Source: a virus. From it: a DNA stretch of 64,000 bases. Location: positions 1 through 64,000 of IMG/VR virus record IMGVR_UViG_3300007504_000003. One strand, 5' to 3'. The notes under the pieces were generated by a model that worked only from the letters and a program-made list of their open reading frames with translations, did not search any database and had not been told where the DNA came from. Shown here piece by piece: positions 1 through 64,000 of the stretch. The stretch's first letter is position 1, and each line of letters starts with the position of its first letter. The position numbers and the translations under genes are program-made.

Positions 1-497
1 CGCACGTCTGGGGACGGCTTCACCCGATACATCTCGTTGCCGTCGTTGAGGTCACCGACGACTACCCCCGCTGCGTGGACACCCGTTAGGACCGCATACA
101 GCCTCAAGAGGAGCTGATGGGTCGCGTCCTGCCCCAAGCCCGCCGAGTCCCGAAAACGCCGGTCAGACAGCTTGTGGAAGGCGGAGAAGCCCTTCAGGAA
201 GGGCATCGTGTACCCGATCACCTCGCCGGATCGGGTGGTCGCCAGATCGATGGGAGCCAGCACCTCCGAGGGCAGCCCCGTCGGGAATTCGCGGATCTTC
301 TGTCCCTTGAGCCGGAGGGCGTTTCTCTTTGCCCTCTGCTTATCCGGGGGGTCAGCCGGGTCGATGCGGTGGAAGACTTTGAGGGCCTGCCTGTTACCAA
401 ACCGGTAGACCTCGGCTTCGCCGCCCTTCGCGATGAAGGTGGGCTGACTCGGGTCTACCGAGTATCGCTTTCCACCGACGTAAACGTGCCGACTCAT
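1..497 (-). CDS. Ser/Thr protein kinase (YegI/TerY-P-type), N-terminal part; runs off the left edge
   Basis: Not in the ORF track. Manual translation from ATG at 497 gives MSRHVYVGGKRYSVDPSQPTFIAKGGEAEVYRFGNRQALKVFH...IGYTMPFL...HAAGVVVGDLNDGNEM, with a Gly-loop (AKGGEAEVY), ALK lysine and GDLNxxN catalytic loop. The ATG overlaps the TGA of the PP2C gene (ATGA). Confidence 0.85.
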   Translation of the reverse strand, partial: MSRHVYVGGKRYSVDPSQPTFIAKGGEAEVYRFGNRQALKVFHRIDPADPPDKQRAKRNALRLKGQKIREFPTGLPSEVLAPIDLATTRSGEVIGYTMPFLKGFSAFHKLSDRRFRDSAGLGQDATHQLLLRLYAVLTGVHAAGVVVGDLNDGNEMYRVKPSPDV

Positions 498-1321
498 GAA
501 GCCTCCTCAGGCTCCTCCGTTTCCTCGGAGGGCTTCCTCTGAATCCGGATGATGGAGCAATCGTCATCCAGCGGATTCTGAGCGGGTCGCCGGCCTCGCC
601 AGGGACCGCAGGCGATCAGCCGACGCCGGATGTTGGTGGGGTGCTCCATCCAGAGAGGGTCGTAGAACTGGCTGAGAGACCCGAGGGGCTTGTCCCCGTG
701 GGCGAGCCGCTGGGGGGTCACCACGAAGGGGAGAGCCCCGTCCGTCGCCAGGATGAGTCCGTTGACTTCAACGGTGGGCATCACCCGCTCGATCACGAAC
801 CCCGAGTTTTCTCCCACGTTCAGGAGAGCGTAGACCGGATACGAGGGCTGGTTCTCCTCGTCGATGAGGACGGGGTCTTCCTCGTTGACCTGATAGATCC
901 CGTCGCCCTTCCGGAAGAGGGTTGTTGTCTCCGGGGTCATCACCACCCCGACGACGGTAGCCATCATCTTGGTCGTGATGAAGTCCTGAAGAGGCTCTTG
1001 GAGCGTGGACGCCATTGTGATCACGGCGTTGAGCCACATGGCTCGGGCCGCTTCCAGGGCGACAGGGACTTCCATCGGGGTGTCAGAAGCGGTGTAGAAC
1101 CTCACGATGTTCCGCACCAGGGAAGTCGCCTGGAGCTTGGCTCCGATCTCGGAGTCGAGATCGAAGGAGAGGTTCCCTCCGGAGCAGCCGTCACAGACGA
1201 TAGCGACGAGCAGCTCCGGACTCTGGAAGAGAGCGAGAGCGTCCTGGTTGTTGAGCCCCTGTTCAAGGTGCCGCCGACCCAGGACCGACCCGGCCCCGAC
1301 GTGGAAGTCATTCATGGTCAC
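494..1321 (-). CDS. PP2C-like protein phosphatase (PphC/YegK-type)
   Basis: Motifs NNQDA, VCDGCS, LATDG and DDCS; lies between the vWA and kinase genes. Confidence 0.85.
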   Translation of the reverse strand: MTMNDFHVGAGSVLGRRHLEQGLNNQDALALFQSPELLVAIVCDGCSGGNLSFDLDSEIGAKLQATSLVRNIVRFYTASDTPMEVPVALEAARAMWLNAVITMASTLQEPLQDFITTKMMATVVGVVMTPETTTLFRKGDGIYQVNEEDPVLIDEENQPSYPVYALLNVGENSGFVIERVMPTVEVNGLILATDGALPFVVTPQRLAHGDKPLGSLSQFYDPLWMEHPTNIRRRLIACGPWRGRRPAQNPLDDDCSIIRIQRKPSEETEEPEEAS

Positions 1322-1367
1322 CCTCGGGTGACCCCGAGCCGGGTCCCGGCCTGGGGTAGCGGTCAGA

Positions 1368-2222
1368 TCAGGTGAAGAAGGTGGAGCTGGGGCCCGGGGC
1401 CACGGAGCCCGAGGAGACCTGACTCACGCTGGAGGAGATCCGGAGGAAGGCTCGGGTCACGTCGGCGTCGATGCCGATGCAGCCATCCTCGAAACCCATC
1501 TCCTTCGCGATGGCGTAGAAGGAGGACTGCTGGATGGGCGTAGCGGGGGTGTGGCGGGGATCGATGCCGACGAAGGCGAGGACGAACCGCTCGGACATGA
1601 TGAGGTCAGAGGCGACCTTCTGAAGCTCCGCGGCCTTCTTGACCTTCGCCGCCCCGGACAGCTCGGTCTCGCCGCCGTCGGTCATCACGATGCAGATGGT
1701 CGTGGTGGGCGTCGGGACGGGGGAGACCTCCTCGTTGTACTGGTGGTCCGCGACGGCGGCAGCCACCATGTCCTGCCAGGACTCCATGAGACGGGTGCAG
1801 CCCCCGTTGGCCCGGTAGTCGTACTCCCCGGGACCCGAGCCGAACCGCTGGGCGGACGAGAGGGGGGCGGCGGGGTGGATGACCCCGCACTGCGACCCGA
1901 ACCGCCACTGCGAGATCGCCATGTCACCCGAGCGGCTGTCCTTCTGGAGCTGGGCGAGCAGGGCGTTCTGACCCGCGATGACCTCCCGGACCTTGGAGGA
2001 CATGGAGCCGCTGTCGTCCACGAGGACGAAGATGTTGATCGCCTCGTTGACCCCCTGGCGGGTCAGGTCCGCTCCGCCGGCTCCGAGGGCGACGAGCGGG
2101 GAGGCCCCGCCAGCGAGCACCTGGGAGGAGGAGCGCGAGAGGATCGGGGCTTCACCCTTGGATGCCCCCGAGAGGAGGGAGGACAGACCGGAGAGACCGT
2201 TGATGGGGATGCTGGAAGACAT
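1368..2222 (-). CDS. von Willebrand factor A domain protein (TerY/YegL-like)
   Basis: MIDAS motif VLVDDSGSMS, GGCTRL, IVMTDG and LAFVGI. Confidence 0.85.
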   Translation of the reverse strand: MSSSIPINGLSGLSSLLSGASKGEAPILSRSSSQVLAGGASPLVALGAGGADLTRQGVNEAINIFVLVDDSGSMSSKVREVIAGQNALLAQLQKDSRSGDMAISQWRFGSQCGVIHPAAPLSSAQRFGSGPGEYDYRANGGCTRLMESWQDMVAAAVADHQYNEEVSPVPTPTTTICIVMTDGGETELSGAAKVKKAAELQKVASDLIMSERFVLAFVGIDPRHTPATPIQQSSFYAIAKEMGFEDGCIGIDADVTRAFLRISSSVSQVSSGSVAPGPSSTFFT

Positions 2223-2253
2223 TGCCTACTCGGTTGGTGTTGTGGGGGAAGGA

Positions 2254-3387
2254 CTACCGCAGGGCGGCGGGGAGGAAGTTGTCCGTGGTCCGGACGACGT
2301 TGATCCCCTCGGCCTTCCACTGCGCGAGAGCCGCCTGGGCGACCGCGGGGAAGTTCAGGGGGCTGGAGGCGTCGTTCTCGAACCCGGGGATGGCGGGGAC
2401 GGGGCTGGAGGCATCCTCCAGCACGTAGAGCTTCTTGACCAGATCCGGATCCCGAGCCGCGAAGTGCTTCTTGATCTGGTCCACCGTCGCACGGACACAG
2501 TGGGAGAGGGCCTCGCCCCAGATGACCACCACGTCGTACTGGACGAGCTTGTCGATGTAGCCCGCCCGGACCTCCTCACCGAGAACCACGCCGTCGATGA
2601 CGCCGACCTCGTCCCCGACGATGCCGTAGGACTCCGTGAACGCCTGATAGCCCTTGATATCCACGCCGTCGTCCGCCCGGCGAGTGACCTCGTGGAACAT
2701 CTGGACCTCAGAGAGGATCGGCATCAGCGAGTGGTGGGTGGAGCCGACGCGGCAGTGGTAGGGCCAGATGGTCAGGGGGGGCGAGCCCTGGTCCGCGAGC
2801 GTCTTGCAGTAGGCCGACGCGAGGTTCCGGGAGAACAGGGTGACGTAGGTATCCGTGCTCCCGTCCGGGTGCAGGCCAGTCACCACACCGAGGGTGTCCA
2901 CGGTCATCGTGGTGAAGGCCGGGGGCGGGGCCTTGGTCGTCGTGCTCCGCCAGAAGTCGGCGTGGAAGATCTGATACACCCGGTGGGTGTCCAGGCTGGG
3001 GAAGACCGCCGAGATGTACTGGAGGTTGTCCAAGATGAACTTGGACCCCCGGTAGGTGTCTCCGGGGGCCCCGGGGACGAACAGGGAGCCGCCCGACGGG
3101 GTCCAGGGGAGGTCGAGCCCGGAAGCCGTCCGCCCGAGCTGAACGTCCGGCGGGGCGCAGAATCCGACCTGGACGTCCACGGGGATCACCGCGACGGTCC
3201 CGCCGTTCTCCGAAGCGTCCAGAGACGCGGGCTTGATCCCGTGGGTCTCACGGAAGGCCCGAGCCTGGGCGGCGACCTCCTCTTCGCGGGTCAGATAGAC
3301 CATGCCCGCGACCTCGGGGTTGTTGATGAAGGGGCGGAAGAACTCGGGGTAAGGGAGCCCTGAGATGGGGCTGGTCTGAGTGGTCAC
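2254..3387 (-). CDS. Nicotinamidase/isochorismatase-like cysteine hydrolase
   Basis: VIPVDVQVGFC, SLDTH, IWPYHC, IKG and GEALSHCV give the D-K-C triad plus metal ligands. Start moved from 3681 to GTG 3387, which has a GAGGTG SD-like sequence upstream; ATG 3303 is an alternative. Confidence 0.8.
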   Translation of the reverse strand: MTTQTSPISGLPYPEFFRPFINNPEVAGMVYLTREEEVAAQARAFRETHGIKPASLDASENGGTVAVIPVDVQVGFCAPPDVQLGRTASGLDLPWTPSGGSLFVPGAPGDTYRGSKFILDNLQYISAVFPSLDTHRVYQIFHADFWRSTTTKAPPPAFTTMTVDTLGVVTGLHPDGSTDTYVTLFSRNLASAYCKTLADQGSPPLTIWPYHCRVGSTHHSLMPILSEVQMFHEVTRRADDGVDIKGYQAFTESYGIVGDEVGVIDGVVLGEEVRAGYIDKLVQYDVVVIWGEALSHCVRATVDQIKKHFAARDPDLVKKLYVLEDASSPVPAIPGFENDASSPLNFPAVAQAALAQWKAEGINVVRTTDNFLPAALR

Positions 3388-3478
3388 TCGCACCTCTTTC
3401 TCGCGTTGCCGGTGGCTTTCCCTCCGAATTTGAGCCTTTTGCTCAAAACCGGTTGGAAGTGCTCCTTTCTTACTCTCT

Positions 3479-3504
3479 TCTACGAACAACAGCAAGAAAG
3501 TTGC
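3479..3504 (-). promoter_or_regulatory. Candidate early promoter GCAACTTTCT-N10-CGTAGA
   Basis: Same layout and 10-nt spacer as the motifs at 13497, 22088 and 57527; lies upstream of the leftward operon. Confidence 0.5.
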
Positions 3505-3516
3505 CGGAGATCCGCA

Positions 3517-3540
3517 AAAAAAATCCCACCGGTAGGGTGG
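3517..3540 (-). terminator. Possible intrinsic terminator (minus strand)
   Basis: CCACC-ctacc-GGTGG hairpin followed by a T-run on the minus strand; the stem is short. Confidence 0.25.
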
Positions 3541-3571
3541 TGCAACAGGCTGATCAGGAGTGATTAGAGCC

Positions 3572-4168
3572 ATGCGGATTGCTATTGAGGGACCTCCAGG
3601 CGTAGGGAAATCCAGTCTTTGTAGATCTTTGTCAGCTCTCATTCCGGGCTCTCTGGTCGTGGAAGAGCCGGTGCTGTCCAATCCCTATCTGGGGGATTAC
3701 TACCTGGAGCCGGCTCGCTGGGCTCTAGCGATGCAACTGGACCTGTTGACCCAGCGAGCCCTGGCTGCTCATGCCCAGCAAGACACAGCCGGGATCCAAT
3801 TCTTCGACCGCTCCCTGATTGGCGATCAGATCTTCGCCCGAGCGGTCTACCAGATGGGGCTGATGGAGGAGCGCGAGTACGAGACCTACCGAAAGGTCTT
3901 CGCCTCCCTCACAGTTCAGGTTCAGGTGGAGCCTGAACTGCTGGTCTATCTTCAAGCCCCGCCTGAAGTAGTCTTCAACCGGATCCAGGCCCGCAACCGA
4001 CCGGAGGAGACTGAAGGGCCCGGAATCCCTTACGAGTACCTCGTCAAAGTCTGGGAAGAGTACGAGATGTACATGAAGGGATCGATGGGCAACAACATTC
4101 TCGTCATCAACTGGTCCAGCTTCCAGCCCGCGGAAGCTGTTCTCAACCAGCTTCGCCCTTATGTCTGA
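3572..4168 (+). CDS. Deoxynucleoside kinase
   Basis: IAIEGPPGVGKS P-loop, EEPV, FDRSLIGDQIFA, VYLQA and RIQARNRPEE. Confidence 0.9.
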   Translation: MRIAIEGPPGVGKSSLCRSLSALIPGSLVVEEPVLSNPYLGDYYLEPARWALAMQLDLLTQRALAAHAQQDTAGIQFFDRSLIGDQIFARAVYQMGLMEEREYETYRKVFASLTVQVQVEPELLVYLQAPPEVVFNRIQARNRPEETEGPGIPYEYLVKVWEEYEMYMKGSMGNNILVINWSSFQPAEAVLNQLRPYV

Positions 4169-4547
4169 GCCCGCTATACGAGCGATCGTGACGATCGCCT
4201 ATGACCGATTGAGGGTCAAAAGTAGCCATGCGCTCGTCAGCGAGCGAGACCATGCTCTTGCTGCGACGTGGCCCTCCGGGGGCCAGAGTCAACTCGCTCA
4301 TGGGCTACTCTTTGAGAGTATCCGACGAGAAGCCATTCTCTGCTTTCTCATCTGCCTTCAACGAGACCCGGAGTGGCTGACGAAGCTCCAGACTCTATCG
4401 GACGCCCGCAGAGCGGAAGCGATAGCGGAGATCGCTCAGAAAGTCGAGGCTTCCATCAAAACCTCGTTGAGTCGCTTGAGTCTCCGAGCGGTGGAGGAGA
4501 CTTATGCCTCTATGGTCAAACCCCTTGGTGGTTCCGGGGATGCGTAG
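4161..4547 (+). CDS. Hypothetical protein
   Basis: Overlaps the dNK stop (coupled); no motif recognised. Confidence 0.6.
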   Translation: MSEPAIRAIVTIAYDRLRVKSSHALVSERDHALAATWPSGGQSQLAHGLLFESIRREAILCFLICLQRDPEWLTKLQTLSDARRAEAIAEIAQKVEASIKTSLSRLSLRAVEETYASMVKPLGGSGDA

Positions 4548-5190
4548 CCGCCTTGCGTAGCCGCAGGCGCCAGCGCGCATTCTTATTAGAACAGTCCCGG
4601 GAGCAGTAGAGGCTGTTCTTCCTCGCGGCCTCCTCACAAGCCCTCCAGGCACAGGTGTGCTGGTCGCTCTTGGTCAGAGACTTCCACTCGGTTTCATGCC
4701 CGGGGCAGCAGAAAATCCGCTTCGTCGTGTTTCGGATTTCCAGCTTCTTATCCGGGGTTACCCAGATAATCACCGGACATGATCCCAGGGTACAGGACAT
4801 AGCGACGTGCTCAAGCGTCGGGCGAGGGGCCAGGGCAGCTCTGTCCGCGGCTCGGACAGAAGCCGCTCTGGCTGCATCTGCTCGACGCTTTGCCTCACGC
4901 TGAGCCCGAGCGGCCTGTCGCTCAGCTTCCGCCGCCCGGCTGGCGGCTTCTTCTGCTTCAGCCGCCGCTCGGCGTTCACGCTCGGATTGCGTCCAAGCCG
5001 CGTATTGACGCGCCGCGACGGCTTCGATCTTTTCTTTCCCGTAGACGATCTTCCCGCAGGTGAAGCAATGAAGCTGGGAACCGTCCGGACCCGCCCCGAA
5101 GTAATGAGTCTTTTCGGTCTCCAGTCCGACGTTGGTGCTGCCGCACTTGGGGCAGCAAACTCGGAAAGCAGTCGTGGTGTTGTGCGTCAT
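4516..5190 (-). CDS. Multi-zinc-finger protein with a central coiled coil
   Basis: CPKC, CFTC, CxxxxC, CxxxxC..YCSRDC motifs and an Ala/Glu/Arg-rich helix; start taken at ATG 5190. Confidence 0.65.
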   Translation of the reverse strand: MTHNTTTAFRVCCPKCGSTNVGLETEKTHYFGAGPDGSQLHCFTCGKIVYGKEKIEAVAARQYAAWTQSERERRAAAEAEEAASRAAEAERQAARAQREAKRRADAARAASVRAADRAALAPRPTLEHVAMSCTLGSCPVIIWVTPDKKLEIRNTTKRIFCCPGHETEWKSLTKSDQHTCAWRACEEAARKNSLYCSRDCSNKNARWRLRLRKAATHPRNHQGV

Positions 5191-5332
5191 GAGTAACCGG
5201 TGGGGCTCTTTATTAATACGAAGCTCCCCCGTCTTCTTATACACGGGAGACGAAAGACCTCGCGGTCTTGTGTGGAATCCGGTCGTCTGCCTGCTGGAAA
5301 AGGCGGCTAAGCAACCCAGCCCACTAAGAGTT

Positions 5333-5352
5333 CTATACCTCGGCGTGGGTAG
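5333..5352 (+). promoter_or_regulatory. Candidate late promoter CTAT-N12-GTAG
   Basis: CTAT ACCTCGGCGTGG GTAG, 12 nt upstream of ATG 5365; same spacing at 12385, 40528 and 44363. Confidence 0.5.
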
Positions 5353-5364
5353 GAATCAAGACCC

Positions 5365-6372
5365 ATGCAACGATCCGCCCGAGCTAGTGTCAAGCCCGTC
5401 CGTCAGCGGACGCAATACACCTGCGTCCCTTGCTCTCTCTCAATGGCTCTACAGGCGTTGGGGATCGACACGACTGAGGACGAGGTCAACAAAGTTCTCG
5501 GAGCCCGCCCCATGAAAGGGGCGAGCTGGGAGCAGGTACTCGCGGCGGCTCAGCACTACGGCTGTAGAGCTACGCTGACCATGCCGTCTACCGTGGCTCA
5601 ATTGAAATCCTGGACGGATCGCGGGGTCCCGGTACTCATCGCCTGGAATCCCGAAGGCCGGGAGTGGAGTCACGCGAGCACGGTCTTCCATGTAGAAGAC
5701 CGGGGGGAAGGAGAGCAATTTCTCCACATCGCAGACCCCAACATCCCCAACCCCAGCAAGACCGTCCGGGTTGTCCACGAGGACGAGTTTTACGGGAAGT
5801 GGTACGAGAAGTGGCCGAACTATCTTGTCCGCCGCCCGGCGGTCGCTATCGAACGGGAAGTGACCCCGGAAGGAAGACAGGTGCAAGCAAGCCGAAAGCC
5901 GGGTGACCCGGAGTACCAGGAGTGGGCTGAAGGGCAGCTTGAGGAAGTCGTCAGCCAAAAGGGTATCGAGGCTAGAAGCCTCCCAGGCCAGATCGGGATG
6001 CTCGCCTGGGAAAACGGCTACGAAGGGATCCCCCTTGAGCCCTGGCTCCTCTTCCTCGGCAAGACCTATCGCGTAGACGTGCGTGGGGAGCATAAGAAGG
6101 GCGAGAACGGTGCTCGGGGGATCTTCGCGGCTCAACGGGTCGCTGACCGGTGGCTGACCGCGAGGAAAAAGAAGAAGAAGACCCAACCTGTCGTTCAGAA
6201 GAAAGACCCCAACGCCCCAACCAAGAGGCCGGCTCCCAAGAAGAGGAATGAGATAGTCCGTCACCTCATGGAGAAGGGCGGACCTCGGGGCGGGACTCAC
6301 GGTGGGGGTAAGCGAACCCGGAATCGTCGTGACCGTCAGAAGTCCAAGCGTGACCTCCGACAGCACGACTAG
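5365..6372 (+). CDS. C39-like cysteine peptidase with a basic C-terminal extension
   Basis: QRTQYTCVPCSL (Q...C), WSHA (His), IADPN (Asp); contains RVADRWL. Confidence 0.8.
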   Translation: MQRSARASVKPVRQRTQYTCVPCSLSMALQALGIDTTEDEVNKVLGARPMKGASWEQVLAAAQHYGCRATLTMPSTVAQLKSWTDRGVPVLIAWNPEGREWSHASTVFHVEDRGEGEQFLHIADPNIPNPSKTVRVVHEDEFYGKWYEKWPNYLVRRPAVAIEREVTPEGRQVQASRKPGDPEYQEWAEGQLEEVVSQKGIEARSLPGQIGMLAWENGYEGIPLEPWLLFLGKTYRVDVRGEHKKGENGARGIFAAQRVADRWLTARKKKKKTQPVVQKKDPNAPTKRPAPKKRNEIVRHLMEKGGPRGGTHGGGKRTRNRRDRQKSKRDLRQHD

Positions 6373-6384
6373 GAGACCGAAGCA

Positions 6385-8166
6385 ATGATGACCCTGGCTG
6401 AGATGAAGGCTGCCCTTCAAGTGGACGCCAAGTTCCCGAAGGGCGTGAAAATGACCGTGGACGAAGTCGCTGCGGTTGTGGGGCCTGAGTTCAAAGAAAT
6501 GAACGAGGACCCCCCTCCTTCCGTGCTCAAGGTCCGGGAGGAGATGCAGAAGCAAGGGTCTTCCGCGGAAGACCTGATCTCCCGGCTCGCTTCGGAAAAC
6601 AACCTCCGCTTCCCAGGACGCGACCAGGAGGATCTGACCTCCCGTTTTGCCGGGATCGTCGAGGAAAACCCGGACTTCTTCCACGGCAACCTCGGGAAGA
6701 AGAGGGAAGAGATGCCCCAGCTCCGGGGGGAGCATCTTCCAGGCTTCTTGAACAGCCTGGAAGAAGGAGGCATCCAGGTGGTCCGTCTGCCGATCCCAGC
6801 GTCAACGCTGATGGCGACTCAGATGGAGATGGACAGCGAGAAAGTCTCCACTATGATCGCCAACGTGGAGTCCGGAAAGCAGACCCTTCAGGATCTCGCG
6901 GGAGAGGTTCTGGTCTCCCACGACAACCACATCCTCGATGGGCATCACCGATGGGCAGCCGTATTCGCCCTGGACCCCTCTTTTGAGATGCCCGCCATTC
7001 GGATCGGGATGGATATTGAGGGCTTGCTGGAAGCTGCTGAGATCTACGGCGGAGCGAAGCACGAGACCGTCAGACAGGCTTTCTCCGAGATCATCGCCAA
7101 GGCCGCTTCTGTAGAGGACTACGGGGATTCTCCCAGGATTGCGGCTTACCTGGGCTACCCGGTCCCCGAAGAGCCCGGAGTCCTGGTGTGGAACCTGCAA
7201 GCGTACATGAACGAAGGTCCAGGCGCCGCCGGGATGTTCAAGACGGTCAGGGATAAGCGAACCGCATCCGAAGGCGGTGCGGTTCCGATTCTCCTCCGCA
7301 TCCCGGCAGGAACAGTAGTTCACCAGATTCGTGCCTCTCGGGAAGGGCTGGTGAACCGGCTCCAGGCGACCGACTTGACTCCTGAGCGGAAGCACAGCGG
7401 GCTCTACGGCTTCAGGAAGGCGACGCAGAGGGACTGTGAGACCTGCATCCGGAAGCTCCAGCGGCGGGCTGTCAAGATCGCCAGGAAGCTCTGGGCCACG
7501 GAAGGTCAGGAAGCCGTGGACTTCCTGACCACCCACAAGGCCCGGACCAAGAGCAGGACCGCCAGGGTGCTGCTGACCGCGATGAAGGGGCTCGGCCCCC
7601 GCATCGCGGAGAAGATCTCCAAGGTAGCCTCTGTTGGGGGCCCCGTTGTCCAGCTCGCCACGGACGACACCGAGGTTCGGGTGTACGAGTCAGGAGGTCG
7701 CTTCTTCGGCCTCAGCTCGACGGAAGGAGAGAGCACTCTTCAGGCCAGTGACTTCAGCCATAGCCAGATGGCTGCCTGGATTCGTGAACGGATCGCGAGA
7801 AACCCGAGCATGACCGTCCTCTCCCACGACCAGGAGCGATTCGTTCTGGAAGTTCCCACGGGGGGCGTCGGGAAGACCGCCAGCGGGAGCCACGGTCTCT
7901 ATGGGTTCCGGTCCAAGACAGCCGATCGATGCCTCCAGGCGTGCTCTCAGGTGCGGAAGGCTTCCGGCGCGGTCGCTGTTGATCTTCACCGACGTCGAGC
8001 AGAGCAGCACGGCAGGATCACCGGATTCCTCAAGGCTCATTGCAGCGGGAGTCGGTGTCAATTCGCCAAGATGTTGCTCGACGCCTATCCGGACGCAAAC
8101 CGCCGACTCGCGTCAGTGGAGCTGCCCCCGCCGCCCAACTCCGTTGAAGGCTGGCTGAGCCTCTAG
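6385..8166 (+). CDS. Multidomain protein with a ParB/Srx-like domain and a duplicated GLYGF module; putative virion protein
   Basis: VLVSHDNHILDGHHRWAA motif, two GLYGF..C..C modules and six [KR]xAS sites. Confidence 0.7.
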   Translation: MMTLAEMKAALQVDAKFPKGVKMTVDEVAAVVGPEFKEMNEDPPPSVLKVREEMQKQGSSAEDLISRLASENNLRFPGRDQEDLTSRFAGIVEENPDFFHGNLGKKREEMPQLRGEHLPGFLNSLEEGGIQVVRLPIPASTLMATQMEMDSEKVSTMIANVESGKQTLQDLAGEVLVSHDNHILDGHHRWAAVFALDPSFEMPAIRIGMDIEGLLEAAEIYGGAKHETVRQAFSEIIAKAASVEDYGDSPRIAAYLGYPVPEEPGVLVWNLQAYMNEGPGAAGMFKTVRDKRTASEGGAVPILLRIPAGTVVHQIRASREGLVNRLQATDLTPERKHSGLYGFRKATQRDCETCIRKLQRRAVKIARKLWATEGQEAVDFLTTHKARTKSRTARVLLTAMKGLGPRIAEKISKVASVGGPVVQLATDDTEVRVYESGGRFFGLSSTEGESTLQASDFSHSQMAAWIRERIARNPSMTVLSHDQERFVLEVPTGGVGKTASGSHGLYGFRSKTADRCLQACSQVRKASGAVAVDLHRRRAEQHGRITGFLKAHCSGSRCQFAKMLLDAYPDANRRLASVELPPPPNSVEGWLSL

Positions 8167-8636
8167 CGGAAGAAAACTCGCGGGGTGTCCTGAACCTCTT
8201 CCAGAGCACTGAGGAGCTGACTCCTCAGTACCGGGTCTTGTAGACGAGCTACAAGATTCCCAGCCTCTCGCTTGGGCTGGACCTTCACGGTAACCGAGAA
8301 GAATTCATCGAACCGGGGTCCGAGGGCTCTCTTCAACTCATCTACTGAAGCGTCTCGACGGAGACGATACCGCGGCTCAGGGACTTTGACGTGGCATTTC
8401 GTCTTTCCCGATCCTGCCAACACCTGCCTGCCCGGTTGGTTGCCGCCGGCAGAGAGAGCTGCTGGCCGCAGATGCCTCCGTTTGAGGAGGTCAAAGACCT
8501 TGTTGGCGTGAGTGATGGTCTCCCAGAGAAAGGATCCGAGGTCCACTCGACGAGCCGTGGTTGCAGTCGCGACCTCTGCCTCAATCGCAGAGAGCAAGGC
8601 AGAAAGATCTTGTCGGAAGTGTTTAAGGTCCAACAC
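8163..8636 (-). CDS. Hypothetical protein
   Basis: GTG 8636 overlaps the TAG of the upstream gene; no family recognised. Confidence 0.55.
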   Translation of the reverse strand: MLDLKHFRQDLSALLSAIEAEVATATTARRVDLGSFLWETITHANKVFDLLKRRHLRPAALSAGGNQPGRQVLAGSGKTKCHVKVPEPRYRLRRDASVDELKRALGPRFDEFFSVTVKVQPKREAGNLVARLQDPVLRSQLLSALEEVQDTPRVFFR

Positions 8637-9391
8637 TATAGGCACTCTGGGTGGATGTAGCCCGAGGGCTGCTTGCGATAACAAAGAAGCTGGGTCCCCA
8701 TAGGCACATCCTCAATCGGCGGGAGCACTTCCCCACAAGCAACGCACCGGATCCCCGGTGAATAGCGAACCCAACGAGTCCCCGGGTGGTCTTTGGTTTT
8801 CGGCGTGGGTGCAGGATCACGCTTCGGCTTTTTCGCAGAAGCGTTGCGGCGGAAGACCCCGATCAAAGCTTCAACACAAGGCCCCGCCAGTAAGCAATCC
8901 CCGCATTCCGGGACTCGCTCCCAATGGGAAAAACAGGGGGTCCCTTCCGCCACCCGAGAGAGGACGTAATCCTCTACCTCTACATGCGAGAGGTTGTCCG
9001 GAAAGGAGAGGGCTAGGCCGAAACCACCGGAACGGGGTTCGGCCTCCATAATCTTCGGAGCGATGAGAGAGCCCCGCTCTGTCAGCGACCACATGCCCCG
9101 AGATTTCGGGGCTTGGTACGCGAGCCCCTGGTCTTTCAGAGAAAGGAAAGCACGCCCTATCCAATAGGGCACCTTGAGGCGGCCCTCGCCTCCTGGTCGG
9201 ACACCGTACTTATCCGCTTCCCATCCCAGGGAATCGAGGACGTAATCGATCACGGCGTCCCGACCTATCAAGGCTCCGGGGCTTCCCAGGAAATGAAGGG
9301 CCTGAAGCACCGGGACGCGAAAGAACGCGGGCTTGGGCTCAGCGTTCTTCGCCGCTTTGACTTGTTTCAAAACTCTCCTGGCGTCTCGCAT
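8636..9391 (-). CDS. Mrr N-terminal-like winged-helix protein with Cys-rich C-terminus
   Basis: PVLQAL...IGRAFLSLKDQGL...RGMWSLTERG (Mrr_N pattern), CGDCLLAGPC and CVACGE; no PD-(D/E)xK nuclease part. Confidence 0.65.
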   Translation of the reverse strand: MRDARRVLKQVKAAKNAEPKPAFFRVPVLQALHFLGSPGALIGRDAVIDYVLDSLGWEADKYGVRPGGEGRLKVPYWIGRAFLSLKDQGLAYQAPKSRGMWSLTERGSLIAPKIMEAEPRSGGFGLALSFPDNLSHVEVEDYVLSRVAEGTPCFSHWERVPECGDCLLAGPCVEALIGVFRRNASAKKPKRDPAPTPKTKDHPGTRWVRYSPGIRCVACGEVLPPIEDVPMGTQLLCYRKQPSGYIHPECL

Positions 9392-9398
9392 CGGTTCT

Positions 9399-10607
9399 CT
9401 ACCCTGTAGTGACCAGAGCACCGGAATCAGCCATCTTCCGGGCTTCCTCCAAAGGATAGAACCCCTGGGTGAAGCCCCACTGGCCTCCTCGGCGGATCTT
9501 GTTCCCGCCGATGGTCACGTAGCGATCACCGGGGTCAAGGTGATCGCGGTAGCCGGCACCCTCCGGCGTATAGCGACGCCACGCGAGGTTGCCATCGCTA
9601 TCGTAGACGGCGACGGACAGGGGCTCCATCCTGTAGCTGCGGTACGCACTCAGGGGCAAGGACGACTGGATGTACCGCTTCGCGGTCGCGACCGGCCCGG
9701 AGACGGGGTCCGGAACGGGACCGTTGGTGGGGGGCTCTACCTGCTGAGCATTCACCTGAAGGAGCTGGAGATTCATGGTGCCAGGGATGGGGCGGCTGAG
9801 CCACTCATCCAGGCTGGCGGCGACGTCATCCCCGGTGTCCTTCTTGTAGACGCGAACACCGGGGATGACAGCCCCGGTGGGGCTGTCCCGGAGGGGGCCG
9901 AAACTCCCCCAGTTCACATCGCGAGCGGCGGGCCCGGCCTCAAAGACCGCCAGCACCTTCCCCCATTCCTTCATGAATGAATCCTCAGTGTCCACCGAGC
10001 GGAGAGGAGAGAGGTCCACCGTGACCCCGGCGGTCTTCGCCATCTGCTCCAACTCCAGCAGGGCCCCCCGATACGCAGCGGCGTCCTGGATCTTGAGGGA
10101 CCGAAGGAGCCGGTCATTCATCAGCGTCCGGAGAGCCCCAGACAGCACCCGCCCTTCCAGAGACTTGCGGACAGAATGGAGGGCCTCGACGACGTGAGCC
10201 TGGGTCACCGGCAACCGACGCGGACCCGCCTCCTTCAGAGCCCGGCGGAGACGGGTGATAGAAGCGTCAGGAGCCACGTCAAGCCCCTGAAGGCTCGCCA
10301 CCCGGGCCAAACCCTCCCTGTCGTTGTAGGAAGGGCTGGAGGGCGTCCAGTCCCTCGTATGAGCCATGATACCTGCGGTCGCCATCTCCTGAGCGACCGT
10401 CCCCGGGTTCATCTGGGTGAGAGCGGCGAGGCTTTCGCTCACCAGCACGGGGTACGACACCCCGAGCCAGCCCGTGACGTAATCAACCCCGTCGCCGTAG
10501 ACGACGGGGCGGGCCTTGCCCCCCCTGGTGACGCCCTTCTTCCGGTTGAAGAAGGAGCAAGGAACCGGGCCGGGACCCGAGAGGGCTGCTGCGAGGGTCG
10601 TGGACAT
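9399..10607 (-). CDS. Hypothetical protein
   Basis: Long ORF with GC3-rich codons; GGTCGTATA element upstream (10631-10639). Confidence 0.65.
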   Translation of the reverse strand: MSTTLAAALSGPGPVPCSFFNRKKGVTRGGKARPVVYGDGVDYVTGWLGVSYPVLVSESLAALTQMNPGTVAQEMATAGIMAHTRDWTPSSPSYNDREGLARVASLQGLDVAPDASITRLRRALKEAGPRRLPVTQAHVVEALHSVRKSLEGRVLSGALRTLMNDRLLRSLKIQDAAAYRGALLELEQMAKTAGVTVDLSPLRSVDTEDSFMKEWGKVLAVFEAGPAARDVNWGSFGPLRDSPTGAVIPGVRVYKKDTGDDVAASLDEWLSRPIPGTMNLQLLQVNAQQVEPPTNGPVPDPVSGPVATAKRYIQSSLPLSAYRSYRMEPLSVAVYDSDGNLAWRRYTPEGAGYRDHLDPGDRYVTIGGNKIRRGGQWGFTQGFYPLEEARKMADSGALVTTG

Positions 10608-10656
10608 AAATGTCTCCGATGTGTCCCTCTTATACGACCAGGGAGCCGGAACTACC

Positions 10657-12207
10657 CTAGTAGACGAGGAAAAAAGGGTCCCTCGCGGCGTCCTGAGCCC
10701 TCAACCAGACCTCCCCGCGAGCGGTGCAACGCAGGTTGCCGTGTCGCTGCACCGCCCAGCCCTCGCGGCAGAGGTACTCCACCACCTCACCGAAGGTGCG
10801 ACCCCAGACCAGGGGCTTGTCCGTCTCCGGGACACCCGGGAGGTGCGGGGGATCGACCCTTGCCCTCACCGAGTCCAGCCGGGGGTTCTCGGACTCCAGG
10901 GCGACCTTGAGCACCTTGAGGGCGACCTGCCCCTTCACCGCGCTCATCCTCAGGGTGTTCCTCACCGTCTGGATCAGGGTGCTCGCGCGGTCATACCCGA
11001 CGCCCTCCCTGTCCGCGAGTTCCTGAATCGCGAGGCCCTCGCACTGCGACTCGATCACGCCCAGATAGCGATCTGCGACGGACGGCTTGAGAGCCCTCAA
11101 TGCCCGCTCGACCTCCGCGAGTCCGTGGGAGACCGCTTCCCGCTCCAGAATGTCCGCCTCCAGGTTCCGCCCGGAGGCGTCGAGGAGCGGCCCCCCGGAT
11201 TCGTCTCCGTCATTGACATAGACGGGGTGAAACTCCTGGGTGGTGAGCGGGACCACCTGCTCCCCGTCCCGACGCTCGCGGAGAGTGGAAGCCCCGTACA
11301 GGGTACGGGAGACCGGGTCCCGCCCATCTGCCATCAGATCCGAGACCGCGGAGCGGTAGCAGTAGACCTTGAGCTGGCTGAAGTAGATCGTCTCCCCGCG
11401 GTTAATCCGCCCCGCGAACGAGTCCAGGTCGATCAGGGACACCAGCTTGTTGTGGACGTGCTCCCGGATCTTCCTGAACTGGAGGCTCCTCGGCAGCTTC
11501 TTCGCCAGATAGGCATAGAGCCTCTGCAAGGTCTGTTCATCGACGTTCTCGTCGAGCCACTGAGCGGTCTGGTTGTACCCGGGGCGACCCCGGGCCTGGA
11601 TGGTCTCCTCTGCCTGAAGTGCCCCCAGGGGGGTGAGCATCCACCAACCCGCCACCGGACGGGTACGCTTCAGCAGAGCATCCCGCTCGGAGAGCGGGAG
11701 ACCCCACAGGTAGTCGGGATCGATATGGGTGCAGGCACCCGTGGTGATCAACCGAGGGTTCTCGGGCTCCTGACCCGACTTCCAGATGACGGGCTGCCAC
11801 GTCAACTCCGGGCGGGAGTTGCAGTAACCCCGCCGCTGGTTCCGGAACGCCCACCCAACGACCCGGTAGAGGCCCGGCTTCGTGCCCCGCTTCTTGGCGT
11901 CCAGCCTCCAGCCAGGGGGGAGGTGATCGAGGCGAGTGACCCCAGCCATCTCCTTCAGACCACCGATCACGAGGATCTGGCGACAGAGGGCGTCGGTCTT
12001 TTTCACCGGGACGAAGGGCAGAACGACGGAGTGAGAGCCGTCGTCGCGGTAGGTAGACGTCAAAGCGTCCCGGTAGCAGGAGGGGACACCGTCGGTCAGA
12101 AGTTCTCCGCCCAGAAACGTCAGGTCGGAGAGGCTGTAGGAACCGAGGGTCCAGATCAGGGCTTCACGAAAAGCCCGAGCCGTAGGAAAACGGCGAGTCT
12201 CACGCAT
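10657..12207 (-). CDS. Sigma70/ECF-like regulator with an N-terminal winged-helix-like extension
   Basis: Region-2-like YCYRSAVSDLMA; region-4 HTH GLAIQELADREGVGYDRASTLIQTVRNTL; GWWMLTPLG wing-like motif. Confidence 0.55.
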   Translation of the reverse strand: MRETRRFPTARAFREALIWTLGSYSLSDLTFLGGELLTDGVPSCYRDALTSTYRDDGSHSVVLPFVPVKKTDALCRQILVIGGLKEMAGVTRLDHLPPGWRLDAKKRGTKPGLYRVVGWAFRNQRRGYCNSRPELTWQPVIWKSGQEPENPRLITTGACTHIDPDYLWGLPLSERDALLKRTRPVAGWWMLTPLGALQAEETIQARGRPGYNQTAQWLDENVDEQTLQRLYAYLAKKLPRSLQFRKIREHVHNKLVSLIDLDSFAGRINRGETIYFSQLKVYCYRSAVSDLMADGRDPVSRTLYGASTLRERRDGEQVVPLTTQEFHPVYVNDGDESGGPLLDASGRNLEADILEREAVSHGLAEVERALRALKPSVADRYLGVIESQCEGLAIQELADREGVGYDRASTLIQTVRNTLRMSAVKGQVALKVLKVALESENPRLDSVRARVDPPHLPGVPETDKPLVWGRTFGEVVEYLCREGWAVQRHGNLRCTARGEVWLRAQDAARDPFFLVY

Positions 12208-12384
12208 ATGTTCAAGCTCCAGCGGCGTGGCTGCTCAGCAGCTCGGCCTGAAGGATTTCAGAGGGGTCAGTCAGGGTGCCGAGACAGGATGAGAAGATCA
12301 GGTCGCGGCTTGGAGAAGGTCGCACGTCAGGGCTCACTCGTCAAGCCCTCGGGCACCACTTTCTGTCCTCCCCCGGTGAGGAGC

Positions 12385-12404
12385 CTATAAGTCCCTGACG
12401 GTAG
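12385..12404 (+). promoter_or_regulatory. Candidate late promoter CTAT-N12-GTAG
   Basis: CTAT AAGTCCCTGACG GTAG upstream of ATG 12425. Confidence 0.5.
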
Positions 12405-12424
12405 GAACCCATCGGGAGACAGGA

Positions 12425-13498
12425 ATGCCTATCAACCCCCAGGATTTGTCTCTTCGGCTTCAGACGCTTGAAGCCGTCGCCGGGGAACCGCTAGGGGCGT
12501 GGTCTCAGAATCCTTACGTTGGATGGCAGCGGGCGAAAGCCTGGGTCGAGAACGAAGGCTCTGACATGGACCCCCTCTGGACGGCAGAACGAGATCATCG
12601 ATTCTGGTCGGCTTTTGAGGGTGCCGTTCTCGGATACCTCAAGAAGAACATGGGCCCGGCTGACTCCAGCCGGAACACGCCCGAAGAGGCGTTCTCCTCT
12701 ATCCTGATGGGTATCCCCCTCGGGGCTGGGCAGATCCGTGACCCCCTCTTCCGGGGGATCGGGAAGCAGCTCCGGACCAAGATCCTTCGGGGTCAGGCGA
12801 AGCCCCTGGATGTGCTCCGGCTGGCGATCAGGGGAGGCAAGCAGCGAGCGAATGACGAGCTGCGGGTATCTGGAGACCGGATCCGTCACCGCGATGAAGG
12901 GACTGACCTGACAGCCCCGGGAAGCTCTGACGACCCGAGGCATCGCCGTCAGTTGGGTGACCCGGGTCAGGCCCCTGCTTTCGCCCCTGAGGAAGGCGGC
13001 GTTAAGGAATTCCTCGGCAAGGATGCCCGGGAAGCCGTCATCCAAGCCATCACGAGGGGGATGGTGGGAGAGGGTCAATCCTCCCCGATCTGGCAGCGTC
13101 TCATCTCGGTGTGGCTCGGTCAGGATGACCGCTTCCCCAGGGCGAAGGCAAGTCCCCGTGAGGTTCAGGTACTCCAGGCGATTCGGGAGAACTACCGAAA
13201 CCTTCAGCAGAAGAGGCGGGAGCAAGGGGAGCCCGGGACTGAGGGCTACGACAGCAGCCTCGATTTCAAGTGGAAGGATGTAGCTGGACTGACTGGCCTC
13301 ACACCGGCTCAGGTGAGCCGGTCTATCCGGAAGCTTGGTGACAAGATCAACACGTTGCTCAAGTCTCCTGGTGCTGTAGAAGACCTGTTCAACACCCCCC
13401 AGCTTCGTCAAGAGCTGACGCAGCAGATTCGACTCGCGAAGACCAGGAAGAAGAAGGCGGCAGAACGAGTCGCCCTCAGGTGGTTGGAACAAGACTGA
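12425..13498 (+). CDS. Divergent sigma-factor-like protein
   Basis: C-terminal HTH KWKDVAGLTGLTPAQVSRSIRKL; region-2-like AIRGGKQRANDELR; ends in RVALRWLEQD. Confidence 0.5.
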   Translation: MPINPQDLSLRLQTLEAVAGEPLGAWSQNPYVGWQRAKAWVENEGSDMDPLWTAERDHRFWSAFEGAVLGYLKKNMGPADSSRNTPEEAFSSILMGIPLGAGQIRDPLFRGIGKQLRTKILRGQAKPLDVLRLAIRGGKQRANDELRVSGDRIRHRDEGTDLTAPGSSDDPRHRRQLGDPGQAPAFAPEEGGVKEFLGKDAREAVIQAITRGMVGEGQSSPIWQRLISVWLGQDDRFPRAKASPREVQVLQAIRENYRNLQQKRREQGEPGTEGYDSSLDFKWKDVAGLTGLTPAQVSRSIRKLGDKINTLLKSPGAVEDLFNTPQLRQELTQQIRLAKTRKKKAAERVALRWLEQD

Positions 13499-13522
13499 AA
13501 ATTTCCTGAACCGGGGCGTATA
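13497..13522 (+). promoter_or_regulatory. Candidate early promoter GAAAATTTCC-N10-CGTATA
   Basis: Same architecture as 3479, 22088 and 57527; 7 nt upstream of ATG 13530. Confidence 0.45.
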
Positions 13523-13529
13523 GAGAGCC

Positions 13530-14015
13530 ATGATCATCTCCCCCGATTCCTTCCTCATGGAAGCAGGAGCCTACGTCTGGACTCCCGATCGCTCTCGGGC
13601 TGCCTGGGCTCAGGCTCATCAGACACTCCAACAAGTGATCCTCTCCGGAGGAGTGCAAGAAGTCACCCTGATGGTGGGCCTCCCCGGCTCAGGAAAGAGC
13701 CACTTCCTCAGTCAGAAGGAACCGGCTCCAGGTCAGGTGTTCTTCGATGCCACCTTCGCTCGCCCCCAACATCGGGCGACAACCCTCAAGGTGATTCAGG
13801 ACACGAGGAAGCCCGTGATGGTCTCCCTCATCTGGGTAGACACTCCGGTCTCAACCTGCCTGGAGAGAAACGCCCTCAGGCCCGAGGGTCGCAGAGTCCC
13901 TGAGGAACAAATCCTCTCGATGGCTGAGAGTCTCCGTGATTCTCCTCCCTCTTACCAGGAGGGGTTCACAAGTATCTGCATTGAGAGGAGCCCCTCAGGC
14001 TCTACTGGTGTCTGA
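13530..14015 (+). CDS. P-loop kinase (AAA_33 / polynucleotide-kinase-like)
   Basis: LMVGLPGSGKS, FFDAT, WVDTPVSTCLERNALR and RRVPEE. Confidence 0.85.
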   Translation: MIISPDSFLMEAGAYVWTPDRSRAAWAQAHQTLQQVILSGGVQEVTLMVGLPGSGKSHFLSQKEPAPGQVFFDATFARPQHRATTLKVIQDTRKPVMVSLIWVDTPVSTCLERNALRPEGRRVPEEQILSMAESLRDSPPSYQEGFTSICIERSPSGSTGV

Positions 14016-14210
14016 AGCGTTCACCACAGCACCTTCTTTCAGGGTCACCCTCTTCCTTGGTACCAGGATTCCCTGAGGAGGATCCTGAGCCCTCCGGTAG
14101 GTGATCGTGAGCAAGGTCCCTTGAGGGTGTCCGGTTAGAGCCACCAGCTCCTCATAGGTCATCTCGTCCTTTTGGATAGTGACCCGTCGTCCATTGAGAA
14201 TGATCTCCAC
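13995..14210 (-). CDS. Stand-alone ubiquitin-like (Multi_ubiq-type beta-grasp) protein
   Basis: IILNGRR..EMTYEELVAL..TITYRR..P.GILVP..V.LKEG.VVN..TSRA matches the bacterial multiubiquitin repeat pattern. GTG 14210 has AGGAG upstream. Confidence 0.7.
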   Translation of the reverse strand: MEIILNGRRVTIQKDEMTYEELVALTGHPQGTLLTITYRRAQDPPQGILVPRKRVTLKEGAVVNASDTSRA

Positions 14211-14252
14211 GGTGGCTCCTCCTGAGATTTCTATCTTGACACGAGGTAGCAC

Positions 14253-14956
14253 CTCCCTGTAAGACGGGTAGGCTCTTTTTCCCCGTCAGGGGAAGCCCGG
14301 GAATTCTCGGCTCAAGGTTGGCTCCCTGATCCAACCCTCTGTAACCGAGCGGTGTCCGGGGTCGGGAAACCGATCTGGTATCAGACCACCAGCGAGAGAG
14401 ACTCTTGGAAGACCCGAGAGAAAAAGGACTGGCGAACCGCTCCGTCTTGCTCTTTCCAAACTCAACCAACGGAACTTTGAGGATCTGCCTCCTCCACAGG
14501 AAGTTGTGGAGGGACGGAGAGCGGGCCTCCCGGTTTTCACGAACCTCGCAGCTTACCGAGAGGTTCTCCCGTACAGGAAGTAGGGCTAGCAGGATTTGAA
14601 CTGCTGGAGAGGAGGTCAAACTCCCTCTGACTGAGCTTTCGCCCGAAAGCGGGAGAGATAATCTCTTGGACACCTAAGCTGACCTGGGTGCCAAGTGCTC
14701 CAGGTGTCTTCGTCGAAGGACTTCCCCTCAGGAAAGAGAGAGGAGTCAGAGAGAAGACCCTGTAGATCCTAGGCTAGAGCCCAGAGAGGTCCGCTAGGAC
14801 CGATCGCTTAACAACCACTCCAGCAACAACTACTTCAGCAACTCCTACAGCAACGACAACGAGTACAACAACAGCTTCTACATCTACAACGACAGCAGCT
14901 ACAACAACGACACCCCTGACGACTGAGAGCACCTTCCTCCCGGTATAGGGCTGATT
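14253..14956. other. Long apparently non-coding region between divergent genes, with several hairpins
   Basis: No ORF with a credible start. Stems at 14491-14512 (8 bp), 14588-14605 (5 bp) and 14635-14650 (6 bp). Confidence 0.5.
14810..14923 (+). repeat. 3-periodic C/A-rich low-complexity tract
   Basis: C at every third base in 36 of 38 triplets (AAC/TAC/AGC/GAC units). Confidence 0.85.
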
Positions 14957-15328
14957 ATGGCTCAACGGTCTTCTAGCAGGTTTACAGCTTCTACAGCGGA
15001 GACCTCTCTCGCTGTGCCTGTTTTCTATCTCCTGCTGGAGGTAGCCCAGGTTCGGTTCCCCTTATCCAGAAGATCGTCCCCTTCTGAGGTCATCCACATC
15101 TCCAGAAAGGGGGATGTATTGGATGAGCACCACGGAGAGTTTCCGGTCGTGGTCTCCTGGGATCAGTGGAAAGAGGCTGTGGTCCCTGTGTTGGAGGATT
15201 CTAATCTCCAGACAAGGCTTCCTCTCTGTAGAAGAGCTTTGGAGACCGGGAGAGTGGATACCTGGGTGGAACTTATCGGGGTTCGACTTCGGGAGAGCTT
15301 TGAGGCGGCTGGATATACTGATGGCTGA
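14957..15328 (+). CDS. Hypothetical protein
   Basis: First gene of the rightward replication block. Confidence 0.55.
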   Translation: MAQRSSSRFTASTAETSLAVPVFYLLLEVAQVRFPLSRRSSPSEVIHISRKGDVLDEHHGEFPVVVSWDQWKEAVVPVLEDSNLQTRLPLCRRALETGRVDTWVELIGVRLRESFEAAGYTDG

Positions 15329-15518
15329 GAACAAACCGCGGAGACCCCCTGTAAAGCCGAAAAAGATCGACCAACAGGTGTGGATCTCTTGTCGAGCGAA
15401 GAGATCCTGTGAGGGGAATCAGGCGAAGATCGTCTTCCGTCAGAAGACAGGTGGGGGTGGCTCGATCACCCGATACCGGTGTCTCACCTGTAATGGGAGC
15501 TGGCATATCCAGCTCTGA
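15321..15518 (+). CDS. Small zinc-ribbon protein
   Basis: ATG 15321: MAENKPRRPP...SCRAKRSC...YRCLTCNGSWHIQL. Confidence 0.6.
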   Translation: MAENKPRRPPVKPKKIDQQVWISCRAKRSCEGNQAKIVFRQKTGGGGSITRYRCLTCNGSWHIQL

Positions 15519-15533
15519 TCGTAAGAAGGGAAC

Positions 15534-16136
15534 ATGAAGCAACCTGTTCCTCTCCTCTTTCATGGACCAGGGGCTATGCAGGAGTCTCATCAGAGGGCTG
15601 CTAGCCTTGGTCGTCAGGCTCATCAACCTATAGGGGAGGGGGGCTTGAAAGCAGAGGCGGCGAGGCTTGCTGCCAGGATCCTGAGGTTGTCCCCCCTGGG
15701 AGACATGGAATCGGTCTTGATCATCGGTCCTGTGGACAACATCCGTCCTGAGGCTCGGGACGTATTGTTGAAGCCTCTGGAAGAGTATCAGGAGGGGAGG
15801 ACTCTCCCGATACTCTGGGCTCATGATGCAGGGGATGTAGCTGGAACGGTTCTCTCTCGTTGTGAGGTTGTCTGGTGTCCCGATGGACCTCTCGCTGAAA
15901 CTTCGGTTCTCCATGTAGCGGAGAAGATGTTGTCAGCCTGGGAGGCGGGAGAGATCTCCACCATCATAGAGGCTGTCAGAGAGAATAAAGAGGACAGGGA
16001 GCTACTGCTCTCCGCTGGAGCCCTCTTGCTCGCGAAGAGAGGAGGGAAGCCCCATCGACTCTGGGAGTCGATCCGGCGGGCGATGGAGTTAAAGAATCCA
16101 ACCCTGGTGGAGGTTCTTGTCGCATGGCTTCCGTGA
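15534..16136 (+). CDS. holB: Clamp-loader delta-prime-like subunit (degenerate AAA+)
   Basis: EARDVLLKPLEE and GTVLSRC (SRC motif); Walker A is degenerate. Confidence 0.65.
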   Translation: MKQPVPLLFHGPGAMQESHQRAASLGRQAHQPIGEGGLKAEAARLAARILRLSPLGDMESVLIIGPVDNIRPEARDVLLKPLEEYQEGRTLPILWAHDAGDVAGTVLSRCEVVWCPDGPLAETSVLHVAEKMLSAWEAGEISTIIEAVRENKEDRELLLSAGALLLAKRGGKPHRLWESIRRAMELKNPTLVEVLVAWLP

Positions 16137-17125
16137 AGAACCAGTGGACCTTGAGGAAGCTGCCTCCAGTCGTCGTTGTCTCTGGGAACGACACCTTTAT
16201 GGCGAGGTTGGAGGTCGCGAAGGCTCGGAAGACTTTGATGGGGAGGGGCTATCGGTTTCTCCGACTCCCGGGAGAGGACCACTCAGCCCTGGAGGGTCTG
16301 ACGGCTCCTCAAGGGTTTATGTCGCTGGGCAAGGTGCTAGCGGTTGTGACCTCTCCAGAGAAGACCAGCCCGGAGGTTGTTCTTCGTCATTGGGAGAACG
16401 GAGACCCGGATACGTTGCTCCTGTTGCATCAGGAGGGGGCTGTCAGCCGGAAGAAGACGCCTCTCAAGGATCTCCTTGAGAGGCTACCCAACAATGTCCA
16501 CGCCAGATTCTCTCTCCCAAAGCCCTGGGAGGCTCCTAAGCGAGCCGTGAAATACCTGGAGAAGCTGGCTCAAGAGGAGGGCGTCTCTTTGGCCCCTGGT
16601 GTGGCCTCCGGGTTGGTTCAGGTTCAGGGGACCAACCTGGGGTTCCTGCATTTCGAGCTGTGGAAAGCCATTATTCTGGCGAGGTCGGAGGGTGTGGATG
16701 AGGTTGGGGGGTCTCATTTGAAGAGGGTCGTGTCCCCAATCTCCAAAGCATCTGTTGAGCCCGTTGTTCAGGCTCTCGCGAGGAAGGATCCCATGAGACT
16801 GCTCAGGGGTCTGGGGAGGTTGAGGGAGACCCATCCCACGGAGCCGACGATGTTGGTCTGTACCTGGGTTGGAAACGCAGCGACTAGATGGCTTCACGCC
16901 GCGAGCTTGAAAAATCTGGGGGGTTCAGATGAGGATGTGGCGAGCCTGATGGGCGTTCACGTTTTCGTCTACCGGAAGGAGATTCTTCCGGTAGTCCGGG
17001 TGTGGGGTGTGCTGCCTCTGAAGAAGCTCTTACACCGGCTGACGATAGTCACGAGGGCTGTGAGACAGGGGAGGTTGTCCCCGTGGGTCCTTTTGGAGGC
17101 TCAGCTCGTGGTGGCCTGTCGGTAA
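16124..17125 (+). CDS. holA: Clamp-loader delta subunit-like
   Basis: VVVSGNDTFMAR N-terminus, GTNLGFLHFELWKA and a C-terminal collar typical of HolA; coupled to the holB-like gene. Confidence 0.7.
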   Translation: MASVKNQWTLRKLPPVVVVSGNDTFMARLEVAKARKTLMGRGYRFLRLPGEDHSALEGLTAPQGFMSLGKVLAVVTSPEKTSPEVVLRHWENGDPDTLLLLHQEGAVSRKKTPLKDLLERLPNNVHARFSLPKPWEAPKRAVKYLEKLAQEEGVSLAPGVASGLVQVQGTNLGFLHFELWKAIILARSEGVDEVGGSHLKRVVSPISKASVEPVVQALARKDPMRLLRGLGRLRETHPTEPTMLVCTWVGNAATRWLHAASLKNLGGSDEDVASLMGVHVFVYRKEILPVVRVWGVLPLKKLLHRLTIVTRAVRQGRLSPWVLLEAQLVVACR

Positions 17126-17260
17126 AACCCGGGGAATTCCACCATAGGTACTATATCGGGATCCTTTGGATCGGCAGTCCTTCGTGGTCCTCGGTAGGGG
17201 GTTTATAGCCCTGGTTCTATGCTGTCATCGTTTTTGGACCCCCTCCTCCGAGGCGCCGTG

Positions 17261-20200
17261 ATGCCCGAAGTTCTCCCTGTTGATTCCCGCTCCAGCAGCA
17301 TCACGGCTCCTTCACTGACCTACCCGGAATCAGGCTCTTCCAAGGGGTTCTTCCGCAACCCCCTGTCGGAGTTCATCTACGTCCGCACGTATAGCCGCTG
17401 GTTGGAGGCTGAAGGCCGCCGGGAGACCTGGGATGAGTCCGTGTCCCGGTACTTCGACTTCCTCGCTCAGGAGCGGCCTGAGGTCCCTCAGGCGGTACTT
17501 CAGGAATGTCGGCAGGCGGTCTTGGACATGGAGGTCATGCCCTCGATGAGGGCCCTCTGGTCTGCGGGTGAGGCAGCACGCCGGGACAACACCTGCGTGT
17601 ACAACTGCTCGTTCCACCCGGTTGACAACCTCCGGGCGTTCTCGGAGCTGCTCCATGTCCTGATGTGCGGGACCGGGTGTGGGTTCTCCGTGGAGAAGGA
17701 GTTTGTCTCCAACCTCCCCCCGGTCGGGGACCTCAAGGGTGGCGACCCGATCCCTTACGTGATCGGGGACAGCACGGAGGGCTGGGCTGATGCGTTGTTC
17801 TTCGGGATGACTCACTGGTGGAAGGGCTACCGGGTCGCCTTTGACTACAGCCAGATTCGGGCCGCGGGGTCGGTCTTGAAGATCAAGGGTGGTCGGTCCA
17901 GTGGGCCGGATCCCCTCCGTCGGCTGATGGAGTTCGCGGAGGAGGTGGTTCTGGGTGCCGCCGGCCGGCGGATCAAGCCGATCGAGTGCCACGATATCTG
18001 TTGTCAGATCGCTGAGATCGTCATGGTCGGCGGCTTCCGCCGAGCGGCTCTCATCTCCATCTCCTCTCCGGATGACGAGGAGATGAGGCACGCGAAGGAC
18101 TGGAGTCGTGGGGACTTCCCCACGATCCGCTACATGTCGAACAACTCGGCGTACTGGCTGGATCGGCCTTCTGAAGAAGTTTTCTGGGGCGAGTGGTCTG
18201 CCCTGGTCCGCTCCAAGTCAGGAGAGCGAGGGTTCCTGATCGACAACTGGCACAAGCGGGCGGCGCTTCGGGAGCCGAACACCTGTCGGACCAACCCCTG
18301 TATCAGTGTCCGCTCCTGGGTCAACACCCTCAACGGGCCTCGGCAAGTCTCCCAGCTCATCGGGCAGCCTTTCGAGGCAATCGTGGACGGCAAGGTTTAC
18401 TCGTCCAGCGACCGTGGCTTCTGGCTCACGGGTGAAAAGGAGCTGTTCCGACTGGCGACGACGGAAGGCTACAGTCTGGAGCTGACGGGGAACCACAAGG
18501 TCTGTCGGGTAGTTCAGTCCCGTCGAGTCCAGAGGTTCGAGTGGGTGGAAGCCTCTGAGCTGGAGGCTGGCGACCTCATCCGGCTCAACAACCACCGGGC
18601 AGTCGAGCTGGCTGGGGACGAGGTCGCAAAGGCTCGTGGCTGGCTGATGGGTTCCTTGCTGGGTGACGGCACCTTCACGGTGGAATCCTCCGAGACCAAG
18701 AGCGATCACGGCCACCTTCGCTTCTGGGGTGACGACGCTGAGCACATGGCTGTTCAGGCGTTAGAGCGGGTCAAGACGGCAGGCTTGAGAATCCGAGCTG
18801 ACGCCAAGCCCAACCAGAACAAGACCAACGGGTGCTGGCAGGTCTCCAGCACGGCTCTGGCTGGGATGGCAGAGACTACCTATGGGATGGTCCCGGCCTC
18901 CAAGACCATCACCCGGAAGTTGGAGCAGGAGACCGAGGACTTCATCTCTGGGTTCCTGTCGGGGCTGTTCGATGCAGACGGGTCGGTTCAGGGTTCGCAG
19001 GAGAAGGGTGTCTCGGTTCGGCTGGGGCAAGCCAACCTGAACACCCTGGAAGCTGCTCAGCGGATGCTGCTTCGGCTCGGTGTCGTCTCCACTATCTACA
19101 AGGAGCGTCAGCCTGAGGGCTACCGCAATCTCCCCGATGGCAAGGGAGGCTATGGCTCCTACTGGTGCAAGGCAATGCATGAGCTGGTCATCGCCAAGGA
19201 CAACCTGTTCCAGTTCGAGTCGATGGTTGGGTTCACCGAGCCTGCGAAGGCGGCTCTCCTGGTGGACCTGCTGGGTCAGTACCGTCGCCAGCCGAACCGG
19301 GAGCGGTTCGTGGTTCGGGTCGAGTCCATGACCTCGATGGGCGTGGAGAAGGTCTACGACTGCACCGTCCCGGAGCTGGGGGCCTTCGATGCCAATGGGC
19401 TCTACGTCCACAACTGCTCGGAGATTTCCCTCCGGTTCTCCAGGGCGACGGATCCCTGGACGGGTGAGGGTGGTGGGGGCAGCTTCTGTGTCTCCGGGGA
19501 CACTCCGCTCATTACCCGGCAAGGTCTCTACAACATCAAGGATGTTGTAGGCAAATCTGTGGAAATCTGGAATGGGGAACGGTGGTCTGAAGTTCGCCCT
19601 TTTCAGACTGGAATCGGGCAGAAGCTCTATCGGGTCCACATGTCGGATGGCTCCTACCTGGACACCACGGCGTACCATCGTTTCTCGGTGTCAACCAAGG
19701 ATGTCAGGTCGGGAAAGTTCAAGGCGATGACGGTAGCCGAGATGCTCGACAACCCCATCAAGGCTGCTCGTCGTACTGAGCCTTTCCAGATCGTGCAGGA
19801 GGGGGGACAGTCGGTAGGCTCTGATTGGGCTTACACGATGGGGGCTATTGTTGGGGACGGGACTGTCAGGCGGAAGACTCGCAAGTCCGGTTACGTTTGG
19901 GAGGGTTCCTACGCGGAGTCTTTTGGGGCGAAGGATAGCGTCATGCCCATTCAGGGGGTCGCCGGCAACCCTCGCGTTGCCAACGCAGGGAATTTGGCTT
20001 TGCAGAAGGTCTCCTATTTCTGTGCCAACCATGATCCCGAGATGGTCTCCGCTCTGAAGACCGACCCGGAAGCCCTTAACGGCGTGTTCCAGTGGTGCCG
20101 TGAGGACATTCTCAGCTTCCTGGCAGGGTGGCTGGATGCTGATGGAACCGCCACCGATACAGGTCGTGTGCGGCTCTACCTGAGTGGTGAGGCTCGGGCG

Positions 20201-21436
20201 CGGAAGGTTCAGCTTCTATTGACTCGGTGCGGCATCCGGTCGAGTATTGGCCTGCTGGGAAGGGCGGGGACGGAGACCAATCTGGGTGTCCGAAGGAAGG
20301 ATCTCTGGTACGTGGACATTACGGACTGTGCCAGCATCCCGTGTCATCGCTTGGACACGTCGAGAGGACACAAGCCCCGGTTCAAGTCGAAGTTCCAAAC
20401 CATCCGGTCCATCGAAGAACTGCCGGGTCTCCACCACACGTTCTGTTTTGAGGAGCCCGAGCGGCACATGGGGGTCTTTGGGAATACCTTGACTTACCAG
20501 TGCAACCTGACCGCGGCTGTCATGCGTCCGTGGGATACTGAAGCCTCGATGGCGAGGAAGGTTCGCCTCGCGACGTGGCTGGGTGTGATTCAGGCGTCCT
20601 TCACGGACTTCCCCTATCTCCGCCCGGCGTGGTCGGAGATCTGCAACCAGGATCGGCTCCTGGGGGTCGATATCACGGGTCAGTGCGACAACCCGGCTCT
20701 GAGCCAGAACTGGCAGGTGATGTTGAACCTCAACCGCGTCGCTCAGGACACGGCGGCAGAGGCAGCCGGGTGGATGGATCTCCCCTTCCCGGTGGCGATC
20801 ACCTGCGGGAAGCCTAGCGGCAATTCCAGTCAGCTCCTCGATTGCGCCAGCGGTTTCCACCCTCGTCACAGCCGCTACTACTTCCGGCATGTCCGGATCG
20901 CCGCCAGTGATCCGCTGTTCGCCCTCGTCCGGGACTCCGGCGTGCCCGTCTTCAAGGAGAACGGGCAGGAGCACCTCTCGGACGAGGAGGTTTCCGTCTG
21001 GGTGGCTCGTTTCCCGGTGAAGGCTCCTGATCACGCAGTCCTCAGGGAGGATGAGACTGCCCTGGGTCAGCTCGACCGGTACCTCAACATCATGAGGACA
21101 TGGTGCTCTGAGAGAGGGCACAACCAGTCCGCGACCATCTACGTCCGGGAAGAGGAGTGGGCCGAGGTCGGTCAGTGGGTCTATGACCACTTCGATGAGA
21201 TCACCGGTCTCTCGTTCCTCCCCTATGATGGGGGGAGGTACACCCTGGCCCCCTACGAGGAGGTCACCGCGAGTCAGTACCGGGAAGCCGTCAACGACTT
21301 CCCGGAGATCGACTACGCCCTCTTGAGCTACTATGAGAAGGAGGACCGCGGCGGCGGCTCGGCGGAGCTAGCTTGCTCAGGGGGGGCCTGTGAAGTTGAT
21401 TGGAGCCTGGAGGCGGAGCAGGCCAGCAAGGCTTAG
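17261..21436 (+). CDS. nrdJ: Class II (adenosylcobalamin) ribonucleotide reductase interrupted by two inteins
   Basis: RTYSR, VMPSMRAL, YNCSF, GTGCGFS, GGFRRAALI, NP|CSEI, F|CNL, KPSGNSSQL and C-terminal CSGGACE. Start taken at ATG 17261 (track gives 17219). Confidence 0.92.
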   Translation: MPEVLPVDSRSSSITAPSLTYPESGSSKGFFRNPLSEFIYVRTYSRWLEAEGRRETWDESVSRYFDFLAQERPEVPQAVLQECRQAVLDMEVMPSMRALWSAGEAARRDNTCVYNCSFHPVDNLRAFSELLHVLMCGTGCGFSVEKEFVSNLPPVGDLKGGDPIPYVIGDSTEGWADALFFGMTHWWKGYRVAFDYSQIRAAGSVLKIKGGRSSGPDPLRRLMEFAEEVVLGAAGRRIKPIECHDICCQIAEIVMVGGFRRAALISISSPDDEEMRHAKDWSRGDFPTIRYMSNNSAYWLDRPSEEVFWGEWSALVRSKSGERGFLIDNWHKRAALREPNTCRTNPCISVRSWVNTLNGPRQVSQLIGQPFEAIVDGKVYSSSDRGFWLTGEKELFRLATTEGYSLELTGNHKVCRVVQSRRVQRFEWVEASELEAGDLIRLNNHRAVELAGDEVAKARGWLMGSLLGDGTFTVESSETKSDHGHLRFWGDDAEHMAVQALERVKTAGLRIRADAKPNQNKTNGCWQVSSTALAGMAETTYGMVPASKTITRKLEQETEDFISGFLSGLFDADGSVQGSQEKGVSVRLGQANLNTLEAAQRMLLRLGVVSTIYKERQPEGYRNLPDGKGGYGSYWCKAMHELVIAKDNLFQFESMVGFTEPAKAALLVDLLGQYRRQPNRERFVVRVESMTSMGVEKVYDCTVPELGAFDANGLYVHNCSEISLRFSRATDPWTGEGGGGSFCVSGDTPLITRQGLYNIKDVVGKSVEIWNGERWSEVRPFQTGIGQKLYRVHMSDGSYLDTTAYHRFSVSTKDVRSGKFKAMTVAEMLDNPIKAARRTEPFQIVQEGGQSVGSDWAYTMGAIVGDGTVRRKTRKSGYVWEGSYAESFGAKDSVMPIQGVAGNPRVANAGNLALQKVSYFCANHDPEMVSALKTDPEALNGVFQWCREDILSFLAGWLDADGTATDTGRVRLYLSGEARARKVQLLLTRCGIRSSIGLLGRAGTETNLGVRRKDLWYVDITDCASIPCHRLDTSRGHKPRFKSKFQTIRSIEELPGLHHTFCFEEPERHMGVFGNTLTYQCNLTAAVMRPWDTEASMARKVRLATWLGVIQASFTDFPYLRPAWSEICNQDRLLGVDITGQCDNPALSQNWQVMLNLNRVAQDTAAEAAGWMDLPFPVAITCGKPSGNSSQLLDCASGFHPRHSRYYFRHVRIAASDPLFALVRDSGVPVFKENGQEHLSDEEVSVWVARFPVKAPDHAVLREDETALGQLDRYLNIMRTWCSERGHNQSATIYVREEEWAEVGQWVYDHFDEITGLSFLPYDGGRYTLAPYEEVTASQYREAVNDFPEIDYALLSYYEKEDRGGGSAELACSGGACEVDWSLEAEQASKA
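18299..19414 (+). mobile_element. Intein 1 in NrdJ (372 aa, LAGLIDADG endonuclease)
   Basis: CISVRSWV...LYVHN|C; motifs GSLLGDG and GLFDADG; inserted at NP|CSEI. Confidence 0.92.
19487..20500 (+). mobile_element. Intein 2 in NrdJ (338 aa, LAGLIDADG, Gln-terminated)
   Basis: CVSGDTPLIT...GNTLTYQ|CNL; motifs GAIVGDG and GWLDADG. Confidence 0.9.
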
Positions 21437-21624
21437 ACAGGGCTCCTCTTGTAAGAGACCTCCCCGCCGCCTCGTTTCCAAGCGGCGCGGATTCGGTCGG
21501 GGAGCCCCTCTTCTTCGTCCAGGTCGAAGCTCGTGACCGAGAGGAAGATTCGTCCCTCTCTCCACCCCACCGCGAGGATCTTGTCCCTGGGAAGGGCGAA
21601 CCCTGGGAAGGGGGTGAGCGTCAT
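21433..21624 (-). CDS. Small hypothetical protein, paralogous to the C-terminal half of 21635-22063
   Basis: KILAVGW...AAWKRGGGEV versus KQVAAVAF...AAWANGGGGV. Confidence 0.5.
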   Translation of the reverse strand: MTLTPFPGFALPRDKILAVGWREGRIFLSVTSFDLDEEEGLPDRIRAAWKRGGGEVSYKRSPV

Positions 21625-21634
21625 CGACGAGCCT

Positions 21635-22063
21635 TTAGCGGAAGGACTCGTCGTTCATGGGGCACTCCACCCCGCCGCCACCATTCGCCCACGCTGCGAT
21701 GAAAGCCTCGTAGGTGGCTTCGCCGTCGTAGCCCTCTTCGACGCACCAGAGCAGCGAGGACGTGTCGCGGAAGGTAATCCGGATCAGCCGGTCGTCGCTG
21801 AAGGCCACCGCCGCGACCTGCTTGGCCCGGATCGCAGCCTTGCCCGTGTGGTCCGAGAGGACCACCCAGCCACGGGTCTGCCCCTCGACGTTCCGGGTGA
21901 CCCTGCCGTACACCCTGGCCCCGTCTTCCGACGTGAAGCTGTTGGAGTCGCCGTTGATCGCGAGGTGGATCTTGCTGTTGGAGTAGGAGATGCCATTGAC
22001 GGCATCGCAGGCCAGGGCGATCAGGGCTCCCTGGGAGGTGAATCGGGCGATTCGGTTACGCAT
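21635..22063 (-). CDS. Hypothetical (putative early) protein
   Basis: GC3-rich ORF with a promoter-like motif upstream. Confidence 0.65.
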   Translation of the reverse strand: MRNRIARFTSQGALIALACDAVNGISYSNSKIHLAINGDSNSFTSEDGARVYGRVTRNVEGQTRGWVVLSDHTGKAAIRAKQVAAVAFSDDRLIRITFRDTSSLLWCVEEGYDGEATYEAFIAAWANGGGGVECPMNDESFR

Positions 22064-22087
22064 TGCACTCTCGGTTGGTCCCTCTTG

Positions 22088-22113
22088 TATACGACCGCCC
22101 TGTAAAAACTTAC
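22088..22113 (-). promoter_or_regulatory. Candidate early promoter GTAAGTTTTT-N10-CGTATA
   Basis: Near-identical to 57527-57552. Confidence 0.6.
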
Positions 22114-22169
22114 GCCGAGAATTCTTCCTCGGGTGGTCTTTTTCTGGGAGGGGTTTCGTAGAGGGATCT

Positions 22170-22694
22170 ATGAGTGCAGAGTTTCGAGCCCTCGTGATTG
22201 AGGGCGTATTCTATCGGCTGGATGGTCGTCTCCACTGCCGTCAGGATGACGGTGAGGAATGCCTTGTTTTGGATCGCCTCTCCCTTTTCCTGGGAGAGGC
22301 GGTTCACTTTGCAGCCCAGCATGTCCCTCCGAACCCGCCTCGCGTGGGATCTTGGGGGTTGGGGAGTTGTCTGGGCGAAGCGACGGGGTGGTGTTCGTAC
22401 CATCACCGGGATCCTCACCGGCTCTTCCAAACACATGGTCAGGGGACTTTGGTGGGGGAGGGGTCTCGCTGGTGGGTTCGCGGCGTAGACGGCTCTCCCC
22501 TCGCCCGGGGAGTTGAGGAGGTGTTGGACGGTCACCACGGGAGGATTTTGATGGCTTCGGCGTGGACCGTTGACCAGATGAGGGATCGGGTTCTCGCTTC
22601 GGGGATGGGCGATCGGGTGCAAGATCTGACTCATAAGGCAGAGGATCTACGGGCTGTTGTGGGCAAGATAGTTGACTCCACCGGAGGAGACTGA
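22170..22694 (+). CDS. Hypothetical protein
   Basis: ATG 22170; its TGA overlaps the recD2 ATG. Confidence 0.6.
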   Translation: MSAEFRALVIEGVFYRLDGRLHCRQDDGEECLVLDRLSLFLGEAVHFAAQHVPPNPPRVGSWGLGSCLGEATGWCSYHHRDPHRLFQTHGQGTLVGEGSRWWVRGVDGSPLARGVEEVLDGHHGRILMASAWTVDQMRDRVLASGMGDRVQDLTHKAEDLRAVVGKIVDSTGGD

Positions 22695-25060
22695 TGCTCT
22701 ACTACAGCGGTCGAGTGAACCGGGTGATTTTCGAGAACCCGGCAGACGCCTTCTACATCTTGGTGGTTCGCCTGGACGAGCAGTTTCAGGAAGACAGCCT
22801 CGTGACCTCGTCTACGATTTGCGTCCGCGGGAACATCCTGGGGATGAAGGTTGCGGTAGGGACGTGGTTCGGCTTTGAGGGGAAGTGGGTCAATGACCCG
22901 AGGTACGGCAGGCAGGTGAAGATCGTGAAGTCCCCGGTGGTCCGGGGAGGGTGGACGACAGAAGTAGCCGTCGCCATGCTTCCGAATCACGGGGTCCCGA
23001 CTCGGGTCGCGGAGCGACTGGCGGAGCATTTCGGAGACTCTCTCGTGTCTTTGCTCGACACGGGCAACCCGGAGCTGTTGGAAGACGTACCTGGAATCAC
23101 CCCTTTCGCGGCGGCTCACGTTTCGGAGCGGTGGACTGCTATTCGTTCCTACTTCGCCGCTTTGGATTTCCTAGGCGATGCGGGTCTGCCTCCCAGCAAG
23201 GTGAGGATGGTCTGGTCGCACTTCGGGGACGAGACGGAGAAGGTGCTGACAAGCAACCCCTGGAGTCTTGTCCAGGTGGACGGGGTGACCTTCCAGCAGG
23301 CCGATGAAGTCGCTCTCAGGATGGGCAAGTCTCCGGATGATCCGAAGCGGGTGGCTGGGGCGGTACTTCATGCGGTGAAGGAGGCTCGTGTCTCCGGGCA
23401 TCTCTATCTGAACACCACCAACCTCTTGGGTGAGGTCCGCTCGATCATCCCTGGAGTCGTCACTCCACAGCGGTTGGCTGCCGGGATTCGTTTCTTGTAT
23501 GAGGGTGACCTGCTGGTGGTGGACCAGAGCACTCGACCTGGGCTGGTGGCGATCTACGATCCCTGGACACACCACCTGGAGTCCGAGTGTGCGAGGCTGC
23601 TCAAGCTTCGCTGGGAGTCGGCTCAAATCGTCGGTGAACGAGCAGAGGGTGTGGTCCGTCTCATGGGGTGGGCTGGCCCCGCGGCGGAGAAGTCGGCAGA
23701 GGCCGGGGGCTCTGTCCGCGAGGTCGCGAGAGCGGCCTTGACGGATTGGTCCGCGGGTTCACGGATGCAGTTGTCGGACCATCAGCTCCTCGGAGCTTTG
23801 AATTCTCTTGTAGAGCCCGTGTCGATTTTGACGGGCCTCCCCGGCACCGGGAAGAGCACGACCCTTCGGGCGGTCGTCAAGGTGCTTCAGGACGCCGACA
23901 TTCAGTTCCTCCTCCTGGCTCCTACCGGGATCGCCGCGAAGAGGATGAACACCTTGACGGGGGCTCCCGCTTACACCATTCACCGAGCCTTTGAGGCAAA
24001 GGGGTGGGATAAGGGTGAAGAGCGGGACGCCACGTATGTGGGGGTCGTGGGGTCCGGGGCTCAGGAAGGGGGGAACGGGTCGGATGAGACCTGGGGGAGC
24101 GCGGGAGAGGCGGACGTGGTCATCATTGATGAGTCTTCGATGATGGATCAGCATCTCCTCTACAGGGTCCTGACTTGCACTCGCTCGGATGCCAGGATCG
24201 TGTTCGTCGGTGACGCAGCCCAGCTACCTTCGGTGGGTCCTGGGAATGTCCTGAGGGATCTGATCGCGACGGAGATCTTCCCGACAGTCAACCTGACGCA
24301 GATTTTCCGACAAGCGGACACCAGTGATATCGTAGTCGCTGCCCACGATATCTATAACGGCGTGGTCCCGACCCCCTCTCTCAAGGGAGATTTTACTCTC
24401 TTGGAGACTCCTGATGAGGACAAGGTTCAAGACCTCATTCTGAAGTTGGCTACAGGCTTGTACGAGCGGCGTCGGAATTTTCAGGTGCTCTCGCCCAGGC
24501 TCGGTGGGGTCATCGGGGTCACGAAGCTGAATGAGAAGCTTCGTGGGCTCTTGAATCCGAAGTCGCCAGGGGTCCAAGAGATGAGGATGGGGAGCGATAT
24601 CGTCCGGGAAGACGATAGGGTCATGGTCGTCAAGAACAACTATGAGCTAGGCGTCTTCAACGGGGACGTGGGCAAGATTGCTCGGATTGATCGGAAGGGC
24701 CGGAACGTGGAGGTGAAGATCCACGGTCCCCCGGTCTCTCATGTGAATTTCCCTTTCCGTGATGCCCCGAGATTCCTGCGGCTTGCCTACTGTCAGACCA
24801 TCCACAAGATGCAGGGGCAGGAGGCTGATGTGATCGTCATGCCCCTGGTCCCCGGATTCGGCTGGCAGCTCCAGAGGAACCTCATCTACACCGCGATCAC
24901 CCGGGCTCGCAAAAAGGTCTTCCTGGTCGGCACCCGTACTGCCCTGTCCCGAGCGGTAGAAAACAACCGTCCGGATGCTCGGAACACGCTGTTTCCTGAG
25001 CGTTTACAGGCTCTTTTTTGTGCTTCTGGGCTAGCCCAGAAAGCCTCTTCCGGGGGGTAA
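22694..25060 (+). CDS. recD2: RecD2-like SF1B helicase
   Basis: N-terminal OB and HhH regions; GLPGTGKST, IIDESSM, VGDAAQLPSVGPG, QIFRQA, TIHKMQGQE and YTAITRAR. Confidence 0.92.
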   Translation: MLYYSGRVNRVIFENPADAFYILVVRLDEQFQEDSLVTSSTICVRGNILGMKVAVGTWFGFEGKWVNDPRYGRQVKIVKSPVVRGGWTTEVAVAMLPNHGVPTRVAERLAEHFGDSLVSLLDTGNPELLEDVPGITPFAAAHVSERWTAIRSYFAALDFLGDAGLPPSKVRMVWSHFGDETEKVLTSNPWSLVQVDGVTFQQADEVALRMGKSPDDPKRVAGAVLHAVKEARVSGHLYLNTTNLLGEVRSIIPGVVTPQRLAAGIRFLYEGDLLVVDQSTRPGLVAIYDPWTHHLESECARLLKLRWESAQIVGERAEGVVRLMGWAGPAAEKSAEAGGSVREVARAALTDWSAGSRMQLSDHQLLGALNSLVEPVSILTGLPGTGKSTTLRAVVKVLQDADIQFLLLAPTGIAAKRMNTLTGAPAYTIHRAFEAKGWDKGEERDATYVGVVGSGAQEGGNGSDETWGSAGEADVVIIDESSMMDQHLLYRVLTCTRSDARIVFVGDAAQLPSVGPGNVLRDLIATEIFPTVNLTQIFRQADTSDIVVAAHDIYNGVVPTPSLKGDFTLLETPDEDKVQDLILKLATGLYERRRNFQVLSPRLGGVIGVTKLNEKLRGLLNPKSPGVQEMRMGSDIVREDDRVMVVKNNYELGVFNGDVGKIARIDRKGRNVEVKIHGPPVSHVNFPFRDAPRFLRLAYCQTIHKMQGQEADVIVMPLVPGFGWQLQRNLIYTAITRARKKVFLVGTRTALSRAVENNRPDARNTLFPERLQALFCASGLAQKASSGG

Positions 25061-25091
25061 TACCCTTACACCCCGGAAGAGGAAAGTTCCT

Positions 25092-25502
25092 ATGCCGCTG
25101 GACAGTAAGGAAGGCATGTCGGATGCTGAGATCGCGGAGTACCTGACTCGGATCGCGGGTCAGCTTCGCATCAGCAAGATCACGGTCACCCGGTCGATCA
25201 AGACTCGCGCGGGTGATCACTTCGTTGCGTTCTCCGGGGGAGTCACGAGCGTTCAGGATGACGGCTCGGGTCCGGGGACGGATGCGGAGCTGTCGGTGAG
25301 TGACGGCGAGGTTCTGGAGAACGGCTTCACCCTCCGGGAGGGGATGCTCGCTCAGATCCTCCTGGCGAGGGAGGTACATCTCGCGGTCTACAAGAACGCC
25401 TGGGCAGCGGGTAGCATCAAGAAGACGGTATACGAGGGCACCACGGCGGCGATCCGCCAGAACTTTTCCCAGCTCGTCCTGGGAGTGATTAAGGGGCGAT
25501 AG
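25092..25502 (+). CDS. Hypothetical protein
   Basis: In operon; SD-like sequence upstream. Confidence 0.65.
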   Translation: MPLDSKEGMSDAEIAEYLTRIAGQLRISKITVTRSIKTRAGDHFVAFSGGVTSVQDDGSGPGTDAELSVSDGEVLENGFTLREGMLAQILLAREVHLAVYKNAWAAGSIKKTVYEGTTAAIRQNFSQLVLGVIKGR

Positions 25503-26485
25503 TGAGCAAGCCGTCAGCCTTTGATGAGCATCGCATCCAGGGGATTTACGACACCCTGGAGGGAATGCACATCACTCTGGACTCCAACCCGATCATCTAC
25601 GGGCCGAAACGTCTTCAGGAGAAGGTCGCCGCCGCTCGGAACTACTTGACGGGTCTGGAGGGGATCTACCTGGACGTCTTCCGTGCTCTGAAGAGCAGCG
25701 AGGACACCTTCCGTCGAGAGAAGCTAGGTTTTGAGCTGGAGGAGAAGCGGCTCCTCGCGGAGGACCCTGAGGTCAGGGCGGAGCGGAATATCCGAGACCG
25801 CGAGGCTCGGTGTCATATGAAGCTGCGGGACGCCATCTCGCGGCTGAATGAGTTGGAGATTCAGATCGCGAACCTCCAGGCCCTCATTGCCATCTTGAAG
25901 ACCAAGCGGACGGATCTGAAGGATGTGGGGTCCAAGCTGCGGGATCAGATGAAGCTGGTCCATGAAGAGATCGGCCTGGGGAGGGTGTGGGGGACCGCAC
26001 CGGCTCCCGGTGCGGCTACCGTCGCTCTGAGGCCGGGTCAGGCTGGGATCATTGTGGATGATCCCACAGACATTATCGCTCAGGTGGATGGGGAGATTCA
26101 CCTGGGGACCGTCTCCGGGTGGGAAGACCCGACGGAGTCCTCTCAGAAGGAGCCCGAGCCCGAGCCTGAGGAGGAGGAGCCCGTGCTGGGCCTCGGAGCA
26201 CCTGAGGAGGTGCGTTTGACGGCTCAGACGCCGCCTGAGCCGGTTCTGGAGCCTGTAGAGGAGGAAGAGGCCCCCCTGGACCTGGATATCTTTGATCGGG
26301 TGGTGGATGACGACCCGGAGAAGATCCCTCCTGGGGATGAGACGATCAGCTCGGATGACTTGGATTCCCTGCTGATGGCATTGCCGGAGGCTCCGATGCC
26401 GCGGCAGAAGGCTACGGCGCCTGCGGCAGCAGTCGTCACTGAGGATATCGACGCGCTCATTGATATGCTCTCCGCCGGGATGTGA
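25502..26485 (+). CDS. Coiled-coil protein with acidic tail
   Basis: Heptad-rich N-terminal half and Glu/Pro/Asp-rich tail ending EDIDALIDMLSAGM. Confidence 0.7.
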   Translation: MSKPSAFDEHRIQGIYDTLEGMHITLDSNPIIYGPKRLQEKVAAARNYLTGLEGIYLDVFRALKSSEDTFRREKLGFELEEKRLLAEDPEVRAERNIRDREARCHMKLRDAISRLNELEIQIANLQALIAILKTKRTDLKDVGSKLRDQMKLVHEEIGLGRVWGTAPAPGAATVALRPGQAGIIVDDPTDIIAQVDGEIHLGTVSGWEDPTESSQKEPEPEPEEEEPVLGLGAPEEVRLTAQTPPEPVLEPVEEEEAPLDLDIFDRVVDDDPEKIPPGDETISSDDLDSLLMALPEAPMPRQKATAPAAAVVTEDIDALIDMLSAGM

Positions 26486-26619
26486 CCTGGACTCCTGAAG
26501 AGGGTAGAAAAAATAGTGGGGTGGCTAGCCCAACATGCGGGAGCCAGGGGTACATGGAGACGAGCGAGGCCCGTTTAATCAACTAAGTGCTCGCTCATCA
26601 CCATAGGAGAACAGAGACC

Positions 26620-27318
26620 ATGTCTGAATACATGGAGTTTGGATTCGGAAGCGGCGACGAGGGCTTCCAGAACAAGGCGAGCCGCTACAAGGGGAAGGAG
26701 GGGCGGACGGATCGCCTGAGCCTCGTCTGGTGGCCCGTGGACGACGACGGCAAGCCGAACCTCGGGGCCAAGAGCCCCCGGTTCGTCGGGGCCAACAGGG
26801 GGTACAAGAAGGGCGTGGGGTACTTCCTGGTCAAGGGGCCGGAGTACGCCAAGCTCGGCAGGCCGAAGAAGGCTATCGCGACCATCGTGGTCAAGTGGCC
26901 TTCGGACAACGACGGCACTCTGGACCGGGATCGCCTCACCTCCGGGTTCCAGGTGTTGAGCTGGACCTTCAGCAAGATCCGCTACGACCAGCTCGCTCGT
27001 CTCCACAACGAGTGGTCGTTGGGTGAGCACGACTTCCTCTTCGCCTGCGAAGACACGCAGTACCAGAAGGGCACCCTGACCCCGTGCAAGGAGTCGGTCT
27101 TCCGCTCTATCATGGAGAACGAGAAGGCGGCCCCGATCCAGGCGAAGATCGCCGCCGCGATCGAGCGGATCGCCGCCGATATCCGGACGGATCTCGCCCG
27201 CGATCTCTCCCTGGACGAGATCCGGGAGAAGGCGGGTATGGACTCCCCGTCGATCACGGGTGCGTCCGTGGACGCAGGCGTGGTGGACGATTTGCTGGAC
27301 AGCATCGGCACCTCCTGA
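26620..27318 (+). CDS. Putative single-stranded DNA-binding protein (T4 gp32-like)
   Basis: Aromatic-rich core, acidic tail VVDDLLDSIGTS, very GC3-rich codons, located upstream of ruvC/recA. Fold is inferred. Confidence 0.45.
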   Translation: MSEYMEFGFGSGDEGFQNKASRYKGKEGRTDRLSLVWWPVDDDGKPNLGAKSPRFVGANRGYKKGVGYFLVKGPEYAKLGRPKKAIATIVVKWPSDNDGTLDRDRLTSGFQVLSWTFSKIRYDQLARLHNEWSLGEHDFLFACEDTQYQKGTLTPCKESVFRSIMENEKAAPIQAKIAAAIERIAADIRTDLARDLSLDEIREKAGMDSPSITGASVDAGVVDDLLDSIGTS

Positions 27319-27336
27319 TCGACCCGGGGTCGGGCC

Positions 27337-27993
27337 ATGAAGGTACTCGGATTGGACCCGTCCCTTACGGGATTTGGGTGGGCGATTCACGACACGGCGG
27401 CCACCGGGAAAGCTCGGTGTGCCGCCCGCGGCCGGTTCGCTACCACCCCTCGGCAACTCTTCATCTCCCGCTATATGCAGCAGCGGGAGCGGCTCCGTGC
27501 TCTGCTTCAACAGCAGCATCACGATAAAGTCGCCTTAGAGTTTCCGATCTTCAATGACCTGTACTCTGAGGGGATGTACGGGCTCTTTCTCTTCACCTGC
27601 GAAGCTCTTTACGAGGAGAAGCAGGACGTCGTCTTCTTCGCCAACGGGCAGATCAAGTCACACGCGGCTGAGTCTCTGGGTCGCCCGAAGGGCTGGAAGA
27701 TGGGCAAGTCGGACATGATCGAGGCCGCCCAGGTAGACACCGGGGATCATCGGGCGTGGAACCACAATGAGGCTGACGGCTACCTGTGTGCTGTTCTGGG
27801 AGCCCGGTTCTGGTCCCTTCAAGCCGGGGCCATCGAAGCTGGTGACTTGACCGCGGTGGAGAAGAGAACCTTCACCCTCATCCACAAATTTCAGCGGGGT
27901 AAGCGGGCCGGGCAATCCCAGGTTCGTGGGATCCTGCACCGGGAAGACGAGCGGTTTTTCCGTTGGAGCAAACGAGATGGCGAGATCGGCTAA
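27337..27993 (+). CDS. ruvC: RuvC-like Holliday junction resolvase
   Basis: VLGLDPSLTGFGWA, VALEFP, KSDM and NEADG. Confidence 0.85.
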   Translation: MKVLGLDPSLTGFGWAIHDTAATGKARCAARGRFATTPRQLFISRYMQQRERLRALLQQQHHDKVALEFPIFNDLYSEGMYGLFLFTCEALYEEKQDVVFFANGQIKSHAAESLGRPKGWKMGKSDMIEAAQVDTGDHRAWNHNEADGYLCAVLGARFWSLQAGAIEAGDLTAVEKRTFTLIHKFQRGKRAGQSQVRGILHREDERFFRWSKRDGEIG

Positions 27994-29164
27994 GAAGAAA
28001 GGCCCCGTGAGCGCGCTGGCGGCCACCCGGGCGAATCTGTCGAAGATCTTCAAGGATTCGACCGAGTACCACACCGAACTTGATATGAATCGGCTGAAGG
28101 AGTCGCTCCCCCACATCCCTACGGGGAGCCTCGCGATGGATTGGCTGATCGGGGGCCAGCCCAACACCTTCGGGGTTCCTCCTTGCCCCGGGATTCCCAG
28201 GGGGAAGATCATCCAGCTCTGGGGGCATGAGGCGGCCGGGAAGACGACCTTTGCTTTGACCGTCGCTGCTTCGACCTGTGCTGGGGGTGGTTCCGTCCTC
28301 TACCTGGATTGGGAGCACGCGGTTGATGTGGGGTACGCGAGCATCCTCGGGGTTCCGGTCACGGACCCGGACAAGTTCATGCTCTCTCAGCCCAATACGA
28401 TGGAGGACGGACTGAGAATCATGTGGGTCGCCGTCTCTTCCGGCGTGGACCTCGTCGTGGTGGACTCCGTGGGTGCTGCGGTCCCCGAGGCGGAAGCTCA
28501 GAAGAGCACGAAGGAAGTCGCGGATACGGGTCAGGTTGGCCGGGTCGCCCGGGTCTGGAGCAGCTACCTGAGGAAGTTGCAGGCCCGGATCACCCGGACG
28601 GGGACCGCGGTGATCGGGATCTCTCAGGTCCGCTCAAAGATCTCGACGGGAGGGAAGTCCTACGGACCCCAGGAGACCATCCAGGGTGGTAACGCCTGGA
28701 AGTTCTGGGCCTCTGTCCGCATCAGCCTCAGGAAGGTCCAGAAGAAGACGGCGAAGGTCTACTCCACTTTCCGCCACAAGGTCGATGAGGTCGTGATCGG
28801 GAATCGGGTCAAGGCGAAGCTGGTCAAGTGCAAGGTCTCACCCAACCAGGGGCATGAGATTGAATTCGTCATCCGGCAGGGCTACGGGATCGACGATGTG
28901 GCGACTGCGATGGAGATCGCGACGGCTCACGGGATCATCAAGAAGTCTTCTTCCTGGCTCACCTGGAACCGCCCCAACGAGGACCCCCTGAAGTTTCAGG
29001 GGGAAGAGAAGATGCGGAAGGAGATTCTGGAACGGAATCTCATGGCTGAGTTGTATGGGCAGGTGAGGCCCTTCCTCTCTCAAGAAGCCCCGGAGGGTGA
29101 GGAGGAAGAAGAGTTCGTCGATCCCGTGGTGGACGAGCTGGATGCACTCCTGGGAGACGTCTGA
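27977..29164 (+). CDS. recA: RecA recombinase
   Basis: IPTGSLAMD, WGHEAAGKTT, DWEHAVD, VVVDSVGA, ISQVR and GGNAWKFWASVRI. Confidence 0.95.
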   Translation: MARSAKKKGPVSALAATRANLSKIFKDSTEYHTELDMNRLKESLPHIPTGSLAMDWLIGGQPNTFGVPPCPGIPRGKIIQLWGHEAAGKTTFALTVAASTCAGGGSVLYLDWEHAVDVGYASILGVPVTDPDKFMLSQPNTMEDGLRIMWVAVSSGVDLVVVDSVGAAVPEAEAQKSTKEVADTGQVGRVARVWSSYLRKLQARITRTGTAVIGISQVRSKISTGGKSYGPQETIQGGNAWKFWASVRISLRKVQKKTAKVYSTFRHKVDEVVIGNRVKAKLVKCKVSPNQGHEIEFVIRQGYGIDDVATAMEIATAHGIIKKSSSWLTWNRPNEDPLKFQGEEKMRKEILERNLMAELYGQVRPFLSQEAPEGEEEEEFVDPVVDELDALLGDV

Positions 29165-29167
29165 TCG

Positions 29168-30385
29168 ATGGCTTTTACCGTCCACATCGAGAATTTCCAG
29201 TCGATCAAGTCTGCGACTCTCCGTGTGGACGGGTTCACGGTGCTCTGCGGCCGGAACAATTCTGGCAAGACCGCAGTGATGCGAGCTATCCGGGGAGTCT
29301 TCACCAACCCCCCGGCTGGTGCCCTGATTCGCCATGGGGAATCCGAGTTGTCGGTGGAGATTCGCTTTGACGACGGTCAGTGGGTCCGGTGGGAGAAGAA
29401 CGTCAAGGGCAAGGCCAAGTATACGGTCAACGGAGTGGTCCTCCAGAACGTAGGTCGGACAACTCCACCTGAGGTTTTGGCTCTTGGGATCCGGCCGGTG
29501 TCAGCCGGCGGGGTCAAGGTATGGCCTCAATTCGCTCAGCAATTCACGGGTCAGGTCTTCCTGTTGAAGATGCCTGGGTCTGCTCTGGCGGAAGCCATCT
29601 CGGATGTGACTCGGGTTGGTCGCTTGAACAAAGCCCTGAAATCATCGCAGAGCGATCATCGGGCTGCTCAGCAGGTTCTCACTCTCCGCAGAGGCGACCT
29701 GGAAAAGACGCAACAGGCCCTCAAGAAGTTTGAGGGCCTGGATGACTTGGGCTCTACCCTCGTCGCCTTGAAAAGGCGAGAGGAGGAAGTGGCCTCTCTA
29801 CGAAAGAGGATTTCCAGCCTGGAAGCCTTGAACAGCATTCGGTCTCAGTACCTTCAGGTGGTGGATTCTCTCCAGGGACTCCAAGAGGTCTCTCTTCCCT
29901 CCGTGGAATCGCTCAGAGTAGCTCGTGAGGCGGTGGCCTCTCTCAAAACTCACCGTCGTCTGAGCACCCAGAGGAGGACGGCTTGTGCTGCCGTGGAGAG
30001 CCTGCGGCAGGCTCCTCTTTCTGGAGTCCCGACGGCTACACGGGTCGGGGATCTCTCTGCGAGAGTCGTGGAGCTGCGTGAGTGGAAAGATCTTCGGGCA
30101 CGTCAGCGTCTCCTACAAGAGCAGGTCGAGCATCTCGGGAATCTCCCCGGGGATCAGGTGGAGGGGCTCCGGGAGGGTCAGATCGCCGCTCTGAAAGCTC
30201 TCAAAGCCCTGGCCCAGCTCCAGGGACTCGCCCGGTCGAGGCAGCAAGCGAGACTTGCTGTGGAGCGATTGGAGGGGAGTCTTTCAGACTCCCGGCAGGA
30301 ATTGGAGTTCTGGGAGTCCAACGTGCATGAGCTGTTAGACTCCAGGGGAGATTGTCCCTTGTGTGGGCAGGAGGTGGCTTCGTGA
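29168..30385 (+). CDS. SbcC/Rad50-like ATPase, N-terminal half ending at the zinc hook
   Basis: IENFQS, GRNNSGKT, QFAQQF and coiled coil, ending CPLCGQEVAS*; no signature or Walker B motif. Confidence 0.85.
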   Translation: MAFTVHIENFQSIKSATLRVDGFTVLCGRNNSGKTAVMRAIRGVFTNPPAGALIRHGESELSVEIRFDDGQWVRWEKNVKGKAKYTVNGVVLQNVGRTTPPEVLALGIRPVSAGGVKVWPQFAQQFTGQVFLLKMPGSALAEAISDVTRVGRLNKALKSSQSDHRAAQQVLTLRRGDLEKTQQALKKFEGLDDLGSTLVALKRREEEVASLRKRISSLEALNSIRSQYLQVVDSLQGLQEVSLPSVESLRVAREAVASLKTHRRLSTQRRTACAAVESLRQAPLSGVPTATRVGDLSARVVELREWKDLRARQRLLQEQVEHLGNLPGDQVEGLREGQIAALKALKALAQLQGLARSRQQARLAVERLEGSLSDSRQELEFWESNVHELLDSRGDCPLCGQEVAS

Positions 30386-31344
30386 TTCGTCTTGTGACCA
30401 GGACCGACGTTCATCTCTCGGACAAGGGTCCTCAGAGCAGGACGGACGATTGGGCTTCAGCGGTGTTGGACAAGCTGAAGCAGGTGGGTCTGGTTGCCGA
30501 GAAGGTCGGGGCTTCCGCGGTTCTCGATAACGGGGACTTCTTCCACATTAAGAGCCCCCAGAGGAACAGCCATGATTTGATTCGCCGCGTCGCGGATCTC
30601 CATGCGAAGTACCCGTGTCCGGTCTATGCCAACGTGGGTAATCACGACTGCGTTTACGGGGACATTCGTTACCTGGACAAGCAACCATTGGGGGTCTTGT
30701 TTAGCACGGGGGTCTTCCAACGCTGCTATGACGAGTATGAGGCTGTTTTCGAGAAGGATGGGGTGAAGGTCCGGGTGGTGGGCATTCCCTACCACGGGAC
30801 GGAGTATCAGATGGAGCGGTTTGTCCAGCTCCGTAAGGGTGATGAAAACCATCTCATCGTGATGGCTCATGTCCTCGCCAGCCCCCAGGGCGGGTCGATG
30901 TTTGAGGGGGAGGATATCGTCCGCTACCAGGACTTAGCCGATCTGGACCCTGACGTGTGGGTGTTCGGTCATTGGCATAAGGACCAGGGTGTCGTTCGGG
31001 TGGGGGAGAAGCTGGTCGTGAATATCGGGTCTCTGACCCGTGGTTCACTCTCCCAGGATGATCTCAATCGGAAGCCGGCGTGTTCTGTCCTGACTTGTTT
31101 GGAGGATAGGGTAGAGGTCAGCGTGGTCCGGCTGCGTGTGGCTCCCTCCGCCCAGGTCTTCGATCTGGAGAAGAAGTTTCGGGGGGAGGTCCGGGACATG
31201 ACGGTCTCTGGATTTGTTGAGGCTCTCCAGAAGACCGTGATCGAGGACCAGGGCACTCCTCTGGAGGATTTGATCCGTCAGAGTCAAGGCGTGCCCGAGT
31301 TAATTCGGGAGCGGGCCCTGTCTTACTTGGAGCGGGTGGGGTAG
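30382..31344 (+). CDS. sbcD: SbcD/Mre11-like metallophosphoesterase nuclease
   Basis: TDVH, NGDFFH, GNHD and GHWH motifs; GTG overlaps the upstream TGA. Confidence 0.88.
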   Translation: MIRLVTRTDVHLSDKGPQSRTDDWASAVLDKLKQVGLVAEKVGASAVLDNGDFFHIKSPQRNSHDLIRRVADLHAKYPCPVYANVGNHDCVYGDIRYLDKQPLGVLFSTGVFQRCYDEYEAVFEKDGVKVRVVGIPYHGTEYQMERFVQLRKGDENHLIVMAHVLASPQGGSMFEGEDIVRYQDLADLDPDVWVFGHWHKDQGVVRVGEKLVVNIGSLTRGSLSQDDLNRKPACSVLTCLEDRVEVSVVRLRVAPSAQVFDLEKKFRGEVRDMTVSGFVEALQKTVIEDQGTPLEDLIRQSQGVPELIRERALSYLERVG

Positions 31345-31388
31345 GATGAGAGCACAGGAGGTGGAAGAAACCTCCTCTGGAGCCACTC

Positions 31389-31778
31389 ATGCGGACTCTT
31401 GCCCTTGCCCTACTGATCTCGGGTTGTGCATCCAACCGGATGATAATCCGAGACACCAACGTCTATCAGTCCGAGATCAACTGGTTCGCGGTGGCTGTTC
31501 AGGACAGCGCGGCAGCGTTGGAGGCCGCCGCTGCCTCTGCTCTTGCTTCGGGTGACCAGGATTCATGCTTGGAGTACGCGGAGTTGTCTCTGGTGCTTTC
31601 TGTTCGCGGGACCTACCACACACAGCAGGCGCTTTTCCTAGCGGAGCTGGAGGAGGATCCCGGTGATCCTCCAGAGGTCCCCGCAGCGGACACGTTGTGT
31701 CCTGCCTCGGAGGAGGCGGAAGAGAAAGAGGAAGAGGAAGTTCTGGAAGTTCTTCCAGAAGACGTAGCCCCGGAGTAA
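31389..31778 (+). CDS. Putative lipoprotein
   Basis: Signal peptide MRTLALALLISG|C with lipobox; acidic tail. Confidence 0.65.
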   Translation: MRTLALALLISGCASNRMIIRDTNVYQSEINWFAVAVQDSAAALEAAAASALASGDQDSCLEYAELSLVLSVRGTYHTQQALFLAELEEDPGDPPEVPAADTLCPASEEAEEKEEEEVLEVLPEDVAPE

Positions 31779-31782
31779 GCCC

Positions 31783-32151
31783 ATGTCAGCCAATTCAGAT
31801 TTGATCGCTCAACTCGCCAAGATGGGCGTCACCGACGCCGTCGGCAAGTTGGGCAACCTCGCCCCCAGCAGTTTGCTAGAGGAAACTGCTCTGGGGACTC
31901 TGACAGACATGCTCGGGACTCATGGAGCCGCAGGGCTCCAGATGAGCCTGAATATGGTGACCAAGTTGGGAGCCGGTGAAGCTCTCAGCCAGGAGGAGAT
32001 TCGGGCGATCGGGCTCATGACTTCTTCGGATCTGGTCGCTGCGATGGAGCAGGCGGAGCAGACAGAGAAGACGGCTGCGGTCGAGTTCCTCACGAAGGTC
32101 GGTAGAGTGCTAGGCCCCATCCTAGCGGGGCTTATCAGCACCCTTATCTGA
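31783..32151 (+). CDS. Hypothetical protein with hydrophobic/amphipathic C-terminus
   Basis: Ends VGRVLGPILAGLISTLI. Confidence 0.6.
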   Translation: MSANSDLIAQLAKMGVTDAVGKLGNLAPSSLLEETALGTLTDMLGTHGAAGLQMSLNMVTKLGAGEALSQEEIRAIGLMTSSDLVAAMEQAEQTEKTAAVEFLTKVGRVLGPILAGLISTLI

Positions 32152-32161
32152 CCGAGTCCAC

Positions 32162-33118
32162 ATGCCCCCGAAGAAGGAATTCACTCTCTATTGGAGCAGT
32201 TTGCTCAAGTATGAAGAGTGTCCCCGGAAGTTTCTCTGGTACCGGGGTTGGGGCGATATCGACCTGGGCAGGGGTCCCGGTCGGGGGAAGGAAATCCCGG
32301 AGAAGAAGAGCGAACACCACGCCGTGATGGGCATCGTCCTGGCGGACATGTGCGAGTATTTCTACAACGATGAGGAGTACAAGAACCCGGAGGGGCTCCT
32401 CCGCCGCCTGGAGACGAAGTGCCGGGCGAGCTTCAACCGGAATCTACGGCGGAAGTATATCGACTGGCGATCGGCTCCGACCCGGGATGAGATGTGGGAG
32501 GTGATCTGGTCTGGGGTGGAAGGCTTCATCCGGACGGTGAAGCAGAATCGTCTCCTGGGTGTGTACTCCAGATCGGAGGTTGACCTCCTGGGGTACGTCA
32601 ACAAATACACCCCGATTGGTGGGCGGGCCGATATCATCATTCGCCGTGAGGACACCGGGATCACGATTCTGGATGGCAAGAACAGCAAGAGCAAGGGGAA
32701 GTACACGGACCCGGACCAGCTACGCTGGTATGCCCTCTGTCATTACCTCTTGTACAATAAGCTGCCGGATCGCCTGGGCTTTGTGTACTTCCGTTACCCC
32801 GCAGGGGCCCCTGTTCTGGATAAGGACGGGAACGACACGGGCGAGGTGGAGACCGGGGTGGACTGGATCCCGTTCACTCGGGAAGACATTCAGGGGTTGG
32901 CGATTCGGGCTATCGAGGCCCGGAAGGGGATGGACAAGAAGAAGTTCCCGGCGACGCCGAAGCCGAAGGTCTGCCGGTGGTGCGAGTTTGAGCCCGTATG
33001 TACTCCCCGGTTGGAGCAGCGGGCCGCAAATTCGGCTAAGCGTCGTAAGAATTCTCTGAAGTCGTCGGAGGAGTTTTTCGGGACCCTGGATGGGGTTGTG
33101 GACCTCTCCTTCAAATGA
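32162..33118 (+). CDS. PD-(D/E)xK nuclease, Cas4/RecB-like, with Cys cluster
   Basis: YEECPRKF, GRADII, ILDGKNS, QLRWYA and CRWCEFEPVC. Confidence 0.85.
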   Translation: MPPKKEFTLYWSSLLKYEECPRKFLWYRGWGDIDLGRGPGRGKEIPEKKSEHHAVMGIVLADMCEYFYNDEEYKNPEGLLRRLETKCRASFNRNLRRKYIDWRSAPTRDEMWEVIWSGVEGFIRTVKQNRLLGVYSRSEVDLLGYVNKYTPIGGRADIIIRREDTGITILDGKNSKSKGKYTDPDQLRWYALCHYLLYNKLPDRLGFVYFRYPAGAPVLDKDGNDTGEVETGVDWIPFTREDIQGLAIRAIEARKGMDKKKFPATPKPKVCRWCEFEPVCTPRLEQRAANSAKRRKNSLKSSEEFFGTLDGVVDLSFK

Positions 33119-33128
33119 GAGGTGCCTT

Positions 33129-33593
33129 GTGGCGAAAAAGTCCCCCAGGAAAATGACTGAGGCGGAAATTCGCAAGCTTTCGGATCATGGGCTCCTCCGG
33201 TTCCGGGCGGCGGTGTTGGACGCTAAGCAACGCCTGGAGGAGCGATTCCTGGCTCAAGAGCCCTACCAAGCGGCTCGTATGCCTGACGGGACCGATAGGC
33301 GACGGGGCTTGAATCAGCGGTATGACCCCAGCGGCAATCGCCTGATGAGAGATATCACGGGTGAGGCTGATCTTTCCGAGCACAAGCGTCTTACCTTCCT
33401 GGCTTACGCGACGGATCGTGAGGCTCGTCGTCGGCGGATTGGGAAATGGCAGCGTTGGGAACCCAACCTTCAGGTAGACGACCCTTCTTCCGTGACTCCT
33501 TCTGACACACCGGGGGCTCACTGTCCTCTGCGGAGTCAGAGGGAGGGGTCCAGGTCCGGCCGCAGGGGCTATAAGAACCGCCACAGCAGATAG
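33129..33593 (+). CDS. Hypothetical basic protein
   Basis: GTG 33129 after GAGG. Confidence 0.5.
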   Translation: MAKKSPRKMTEAEIRKLSDHGLLRFRAAVLDAKQRLEERFLAQEPYQAARMPDGTDRRRGLNQRYDPSGNRLMRDITGEADLSEHKRLTFLAYATDREARRRRIGKWQRWEPNLQVDDPSSVTPSDTPGAHCPLRSQREGSRSGRRGYKNRHSR

Positions 33594-33644
33594 ACCGAAA
33601 GGTCAGCGGCGGTCGTATAGGGGGGAGCAGGAGGTGTTTACACC

Positions 33645-33914
33645 ATGTCCGGTCTTGACACTCGGATTCAGGAAGCTGTCCAGAAACGAGAACAGCTCGC
33701 GAAAGAAGTTCAACGCCTCTCTGGGCGGAGAGAAGAGGCTGAGGCTCGTCTCCGCCAGATAGACGATAGGTGTCGGGAGCAAGGTCTCGATCCTGCCCAT
33801 CTGGACGCCACGATTCTGGAGTTGGAGACGCGGTGCTCCGAGCTGGTACTGGCTTTGGAGCGAGACCTCCAGACCGCCGCCCACACCCTCGCCCCGTATT
33901 TGGAGAATGGATGA
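33645..33914 (+). CDS. Short coiled-coil protein
   Basis: 89 aa of heptads; AGGAGG upstream; coupled to dnaN. Confidence 0.7.
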   Translation: MSGLDTRIQEAVQKREQLAKEVQRLSGRREEAEARLRQIDDRCREQGLDPAHLDATILELETRCSELVLALERDLQTAAHTLAPYLENG

Positions 33915-35035
33915 AGATTCGAGCTGCCCAGAAAGATCTTGAGCAGGCCCTCAAGACCGCGTCTGTTGCACTCGCCAAGAAGGGCGGGTTGGAGTCTCAC
34001 TTTGTGGTCCGTCTGAAGGACGACAAGGTGGCGGTCCTGACGCACAACCAGCAGGTGCTCGCCTCCGCTCCTCTGGTCTGCGAAGTGACCGGTAAGGAAG
34101 GGGCTTTCACGGTGGAGGGCTGGCGTCTCCTCCGGTGGGTCTCCGGTGTGGGGGACGTTGCTCTCACCCTGGAGAGCAAGGGTTCGATCGTGACGGGGAC
34201 GTCCCCCTCCGGGAGTGTCCGCTGGCCCAGCCTGGATCCGGTCACTTTTCCTTATTGGGATAAAGGCTTCGCGAAGTCTTCCACCCAGGTGACGGTGAAG
34301 GCTGTGCGTCTCCGCGCTGCCCTCGACCACACCCGGGATTTCATCTTCCCTCATGAGTCTCAGGCTCCTCACCTCGCCCTTACGGAGGTTCAGGAGGGGG
34401 TCTTGAAGTCGATGGATCTTCGGGCCTTTGCGATGGTGGAGTCCGACGTCCTGAAGGGGTCCACTCTGAAGATTCACCTGGATCAGGTGGGTCCGGTCAT
34501 GTCCTACCTCGCCAGCCTGGGAGATGGTGACGTCGATCTGCGGCTGGCTGGGGGGACTCTCTTTTTCTCGGGATCAGATGGGTCCGTGTTCGGTCTCGCG
34601 TTGCCGCTGGCGGAGTTCCCTGAGATCGACGTGGACAAGGAGGATGAGCCCGATTGCGTGGTCTCCTTCCGGACGGAAGATCTTCGCCGTGTCCTGGTCA
34701 TCCTCTCGACGTCGGCGGATAAGGACAACCAGAAGGTTCGATTCCTCTGGGATCCGGAGGAGGAGAGGGCTTCCCTCTCTATGGAGAGCTTGGCAGGCAG
34801 CAGCGACTCGGTCCCGGTCCCGGCGGTCTCTGTAGAGAAGATCGAGGCGTTCCCTGATGGAGGCTTTCAGTTCTCTGTCCCGCACCTGAAGAAGATGCTG
34901 GACAAGAACCCGGAGGAGGTCATTCGGTTTGACCTCATCAAGAAGGTCAACAAGAAGGGCCAGCAGACGGGGCTCGTGCGCTTTTGCTGGGAAGCCCACG
35001 GGGACACCTACTTGACGGCTATTCAGTGGCTCTGA
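33911..35035 (+). CDS. dnaN: DNA polymerase III beta sliding clamp
   Basis: About 374 aa, three-domain pattern: MKIRAAQKDLEQAL...FTVEGWRL...FPYWDK...AEFPEID. Confidence 0.8.
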   Translation: MKIRAAQKDLEQALKTASVALAKKGGLESHFVVRLKDDKVAVLTHNQQVLASAPLVCEVTGKEGAFTVEGWRLLRWVSGVGDVALTLESKGSIVTGTSPSGSVRWPSLDPVTFPYWDKGFAKSSTQVTVKAVRLRAALDHTRDFIFPHESQAPHLALTEVQEGVLKSMDLRAFAMVESDVLKGSTLKIHLDQVGPVMSYLASLGDGDVDLRLAGGTLFFSGSDGSVFGLALPLAEFPEIDVDKEDEPDCVVSFRTEDLRRVLVILSTSADKDNQKVRFLWDPEEERASLSMESLAGSSDSVPVPAVSVEKIEAFPDGGFQFSVPHLKKMLDKNPEEVIRFDLIKKVNKKGQQTGLVRFCWEAHGDTYLTAIQWL

Positions 35036-35658
35036 CGGCTTCTGAGCTGCTCCAGGGTTACTCTCAGGCTGTGGGCCTGAGAGAGAGCCTTCGGCGCACT
35101 GAAGCTGCCTATCTTGGAGAGATTCAAGGTCTCGCGGCGGAGACAGAAATTCTGGATCTGGTCGCTCGTCTCTTCCAGAAGTTGATCGATCGCGAGGTCA
35201 CCGCTAGCGTCACGGCGGTGGAGCGACTCCAGGTGGAGGGGCTCCAGCGGATCTTCACGGATCAAGACATTGAGGTCAAGTCCACCGTAGAGGTCCAGCG
35301 AGGGAAGGTGTCGGTGTCGCTGACGACCATCCAGCACCTTGATAAGGACAACAGCATTGAAGGAGCCTCAGACGCCGCGTTTGGGGGGTCCGTGACCACG
35401 GTGCAGTCGGTGATTCTGAGGATCACCGTCTTGTTTCGTCGAGGGATGCGTCCGGTCCTGTTTCTGGATGAGGCTCTGCCTGCGGTGGACACCACCTATG
35501 TGGTGAACACGGGTTATTTCCTCCGGGGGCTGTGTGCTCGCCTGGGCATGGACCTGCTGATGGTGACTCACCTGACTGCCCTGGAGGAGTCCGCGGATCG
35601 CAGCTACCGGATTACTAACCGAGGCGGGGTGGCCTCAGTTAGGGAGCAGCCCCGGTAG
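35026..35658 (+). CDS. SbcC/SMC ATPase C-terminal half
   Basis: Signature-like AFGGS, Walker B LFLDEA, D-loop AVD and H-loop LMVTH; no Walker A. Confidence 0.8.
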   Translation: MALTASELLQGYSQAVGLRESLRRTEAAYLGEIQGLAAETEILDLVARLFQKLIDREVTASVTAVERLQVEGLQRIFTDQDIEVKSTVEVQRGKVSVSLTTIQHLDKDNSIEGASDAAFGGSVTTVQSVILRITVLFRRGMRPVLFLDEALPAVDTTYVVNTGYFLRGLCARLGMDLLMVTHLTALEESADRSYRITNRGGVASVREQPR

Positions 35659-35659
35659 G

Positions 35660-36175
35660 GTGGGGACCGAGGAGACTATGCAGTCAGAAGGATCGATCAA
35701 GCAGAAGTTGAAGCAGGTGCGCTTTCGCCACCTGAAGCGGCTGATCGAGCTGAATCTTGCTCCTCGCCCGTGTAACTGCGAGTTCAACGAGTCCGTGGGT
35801 TCCCCATCCGGGGAACCTCTCGGGATCTGCATGAACCCTGTTGGGAAGTTCGCGGATCTCTACCAGATCTGCGATGAGAACCTCAAGCTGGACCTGTCAG
35901 GGTCCTGCGGCATGTTCTCACCGCGGAAATCCAAGGAGGAGATCAAGAAGGACTTCGTGAACTTCTTGGAGGCTGCGACGATGGATGAGATCGGCGCCTC
36001 TTACCCGGTCCTGGCTGCTCTCATGTGGGTCCTCAGTGACCCCCAGGCGGGATCAGCTCCGCCTGTTGCTGAGAGCGAGCAGAGAGCACCCGTGAGTCTC
36101 CCGGTCCCTCCCCCCCGTCCGGAAGCGCGGAAGCGTTCCTGGTGGCAACGTCTCTGGGGCGGCTGGGGTGGCTGA
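35660..36175 (+). CDS. Cys-rich hypothetical protein
   Basis: CNC...C...C...C pattern and terminal RSWWQRLWG. Confidence 0.6.
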   Translation: MGTEETMQSEGSIKQKLKQVRFRHLKRLIELNLAPRPCNCEFNESVGSPSGEPLGICMNPVGKFADLYQICDENLKLDLSGSCGMFSPRKSKEEIKKDFVNFLEAATMDEIGASYPVLAALMWVLSDPQAGSAPPVAESEQRAPVSLPVPPPRPEARKRSWWQRLWGGWGG

Positions 36176-36683
36176 TCTACTGCTAGTGAGGCCTTACCGG
36201 ATTCAGAGACGGAATGCTCTCTTCGCGGAGTTTGTGGTTGAGCCTGATCTGGCTCCTTTCCTGGTATCCTCAACTAGGGGCTTCCTTTGGGTGGATCGGG
36301 TCTCAACCAACCGGAGGATCCGAGCTGCTTTCCGACGCGATGTAGCTCGCGAGAATTACTACCGAGGCGTGGTCGCTGCGGTAATCACGGAGGGGGACCG
36401 GCGAGGATGGGGGAACGTCCATCCTCTCACATCAAAGGGACTTCAGGCCGCTATGGATCACCTGTCGTACTATGACCTCCTCCCGGTCGATGTGCTGGTG
36501 GGGGAGACTGTGGATCCTCGGGTCTGCGAGAACCAGGAACACACCAAGGTCTCCTGGTTGGGAGATGAGGTGGTGGTGGTACCTCGGGATCGAGCTTTTC
36601 TGGGGTTTCTTGGGGAAGACCCCAGCGGAATCAGCATCGTGGTGGTTCATAACGCTAGCCGTGGTATGGCGGTCCTACGGTGA
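36168..36683 (+). CDS. Hypothetical protein
   Basis: Coupled on both sides. Confidence 0.6.
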   Translation: MADLLLVRPYRIQRRNALFAEFVVEPDLAPFLVSSTRGFLWVDRVSTNRRIRAAFRRDVARENYYRGVVAAVITEGDRRGWGNVHPLTSKGLQAAMDHLSYYDLLPVDVLVGETVDPRVCENQEHTKVSWLGDEVVVVPRDRAFLGFLGEDPSGISIVVVHNASRGMAVLR

Positions 36684-37408
36684 AGGAGTGGCTTCAGGAG
36701 CGAGTGTCTTCGGCTCAGGATCTCTTCTACGTGGGTGAAGACTACGTCTTGGGTCGCGGCGTCCCGGAACCTCTGGCCCTTCGCCTGGGGATGGGCGTGT
36801 GGTCGGACATTCCACCCCCGACCCCGCACCCGGACCCGCTCTTTCGGGAGCGTCATGGCTCATATGGGGAGAAGCTGGAGGGAATGCTGGTGACGCCCCT
36901 GTACTCGCCCCGAGGCGAGTTGATCGGGGCGGAGTGTCGTGGGATGGAGCAGAAGCAACTCGTCCGGCTTCTGCTCCCAGAAGCCAAGTGGAATCCGGTG
37001 TTCCTGGGTCTTGATTTTGAAGCGGCTACCCAGATTCACACGGGCGGCGACGTCTGGGTTTGCGAGGGTCTCTTTGACCTGGGAGCCTTGAGTCATGTAG
37101 TCCCTCAGGAGGACACGGTGCTGGCGTCTATGTGGGCCCGTCTGTCGAAAAAGCACGTTACCTTCCTCCGGAGGTTTCTCCGGGGTTCGGTCTACGTCGT
37201 GTACGACGAGGACCCTACAGGGCGGAAGGGCGTGCTGGGTTGGGTGGACGAGAAAACCAAGCGGACATATTGGGGAGCCCTCCGTTCCCTGAGGGCTGCT
37301 GGTATTACGTGCCAGGATGTACGCTACAGAGGTGGCGGAGATCCTGGTGAGATTTGGGAAAAAACCGGTTCGGAGGGTCTGCGACAGGCCCTCGCGACTT
37401 ACCTGTGA
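36680..37408 (+). CDS. Toprim-domain DNA primase catalytic core (no Zn-binding domain)
   Basis: PLYSPRGELIG, VCEGLFD, YDEDPTG and GDPGE. Confidence 0.75.
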   Translation: MKEWLQERVSSAQDLFYVGEDYVLGRGVPEPLALRLGMGVWSDIPPPTPHPDPLFRERHGSYGEKLEGMLVTPLYSPRGELIGAECRGMEQKQLVRLLLPEAKWNPVFLGLDFEAATQIHTGGDVWVCEGLFDLGALSHVVPQEDTVLASMWARLSKKHVTFLRRFLRGSVYVVYDEDPTGRKGVLGWVDEKTKRTYWGALRSLRAAGITCQDVRYRGGGDPGEIWEKTGSEGLRQALATYL

Positions 37409-37410
37409 GG

Positions 37411-37995
37411 ATGAAGATGGCTGTGAAGTTCTATCCTGCTAACGACACTATCTGGAAGTCGATGAAGGACCGGGTCTTTCAGGACCACCATGATCTCGTC
37501 GCGGTGATTGACGGGATCGCGGTGATGTTTCGGGACACGGCTCCGAAGGAGAACGGGATCGCTATCCCCTTCCAGGTGAAGAGGGCCCCGGGCGTGCTGG
37601 GGGGCCTCAGCGAGGTCCGGATCGAGTACGCCTTCTTCATCATCTTGTCGGCGGATCTCTGGGATCGGGCTTCGTCCAGGGAGAAGGACGCCTGGATGGA
37701 CTCGGCTCTCTGTGCCTGCTCTGCGGAGGAGGACACGGAGTCTGGAGAGACGAAGACCAAGCTCCGGAAGCCCGACGCCTGGGGCTTCCGGGATGCTATC
37801 CGTAGGCACGGCATCAAGGCCCTCTTCCCGCCCGTGGACAGCCAGGATGAAGTAGCGGACGGCAACAACATCCTGAACCTCTTGCAGGCTCCCAAGCCTG
37901 CGACGAAGAGGGTCCCGGGTGACGGTCCGGAGGTTGAGGCCGATTCCGCTCCGGAGCCCGAGGAAGCTAGCCTGGAAGTGGCGGCAGAGGCGTAG
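37411..37995 (+). CDS. Phage metallopeptidase-like protein, apparently lacking HExxH
   Basis: FFIILSADLW...AWMDSALCAC...LRKPD..GFRDAIRRHG scaffold. Confidence 0.55.
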   Translation: MKMAVKFYPANDTIWKSMKDRVFQDHHDLVAVIDGIAVMFRDTAPKENGIAIPFQVKRAPGVLGGLSEVRIEYAFFIILSADLWDRASSREKDAWMDSALCACSAEEDTESGETKTKLRKPDAWGFRDAIRRHGIKALFPPVDSQDEVADGNNILNLLQAPKPATKRVPGDGPEVEADSAPEPEEASLEVAAEA

Positions 37996-38015
37996 TCTCT
38001 TAGAGGAGGTGCCTC

Positions 38016-39374
38016 GTGGCGTGGGATACTCAGTATCGGCCGGCGGGCTATGAAGCCGTCGTGGGTCAAGAATCCCACGCGGCGATTCTGCGGGAGATCG
38101 TCTCGGCAGGGGCCGGGTTTGAGCAGAGCTACGTGTTTTCTGGGCCTTTTGGGTCGGGCAAGACGACGATGGGCCGGATCCTCGCCCGAGCTTTGCTCTG
38201 CGATGATCCGCAGAGGGGTAATCCCTGCGACGCCTGCCTCTCCTGTCGAAACATCCTCCGGTCGGGGTCTTCTGAGTCTTTCGTGGAAGTGGACGCCGCT
38301 ACGAACAGCGGCAAGGAGGATATCCGAGGGATCGTGGAGAGCCTCCAGTATGCGACGTTCTCAGGGACCCGTCGTATCTACCTCTTTGATGAGGCTCACC
38401 AGCTCTCCAAGGGAGCCCTGGACGCCCTCCTCAAGGTCATGGAGGATTGCATCCCCGGGACGGAGGACAAGTGGCTGATCTGCATCTTCTGTACGACGGC
38501 TCCGGAGAGCATGAGCGCGACGATCTTCGATCGTTGTGCCCCCTCGTTCACCATCAAAAAATGTACGCCAGAGCAGGTCGCGGACCGCCTCGCCTACATC
38601 TGCGATGAGGAGTCGGTGGTCTATGACAGAGCGACCCTGGAGCTGATCGCGGCCGTTAAGAAGTGCCACTTCCGGGGAGCCATCAAAGCGATGGAGACCG
38701 TCGCGAAGTTTGGCAGCGTGGACCGGACCAATACGGCTCGCGTCTTGAATCTGGGGGCCTTCGACGCTTATTTAGCGATTCTTGAGCAGATCGGTCAAGA
38801 TGAAGCGGCTTGTCAGGTCGCGGTGGACGGTCTCCTGCGCTCGACGAGCCCGGCGAGCGTTTACCACGCCCTGACTGATCTCTTCATGGTGGCTTACCGG
38901 GCGGTTCTGGGTGCCGGCTCCATCCCCTTGTACCTGGATAAAACCCGTGTGAAATCAGCAGGGAAGCTGCATGGTAGCTTTCTCGTGGCCTTCGCGACTC
39001 ACATGTCTTCCAGACTGGCCCGCCCCTCAGAGGCCACGCTTCGATGTGATCTCTCGTTGCTTCATCAGATAAGAGTGGGTACTCCTGTTAGGACCCCCGC
39101 GGCTGCGGTTGTTGTTCCACAACCCGCCGTGAAGTCTCAGCCGGAGAAAGCTGAGGCTCCCTCGGGAGATGATCCCGGTAAGGTGTCCCTACAAGTCCGA
39201 AACATCGGAGGAGTACACGTTGATGAGAGAGCAGTCAACCGGGAGACTCGAAAGCGGCTGGAGGATCAGCCAACCCCGATGGGGTTGCGGGGGATGTTGT
39301 CCCCGGAGCAGTTTCGGGTTGAACTTGGCACTCTCTTGGACCGTCTAAGTCACGATGACAGGCGACCTGCGTGA
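38016..39374 (+). CDS. dnaX: DNA polymerase III gamma/tau clamp-loader ATPase
   Basis: YRP..VVGQ, GPFGSGKTT, Zn module C..PCDACLSC, EVDAAT, FDEAHQLS and FCTT. Confidence 0.92.
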   Translation: MAWDTQYRPAGYEAVVGQESHAAILREIVSAGAGFEQSYVFSGPFGSGKTTMGRILARALLCDDPQRGNPCDACLSCRNILRSGSSESFVEVDAATNSGKEDIRGIVESLQYATFSGTRRIYLFDEAHQLSKGALDALLKVMEDCIPGTEDKWLICIFCTTAPESMSATIFDRCAPSFTIKKCTPEQVADRLAYICDEESVVYDRATLELIAAVKKCHFRGAIKAMETVAKFGSVDRTNTARVLNLGAFDAYLAILEQIGQDEAACQVAVDGLLRSTSPASVYHALTDLFMVAYRAVLGAGSIPLYLDKTRVKSAGKLHGSFLVAFATHMSSRLARPSEATLRCDLSLLHQIRVGTPVRTPAAAVVVPQPAVKSQPEKAEAPSGDDPGKVSLQVRNIGGVHVDERAVNRETRKRLEDQPTPMGLRGMLSPEQFRVELGTLLDRLSHDDRRPA

Positions 39375-39894
39375 TGCACCGACCTGGGTGGTTCTTGAAC
39401 TGACAAGTGCCGGGGAGGCCCTTGCCCGAGAGGGCGGTTTGGAAAAAGCCCTCCGAGATCATCTCGGGGTGGATTCAAGCCACCCTGTCTTTGTCCCCTG
39501 CGTCCGATTTACTCAGCAAGAGAGGACTGTCTCCATTTGTCTCATGGAGGGCTACGCTTTCGTTGCTTCGGGTCTGGGGGATTCGGATTATGTCGCCCTG
39601 GAGCGCGATTGCCCTTATGTCCGGTCGGTGCTCTCTCAGCCCGGAAGGGTCCGGACCCTCAAGGTCGTCCAGCAGCGTTCTATTGACGACATGAGGAAGC
39701 AGCTCGCGGAGCAAATCGCCTCCGATATCGAGGAAGGAATGACCGTCGTTGTCAACGACGGTCTTTACTCGTCTCTGGAGGGCGAGGTTTTGCTTCTTGA
39801 CGGAGATCATGCAAAGGTGATGTTCACCATGAGATCACTGAAGAGTGTCCAAACCATCCCGCGGGCTTTTCTTTCCCCGTTGGAAGATCAATAG
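39355..39894 (+). CDS. NusG-family transcription factor (NGN plus KOW)
   Basis: WVVLEL, VFVP, LMEGYAFV, YVRSVL and KOW EEGMTVVVNDGLYSSLEGEV. Confidence 0.8.
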   Translation: MTGDLRDAPTWVVLELTSAGEALAREGGLEKALRDHLGVDSSHPVFVPCVRFTQQERTVSICLMEGYAFVASGLGDSDYVALERDCPYVRSVLSQPGRVRTLKVVQQRSIDDMRKQLAEQIASDIEEGMTVVVNDGLYSSLEGEVLLLDGDHAKVMFTMRSLKSVQTIPRAFLSPLEDQ

Positions 39895-39903
39895 GAGAGA
39901 GGT

Positions 39904-40515
39904 ATGCGAGGTTGGTGGGGCGGTCACAAGGTTTTGGATCCCGCGGAGTTGGAGGCACGGTTTTCCAACGAGGACGGGTTGGGTGCCCTGGGGATCTCTC
40001 ATCGGGATCATCTGGATGATGTGCAGGAAGCCCAGATGGAGCGAGTCCGGGAGGCTCTTCGGAGCATCCCTCACCGCGAGGCGGATTTCATTGAGCTGTA
40101 CGTGTTCAAGCGTCGTAAGCAGACGGATATCGCAGCGATTTTCGGAGTAAGTCAACCGACGGTCAGCTACCGGCTGAAGCGGGCGTCGGCCCGGATTCGG
40201 TACCTGATTGAGCTGCCCCCTCTGAAGCAGGGGGAGCTGGAGGTCGTCCTCAAACGGACACTGGATGACCCTCTGGATGTTCAGATTATGCTGCTGATGT
40301 TTGAGACCACCTGCCAGAGCGAGGTGGCGAAGAGGCTGGGGGTCTCTCAGGGGTTGGTCAGGCACCGGTTCTTGCGGTCGATCAAACGCCTGGATGAAGC
40401 CGGCGGGTGCCAGAAGTATGCGGATTTGTTCCGGTATGTGTATAAGAATCTAAATATGTTGCGTGAAGTTCAGCGTCCCCAATGCCAGTCCACGATGACC
40501 TACCTGCTGGACTAG
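39904..40515 (+). CDS. Tandem sigma70 region-4 HTH regulator
   Basis: KQTDIAAIFGVSQPTVSYRLKRA and CQSEVAKRLGVSQGLVRHRFLRS. Confidence 0.75.
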   Translation: MRGWWGGHKVLDPAELEARFSNEDGLGALGISHRDHLDDVQEAQMERVREALRSIPHREADFIELYVFKRRKQTDIAAIFGVSQPTVSYRLKRASARIRYLIELPPLKQGELEVVLKRTLDDPLDVQIMLLMFETTCQSEVAKRLGVSQGLVRHRFLRSIKRLDEAGGCQKYADLFRYVYKNLNMLREVQRPQCQSTMTYLLD

Positions 40516-40527
40516 TCGATATTCGGT

Positions 40528-40547
40528 CTATTCAGGGCCAGGAGTAG
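40528..40547 (+). promoter_or_regulatory. Candidate late promoter CTAT-N12-GTAG
   Basis: CTAT TCAGGGCCAGGA GTAG at the start of the morphogenesis block. Confidence 0.5.
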
Positions 40548-40562
40548 AAACCCTGGATAGAC

Positions 40563-40877
40563 GTGAGCACGATCCTCTCAGTTCATCGAGTTGTCCTCGC
40601 CCGCACCGTGGCTCGACGGTGGCTGGAGGCTCAGGCTCGCCCTGAGTACCGGGTGAAGGTCTTCTTCAATGGTGAGCGAGACGGGCGGGGTGTGGGGAAG
40701 CTCCTGCATCTTTACCGGGATGGGAAGACCAAGGTCGGCGGCGTTGAGCCCATCTTGGACCTCGGGATCCGAGAAGAGTTCGATCATCTCGTACTTTGGT
40801 CCGAGGACCAGGAAGCGATGGTTCGTCTCAGCGAGTGGTTTGAGAAGAAGGGCTACGAGACCACCGGAGTCTGGTAA
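40563..40877 (+). CDS. Hypothetical protein
   Basis: N-terminal RTVARRWL tag. Confidence 0.65.
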   Translation: MSTILSVHRVVLARTVARRWLEAQARPEYRVKVFFNGERDGRGVGKLLHLYRDGKTKVGGVEPILDLGIREEFDHLVLWSEDQEAMVRLSEWFEKKGYETTGVW

Positions 40878-41308
40878 TGGCCGGAACGCTCATTCTCAGC
40901 GAGTTCACGTTCCGCTCCGGGGCGAGTAGTGCCAGCTACTACTATTTCACCATCGTCTCAGACTCCTCGGGGAACCTCTCGGTCAGGAACCTGACTGCAC
41001 CCACAGGTCTGCTTCAGGATTCTCTGACTGAGCTACCGCAGTCGGTCACGGACGATATCAGCTCTGCCTACACCACGGTGGAGGATTTCTTGGCTTCAAC
41101 TAGTGCGATCAGTGGTGAGGTGACCTTCACCGCGGAGACTTCCAAGAGCGTGACCTTCACGACGGCTCTCAACTCCGCTACCTACTCGGTGTTCTTCGAC
41201 TCTGACGCTTTCGTTCCTTTCAAGGCTACTTCTAAGGCGACGACGGGCTTCACGATCGAGGCAGGCACGACGTTTACCGGCACCGTCCGTTACAACGTCT
41301 TCCTCTAA
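40877..41308 (+). CDS. Putative virion structural protein (beta-rich)
   Basis: Thr/Ser/Phe-rich; C-terminal module shared with the next gene. Confidence 0.6.
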   Translation: MAGTLILSEFTFRSGASSASYYYFTIVSDSSGNLSVRNLTAPTGLLQDSLTELPQSVTDDISSAYTTVEDFLASTSAISGEVTFTAETSKSVTFTTALNSATYSVFFDSDAFVPFKATSKATTGFTIEAGTTFTGTVRYNVFL

Positions 41309-41317
41309 GGACCGAAG

Positions 41318-42511
41318 ATGCCCGACAACTTCCAGGTGGACCAGCTTCAGATTGAGCCCGGCAGCGGAGATACTCTGACGGTGAGTCGGGACGCGACCGC
41401 GGGGGCGATGAAGTTTATCGACGCGGTGGAGACTTCAGGGCTCTTGCTCTCTCAGCTCGCGGGTCTCCAAACGATCACTGGCATTCTGATGGTCGGCCGG
41501 GCAGGCTCGGGGGCTCAGTACACCACCATCCAGTCAGCGATCGACGCTGTCTCGGGAGCCACCGCGGCCTCCCCGACGTTGATCCTGATCGGTCCCGGCA
41601 CCTACACCGAGAACCTGACCATTGATGAGGACGGGGTTTGTCTGGTGGGTCTGGGTCGGGTTGTTCTCCAGCCCAGCACCGCAACCAGTCCGACGATCAC
41701 GATTCAGGCGGGGTCCGGAATCCCTCTCTTCACCCTCCTGCGGAACCTTCGGGTGGAGCACACGGGGGACGGGGAGGACTGCGTTTACATCGTGGGTGGG
41801 GCCAGTTCGACCGTCGCCAGCACGGGAGTCTACCTCCACGATTGCGATCTGATTGCCTCCGGGGTCGGGACCTACAACATCCGAGCCTCCGCGGTTAATC
41901 ACATTCGGGTGGTCGGCGGGTCCTGGGAAGGGTCCAGCTCGACAGCGGTCTGCTCGGTTGCTAACTGCGCTTCGTTTCACCTGGAGCGGGTGGCTCGGGT
42001 CATAGACCTCCAGCTCTCCTATGACACCGCGAATTCTCGACCCTCGGTCACGACTTCAGAGTACAAGGTGGTGGGTTGCTCTCAGATAGGAGCCTCGACC
42101 AATGACTTGGACGGGGCAGGGAGCCTCCTTTATGCCGGCTGCCCTTCCGTTGGTGCCATTACGATCGGCGGAGATCGGACCCTGACCCTGGTGGGGTCTC
42201 GGGTGGGGAATCTGGTTCTCAATGAGACGATTGCTTGTACTCGTATCGGAGGAGCCCGGGGGACGCTGACAGGGGATGGAACGATGACGGAGTCCGGGGT
42301 GATGGCTGTGGTGGCTTTTTCTTCGGAGACCTCCAAGGCGGTTCTCTTCGACGCTGACATGCCTGATACCAGCTACGCGGTCCATCTCGATTGGGAGGAT
42401 ACCAGCCTCACAGCAGCGGTGACCTCCCGGGCAACGACGGGGTTCACGATCTCGACAAGTGCTAGCTACACGGGCAACGTGTCCTACACAGTCACAAGGC
42501 AGATGACATGA
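41318..42511 (+). CDS. Putative virion fibre/appendage protein with beta-helix-like region
   Basis: QYTTIQSAIDA..IGPGTYTENLTI (pectin-lyase-like start) and C-terminal ATTGFTI module. Confidence 0.6.
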   Translation: MPDNFQVDQLQIEPGSGDTLTVSRDATAGAMKFIDAVETSGLLLSQLAGLQTITGILMVGRAGSGAQYTTIQSAIDAVSGATAASPTLILIGPGTYTENLTIDEDGVCLVGLGRVVLQPSTATSPTITIQAGSGIPLFTLLRNLRVEHTGDGEDCVYIVGGASSTVASTGVYLHDCDLIASGVGTYNIRASAVNHIRVVGGSWEGSSSTAVCSVANCASFHLERVARVIDLQLSYDTANSRPSVTTSEYKVVGCSQIGASTNDLDGAGSLLYAGCPSVGAITIGGDRTLTLVGSRVGNLVLNETIACTRIGGARGTLTGDGTMTESGVMAVVAFSSETSKAVLFDADMPDTSYAVHLDWEDTSLTAAVTSRATTGFTISTSASYTGNVSYTVTRQMT

Positions 42512-42636
42512 TGAGAGAGGCCCGGGTCGCGTCCCGTTGGCTTACAGCTTCCCTGACCTTTCAGGAGTTGGCGGCGGGGGTCATCGAGTTGACCCAACGG
42601 GGCCGTAAAATGAGACTACTCCAGCCCCGTCGTTGA
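42508..42636 (+). CDS. 42-aa peptide beginning with the RVASRWL tag
   Basis: Not in the ORF track. MMREARVASRWLTASLTFQELAAGVIELTQRGRKMRLLQPRR; ATGA overlap with the upstream stop. Confidence 0.45.
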   Translation: MMREARVASRWLTASLTFQELAAGVIELTQRGRKMRLLQPRR

Positions 42637-42649
42637 GTAGGGTCAAGGC

Positions 42650-43036
42650 ATGGCCGAGGTTCCCTACACTAGTTTCGATGAGTTCACGGGGGACGTGTTG
42701 GACTCTGATGTACCTGTCATGGTCCAGTTCACGGCTTCCTGGTGCGGTCCCTGCAAGGCGATGGAGCCTTCACTGATCCAGATCCATGATGTTCTGGTGG
42801 CCTCAAAGACGGGTCGGGTGGTGAAGGTAGATGTTGAACAGGACATGGAGCTGGCTGAGCAGTTTGAGGTCCGGACGGTGCCTACATTCATCCTCTTCTG
42901 GGATGGCGATCCCGTTGATCGTTCTATCGGTGCCGTGGGGATGCAGGGCATCGTAAATCTCTTCACCCGGAATTCTTCCCATGCAGAAGCCCCTGAGTCC
43001 TCTTCAGAGACAGGTGATTCGTCTGGGGCAGGTTGA
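42650..43036 (+). CDS. trxA: Thioredoxin
   Basis: FTASWCGPCK and VRTVPT. Confidence 0.93.
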   Translation: MAEVPYTSFDEFTGDVLDSDVPVMVQFTASWCGPCKAMEPSLIQIHDVLVASKTGRVVKVDVEQDMELAEQFEVRTVPTFILFWDGDPVDRSIGAVGMQGIVNLFTRNSSHAEAPESSSETGDSSGAG

Positions 43037-43259
43037 GCCTGAGCTGAGATCTGGACTTCTTCAGCTATTGAAAGAGGCTGGGTACAAGGGCAACCCGGAT
43101 GGGAAAGATATCTACCCGAATGAGATAGACCATGGTTACGACCAGCCCCTCGCTGGGGGGACGGACGTAATGAAGCGGCTTCAGGACCGCCTGCTCCACG
43201 AGCAGGGTCGTCCTCCTCGGGACAAGAACCCGGTGCTCAAGGGAGCCTCGAATGAATGA
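42981..43259 (+). CDS. Small hypothetical protein
   Basis: LQRQVIRLGQVEPELRSGLL module; coupled to the next gene. Confidence 0.55.
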   Translation: MQKPLSPLQRQVIRLGQVEPELRSGLLQLLKEAGYKGNPDGKDIYPNEIDHGYDQPLAGGTDVMKRLQDRLLHEQGRPPRDKNPVLKGASNE

Positions 43260-43887
43260 CGATTTCTGGAAGAGCCTCATGGGCAGCGAGTTCGGTGAGC
43301 GGGATGCTTTCGGCGGTTTCCTTGAGGACGAACCTGTGCCTGAAGCGGGTCTGGAGGCCCTATTCCCTCAGGGAACCCAAGGCGGCCCCCCTGAGGTCAA
43401 CTACTTCAGCGATCACGAGGTAGGTGGGGATTACTTCAGCCAAGTGGTCAACCTGACCGACAAGCTGAAGGAGGCCAACGCGGTCCCGGAGCACCCCCCA
43501 GCGGGGACCCGGGTGCGGTTCAAGGTCAACCTGGGCTCCGTGCTCACCTACGACGATGTGCCCGAAGGAGAGTCCATCGGTGAGGTGGTCACGGTTCGGA
43601 CGGCGGCGGGTGATTTGACGGAGTACAACGGTCTCGTCTTCACCCTCTGGCCTGATGGCAAGGTTCGTCCAATCGCCGCGAATCACTTGTGGTTGGAAGA
43701 GGTCCCTTCGCCCCCGGCTGCGACCAAGCGAGTCGCCAACCTGGGTGATCTCAACGGGTTCCTTCGGGTCGCCGCGGACACCCTGATCAACAAAGCGACG
43801 CGGGATCTCTGGTCTGTCCGGAAGGACGGGAAGGACTTCGTGATCGAGCGTCTCTTCCGCGATGATGGAAACCCCCTGAAGGCTTAG
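43252..43887 (+). CDS. Hypothetical protein with an SH3-like middle region
   Basis: GTRVRF...GEVVTV...LVFTLWPDGK. Confidence 0.6.
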   Translation: MNDDFWKSLMGSEFGERDAFGGFLEDEPVPEAGLEALFPQGTQGGPPEVNYFSDHEVGGDYFSQVVNLTDKLKEANAVPEHPPAGTRVRFKVNLGSVLTYDDVPEGESIGEVVTVRTAAGDLTEYNGLVFTLWPDGKVRPIAANHLWLEEVPSPPAATKRVANLGDLNGFLRVAADTLINKATRDLWSVRKDGKDFVIERLFRDDGNPLKA

Positions 43888-43896
43888 GATTTAGAC

Positions 43897-44115
43897 ATGT
43901 CCTCTCGACCTGACACGACCCTCTGGGATGTAGCCCAGCTCAACGCTGGGAAATCCGCAGACGCCCGGCCTTTCAGTGGTTCTCACAGCAACCGAAGGGT
44001 TGCTTCCGAGGTGGCTCTTCGTCGGAAGGCGATTCGGCTTGCTTCCGTGACGGAGAACCCGGAGCTGAAGACGGCTCTCCTGGGGGAGCTGAGGAAGGAT
44101 ATTCGTCGAGCATGA
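43897..44115 (+). CDS. Small hypothetical protein
   Basis: LRRKAIRLASVTENPELKTALL module. Confidence 0.55.
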   Translation: MSSRPDTTLWDVAQLNAGKSADARPFSGSHSNRRVASEVALRRKAIRLASVTENPELKTALLGELRKDIRRA

Positions 44116-44357
44116 GTCTACGAGACCTCATCAATCAAGATACCTCCCTGGCTCCATTTACGGGGTCCAGTGCTCCTCCTGGTTTGACGGAGGAGGAGTT
44201 TCTTGCTCGTCAAGCTTCGGATTCCCAGCACATGACGATGAGTGAGTTGAAGGAGAGCCTGGGCCACCCGGGTCGGGTTGAAAAGGTGGCGGATACGGAG
44301 CGGGGACCCTTTACGGGAGCCTTGGTATATCGGGGGCCTCCTCTCACGACTCGGTGA
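44112..44357 (+). CDS. Small hypothetical protein
   Basis: ATGA-coupled to the previous gene. Confidence 0.5.
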   Translation: MSLRDLINQDTSLAPFTGSSAPPGLTEEEFLARQASDSQHMTMSELKESLGHPGRVEKVADTERGPFTGALVYRGPPLTTR

Positions 44358-44362
44358 GGAGC

Positions 44363-44382
44363 CTATACCTCTGGTGGAGTTG
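44363..44382 (+). promoter_or_regulatory. Candidate late promoter CTAT-N12-GTTG
   Basis: CTAT ACCTCTGGTGGA GTTG upstream of 44402. Confidence 0.45.
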
Positions 44383-44401
44383 AGACCTCAGGAGACTCCC
44401 C

Positions 44402-45022
44402 TTGACCCCCTCAGCTTCCCGAGTAGCTGACCGTTACTTGAAAGCGAAGGCCCGTTCCCGCACCGCGGGCGAGGTCATTTTCAAGAAGGACCGGAGCGGC
44501 GACCGCAACGAGTGGGCCTGGAATGATCACGCTCCCTCTGCTCGGGAGATGGACGAGGGGTTTGTGTTCGACCCCCGCCAGCTCAAGCCCCTCGCCCAGG
44601 TGCTTCGGTCTACCCTGGCTGGTTTGGGCCATGTCTCCAGTGCTCACCAGAATTTTCTCAAGGTCAAGAGCGCGAGGGTGAGCCCAGATGGGAACCTCGG
44701 AGGACGGGGTTACATCCAGAAGATCGCGGACATGCGGCGGGGGTTCATGAACGTCTGCGAGGCCCTGTCTGCGTTATCCGATACCCTCTATGATGAGATC
44801 AACGCCCCTCATTGGAACCCTGAGGCAGCCGTGGACAAGCGGGAGCGGGAAGAGGTTCAGGATATCGTGGACGACGCTGAAGAGATTCGTCGGGACCCGG
44901 AAGGTTGGGCGAAAGAGGAAGAGGCGGAGATGGACGCCGAGCATGACAAGATGGCTTCTTCTGAGCGGGTACAGATGAGGAATCGGGTCGCTCACCGTTC
45001 CTTGTCCCGGAGGATTGGCTGA
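44402..45022 (+). CDS. Hypothetical (putative head-associated) protein
   Basis: Starts SRVADRYL and ends RVAHRSL; TTG start with GGAG. Confidence 0.65.
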   Translation: MTPSASRVADRYLKAKARSRTAGEVIFKKDRSGDRNEWAWNDHAPSAREMDEGFVFDPRQLKPLAQVLRSTLAGLGHVSSAHQNFLKVKSARVSPDGNLGGRGYIQKIADMRRGFMNVCEALSALSDTLYDEINAPHWNPEAAVDKREREEVQDIVDDAEEIRRDPEGWAKEEEAEMDAEHDKMASSERVQMRNRVAHRSLSRRIG

Positions 45023-47211
45023 TGAGTGTTGATAAGCATTTCCCGGATGACGTCCTCCTTGGCTCTGAGGATCCCATTCTTGACCTGGACGTAGATCCGG
45101 GTCAGATGAGCAACCTCTCCGCCGCCCTCTGGGGCGAGGACCCGGAGACGCCCCTGGAGGCGTCGCCTGGGATGTTCCAAGATGACAGCGGGGTCGCGGA
45201 TCTCGGGCGTCTGATGGAGAGTTCTGTTCAGGATTTGTCCTGGTTGAAAATCTCCGAGCAGGACGCTGAGCGTCTCCCTGAGAACACGGAGACCGGGACG
45301 GTCATCCCTGAGCTGGAAGAAGCGTGGGGCCAGCATGTGCAGGCTGACGCTCGTTATCCTGCCCTGGACCGGGAGAAGATTGCTTACGAGCGGAGTCAGG
45401 ACCGGCCCGTTCCCGAGAAGCACAAGTCGGCCTCGGACCTCCGGTGGGTGGTTCAGAGGGCGATGCGGCGATCGGCTCGGGGAGAGCCCCTCCAGGCTCT
45501 CCTTCAGGAGGCCCGTCAGGCGGCTGGTCGCAGTGCTCCTCGGGTCGCGAAAGCTCTCGCATGGGTCAAGGAAGATCATGGGCTCGCCGGTCGGGTCTTC
45601 CTTCGGGCTGAAGCGTACCCGGGTTGTGCCAAGGGCAAGTGGAAGTCCGAGCTACCGAAGATTGGACGGGGTGCCCGCTATCTGGTGAGCAAGCAGGGTT
45701 GCGGTGGTTGTGTCCACAACCGCGGTGGGTCTTGTTCCGTCTTTGCTCGGAAGCTTGTGGCGACGGTTCCCTGGGAAGAGGCTCAGGAAATCTATCAGCC
45801 ATTGCTTGAGGCCACGGGTCGGCAGGTAGCTGCCGACGCTACGCCTCGGCTCGCTCTGAAGATGGCATTTACGGCTCCCCAGGCCGACGTGAGAGCCGCG
45901 GGGGACCATCTCCCGACCCATACGGCACCTAGCCAGCGAGTCACGGCTGAGGAGGCTGTCAGGGCCTTCCAAGAGACTCCTCGGGAGCCTGCCCGAGCGT
46001 TGGACAACCGGGAAGCGGAGCTGTCCGTTGTCCGCCGGAAGGCCCAGCTCAAGATCGCAGGGTGGGTCAAGTCCGGGCTGTTGACTCGGGAGGCGGGATC
46101 TCAGATTGTCCGATCGGACCTCTCTCCCGGAGAGATGCTCCGTCGGGCAGCGACGCAGATTACCCGCCCCCTCCCTCCTGAGGCGTACTCCGGAGTCTCG
46201 AATGATGTGCGGCCTACACCGGCTAGCCCTGAACATGCCCGGGAAGCGATGGCGGAGGCCGCCAAGACCCCGGGCCCGGCTCCCGTGGATATCTCTCACC
46301 GAGAGCCAGCGGCTCGTCGGAAGCAGGCCCACCGTCAGCTCCTCGCGTGGCATCGGAAGGAGTGGTTGACCCGGGAAGACTGCCGGCGTCTGGTTCAATC
46401 CCAGGCGGATCCCCGCCTTGTCTTGAAGGCAGCGGCGACCTTGATCACTCGTCAGACCGGGTCGAACCCCTACACAGGTCAGCCCAACGAGAGGACGATC
46501 AAGCTGGCGACTCCGGAGCAGGTCTGGGCCTCGCTCAAGAAGGCGGCGGAAGGTCGTAAGGAGGTCCAGTCTCAGGTGGATGCTACCGTAGCCGTCCGGG
46601 AGCATCAGGCGACTCGGGAGTATCGCCTGAGTCAGGATCTCCAGCGACGAGCTGATCTGGTTCGTAACGCCATGCGACGGGGTCTGAAGGGCAAGGCCCT
46701 TCGGAACCATATCGCTCGGGTTGTTCCGAGGGAGCACGCCAAGGAAATCCTCGGCAGCCTGGGGCCAGATCTGCAAGCTGCTCTACAGTCGGCCCCGCCG
46801 AAGCGCCGGTCGTATGACGGAGTCCGCTATGAGGCGGCTCCCGGGGCGGGTAAGAAGGCCAAGGTAGCGAGTGCTCGGGAGGTCCGCGATTGCGTTCAGT
46901 GGACCCGCCGGCAGCTTCACTATGGGCTCTACGGGACTCGCCTCAAGCAAGGTCTACGGTCTCGGTTCGCCGCTCATGTCATCGGGGCGGCGATGCCTGC
47001 CCTCCGTGATCTGATTCAGGCTGAAGGTATCAAGGCTCGACAGAAGGCAGCGAAGAAGAAGGCTGAGCTGGAAGTGGTCCTTTCAGGGCCGGGATATGAC
47101 CCTGATGAATTCAAGTTGGGTCGCGAGGCAGAGTTGGAGCACATCAACTTCAACCAGTCTGAAGACCACGATCCCATTCAGGACATTCAGTTCGGTGGGA
47201 TGCTCTGGTGA
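45022..47211 (+). CDS. Large hypothetical protein with internal repeat and Cys motif
   Basis: GCGGCVHNRGGSC and two LTRE..AAT.ITR..Y.G repeats. Confidence 0.7.
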   Translation: MSVDKHFPDDVLLGSEDPILDLDVDPGQMSNLSAALWGEDPETPLEASPGMFQDDSGVADLGRLMESSVQDLSWLKISEQDAERLPENTETGTVIPELEEAWGQHVQADARYPALDREKIAYERSQDRPVPEKHKSASDLRWVVQRAMRRSARGEPLQALLQEARQAAGRSAPRVAKALAWVKEDHGLAGRVFLRAEAYPGCAKGKWKSELPKIGRGARYLVSKQGCGGCVHNRGGSCSVFARKLVATVPWEEAQEIYQPLLEATGRQVAADATPRLALKMAFTAPQADVRAAGDHLPTHTAPSQRVTAEEAVRAFQETPREPARALDNREAELSVVRRKAQLKIAGWVKSGLLTREAGSQIVRSDLSPGEMLRRAATQITRPLPPEAYSGVSNDVRPTPASPEHAREAMAEAAKTPGPAPVDISHREPAARRKQAHRQLLAWHRKEWLTREDCRRLVQSQADPRLVLKAAATLITRQTGSNPYTGQPNERTIKLATPEQVWASLKKAAEGRKEVQSQVDATVAVREHQATREYRLSQDLQRRADLVRNAMRRGLKGKALRNHIARVVPREHAKEILGSLGPDLQAALQSAPPKRRSYDGVRYEAAPGAGKKAKVASAREVRDCVQWTRRQLHYGLYGTRLKQGLRSRFAAHVIGAAMPALRDLIQAEGIKARQKAAKKKAELEVVLSGPGYDPDEFKLGREAELEHINFNQSEDHDPIQDIQFGGMLW

Positions 47212-47272
47212 AGTAACGGAGCAAACTCCAATAGATTCCCTATGGAAAACGGGGGATCAGGAGTGCTCGCTC

Positions 47273-47842
47273 ATGAAGCTCGTCACTGGTCAGAAGCCCT
47301 TTACCATCCTGGTCGCCAATCTCAGGCAGGGGTCGGACCCGAGCCGCGGGTCCGTTGGGAACCCGGAGAAGGTGCGGACAGGGTTCACGATTCAGCATCT
47401 ACCCCAGGTCAGCCGTGGAGGGGATGGTCTCGCGAGGTCCAATCGCGGGACCACACCGGGGGTCACCACACAGCAGGGCCTCCTGTCTGGTGACCCTGCT
47501 GGAGCTACCGCGACGATTACCGTGGACGACAATGATTTCACGGACAAGGCGTTCTTGTTCATCGGCCCTTATGTCCTCACCTCGGGTGAGGATTTCACGG
47601 TTGGGGGGAGCACGGGAGCGACGGCGACGGCAATCGCTACTGCGATCGGAGCCCTCCCAGGAATCACGGCGAGCCCCTCAGGTTCAGATGTGAACATCAC
47701 AGTTCGGGGAGGTCCCGCGGGGGACCGGGTACGGTTTGATGTTCTCTTCGCCGGGTCAGTGACCAACTACACCCTGGCTCCTGCGAATGGCTACTGCTCG
47801 GGAGGCTCGCCGTCTCTCGGGGCCCCAACCCTTCTGCCCTGA
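47273..47842 (+). CDS. Putative structural protein (Gly/Thr/Ala-rich)
   Basis: ATG 47273 after AGGAG. Confidence 0.6.
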   Translation: MKLVTGQKPFTILVANLRQGSDPSRGSVGNPEKVRTGFTIQHLPQVSRGGDGLARSNRGTTPGVTTQQGLLSGDPAGATATITVDDNDFTDKAFLFIGPYVLTSGEDFTVGGSTGATATAIATAIGALPGITASPSGSDVNITVRGGPAGDRVRFDVLFAGSVTNYTLAPANGYCSGGSPSLGAPTLLP

Positions 47843-47851
47843 AGGTAATTG

Positions 47852-48502
47852 ATGCCGAACCCTTCCCTGAACCAGATTCTTGCTAACCTGCCCGCAGGGA
47901 CTCAACGGGTGCAGGTGGTAGACGCCTCTGGGAAGACGAAGTGGAGGGCTCCAGATCAGGTCCGGAAGTCGGACGTGATTGCGATGAAAGGAGGAGCCCC
48001 CGTAGTCATGCGCGGTGCTCCTGGCCGCCCCGCTCGGGTGGAGTTGCCCCCCGCCTCGGACGAGGTCGGAGAGGTATGTCGGCAGAAGAAGGAGGCGATT
48101 CGGGATGACGATCTGCGGGGCAAATTGGCCCGGGACCCCAACCAGGATGTGCTCCCGGTAATCATGCAGGGGATCGCGGAAGAGGCCGCGAGTCTGAAGT
48201 TTGAGCGAGAGGAAGCAGAGCGGCAGGGGGAGCAGACCGCGATGATCTCTTCCCGGCGAGTCCGAGCCCTTACAGCTCTCGGGGATGCCTGGGTCAAGAG
48301 GATGGAGAGGACGGCGACAATCGATCTGGAGGGGGACCAGTTCAAGCTCCTCTTCCGATTCGTTTTGGAGACTTTCCGCGCGGTTTTGGAGGACTCCGGG
48401 GTTCGCCCCGAGCTGGTGGAGACCATCTTCACGAGGATGGGTGAGAAGCTCGACGACGCTTGGAAGGCCGAAGCCCGAGCTAAGATGCGAGGGAAGTCGT
48501 GA
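47852..48502 (+). CDS. Helical protein immediately upstream of terL; candidate terminase small subunit
   Basis: Position and GTGA coupling to terL; function inferred from synteny only. Confidence 0.4.
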   Translation: MPNPSLNQILANLPAGTQRVQVVDASGKTKWRAPDQVRKSDVIAMKGGAPVVMRGAPGRPARVELPPASDEVGEVCRQKKEAIRDDDLRGKLARDPNQDVLPVIMQGIAEEAASLKFEREEAERQGEQTAMISSRRVRALTALGDAWVKRMERTATIDLEGDQFKLLFRFVLETFRAVLEDSGVRPELVETIFTRMGEKLDDAWKAEARAKMRGKS

Positions 48503-51500
48503 GCCTCGCAGATCTCGCGAGGAATGTCGGGAGGACCACGACCACTCAGGGTCGTGAGGTCGCTGATATCATCACGTTCATCGAGGCTCCCTGGGGCCTC
48601 GACTTCAAGCTGTTCCCCGTTCAGCGGGTCATCCTCAAGGTCCACTACGGACTCGCTCTGGACGATAACGAGTTCGACTATCCGCTAGACGCCCCGGTCC
48701 CGGAAGACCACCCCCATTATGACCCGGAGGTGTTGGACCACGACGGGTACTACAAGCATCGACTCGTCATCTCGGACTGGCAGAGGAAGAACTACCAATA
48801 TCTGACGGAGGCGGGATATCTCCGCTACCTCCACGATGACGGTAGGTGCAATGTCCGAGAGGTCGTCCCCGGGCATGAACGTAGGGAGATGATCCTAAGT
48901 GTCGGAAGACGCTCAGGAAAGTGCTTGAAAGCCGGGTCTCTGGTCCTGACCTCAAAGGGAGTTCTTCCAATCGAGTCTTTGGGAGATCCCGAAGGCCCTG
49001 AACACCAACCCTGTCGGATTACAGTAGCTCAAGAGGGCAGGCAGACCACGGCAGAGTCAGCGTACTTCTATAACGGTGGTGTTCGTGAAATCCGAGACCT
49101 GAAGACCTACTGTGGATTCAGGCTTGGAGGCACACCCAACCATCGCATCAAAGTAATGAGCCCGGAAGGCTTTGTCGTCTGGAAGTACCTGGGGGATGTT
49201 GAAGAGGGCGATTTCGTTGCGATTCATCGAGGGACAAACCTGTGGCCGCAGGAGTATCTCGATGTTTCCCCCTACTGGTCTGACCTGGGTAGGAAAGACC
49301 TGTCTCTCCCGACACATCTGACTGAGGAATGGGGGCTTTTGCTTGGGGCTCTTGTGGGGGATGGCTCTTGGACTCGGGACCGGGTGGTTGAGCTGACAGT
49401 GGCTTGCCCAGAGTTTCGGGTCGAGATGAAGGCCCTGTGGACAAGGCTGTTCGGGGGGTTCAAGGAACAGGGTGTTGGGCACTCCCCGAAGACGACCAGA
49501 ATTCAGTTTCATAGCTTGGGGGCTCGACAGTTCCTCCACGACCTCGGGTGGGTCTACGACGCAGATCGTCGCTCCAAGATGGTCCCCTGGTCTGTCATGC
49601 AGTCTACGGCTCCTGTCGTTCGGGCTTTCCTCCGAGGTCTATTTGAGACTGATGGCGGGATGGAGTCCAACGGGAAGGTGGTCTCTTTCTGCTCCGCCAG
49701 CGAGCGTCTTGCCCATGAGGTTCAGACCCTCTTGCTGAACCTGGGGATCGTGAGTCGAATCCGGGCCAAGTGGAATAAGACCTATGAGCGGAACTATTAC
49801 ATCCTCATTGTCCGAGGGCTCCGGCATAGGCAGATGTTTGCGGAGCGAGTGGGATTCGTATCCCGACGCAAGATGGAGCCTCTCTGGGCGGGTCTGAAGT
49901 CTTCCAGTCGAGAGGGTGGGAATTCGGAGTCCATTCCATACCTCCGTGAATGGGGCTCAAAGCTGTTAGCCTCAGTCCCGACCAGTAAGCCGGGACAAGG
50001 GTGGTCGCGGTCTGACCTGCGGGGGGTGATGGGGAACACCATCAAGCCCAGCTCGACAGAGCAGATGACCTATCCGCGTCTGGAGAAGACGTTGGCAGAA
50101 GCTCGGCGGCTGGGGGCTGACCAGGAAATCGTCCAACACCTCCAGGAGATTTACGACCTCGACTATTTTTTCGACCCTGTGGTCTCGGTTGAGCAGGGTG
50201 AGGAAGCGGTCTACGACCTAAATGTCCCTCAGGGGTCCATGTTCGTTGCCAATGGGATGACGAACCACAACACGACAATATCTGCCTGCATCGCAGCTTA
50301 TGAGACCTACAAGCTGCTTTTGAAGGGGGACCCTCACCGGTACTACGGGCTGCCTCACTCCAACGTCATCCAGCTTATCAGCGTCGCGACGGATAAGGAT
50401 CAGGCGGGGCTCTTGTACCGTGAGGTCGCCGGGCACTTCAAGTCCTGTGACTTTTTCTCGCCGTACATGGCGAACAACACCATGTCATACGCGAACTTCC
50501 AGACGCCGTATGATATCGACCAGTATGGGAGCTACGCGGACGATCCCAAGGCCCGCTCCAGCATCAAGATCACGTTCCGCTCTTGCGTGGCGAAGGGGCT
50601 GCGAGGAGCAGGTAATATCCTGGTCATTCTGGATGAGGTGGCTCACTTCACGGACGCGGGCCAGTCCGGCGCGGACGAAGTCTATCAGGCGGTGACCCCC
50701 TCTACTTCTGCTTACTCCCCGAAGGACCCGGCGGATAAGCGGCTCCCGATTGGAGAGGTGGAAGGTCGGATTATTCTGATCAGCTCTCCTCTCGGTAAGA
50801 CCGGGCTGTTCTATGATCAGTACACCCTGGGGTTCCAGCCTGGACCCTCGGAGAACATGATCTGCGTTCAGGCTCCCACCTGGGAGGTGAACCCGACAAT
50901 CCCGGCTCATGAGTTTGAGAAGCACTACCTGAAGGACGTCCGGGTCTTCTTCACGGAGTACGGGGCGGTCTTCAGTGACCGGACACGAGGCTGGATTGAG
51001 AACGAGGACGACCTTCTTGCCTGCATAGACCCCGCCCGCAGGCCCAGGTTCCGAGGTCGGAGCCGGTTCCCGCATTACCTGGGCTTCGACTTCGCGATGG
51101 TGGGCGACGCCTCCGCTGTCGCTATCGGCCATGTCGAAGATCGAAACGTCGTCGTGGATTTTGTGGACTCGATCCAGGCAGGAGAGGGTCAATACGCGGA
51201 CGTGGATCGTCTTCGGATGGAGTGGGTCGCGGATTGGTTGAAGGATCTGAGTCAGCGGTTCTACCTCGTCAACGGGATGTTTGACCAGTGGGCTGGGCTC
51301 CCGTTGGAGCAAGCTCTGGAAGACCGGGGCCTGACTCAAATCAGGGCGGAGCACTTCACGGCTCCGTTGTCCTCTCGGATCTACCGCAACTTCTACAACA
51401 TGATGCAGGAGCGGAGGGTTGTCCTCTATGACTGGCCTCGCCCCGTAGATGAGCATGGGATTGAGCAGCACTGCCCTTATATCGCGGAGATGCTGACTCT

Positions 51501-51828
51501 CCAGGCGGAGCATAAGAGCAAGTATGTCACGGTGGTAGAGGCTCCTCCTGGGCGGGACAACCACGATGACCTCTCGGATGCTGTGGTTCGGATGGTGTGG
51601 CTGGCCTCTCAGTCCATCGGAGAAGGTCGGCATCTCGCGACGGGGGGTGGCCCACGTCCAGGTTCGTTGAACAGGCACCCGAATCCCGGATCCCTGTCCC
51701 GAGCACGCCGTAAGGCTCTCCTGGGTGGGAGTTCCCTGAAGCGTATGGATCCCCGTAAGGCGAGGGCGGGGGGGATGAGTCCATATCGGGGGCTGGTGAT
51801 GGTCTCCCACAAGAAAAAGAAGAGGTGA
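48499..51828 (+). CDS. terL: Terminase large subunit with intein
   Basis: Walker A GRRSGK|T split by the intein, ILDEVAHF, IILISSP, nuclease motifs GFDFA and HDDLSDAV. Confidence 0.92.
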   Translation: MSLADLARNVGRTTTTQGREVADIITFIEAPWGLDFKLFPVQRVILKVHYGLALDDNEFDYPLDAPVPEDHPHYDPEVLDHDGYYKHRLVISDWQRKNYQYLTEAGYLRYLHDDGRCNVREVVPGHERREMILSVGRRSGKCLKAGSLVLTSKGVLPIESLGDPEGPEHQPCRITVAQEGRQTTAESAYFYNGGVREIRDLKTYCGFRLGGTPNHRIKVMSPEGFVVWKYLGDVEEGDFVAIHRGTNLWPQEYLDVSPYWSDLGRKDLSLPTHLTEEWGLLLGALVGDGSWTRDRVVELTVACPEFRVEMKALWTRLFGGFKEQGVGHSPKTTRIQFHSLGARQFLHDLGWVYDADRRSKMVPWSVMQSTAPVVRAFLRGLFETDGGMESNGKVVSFCSASERLAHEVQTLLLNLGIVSRIRAKWNKTYERNYYILIVRGLRHRQMFAERVGFVSRRKMEPLWAGLKSSSREGGNSESIPYLREWGSKLLASVPTSKPGQGWSRSDLRGVMGNTIKPSSTEQMTYPRLEKTLAEARRLGADQEIVQHLQEIYDLDYFFDPVVSVEQGEEAVYDLNVPQGSMFVANGMTNHNTTISACIAAYETYKLLLKGDPHRYYGLPHSNVIQLISVATDKDQAGLLYREVAGHFKSCDFFSPYMANNTMSYANFQTPYDIDQYGSYADDPKARSSIKITFRSCVAKGLRGAGNILVILDEVAHFTDAGQSGADEVYQAVTPSTSAYSPKDPADKRLPIGEVEGRIILISSPLGKTGLFYDQYTLGFQPGPSENMICVQAPTWEVNPTIPAHEFEKHYLKDVRVFFTEYGAVFSDRTRGWIENEDDLLACIDPARRPRFRGRSRFPHYLGFDFAMVGDASAVAIGHVEDRNVVVDFVDSIQAGEGQYADVDRLRMEWVADWLKDLSQRFYLVNGMFDQWAGLPLEQALEDRGLTQIRAEHFTAPLSSRIYRNFYNMMQERRVVLYDWPRPVDEHGIEQHCPYIAEMLTLQAEHKSKYVTVVEAPPGRDNHDDLSDAVVRMVWLASQSIGEGRHLATGGGPRPGSLNRHPNPGSLSRARRKALLGGSSLKRMDPRKARAGGMSPYRGLVMVSHKKKKR
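48922..50271 (+). mobile_element. Intein in the TerL Walker A motif (450 aa, LAGLIDADG)
   Basis: CLKAGSLV...ANGMTNHN|T; motifs GALVGDG and GLFETDG. Confidence 0.92.
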
Positions 51829-51833
51829 GGTAG

Positions 51834-52091
51834 ATGCCTGTCCGAACCCCTACCTCGCCCCTGTCTGCTCACCATCGTTTGATGGTGACGATGGTGAAGA
51901 CCAGTCACCGGAAGGCGAAGGTCAGCCCCACGCCGGAAGCCTTGGATAGGGTCTCTCGTGTCTTTCAACGAGCAGGGGGCTCCTGGGAGAGGCTGTACCT
52001 TGGAAGTTCAGAGGACATGACTCTCCTGAAGCGAACACTGAAAGTGGCGGTAAAGTCAGGCGTCTTTACGAAATCACCCTCTTGGTCCTGA
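51834..52091 (+). CDS. Small hypothetical protein
   Basis: GAGGT SD-like sequence; lies between terL and portal. Confidence 0.55.
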   Translation: MPVRTPTSPLSAHHRLMVTMVKTSHRKAKVSPTPEALDRVSRVFQRAGGSWERLYLGSSEDMTLLKRTLKVAVKSGVFTKSPSWS

Positions 52092-52102
52092 ATTGGTGGT
52101 CG

Positions 52103-52426
52103 ATGCCAACACGAAGCCACGCCCGCAATGCCCCGAATGAGCGAGAGAAGCGTCTTCTTGTTCATCTGGTGCGTGCTCAGAGAGAGCTGGACTCCGCTCT
52201 GAGGCTTTGTCGGGAGGCTGCTCGTCGCGATGAAAATCCCGAGCGGAAGAAGGCTTATCGGAGAATGTCCGTGAACCTGATGCGTCTACACAGGCAGGTC
52301 AGTGAGATTCAAGGGACTCATCGGATTCAGGATCCGGTGTCCCCGGCGACCCCTCCCCTGAGTCGGGATGCGTTTTCGAGTCTGGTCCGTGGGGTTCAGG
52401 CAGACCTTGGGGTGACTGATGGCTGA
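52103..52426 (+). CDS. Hypothetical helical protein
   Basis: Overlaps the portal start. Confidence 0.5.
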   Translation: MPTRSHARNAPNEREKRLLVHLVRAQRELDSALRLCREAARRDENPERKKAYRRMSVNLMRLHRQVSEIQGTHRIQDPVSPATPPLSRDAFSSLVRGVQADLGVTDG

Positions 52427-55400
52427 TGAACCTACGACAGGCTCGGGGTCTCCCCCGGGTAAGCCGCCACGTCGTCTCGCGTCGATGGGTCCGGATCTGT
52501 CTGAGCAGGAGGGAGTCCCGGTGAGTCGAGTGAAAGATCGGAGCAAGGTCCGAGTCGGCAAGCCGAAGAGGCTCGTCCGGGCTTCCTCGATGCGAATGGG
52601 CTACAGCAGCTCAGGGCTCGGGTCGGCCAGCACTGTGGATGCGGCTCACGGGAACTACTACCACCCGGAGCTGAGCACCGATTTTCTGGAGCTGCCCCAG
52701 AGTCAGCAGGAGCAGTGGAACTTTTATCGGCACTTCTACCGGTCTCATCCCTTCGTGGGGCAGGCGCTTGATCTCCATACGGAGTTGCCTCTGTCGAAGG
52801 TCCGGATCTCGCCTCCTAAGGCGAGGAACCGGGATTTGGCGATGGCGGCTTCGCGGTTCTGTACTCGCTGGGCACAACGAATCAAGCTGCTCTCTCGTCT
52901 CAGGGAAATCGTCCACGAGTATCACCTGTTGGGCGTGGTGAACATCTACGCAGAGGATACCTCTCCGGATATGCCGGATGAGGTGCGGTTCCGTTCGGAC
53001 ACGTACCTGGAAGAGACTCCAGATGGAGAACCGCTCCTCAGGACAGAGCGACGGCTCCGGGAGGACGCCAACGAGCGTGCCGTTGCGTGGTTGAAAAAGA
53101 ACTACAAGGGGTGGACAGCCCTGCGGGTTCTTCCACCTGAGCAGGTGGATGTAGAGAGCTTCCCTTTCACTGATGAGAAGCTGTTTAGTCTCCGCCCAGA
53201 CAAGCGGACTTTGACCCTGGTTGACCGGGCTCGTGGGGGGGATCGTCGAGCACGTCGGGTGTTGGAGTCCATGCCTGTGGAGGTGGTCAAGGCTCTACAG
53301 GATGGGGAGGCTATCCCTCTCAACACGGATCCGGACGCCGGCTCCTTCATCTACCACATGGAGCGAAAGCGGTCGCAGTACGAGAACCGCCCCCACAGCA
53401 TGTTGGAGCGGTGCATCCTCCCAGGCACCCCCATCACGGTTCTTCGGAACAACACCATACTTGAAGTACCTGTCGAGCTGGTCAACGTCGAGACCGATCT
53501 CCTGCTCACGCATACCGGAGCCTTTCATAAGGCTGAAGCAGGCTCCCGCCCTGTAGCGGAGGACATTACTGTTCTTTGGCTCGATGGCGAAGACCGTCCC
53601 CTATGCCTCACCTCAGACCACCCGCTCCTCCGTCTTGACGACGACAGTTCTGAGAAGTGGGTTTACGCCGGGAATCTCAAGGAAGGTGACACCCTCCGAG
53701 AAGCCCACCCGGTCCCTACTTCAGGACACCCTGAAGTCATCGATCTCGCTGCTTGGTGGGAGAATAAGGGCTCGCTTCAGGTTGAGCGTCGAGTTCGGGA
53801 CAACCAGCAAGGTCTGGTTGTTGACACCACCCGTGAAGTTCGGGTAGCCGAAGTCATGGCGGATGAGGAGGGCCTTACGGTCCACTTTGAGCATGACCAG
53901 GACGATGTAGGACGTGTCAGAACCGTCGAGAACGACCGGCGACTTACTCGTTGGCTCAAGTCCCTCAAAGAATCAAAGACGGCGTCCTCGACGGCTGTGG
54001 CCGCCGTTACGGGGCTCACCAAGTCCGAGGTCCAGAACGCTGTCCGTCGTTTCGAGAGAGATGTGCCTGCCTTCCATCGGACAGTCGAGGGGCGAAAGGT
54101 CACTTGGTACCCTCTCCCGGAGACTGCCACCTCCCCAGGCTCAGTCGTCACCAGAACAGAAACCAGCTCTATTCACCAGATCCCGCTCACCCCCGATTTC
54201 ATGTACCTCCTGGGTACATGGTTCGGAGATGGTTGGGCTTGGAAGGCAAAGGGCAAGTTCCTCAACACAGTTTGCCTTGCTTGGTCTATCGATAAGAACG
54301 CCGACAAGCTCCGGTCTCGAATCCGAGACCACCTGGAGACCTTCTTCGGGGCAGATTCCGTGGTCGAGGGCAACCTGTTCTCTGGTTCCGGCTCCTCTAC
54401 AGAGAATCTCCGGGTTGAAGATTCCTTGTTGGCTCGGTGGTTTTACGAGGAGTTCGGAGGATCGGCTCAGACCAAGACAGCCCCCAAGTGGGTGTTCGAC
54501 CTTCCTGAGCAGCACATCTTGTCCTTCCTCCAGGGTCTTCTGGACACCGATGGTTTCTGTCGAGCAGGCCGGGTCTCGACTGCTCTGGTTCAACTGGACA
54601 ACGAGACTCTCATCCGTCAGGTCCATCTGCTATGCAGCCGAGTCGGGATCAAAACACAAGTGAGACCTGTTCGCCGGGAAGCCCGCAGTTGGACACGCAC
54701 CTGGGTGACGACGGAAGGGGTTCAGGAGAAGACTTACGACTACGAGCCTAAGACCTTCTGGCAGGTGTCCTGCACCCGACATGAGGATGTTCTCAAGTGG
54801 GTCTCCGGGACCATCAAGGGTGCCGAGGTCAACTGGCCGGAGAGGAACCACTCCTGGGGGAGCCCGTTCCAAGACGGGTGGCTGACCCGGAAGGTCAGGA
54901 AGGTCGAGACCGTCTGGTACGAAGGGCTTGTCCACTCTTTTGACGTTGAAGTAGATTCGAGCCTTGTTGCTCTAAGTGTCTGTATTCACAACTGTATTCG
55001 GACGCTCGTCCACCAGGATAAGTTGCGACAGGCAAATGCTTCTATCGCCTCTCGGCATATGACTCCGGTGAGGATCGTCTGGGCGGAGGATATGGACGCC
55101 GCGGACACGGAGGCTCTTCGCGATCAGGTCGATATGGCTCTCGCGGATCCAGATTTCTCCATCGTGGCGAACTTTGAAATTCGCTGGGAGGAGATGGGGG
55201 GAGGACAGGGGAACCGACTCCTTGAGACCTCCCAAGAGTATGACCGGGCGGATCGGGAGCTGTACGCCGGCCTCAGTGTCACCGAGTCTCTTCTGACAGG
55301 AGAGTCAACCTACTCCGCCGACAGGACGAGCCTGGAGGTTATCAACACCCGATACATGTTCCTTCGGGAGTTCCTTCAGGACTTCGTTCAGGACTGCCTA

Positions 55401-55787
55401 TTTGAGCCCATGTGCCGTCGAATGGGTTTTATCGAAGAGGATGAAGATGGGGAAGAGGTGGTCCTGACTCCGCTTCTGAGCTTCACCCGGTTGGGCATCC
55501 GGGACACTCAGGACACCTTCGACGCCTTCATGAATCTCTACCAGAAGGGTTCACTCCCGGTGGAGACCATCTATGAGTTGCTCAACATCGATCCGGTGAC
55601 CGCGACTGAGAAGCTCAAGGAGGACTCCATGACGCTTCGGGACGCGACCTTCAACGAAGTCTTCCGAGGTCTCTATAGCGAGGTAGCTCGACAGTTGGTT
55701 GAGGGCTCTGACGCCGTGGATAAGATCGCGAAGATTCTGGGGCTGGAGTACGAGAAGCCGAAGGAGGACTCTGGAGGGAGGTTCTAA
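52419..55787 (+). CDS. Portal protein with intein
   Basis: FYRHFYRSHPFVGQALDLHTELPLSK N-terminal portal pattern, LRVLPPE and GLSVTESLLTGE; downstream of terL. Confidence 0.8.
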   Translation: MADEPTTGSGSPPGKPPRRLASMGPDLSEQEGVPVSRVKDRSKVRVGKPKRLVRASSMRMGYSSSGLGSASTVDAAHGNYYHPELSTDFLELPQSQQEQWNFYRHFYRSHPFVGQALDLHTELPLSKVRISPPKARNRDLAMAASRFCTRWAQRIKLLSRLREIVHEYHLLGVVNIYAEDTSPDMPDEVRFRSDTYLEETPDGEPLLRTERRLREDANERAVAWLKKNYKGWTALRVLPPEQVDVESFPFTDEKLFSLRPDKRTLTLVDRARGGDRRARRVLESMPVEVVKALQDGEAIPLNTDPDAGSFIYHMERKRSQYENRPHSMLERCILPGTPITVLRNNTILEVPVELVNVETDLLLTHTGAFHKAEAGSRPVAEDITVLWLDGEDRPLCLTSDHPLLRLDDDSSEKWVYAGNLKEGDTLREAHPVPTSGHPEVIDLAAWWENKGSLQVERRVRDNQQGLVVDTTREVRVAEVMADEEGLTVHFEHDQDDVGRVRTVENDRRLTRWLKSLKESKTASSTAVAAVTGLTKSEVQNAVRRFERDVPAFHRTVEGRKVTWYPLPETATSPGSVVTRTETSSIHQIPLTPDFMYLLGTWFGDGWAWKAKGKFLNTVCLAWSIDKNADKLRSRIRDHLETFFGADSVVEGNLFSGSGSSTENLRVEDSLLARWFYEEFGGSAQTKTAPKWVFDLPEQHILSFLQGLLDTDGFCRAGRVSTALVQLDNETLIRQVHLLCSRVGIKTQVRPVRREARSWTRTWVTTEGVQEKTYDYEPKTFWQVSCTRHEDVLKWVSGTIKGAEVNWPERNHSWGSPFQDGWLTRKVRKVETVWYEGLVHSFDVEVDSSLVALSVCIHNCIRTLVHQDKLRQANASIASRHMTPVRIVWAEDMDAADTEALRDQVDMALADPDFSIVANFEIRWEEMGGGQGNRLLETSQEYDRADRELYAGLSVTESLLTGESTYSADRTSLEVINTRYMFLREFLQDFVQDCLFEPMCRRMGFIEEDEDGEEVVLTPLLSFTRLGIRDTQDTFDAFMNLYQKGSLPVETIYELLNIDPVTATEKLKEDSMTLRDATFNEVFRGLYSEVARQLVEGSDAVDKIAKILGLEYEKPKEDSGGRF
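53412..54992 (+). mobile_element. Intein in portal (527 aa, LAGLIDADG plus an extra HTH)
   Basis: CILPGTPITV...VCIHN|C; motifs GTWFGDG and GLLDTDG; insert STAVAAVTGLTKSEVQNAVRRF. Confidence 0.9.
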
Positions 55788-56080
55788 TCTCCCAGGAAAG
55801 AGAAGACCTCGGAGATCGCTGCCGTCATCTTCTTCCGGCAGCGAAGACAGTCGATTGCGTCGCTGCCGGGGGCTCCCGCGATGAAGTCCTCCAGAATCAC
55901 GTAGGCAGGAGCGGCGTCCGTAAACACGCGGACGTTCCACCTGGAACGGAAGATGAGGCCCGGGTCGGCGGCTACAGCGAGCCAGAAGCTCGCCTCTGAG
56001 ATGAGCTTCTGCCCACAAAGAGCCACGGAGACGCCGCCCTGGGGGTCTTCTTTCATGCAGTGGACGCGCAGCTTAGCCAC
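55784..56080 (-). CDS. Small hypothetical protein
   Basis: Coupled to the phosphatase gene; several Cys/His residues. Confidence 0.5.
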   Translation of the reverse strand: MAKLRVHCMKEDPQGGVSVALCGQKLISEASFWLAVAADPGLIFRSRWNVRVFTDAAPAYVILEDFIAGAPGSDAIDCLRCRKKMTAAISEVFSFLGD

Positions 56081-56828
56081 CTTTGCCCCTCCTCAGTAGG
56101 CTCGCCTTGCGGTTGCGTTTCTTTTCGTCCCGGGGAGACAGGACCCGAGGGTAGCCTCTCTTTGAGCAGCCGAGGCGATGGGTCTCTTTGAGGTGGTTCC
56201 ACTTGTCAGTCAAGTACCACTCGTCATCCACAGCGTCCTGGGGAGAGAGCATATCCCAGCCTTCCAGCCGACTGGCGATCTCGATCATCCTCGTGTTTGG
56301 GGATGCGAAGCCGTACCTCTGGTGCCTTGCTTGGCAGCGGTAGACGTACTCCGCTGCCTCTCGGGCTCGGGATTCACCCCACTGGCTCGCGTGGATGATA
56401 TACGCAGCCGCGGTGCTTCGGCTGATGCCGACGTAGCAATGGATCAGCAAGTCCCCTTCTGCGTCCAGGTCCAGACCCTTTCCGAAGTCGAGGAGGGCTC
56501 GGATGTGGTCTTCGGTGGGGCCGAAGAAGGCGGGGACGGGGCCCCCCCAGCCTCCGGAGGCTGAGCGATATTCTACCTCTTGTTCGATATCGTCGAATTC
56601 CAGGCGGAGACGTGGGCCTCCGAAAGACTGGAAGCCGAAGGGGGGGTGTCTGTTGGTTCTCTCCCGGCGGCTGGAGCCGATTGAGACGACGGCACGCAGA
56701 GCAGCCCGGCGACTCTTGGAGTTGAGCCGTCGGGCTGCTTGTGTCCGTCCGCAGATGATCAGGTTCATGATTCTTTTTGGATCGGGAGTCCTTGGACTCG
56801 GAAGGCGAGCGGGCTTCGTTTTCGGCAC
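56073..56828 (-). CDS. Protein-tyrosine/dual-specificity phosphatase-like
   Basis: LLIHCYVGISRSTA P-loop, FDDI acid loop and SPNTRM. Confidence 0.85.
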   Translation of the reverse strand: MPKTKPARLPSPRTPDPKRIMNLIICGRTQAARRLNSKSRRAALRAVVSIGSSRRERTNRHPPFGFQSFGGPRLRLEFDDIEQEVEYRSASGGWGGPVPAFFGPTEDHIRALLDFGKGLDLDAEGDLLIHCYVGISRSTAAAYIIHASQWGESRAREAAEYVYRCQARHQRYGFASPNTRMIEIASRLEGWDMLSPQDAVDDEWYLTDKWNHLKETHRLGCSKRGYPRVLSPRDEKKRNRKASLLRRGKGG

Positions 56829-56995
56829 TCGGGTCCGATAGCGAAACCCCCGTGGCTGTCCTCACCGTCGTAGTCTTTCGGTACGATGACTTCGTCCAGG
56901 GTGATGTGGACAACCCAATAGGGGCGATCGATCCGAACCGGTTTCTCGCAGAAGAAACACGGCTCGTATCGGTTTGGGTCCCGCGTCCGAGTCAT
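56765..56995 (-). CDS. Small Cys-containing hypothetical protein
   Basis: PCFFCEKP...IGPEC; start overlaps the SWIM gene stop. Confidence 0.5.
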   Translation of the reverse strand: MTRTRDPNRYEPCFFCEKPVRIDRPYWVVHITLDEVIVPKDYDGEDSHGGFAIGPECRKRSPLAFRVQGLPIQKES

Positions 56996-57495
56996 CAGAA
57001 CAGGTCGTCCAGGTTGGAGGCGGCGGGGTCCACCCGGGGACCGTCCGCCGGGACGGTCACGGTCATGGTGAAGGGCTGGTCGGTGGGGCGACCCTCCATG
57101 TCCCTCATCGCCTTGGCGATGCGAGCCGCGTCGGCGTCCAGGGCGGCCCGGAGGGTCTCCCTCTCCTCCACCGCGGTGATGCGGTTCAGACCCTCGGTCG
57201 CCACCGCGAGGGTGTGCTTGCAGGGGCCCACGTCTGCGCCCCGGATGGCGTCGCGGCAGGTGCAGGTCCAGCGGTAGGCCCCGCGGCCCGTGTGGCGGAC
57301 GGTCTGGTTGTAGGTCCGCTCGCCGTCCTGCGAAGCGGTGGTCGCGGTGACCTCGTAGACCTCGCCCCGACGGTTGCGGCGAGAGTTGAGAGTGTTGACG
57401 GAGAGGGACTCGGCGCGGTCCTTTCGCTTGTCTTCGCCGCTGGCGAAGATGTGGGAGAGGATGCCCTTCAGGGTGTTGCGGGTGATGACGGCCAT
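56995..57495 (-). CDS. SWIM zinc-finger protein
   Basis: WTCTC...PCKHTLAV; ATG 57495 with AAGGAG upstream. Confidence 0.8.
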   Translation of the reverse strand: MAVITRNTLKGILSHIFASGEDKRKDRAESLSVNTLNSRRNRRGEVYEVTATTASQDGERTYNQTVRHTGRGAYRWTCTCRDAIRGADVGPCKHTLAVATEGLNRITAVEERETLRAALDADAARIAKAMRDMEGRPTDQPFTMTVTVPADGPRVDPAASNLDDLF

Positions 57496-57526
57496 GATGC
57501 TCTCCGCTCCTTGAGTTCTGTTGATG

Positions 57527-57552
57527 TATACGCCCACCCCCGAAAAAGTTAC
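57527..57552 (-). promoter_or_regulatory. Candidate early promoter GTAACTTTTT-N10-CGTATA
   Basis: Near-identical to 22088-22113. Confidence 0.6.
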
Positions 57553-57602
57553 CGCTTTTTTCCGGTATAATTTTTATGGTTGGGGCGGGGTGAGGAACCT
57601 CG

Positions 57603-60600
57603 ATGAATCAGCATGTTCAGGTCGCTGCGGAGCTTCGCCGTCGCATGGGGAGTCTGGTGTATACCAGCTCGGGTGTGTTGTATGTCCTGACACCCGAGAC
57701 GCTGGCTCAGTTGTCTGAGGGTGACCAATGGGTCGGGCTGGTGTCTTCGGACGATCTGGAGGGGGCTCACCGGCTTGTAGAGCACTGCGGCGGGGGTGTA
57801 CTCCGGGAGCCTTCGTCGGGGACCTATGCGGTAGAGACCGTTGCCAAGTGGGGTCGTGTAGGGGCTCAGGTCGGGACTGATACCGCCGCGGTCTGGGCGA
57901 TTGCTCCGGAGCAGCTCCATCATTTTATCGAAGATGAGGGGCTCGCTGGCCTGGATTGGCAGGTGTGGGCGAATCGCTGGGAGGATCTGGAGTCGTCCTG
58001 GCGTGCTCATGGCGGCGCCGTCTTTCATACGGGTGGGGACGGGGGGTTTGAGGTTGAGGTTGAGGGAGCGGTGCGTAGTCTGGGTTTGACTCGCCCCTAC
58101 GGTACCCCGCAGTACCGGGAGGCTGGCTGGTGGGCGATCACTCCAGAGGACCCTGGAATCAACCCGCCGCCCGTGGATAAGGGCGGCCTCATGAACGCGG
58201 TCCCTGGCGTCGATCCTGATGAAGGGGCGTTGTATAACGGGGACGGCCCAGCGGACATGATGGAGGCAGTCCTCGATGAGATCGACATGATCTATCGAGA
58301 GGCGTGGGGTCGTGGGGCCACCGTGGCGGAGATGGATGCCGTCTGGGAGTTTATCTTTCGCGGGTACCGGAAGGGAGCGAAGGCGTCGGGCTGGAATGTC
58401 TGGGTAGACAAGGCGGTCGAGTTGACCGGCGTTCCAATGAAGGTTCTCCTCCTTTGTCTGGACGAGTCGAGGACTCGGGACGCTGTTCGCCTTTGGCGTG
58501 AGGGGTCTGAGCGCGGGGACTTTACGGGGTTCGGGGAACATATCAAGGCGTGTGTCAGTCTCGCCTGGGATGATTCTTCTTTCATGATGGAGCAGCTTCC
58601 AGCGAAGCCGGATTCGGTCAAGTTACTCCTGGCTCGCCAGTACCGGCAGGCGTTTGATGAGGAGCGTTTGACGGAAGCTGGTAAGGCGATCGAAGGGTTC
58701 TCTCTCGGGATGGCTCTGGCAATCACGCAGGGGTTTGTGAGCACCCACCCGTTCTTCGACCTGGGGGAGATCCGACGATTCATCCAGATCCGGAAGAAGT
58801 ACCACGGGGTGTTTACGGCAGCCGCCGCTGTGCTGGCGGAGTATTTCGGGGACGCCCCTCGATTCCAAGCCGCTATCCCGGGTCTCAGGCGGATCTCTAT
58901 CATGCCCCCGGCTCAGGTTCGGGGAGCCTTGTCCGCGGGCGTTCAGGCATTCCGGTCGCTAGGTCGTGTTCGGGTGTCGGACCTCCCCGGGTACGAGTAC
59001 CAGTCTCCTCCGCGATTGGTAGTTCAGTCCTTCGTCGCGATTCACCGAGCCTTGCGGCTCTCGGGTCTTGAGGAGCGGGGGGACTACTACCGGGCATTCT
59101 CGGACCTGGAGACCCTTCTGGACGTCTTCCTCCGGAGTCGTTCGACTCCCGCCCCCGTGAAGACTCTCTTCCGTAAGCTGAAGCTGCTGGGCATCCCCAG
59201 GGACAGCGCAGACGTGCTCCACTTCGACGCAGACCCCGGGGCTTGGTTTGACCTGACTTCGGACCAGAGAGCGGGAATCCGTAGAGAGGTTCTCGGCCTC
59301 CAAGATGAGCTGTCCTCGTTGTTCACTCGGGACATGGACGTGGAAGAGCGTTCTGCGGAAGCAAAGCGGCTGATGGGGGCGTTGTCGCAGATTCAGGCCC
59401 GAGCCGGCATCCACCTTGCTCATCTCATGGAAGAGGACCAACCTCCTCTGGACAAGGTGCTTCGATCCGAGGCTCAGGTGAACCGGGACGGGCCGACAGA
59501 ATACGTCTTGGATTCGTTCAAGAAAGACCTCCTTTCCTCCTGGGAGGAGAGCCCCTCTTTCCGGCCGAAGCTCCTCAGTAAGCGAGAGTTGGGGAAGCTG
59601 TTCACGACGCTGGACAAGGTGAAGACGTTCTCGACGATGGAGCGGGTGATCAAGACTGCGGTTCGTCGTGGTCTGCTCCATAAGACCGCTCTGGAGACGC
59701 TGACGAGCAAGCTGGATAAGGCTCGTCGAAACAAGGCTCTTCGGGACAATCCTGTCCTGGCCCCTCTCCAGTGGGAGCCGATGACGGAGCAAGAGTTTGT
59801 CGCGGCTCATGATGCGGGAGGCGTTGATTTCCGAGGAGATGCTTGGACTGAGGAGCAGAAGGCAGAGGTGCTGGGCCGGGCGAGCCGGGCGATTGTGGAC
59901 TTGGAGGGCGTCTTCGGGAAGGGGTTCTGCGGCAGGCACGCCAGGAAGTTGATGTTCCGGTTCCACGAGGGCTCCGGGACGGGGTCGGGAGCCCTCGCTC
60001 ATTACTTCGGGTGGGAGGATCGGAATCGCTGGCAGCCTCGGGTGAGCTTCGGGGAGGATTTCGACGGGCTATTAGCCCACGAGCTGTCTCATTACTTTGA
60101 AGACCTCCTGGCCTTCCGGATTGAGAAGGCGACCAACCCGGACATGCCAGAGTACCAGTATGGGGACGTAGCCCATGGCTGGGGAGACCTCTTCGGGAGG
60201 ACGGGGACCTCTCTCCGTCAGTTTGTGGAGAGGTCGGGCAATAGCACGATGGGGAAGGCTCTTCAGGAGCACTTCCCGGAGTTCTTGGAGCTGATGGCGA
60301 CGGTGGTGTCCACGCCCGATTATGCTCGGTGGGAGGACAAGATCGGCGGTGCCCTCAGTGACGCTCTCTATGAGGCGATCACTGAGGTGACGGGTCAGAG
60401 CCCCTATGCCGAGGGCAACGAGCAAGCTCGTGGTTGGATGGATGCTCAGTACCAGTCAGACCTCCCTCCGGAGGTACTGGAGGCAGCCAAGCGGAGGGCG
60501 ATTCGGCTACGGGATGGGGATCCGCGGAAGCTTACCTACTACCACTCCTCCCCAGAGTGCTGGGCTCGGCTCTGCGAGCAGTATGTCTACACGAAATTGG

Positions 60601-61346
60601 CCCGCCAGGGGATCGCGAATCCCTGGCTGACGCAGTTGACCTATGACGTGGATGTGTTGGACCAGTTCGTAGAGGAGGCCACCTTTGAAGAGCGGATCGA
60701 ACCTCTCATGGACGCCGTGTTCAACAAACTCCGGGACCGCTCGATCATCGCCCGGGTCGTTCGTCGAGAGCAGGAGCTATCTCGGATAGTTGATAGAAAG
60801 TTGATCCTGTTAAAAACAGGTACTTACGAGCGTCTCCTCCGCTGTGGGGCGGCTGAAGGAGATGGTTCTCGGGTTGGTGTCTTCATCCCCTTGCCCGCGA
60901 ATCTGGCTCAGCAGTTCCCCTCTCTCAAGGAGGATTCGAGCCCTGTTCATGTGACCTTCCTGTACGCCGGGAAGGTCTGGGAGGAGGGGTTGTTCATGGA
61001 GATTCTGAGGCGTCGGCTAGGGGAGCTGGAGGCTCCTGTCCAAGCGAGGCTGGACGGTCAGGACTTCTTCCGCAACGCAGACGGCTACATCCCTCATGTC
61101 CGGGTTCGGTTCGATCAGGATCTTGCTCGGGTTCGGAAGCTAGTGATCGACGATCTTCGGGAGGCGGGCTGGACTCTGGCGGATAGGAGTCAGATGGTGT
61201 GGCGGCCTCATGTCACTCTCGGCTACCAGAAGCCCCACTCGGAGCATTATCAGGGTGAGGTCCCGACAGGCGGTTGGGAATTTGATCGCTTGGAAGTCTG
61301 GGGCCTGGAGCGTAAGAAGGTTTTGCTCCTGGGCAAAAAAGCCTAG
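57603..61346 (+). CDS. Large polyvalent-type protein: zincin metallopeptidase (LPD1-like) plus C-terminal 2H phosphoesterase
   Basis: LLAHELSHYFED and YYHSSPECWARLCEQYV; 2H motifs PVHVTF and RPHVTL. Confidence 0.75.
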   Translation: MNQHVQVAAELRRRMGSLVYTSSGVLYVLTPETLAQLSEGDQWVGLVSSDDLEGAHRLVEHCGGGVLREPSSGTYAVETVAKWGRVGAQVGTDTAAVWAIAPEQLHHFIEDEGLAGLDWQVWANRWEDLESSWRAHGGAVFHTGGDGGFEVEVEGAVRSLGLTRPYGTPQYREAGWWAITPEDPGINPPPVDKGGLMNAVPGVDPDEGALYNGDGPADMMEAVLDEIDMIYREAWGRGATVAEMDAVWEFIFRGYRKGAKASGWNVWVDKAVELTGVPMKVLLLCLDESRTRDAVRLWREGSERGDFTGFGEHIKACVSLAWDDSSFMMEQLPAKPDSVKLLLARQYRQAFDEERLTEAGKAIEGFSLGMALAITQGFVSTHPFFDLGEIRRFIQIRKKYHGVFTAAAAVLAEYFGDAPRFQAAIPGLRRISIMPPAQVRGALSAGVQAFRSLGRVRVSDLPGYEYQSPPRLVVQSFVAIHRALRLSGLEERGDYYRAFSDLETLLDVFLRSRSTPAPVKTLFRKLKLLGIPRDSADVLHFDADPGAWFDLTSDQRAGIRREVLGLQDELSSLFTRDMDVEERSAEAKRLMGALSQIQARAGIHLAHLMEEDQPPLDKVLRSEAQVNRDGPTEYVLDSFKKDLLSSWEESPSFRPKLLSKRELGKLFTTLDKVKTFSTMERVIKTAVRRGLLHKTALETLTSKLDKARRNKALRDNPVLAPLQWEPMTEQEFVAAHDAGGVDFRGDAWTEEQKAEVLGRASRAIVDLEGVFGKGFCGRHARKLMFRFHEGSGTGSGALAHYFGWEDRNRWQPRVSFGEDFDGLLAHELSHYFEDLLAFRIEKATNPDMPEYQYGDVAHGWGDLFGRTGTSLRQFVERSGNSTMGKALQEHFPEFLELMATVVSTPDYARWEDKIGGALSDALYEAITEVTGQSPYAEGNEQARGWMDAQYQSDLPPEVLEAAKRRAIRLRDGDPRKLTYYHSSPECWARLCEQYVYTKLARQGIANPWLTQLTYDVDVLDQFVEEATFEERIEPLMDAVFNKLRDRSIIARVVRREQELSRIVDRKLILLKTGTYERLLRCGAAEGDGSRVGVFIPLPANLAQQFPSLKEDSSPVHVTFLYAGKVWEEGLFMEILRRRLGELEAPVQARLDGQDFFRNADGYIPHVRVRFDQDLARVRKLVIDDLREAGWTLADRSQMVWRPHVTLGYQKPHSEHYQGEVPTGGWEFDRLEVWGLERKKVLLLGKKA

Positions 61347-61365
61347 TTGGTTCGTATAGAGGGAC

Positions 61366-62634
61366 ATGTCGCCTTACGCTCCAAGAATCGCGGACCTTTG
61401 GCTGTCCCGCTCTGCGGATTCGGCTGCCCACGTTCGTTCAATCGCGTTGATGCGGTTTCTCTCCCGGCTGGCTCTCCGGCTGGGGAGAGCCGTGGCTGAG
61501 AACGTCTACGTGGTGGGCGGGGCGGTTCGGGATTTCGTCTTGGACCGTCCGATCAAGGATATCGACGTGGTGATCGACTCCGTCTCTCTCGGGAGAGACA
61601 GCGAGTGGTTCGCCCGTCAGATTTCCGCAGCCGTCCCGGCTCGGACGTCGCTGGTGACCAACAACTATGGGGTCGCCATTCTCACCATTTCGGAGTCCTG
61701 GGTTCTGGAAGGTGTGGAGATGCAGGGCGAAGTGATCGAGATCGCCAATGCCCGGACGGAGTCCTATGGGGGTGCTTCAGGGAAGGGCTACAAGCCCTCG
61801 GAGGTCGCTCCGGCGAGGATTGAGGATGACGTGGCACGCAGGGAGTTGTCCTACAACACCTTGATGATCCGGCTCCTCCATCTGGCGGACGGGCCGGATA
61901 AGGCAGACATTCTGGACCTGACGGGCTGCGGCCTCAGTGACCTGGAAGCTGGGATTATGCGTTGCCCGGCGGATCCCAACATTGTGTTCTCCGACGACCC
62001 GAGCCGGATGATCAGGGTGATTAAGTTCGCTCTTCGTTACGGGCACCGTCTCACTGAGGACACTCGGGCGGCGATCCTCAACAACGCGGAGAAGATCAAG
62101 AACATCCCGGGCGGGCATCTCATCAACCTCCTGACGGGGATCATCCTCCGTGAGGCGACCTGGAAAGAAGCCCTTCAGTGGATGCAGGATCTGAACCTCC
62201 TGGCACCGATCAGGGAGATGGTGCTGTCGGACGAGCAGCTCAAGACCTCTCTCATCAACCACATCCGGGGTTACCGGTTGGAGATGCTGTTCAGCTTGAT
62301 GGATCTGGGATTGCCGGTGGGCTACCGCGTGCGTTTCCTCCCTCGGGCGGATCAGAGTCATCTACGCGACTCTATCGGTCACTGGCCGGCTGAGGAAGCG
62401 TGGGGGTTCGTGGAAGCCTTGCGGAACCCTGGCGTCATCATCCAGGACAAGAAGTTTTTCCCTGAACTGGCTCGGGAGCATGGGTTCCTCGGCCCTCAAA
62501 TCGCGGGGTTCAACCGCGAGGTGTACCTGCCCATAGCTCGGAGGATCCTGATGGGGGATCCCCACATTCGGTTGAGCCCGGCCCGCTTTCGACGAGAGAT
62601 CGCTGACCGAGTCAGGGCACGTCTTCGGCGGTAG
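61366..62634 (+). CDS. Class II CCA-adding enzyme / poly(A) polymerase family nucleotidyltransferase
   Basis: VVGGAVRD, KDIDV, ARTESY, DDVARRELSYN and FSDDPSRMIRVIKFA. Confidence 0.9.
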   Translation: MSPYAPRIADLWLSRSADSAAHVRSIALMRFLSRLALRLGRAVAENVYVVGGAVRDFVLDRPIKDIDVVIDSVSLGRDSEWFARQISAAVPARTSLVTNNYGVAILTISESWVLEGVEMQGEVIEIANARTESYGGASGKGYKPSEVAPARIEDDVARRELSYNTLMIRLLHLADGPDKADILDLTGCGLSDLEAGIMRCPADPNIVFSDDPSRMIRVIKFALRYGHRLTEDTRAAILNNAEKIKNIPGGHLINLLTGIILREATWKEALQWMQDLNLLAPIREMVLSDEQLKTSLINHIRGYRLEMLFSLMDLGLPVGYRVRFLPRADQSHLRDSIGHWPAEEAWGFVEALRNPGVIIQDKKFFPELAREHGFLGPQIAGFNREVYLPIARRILMGDPHIRLSPARFRREIADRVRARLRR

Positions 62635-62657
62635 GTTCTCTATCTCAGTGGGGTGAT

Positions 62658-63782
62658 ATGAAGGATTACCCGCCCTCTCGTCTTGTAGCCTCTCGTTGGT
62701 TGGTTGCATCCAAGTCGAAGTACCGATCCGTTTTGCGGCGGGGTCGCTCTCGCGTGGAAGCCGCCTACCGGCAGGATGATTGGACTGCGGCTGCGGCTGC
62801 CTATGAGCAGGCGGCTTCGGCTCTCCGTCCCCTCGGGGGACTTCTGGATGGGGTTACCGTCGAGCGGCAGAGTGAGCGGAGGAAGCTGAAGAACGTCCGC
62901 CGGAACCTGTCTCTGATCAAGCGGTATACGGCTCCTGGCTTCCTCCGAGATACCGAGTATCAGACCGCCTATTGGGCTTGGAGTAGCTGGGAGACGCTAG
63001 AAGATGCCGTGAAGGCTGTTCTGAGAGTCTGGGAGCGAGTGACCGGGTACCAGAGCTTGACTCGCTCCTTCCAGCACGGCCCTTTCACGGTTGAGAATCA
63101 CTACGGCTACCGTGAGGAGGAATTGGCGGCACCCTTATCGCTCCTCTCAGGAGCGATGGATCAGATCCGCTCCCGGGGGTTTGAGGAGGTCTTGTACGGG
63201 GTCGTTCAAATAGTGAGCCCGAAGAGCGGGGGGTTCTGTGGGAGGTACTTCAAGAATGGGGACTTCCTTCAGATCAACGCGGATTGCCAGTACCGCTTAG
63301 GGGCTGTTCATACGGTGGTCCACGAGCTAGGTCACCGGTTCTGGTTCCAGAAGATGACGTCCGCACAGCAGAAGGCATATGACGACGCCTATTCGGGTAC
63401 AGCAGGCGTTGTGTTCTCTCTGGGGGACCGGGAGGACATGTGGCAGGCGTTCAAGGAAGCCGGGTACACCCTCCGAGGTGCTCATCGGCGGTTGAGGAAC
63501 CCCGCCTTGCGGGAGCATCTCTCGGATTATGTCCGGGAGAGGAGGAAGGGGTTGTTGATCGTCCCGGACCCGCGGACGGGGTTCATGGAGGCCCATGCTC
63601 AGAGAGCTTTCGTGGTCCCTTCTGTGAGAAACTTCTTCCTGGGCCGCCCCGTCTCCGTGAGTGATTACGCTGAAACAGGCGGGGTGACGGAGGATTTCGC
63701 TGAGGTCTTCGCGTTCTTCTGCACCGGGAAGAGGGTTGACGCAAGGGCTCTGGAACGCTTCCGGGACGCGACCGGCCGCTAG
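62658..63782 (+). CDS. Zincin-like metallopeptidase
   Basis: VVHELGHRFW and VSDYA..EDFAEVF; N-terminal LVASRWL tag. Confidence 0.75.
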   Translation: MKDYPPSRLVASRWLVASKSKYRSVLRRGRSRVEAAYRQDDWTAAAAAYEQAASALRPLGGLLDGVTVERQSERRKLKNVRRNLSLIKRYTAPGFLRDTEYQTAYWAWSSWETLEDAVKAVLRVWERVTGYQSLTRSFQHGPFTVENHYGYREEELAAPLSLLSGAMDQIRSRGFEEVLYGVVQIVSPKSGGFCGRYFKNGDFLQINADCQYRLGAVHTVVHELGHRFWFQKMTSAQQKAYDDAYSGTAGVVFSLGDREDMWQAFKEAGYTLRGAHRRLRNPALREHLSDYVRERRKGLLIVPDPRTGFMEAHAQRAFVVPSVRNFFLGRPVSVSDYAETGGVTEDFAEVFAFFCTGKRVDARALERFRDATGR

Positions 63783-63805
63783 TTCCTCTATGTGGGGAGG
63801 CTAGC

Positions 63806-64000
63806 ATGGAAACCCTCGCCCACGCTGAAGCCTCTGACGGCTCGCTCCCTATCATGGAGCCCCTCCACAATGTGCGGGAGGTGGCTAAGCAACTCATCCT
63901 GTTGGAAGACCACCTCTTTCATCCTGAGCGGCACTGCGAGGATTGCATCACCAAGCATCTCCTGACCGCTGAGGCGTTCGCAGAGGAGGCCCGTTCTCTC
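63806..64000 (+). CDS. Hypothetical protein with LLEDHL...CEDCITKH motif; runs off the right edge
   Basis: Not in the ORF track. METLAHAEASDGSLPIMEPLHNVREVAKQLILLEDHLFHPERHCEDCITKHLLTAEAFAEEARSL..., with GGAGG SD. Confidence 0.7.
   Translation, partial: METLAHAEASDGSLPIMEPLHNVREVAKQLILLEDHLFHPERHCEDCITKHLLTAEAFAEEARSL

Follow-up and report, generated by a model that had tools for sequence, protein, structure and literature searches.

The peptide R-V-A-x-R-[WY]-L is a portable short linear motif, a real label that is common to a clade of phage-G-like huge phages and is carried at the termini or module junctions of mostly unrelated proteins. It was analysed in a window of 64,000 nucleotides, the first half of the 126,159-bp contig of an uncultured phage-G-like huge phage. 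We give a probability of roughly 50% to the reading that this tag is a docking helix, which would load accessory enzymes into the prohead and then be clipped off, as is the capsid targeting sequence (CTS) of phage T4.

Sequence properties of the motif

A six-frame regular expression scan and PSSM search of the 126-kb contig identified 14 strong copies of the tag on 13 proteins, all in plus-strand coding frames. The pattern RVA.R[WY]L occurs ten times in the plus frames and not once in the minus frames. Amino acid composition predicts 0.0067 occurrences across the 38,266 coding residues, and none of 300 shuffles gave more than one. The 14 copies score at least 21.3 bits with the PSSM, and everything else on the contig scores 18.6 bits or less. 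The extended consensus is [AS]-x-R-V-A-x-R-[WY]-L-x-[AG], with the residue following R-V-A varying among D, S, A, L, Q, F, N and R. Codon identity among the copies is 81% at positions 1 and 2 and 41% at position 3, and this freedom of the third codon position indicates that selection acts on the peptide rather than on the DNA. By BlastP comparison the tagged proteins are mostly unrelated, the exceptions being one zincin pair and one shared domain.

The tag forms a short amphipathic helix with V, A, W/Y and L at positions i, i+1, i+4 and i+5, and the regions flanking it comprise 21% basic residues, against 12% across the proteome. In length it is one to two turns of basic helix, within basic, disordered linkers. 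The first-pass annotation had described a portable tag forming a short amphipathic helix at the termini and junctions of unrelated proteins, and this is borne out, with 8/14 copies located within 20 residues of a protein end (2.75 expected). Each of the eight copies that it had listed was recovered in its place by the six-frame scan, and its observation that the proteins of the replication block lack the tag holds for all 8,048 residues of that block.

Distribution of the tag along the contig

The first copy in the window, RVADRWL (6136..6156, plus strand; 29.9 bits), is internal (residues 258-264) in a C39-like peptidase (5365-6372; Pfam Peptidase_C39_2, e-value: 2.4e-9), where it lies between the peptidase domain (residues 8-146) and a lysine-rich tail. 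The second, RVALRWL (13466..13486, plus strand), ends three residues from the C-terminus of a 357 amino acid protein (12425-13498). The latter had been labelled sigma-like, but comparison with Pfam, PHROGs, NCBIfam and PDB sequences gave no match at all, sigma-70 region 2 and 4 profiles included, and the label is unsupported. TVARRWL (40605..40625, plus strand) is situated near the N-terminus of a 104 amino acid protein (40563-40877) with an uncertain start codon, either the GTG at 40563 or that at 40608; its orthologs begin with MAK-[RS]VAxxW[LV]. RVASRWL (42523..42543, plus strand; 29.8 bits) occupies residues 6-12 of a 42 amino acid ORF (42508-42636), which overlaps the preceding stop codon by ATGA and may not be a gene, given its absence from LR745208. 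A 206 amino acid protein (44402-45022) carries RVADRYL at its N-terminus (44420..44440, residues 7-13) and a degenerate copy, RVAHRSL, at its C-terminus (44984..45004), both on the plus strand, with RVAxR[YHF]L at the latter position in homologues.

Two N-terminal copies on the plus strand occur towards the end of the window. RIADLWL (61384..61404) comprises residues 7-13 of a CCA/poly(A)-polymerase-type nucleotidyltransferase (61366-62634; PolyA_pol, e-value: 3e-16), whose homologues in other phages align only from approximately residues 11-47 onwards, most of them from residues 38-47. LVASRWL (62682..62702) comprises residues 9-15 of a zincin-type HELGH protein (62658-63782). Further plus-strand copies lie at contig positions 64157, 65978, 67923, 69632, 70125, 72036 and 113826, the array tags past position 64,000 corresponding to positions 2154, 3975, 5920, 7629, 8122 and 10033 in the numbering of locus L002.

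Five copies are N-terminal, three are C-terminal and six are internal. Besides that of the C39-like peptidase, the internal copies are at residue 117 of a 499 amino acid protein, residue 639 of a 903 amino acid protein, residues 156 and 793 of a 1,345 amino acid protein and approximately residue 112 of a 329 amino acid ORF; those in the large array proteins fall between modules. BlastP aligns residues 118-469 of the 499 amino acid protein with residues 10-358 of a zincin paralogue, such that the internal tag of the former matches the N-terminal tag of the latter. Judged from this alignment, the internal copies include at least one that belongs, as N-terminal tag, to a zincin module that has been fused. 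In LR745208, the breaks between modules coincide with the tag positions.

Head module and enzyme array

The head module (40.5-82 kb) harbors 11 of the 14 copies (Fisher p=9e-4), which are found in small proteins preceding the terminase and in an enzyme array between the portal and prohead protease genes. The large terminase gene (48499..51828), interrupted by a LAGLIDADG intein, and the likewise intein-containing portal gene (52419..55787) are encoded on the plus strand. Downstream of the latter the tagged array begins, extending over 16 kb of the plus strand from 57603 to the end of the window at 64000 and on to contig position 73694, and seven of the eight genes between portal and protease are tagged. 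The array encodes five HExxH modules, GNATs, a 2H domain (34.5 bits, against a Pfam cut-off of 27) and a weak LPD1 match (23.9 bits, under the cut-off of 27). The LPD1/2H protein bears no real tag by PSSM: the weaker copies previously reported ahead of the 2H domain did not stand, the best score within 57603-61346 being 8.6 bits, which is background.

Three tagged genes (5365, 12425 and 113490) are located outside the head module. No tag was found in the protease, the scaffold or the 169 and 171 amino acid proteins, core head proteins that are bound to enter the prohead, and no relatives of the 169 amino acid protein, which precedes the protease, were found in the related-locus search. A promoter-like sequence, CGGT[AG]N7TAT[AG], is common to the tagged operons and was considered as a marker of late co-expression, but it was rejected since it also precedes the ribonucleotide reductase gene and as such is not specific to late genes.

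The 206 amino acid protein family and candidate protease sites

The gene for the 206 amino acid protein is preceded by AGGAG, 7 nt ahead of its TTG start codon. The collection's own gene call gives a 194 amino acid product, a length consistent with initiation at the tag's Leu codon (TTG). Gene callers can thus begin a gene within the tag, and tags are consequently under-reported in annotations.

The protein has 830 homologues, among the top 120 of which the tags and sites were counted. The N-terminal tag is present in 70/112 of these, at a median of 7 residues from the start and 8 residues before a [KR]TAGE sequence, itself found in 109/117. The C-terminal tag is present in 48/108, at a median of 5 residues from the end, and 41 of these 48 have [KR]xA[SGAT] between the core and the tag. 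The corresponding candidate maturation protease sites in the 206 amino acid protein are RTAGE (44459..44473, plus strand), which follows the N-terminal tag and precedes the conserved core, and KMASS (44948..44962, plus strand), between the core and the C-terminal tag. The family has the layout tag, site, core, site and tag, in which near-invariant [KR]-T-A-G-E and [KR]-x-A-S sites separate the tags from the core. In the AlphaFold model the tag is a short helix (residues 5-16, low confidence) followed by a disordered linker and a helical core. Foldseek comparison of this model against the BFVD and PDB libraries gave nothing at an e-value of 0.001 or below, just generic helical hairpins. A weak match of the family to NCBIfam CdvB3 (e-value: 0.034) was also observed.

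The same type of site occurs approximately 22 residues ahead of the conserved C-terminal tail of the scaffold and, as RTASS, past the catalytic part of the protease. The pattern [KR]xA[SG] exceeds shuffled sequences in the head module (z=3.8) and not in the replication block, and no clear candidate site is seen in tagged proteins beyond the 206 amino acid family. The scaffold is strongly acidic and is conserved among relatives only in residues 1-138 and 396-438. Its four PDEALLQQMLAEE repeats were considered as the tag receptor and dropped as a general reader, since the middle region that bears them is not conserved among the relatives. A complex prediction between residues 238-285 of the C39 protein, containing the tag, and the scaffold alignment scored 0.29 against a mark of 0.32, and this score, obtained without controls, argues neither for nor against binding.

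Occurrence in related phages

Among 80 loci surrounding related capsid genes, 22 PSSM matches were found, each of them on the coding strand. Twelve tagged ORFs come from five complete or near-complete relatives, and in 11 of them the tag is within approximately 35 residues of an end. A 2H/Acb1-like phosphoesterase, a GNAT and proteins with DnaJ domains are among the tagged products. The tagged genes of one relative, G004, are scattered across approximately 310 kb of its 407-kb record. The motif is absent from the head regions of the cultured relatives phage G and Tunturi_5, which as such provide no cultured proxy; only the portal, protease and capsid genes (and, for Tunturi_5, a head-tail connector gene) are shared with these regions.

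Proposed function and alternative explanations

To our knowledge, a detailed understanding of how large phages choose their capsid-borne proteins is confined to T4 and a few more, and we know of no such account for huge phages represented by metagenomes alone. Phages of this clade append the tag to the N-terminus, C-terminus or a module junction of accessory proteins. We infer as its most likely role that of a docking label, which would bind one common component of the assembling prohead, either the scaffold or core or the inner surface of the shell. Peptidases, GNATs, the CCA-type enzyme, a topoisomerase IB polyprotein and small conserved head-module proteins would be loaded in this manner prior to DNA packaging, and the prohead protease would then remove the tag by cutting at [KR]-x-A-[SG] sites in its vicinity. 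The identity of the protease sites, binding to the prohead and the packaging and injection of cargo are all predicted. The first-pass annotation had proposed a pre-loaded anti-defence and transcription toolkit. We keep this as a hypothesis, as its sigma-like and LPD1/2H tag details were unsupported and presence in the virion and injection are likewise predicted.

A broader proposal, to which we incline rather less, is that the tag may be a universal cargo address, usable at either end, recognized by one conserved prohead reader across a large clade of uncultured phages of 0.1-0.6 Mb and clipped at [KR]-x-A/[SG] by the maturation protease. Were this so, the injected arsenal could be listed by sequence, including topoisomerase IB, the CCA-adding enzyme, GNATs, 2H/Acb1-like phosphoesterases, peptidases and J-domain proteins, and simple fusion of a gene to a tag of 7-10 residues would suffice to capture new cargo. 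With a clade-wide tag of this length, a matter for experiment would become one for sequence searching. Candidates for injected effectors could be named, among them several of the anti-defence kind (2H/Acb1-like, GNAT, peptidases), and foreign proteins could be loaded into capsids by means of a small handle.

Since the [KR]-x-A pattern also accommodates R-V-A, the tag could serve for cleavage or for recognition by a protease and not be an address. The motif would then mainly be a processing signal, either an extended recognition or cleavage site (R-V-A / x-R-[WY]-L) or an exosite-docking site, for a phage protease that would split polyproteins into modules and trim protein ends. The prohead protease, any one of the five HExxH modules and the C39-like peptidase are candidates for this protease. 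Such a role accords with the resemblance of R-V-A to the [KR]-x-A-[SG] sites of the scaffold tail, the protease and the 206 amino acid family, among which RVAS is itself counted, with the internal, inter-module copies of the large array proteins, and with the proposal that zincin-type peptidases process polyvalent proteins (PMC5512222). However, the residue following R-V-A is unconstrained, as opposed to the S/G of the candidate sites, and most copies, both here and in the relatives, are located 3-15 residues from an end, where a cut would remove almost nothing. Furthermore, in the 206 amino acid family one or two stronger [KR]TA[SG] sites lie on the inner side of the tag and would make a cut at the tag redundant, yet the tag is conserved, and the conserved aromatic-Leu face suggests a binding helix. 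We consider a processing role unlikely.

About equally doubtful is that the motif docks proteins to a shared hub other than the capsid, such as a host chaperone or protease adaptor, the membrane, nucleic acid or another phage protein, for localization, timing or turnover. Basic amphipathic helices with Trp/Tyr in basic linkers are also typical of membrane-, RNA- and chaperone-binding peptides, some tagged genes are distant from the head genes in this phage and in G004, and J-domains occur in some tagged relatives. Against such a hub, the head module is enriched in the tag, none of the replication proteins carries it, and in the 206 amino acid family it is paired with sites common to the scaffold and protease. 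The motif is also followed by no hydrophobic segment, and is as such not a Tat or Sec signal; a Tat signal peptide is moreover rejected by the absence of twin arginines, the basic or polar linkers that follow the motif and the C-terminal copies. Although the residues R, V, A and L are frequent at a genomic GC content of 60%, an origin by chance or composition, as a DNA-level repeat or as the remnant of one duplicated domain is ruled out for practical purposes by the more than 1,000-fold enrichment over composition, the shuffles and PSSM separation, the lack of copies in the three minus-strand frames, the variation at synonymous positions, flanks that are unrelated save in one zincin pair, and conservation in hundreds of homologues from other metagenomes.

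Comparison with known systems

The reading of the tag as a prohead-docking helix has its model in T4, where the CTS directs IPI-III and Alt into the prohead scaffolding core and is removed by the prohead protease, the internal proteins being diverse defence proteins with only the CTS in common (PMC3012670; PMC9026906). In both cases one short peptide is found on otherwise unrelated proteins of one phage, and the tag, candidate site and core layout of the 206 amino acid family resembles that of T4. The T4 sequence is, however, exclusively N-terminal, while the tag occurs at N-termini, C-termini and junctions, sometimes at both ends of a protein, and the T4 and SPN3US-type proteases cleave at a Glu-based site as opposed to the candidate [KR]-x-A-[SG] here. 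We take the CTS and tag to bear no resemblance in sequence.

Encapsulin cargo-loading peptides and the C-terminal capsid-targeting tail of the HK97 maturation protease are likewise short, portable terminal peptides that dock cargo inside an HK97-fold shell or scaffold domain, but they are mostly C-terminal, one per cargo and of another consensus; the phage analysed here is tailed, has a separate scaffold and encodes at least 13 tagged proteins, and docking is predicted. The encapsulation peptides of bacterial microcompartments are short amphipathic helices that can stand at either terminus, with a linker of low conservation leading to the enzyme. This is the architecture of the tag, an analogy of mechanism only: no microcompartment shell genes were found among the proteins scanned, and the tagged genes are situated in a phage head module. 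Herpesvirus assemblin has a conserved x-A-S site approximately 20-25 residues before the capsid-binding scaffold tail and a second within the protease, matching the placement of the candidate clip sites (not of the tag), although P3, two positions before the Ala, is K/R in the candidate sites.

Polyvalent proteins are encoded beside portal and terminase genes, and packaging, processing and injection have been proposed for them (Iyer et al. 2017, PMC5512222). Their domain repertoire appears to match that observed here (zincin-type HExxH, 2H, GNAT, weak LPD1 and ParB-like), as does the position just after the portal gene. A shared linear tag was not described by Iyer et al. (2017, PMC5512222), and where polyvalent modules form one giant polypeptide, many of the modules in this phage are separate genes, each with a tag of its own.

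Sequence properties of the peptide tag

Fourteen strong copies of an RVAxR[WY]L peptide are distributed over thirteen proteins of the contig, and each of the copies listed in the first-pass annotation, which had noticed the motif on unrelated proteins, was recovered in its place. Across the whole contig the strict motif, RVA.R[WY]L, occurs ten times in the plus strand frames and is absent from the three minus strand frames; its expectation from amino acid composition is 0.0067 copies per 38,266 coding residues, and it never exceeded a single copy in 300 proteome shuffles. When a position matrix derived from the fourteen copies was scored over all six-frame positions, the copies themselves reached 21.3 to 29.9 bits, while all other positions scored 18.6 bits or less. 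RVADRWS, the next-best plus strand match, is located three residues from the C-terminal end of a 499 amino acid protein and probably brings the number of copies to fifteen.

All synonymous codons are used at the conserved tag residues, with a pairwise identity of 0.81 at codon positions 1 and 2 and only 0.41 at position 3, and this variability of the third position indicates selection on the peptide. The hydrophobic residues, at positions i, i+1, i+4 and i+5, fall on one helix face, a small residue (A or G) is found two positions past the tag leucine in 10/14 copies, and Lys and Arg make up 21% of the tag flanks as opposed to 12% of the proteome. The peptide represents a real, undescribed terminal tag common to the clade. 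It may belong to the capsid-targeting and cargo-loading kind of peptide.

Genomic context and placement of the tag

The single contig (126,159 bp; GC content ~60%), whose first 64 kb make up the window, represents part of the genome of a huge, phage-G-like phage. A ribonucleotide reductase (RNR), a RecD2-type helicase, RecA and a clamp-loader subunit are encoded in the window, together with a large terminase (48499-51828) and a portal protein (52419-55787), both of whose genes are split by a LAGLIDADG intein. The head gene set continues beyond the window with an intein-containing prohead protease (contig 74888-78949; L002:12888-16949, where L002 denotes a stretch of the contig that reaches past the end of the window), an acidic scaffold (contig ~78960-80276; L002:16960-18276), an HK97-type capsid protein (contig 81087-82016) and a decoration-like protein. 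The capsid protein shares 76% identity with its counterpart in the metagenomic phage LR745208 (485 kb), 44% with that of Tunturiibacter phage Tunturi_5 and 40% with gp27 of Bacillus phage G. Related capsid proteins were confirmed by tblastn on at least 227 IMG/VR contigs (identity of 71-82% in the best 80). LAGLIDADG/Hint inteins are present in the RNR large subunit (17219-21436) as they are in the terminase and portal, and the prohead protease is interrupted by such elements at least twice. A PP2C-type protein phosphatase is encoded on the minus strand at the left end of the contig (494-1321; Pfam PP2C_2, E=5.5e-12).

No more than 20 residues separate eight of the fourteen tag copies from a protein terminus, against 2.75 expected, and for the C-terminal copies the distance is three, four and seven residues. 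Among the internal copies, at least that of the 499 amino acid protein is, by alignment, a formerly terminal one: residues 118-469 of this protein, from the tag onward, align with residues 10-358 of the N-terminally tagged zincin-type protein encoded at 62658-63782. Around three internal tags the flanking modules are differently arranged in the genes of LR745208, with the breaks at the tag positions. The region from 40.5 to 82 kb holds 11/14 copies in two groups, one in small conserved genes immediately before the terminase and the other in a 16-kb array extending from the portal to the prohead protease, where seven genes out of eight are tagged. The terminase, portal, protease, scaffold and capsid protein lack the tag. 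It is also missing from the replication block, as the first-pass annotation had remarked (no copies in 8,048 residues). The weaker copies which that annotation placed before the 2H domain were not borne out, the LPD1/2H protein being untagged, and its sigma-like label for 12425-13498 found no profile support. The gene status of a 42 amino acid ORF and the start of the gene at 40563 are uncertain.

The array encodes five HExxH modules, GNAT domains, a topoisomerase IB, a CCA-type nucleotidyltransferase and a 2H phosphoesterase with a weak LPD1 match. A 1,345 amino acid protein (L002:7657-11694) combines a HEIGH module, two strong tags and a eukaryotic-type topoisomerase IB core (Pfam Topoisom_I, E=3.7e-24, residues 201-405); the topoisomerase module of LR745208 forms a shorter gene ending directly after two tag-like motifs.

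A promoter-like motif, CGGT[AG]-N7-TAT[AG], is present at eleven intergenic plus strand sites, 16-85 nt ahead of gene starts (window 12374, 17192, 44352 and 57563; contig 65307, 73770, 84091, 91580, 105213, 113449 and 117394). The sites at 12374 and 44352 have 16 identical bases in common (CGGTGAGGAGCCTATA). Five tagged genes or operons have the motif upstream, but so do the RNR gene and the gene for a homologue of a head-tail connector.

Distribution of the tag among relatives

Across 80 loci (1.05 Mb) flanking related capsid genes, 22 matrix matches were found, all on the coding strand and either near ORF ends or within proteins of more than 900 amino acids. Five complete or near-complete relatives were scanned with a degenerate DNA pattern of the strict motif, which yielded 14 sites, compared with one for the reversed pattern used as control. 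The tag lies within ~35 residues of one or other end in 11/12 of their tagged ORFs, and the identifiable cargo comprises a GNAT protein, a 2H/Acb1-like phosphoesterase and two J-domain proteins. Tagged genes are scattered in one of the five, and the strict tag is far denser in the present contig than in these relatives. The motif is absent from the head regions of phage G and Tunturi_5.

The 206 amino acid family and candidate protease sites

The protein encoded at 44402-45022 (206 amino acids) has 830 homologues (E≤1e-10), every one of which is unnamed or hypothetical. In the best 120 of these, an initial Met is followed by a few residues, the tag, ~8 residues, [KR]-T-A-G-E and a conserved helical core, after which come an acidic linker, [KR]-x-A-[SA], the tag again and ~5 residues to the C-terminal end. 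Within the same set, [KR]TAGE is found in 109/117 members, the N-terminal tag in 70/112 and the C-terminal tag in 48/108, with a candidate site between core and tag in 41 of these 48; in many members a second site, KTAS, intervenes between the N-terminal tag and KTAGE. The family-wide tag consensus is [RKN]-[VI]-A-x-R-[YFHW]-L, Trp being preferred in this contig. An AlphaFold model renders the N-terminal tag as a short helix (residues 5-16; pLDDT <50), joined by a disordered linker to the helical core (pLDDT 70-90). Fold searches with the family model against the BFVD and PDB libraries yielded no match at E≤0.001 and otherwise generic helical hairpins only.

The public call for this gene is 194 amino acids long, which fits a start at the leucine codon (TTG) of the tag and thus deletes it; the longer form is favoured by ortholog conservation and by an AGGAG that precedes the upstream TTG (44402) by 7 nt. 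Such tags may be under-reported by automatic annotation. One subclade (e.g. P0035, P0038 and P0041) lacks the RVA tag and ends in ...DDALFAAYFGRS.., which may be a variant of the tag with identically spaced hydrophobic residues.

Sites of the form [KR]-[TVQA]-A-[SG], which we infer to be the candidate specificity of the maturation (prohead) protease, occur ~22 residues before the conserved C-terminal tail of the scaffold and on both sides of the 206 amino acid core (44459-44473 and 44948-44962), while RTASS follows the catalytic part of the protease and is kept in closer relatives. This placement resembles that of the herpesvirus scaffold maturation site. The broader pattern [KR]-x-A-[SG] occurs 39 times in the head module against 23.1 in shuffles (z=3.8) and is likewise above shuffles in the left arm (z=4.5), with no such excess in the replication block. 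The scaffold also carries four tandem PDEALLQQMLAEE-type repeats in its variable middle region, and AAKCIRLAEAML-P in its conserved N-terminal domain; the latter sequence resembles a second, two-helix tag on the same contig that is exemplified by a 72 amino acid protein (43897-44115).

Directly downstream of the C39-like peptidase gene lies the gene for a 593 amino acid protein (6385-8166) that has the look of a polyprotein. Eight [KR]xA[SG] sites and two GLYGFR repeats are found in it, along with a DGHHRW motif of the ParB/Srx type, and the protein suggests that processed head cargo may also be encoded in the left arm.

Proposed function of the tag

The reading ranked first, at a probability of about 0.5, is that the tag on these diverse enzymes would dock them into the prohead, where the docked proteins would then be clipped at the candidate site on the inner side of the tag. 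It is unlikely that the motif itself is a protease recognition site: R-V-A matches the site pattern, but the residue following Ala is unconstrained, most copies are only a few residues from a protein end and, in the 206 amino acid family, the tag is distal to stronger sites. Were the recognizing enzyme the prohead protease, the tagged proteins must still enter proheads. Docking of the motif to a non-virion hub is given the same low weight. An origin of the tag by chance, from composition or from DNA repeats is excluded.

Prohead docking followed by clipping is placed first because the layout, with the tag outside a candidate clip site on diverse enzymes whose genes lie amid the head genes, follows the same principle as the T4 capsid targeting sequence. 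The T4 sequence is the sole feature common to the diverse internal defence proteins of that phage and loads internal proteins into the scaffolding core (PMC3012670). The domain repertoire of the array is, furthermore, that of the phage polyvalent proteins, for which packaging and injection were argued by Iyer et al. (PMC5512222).
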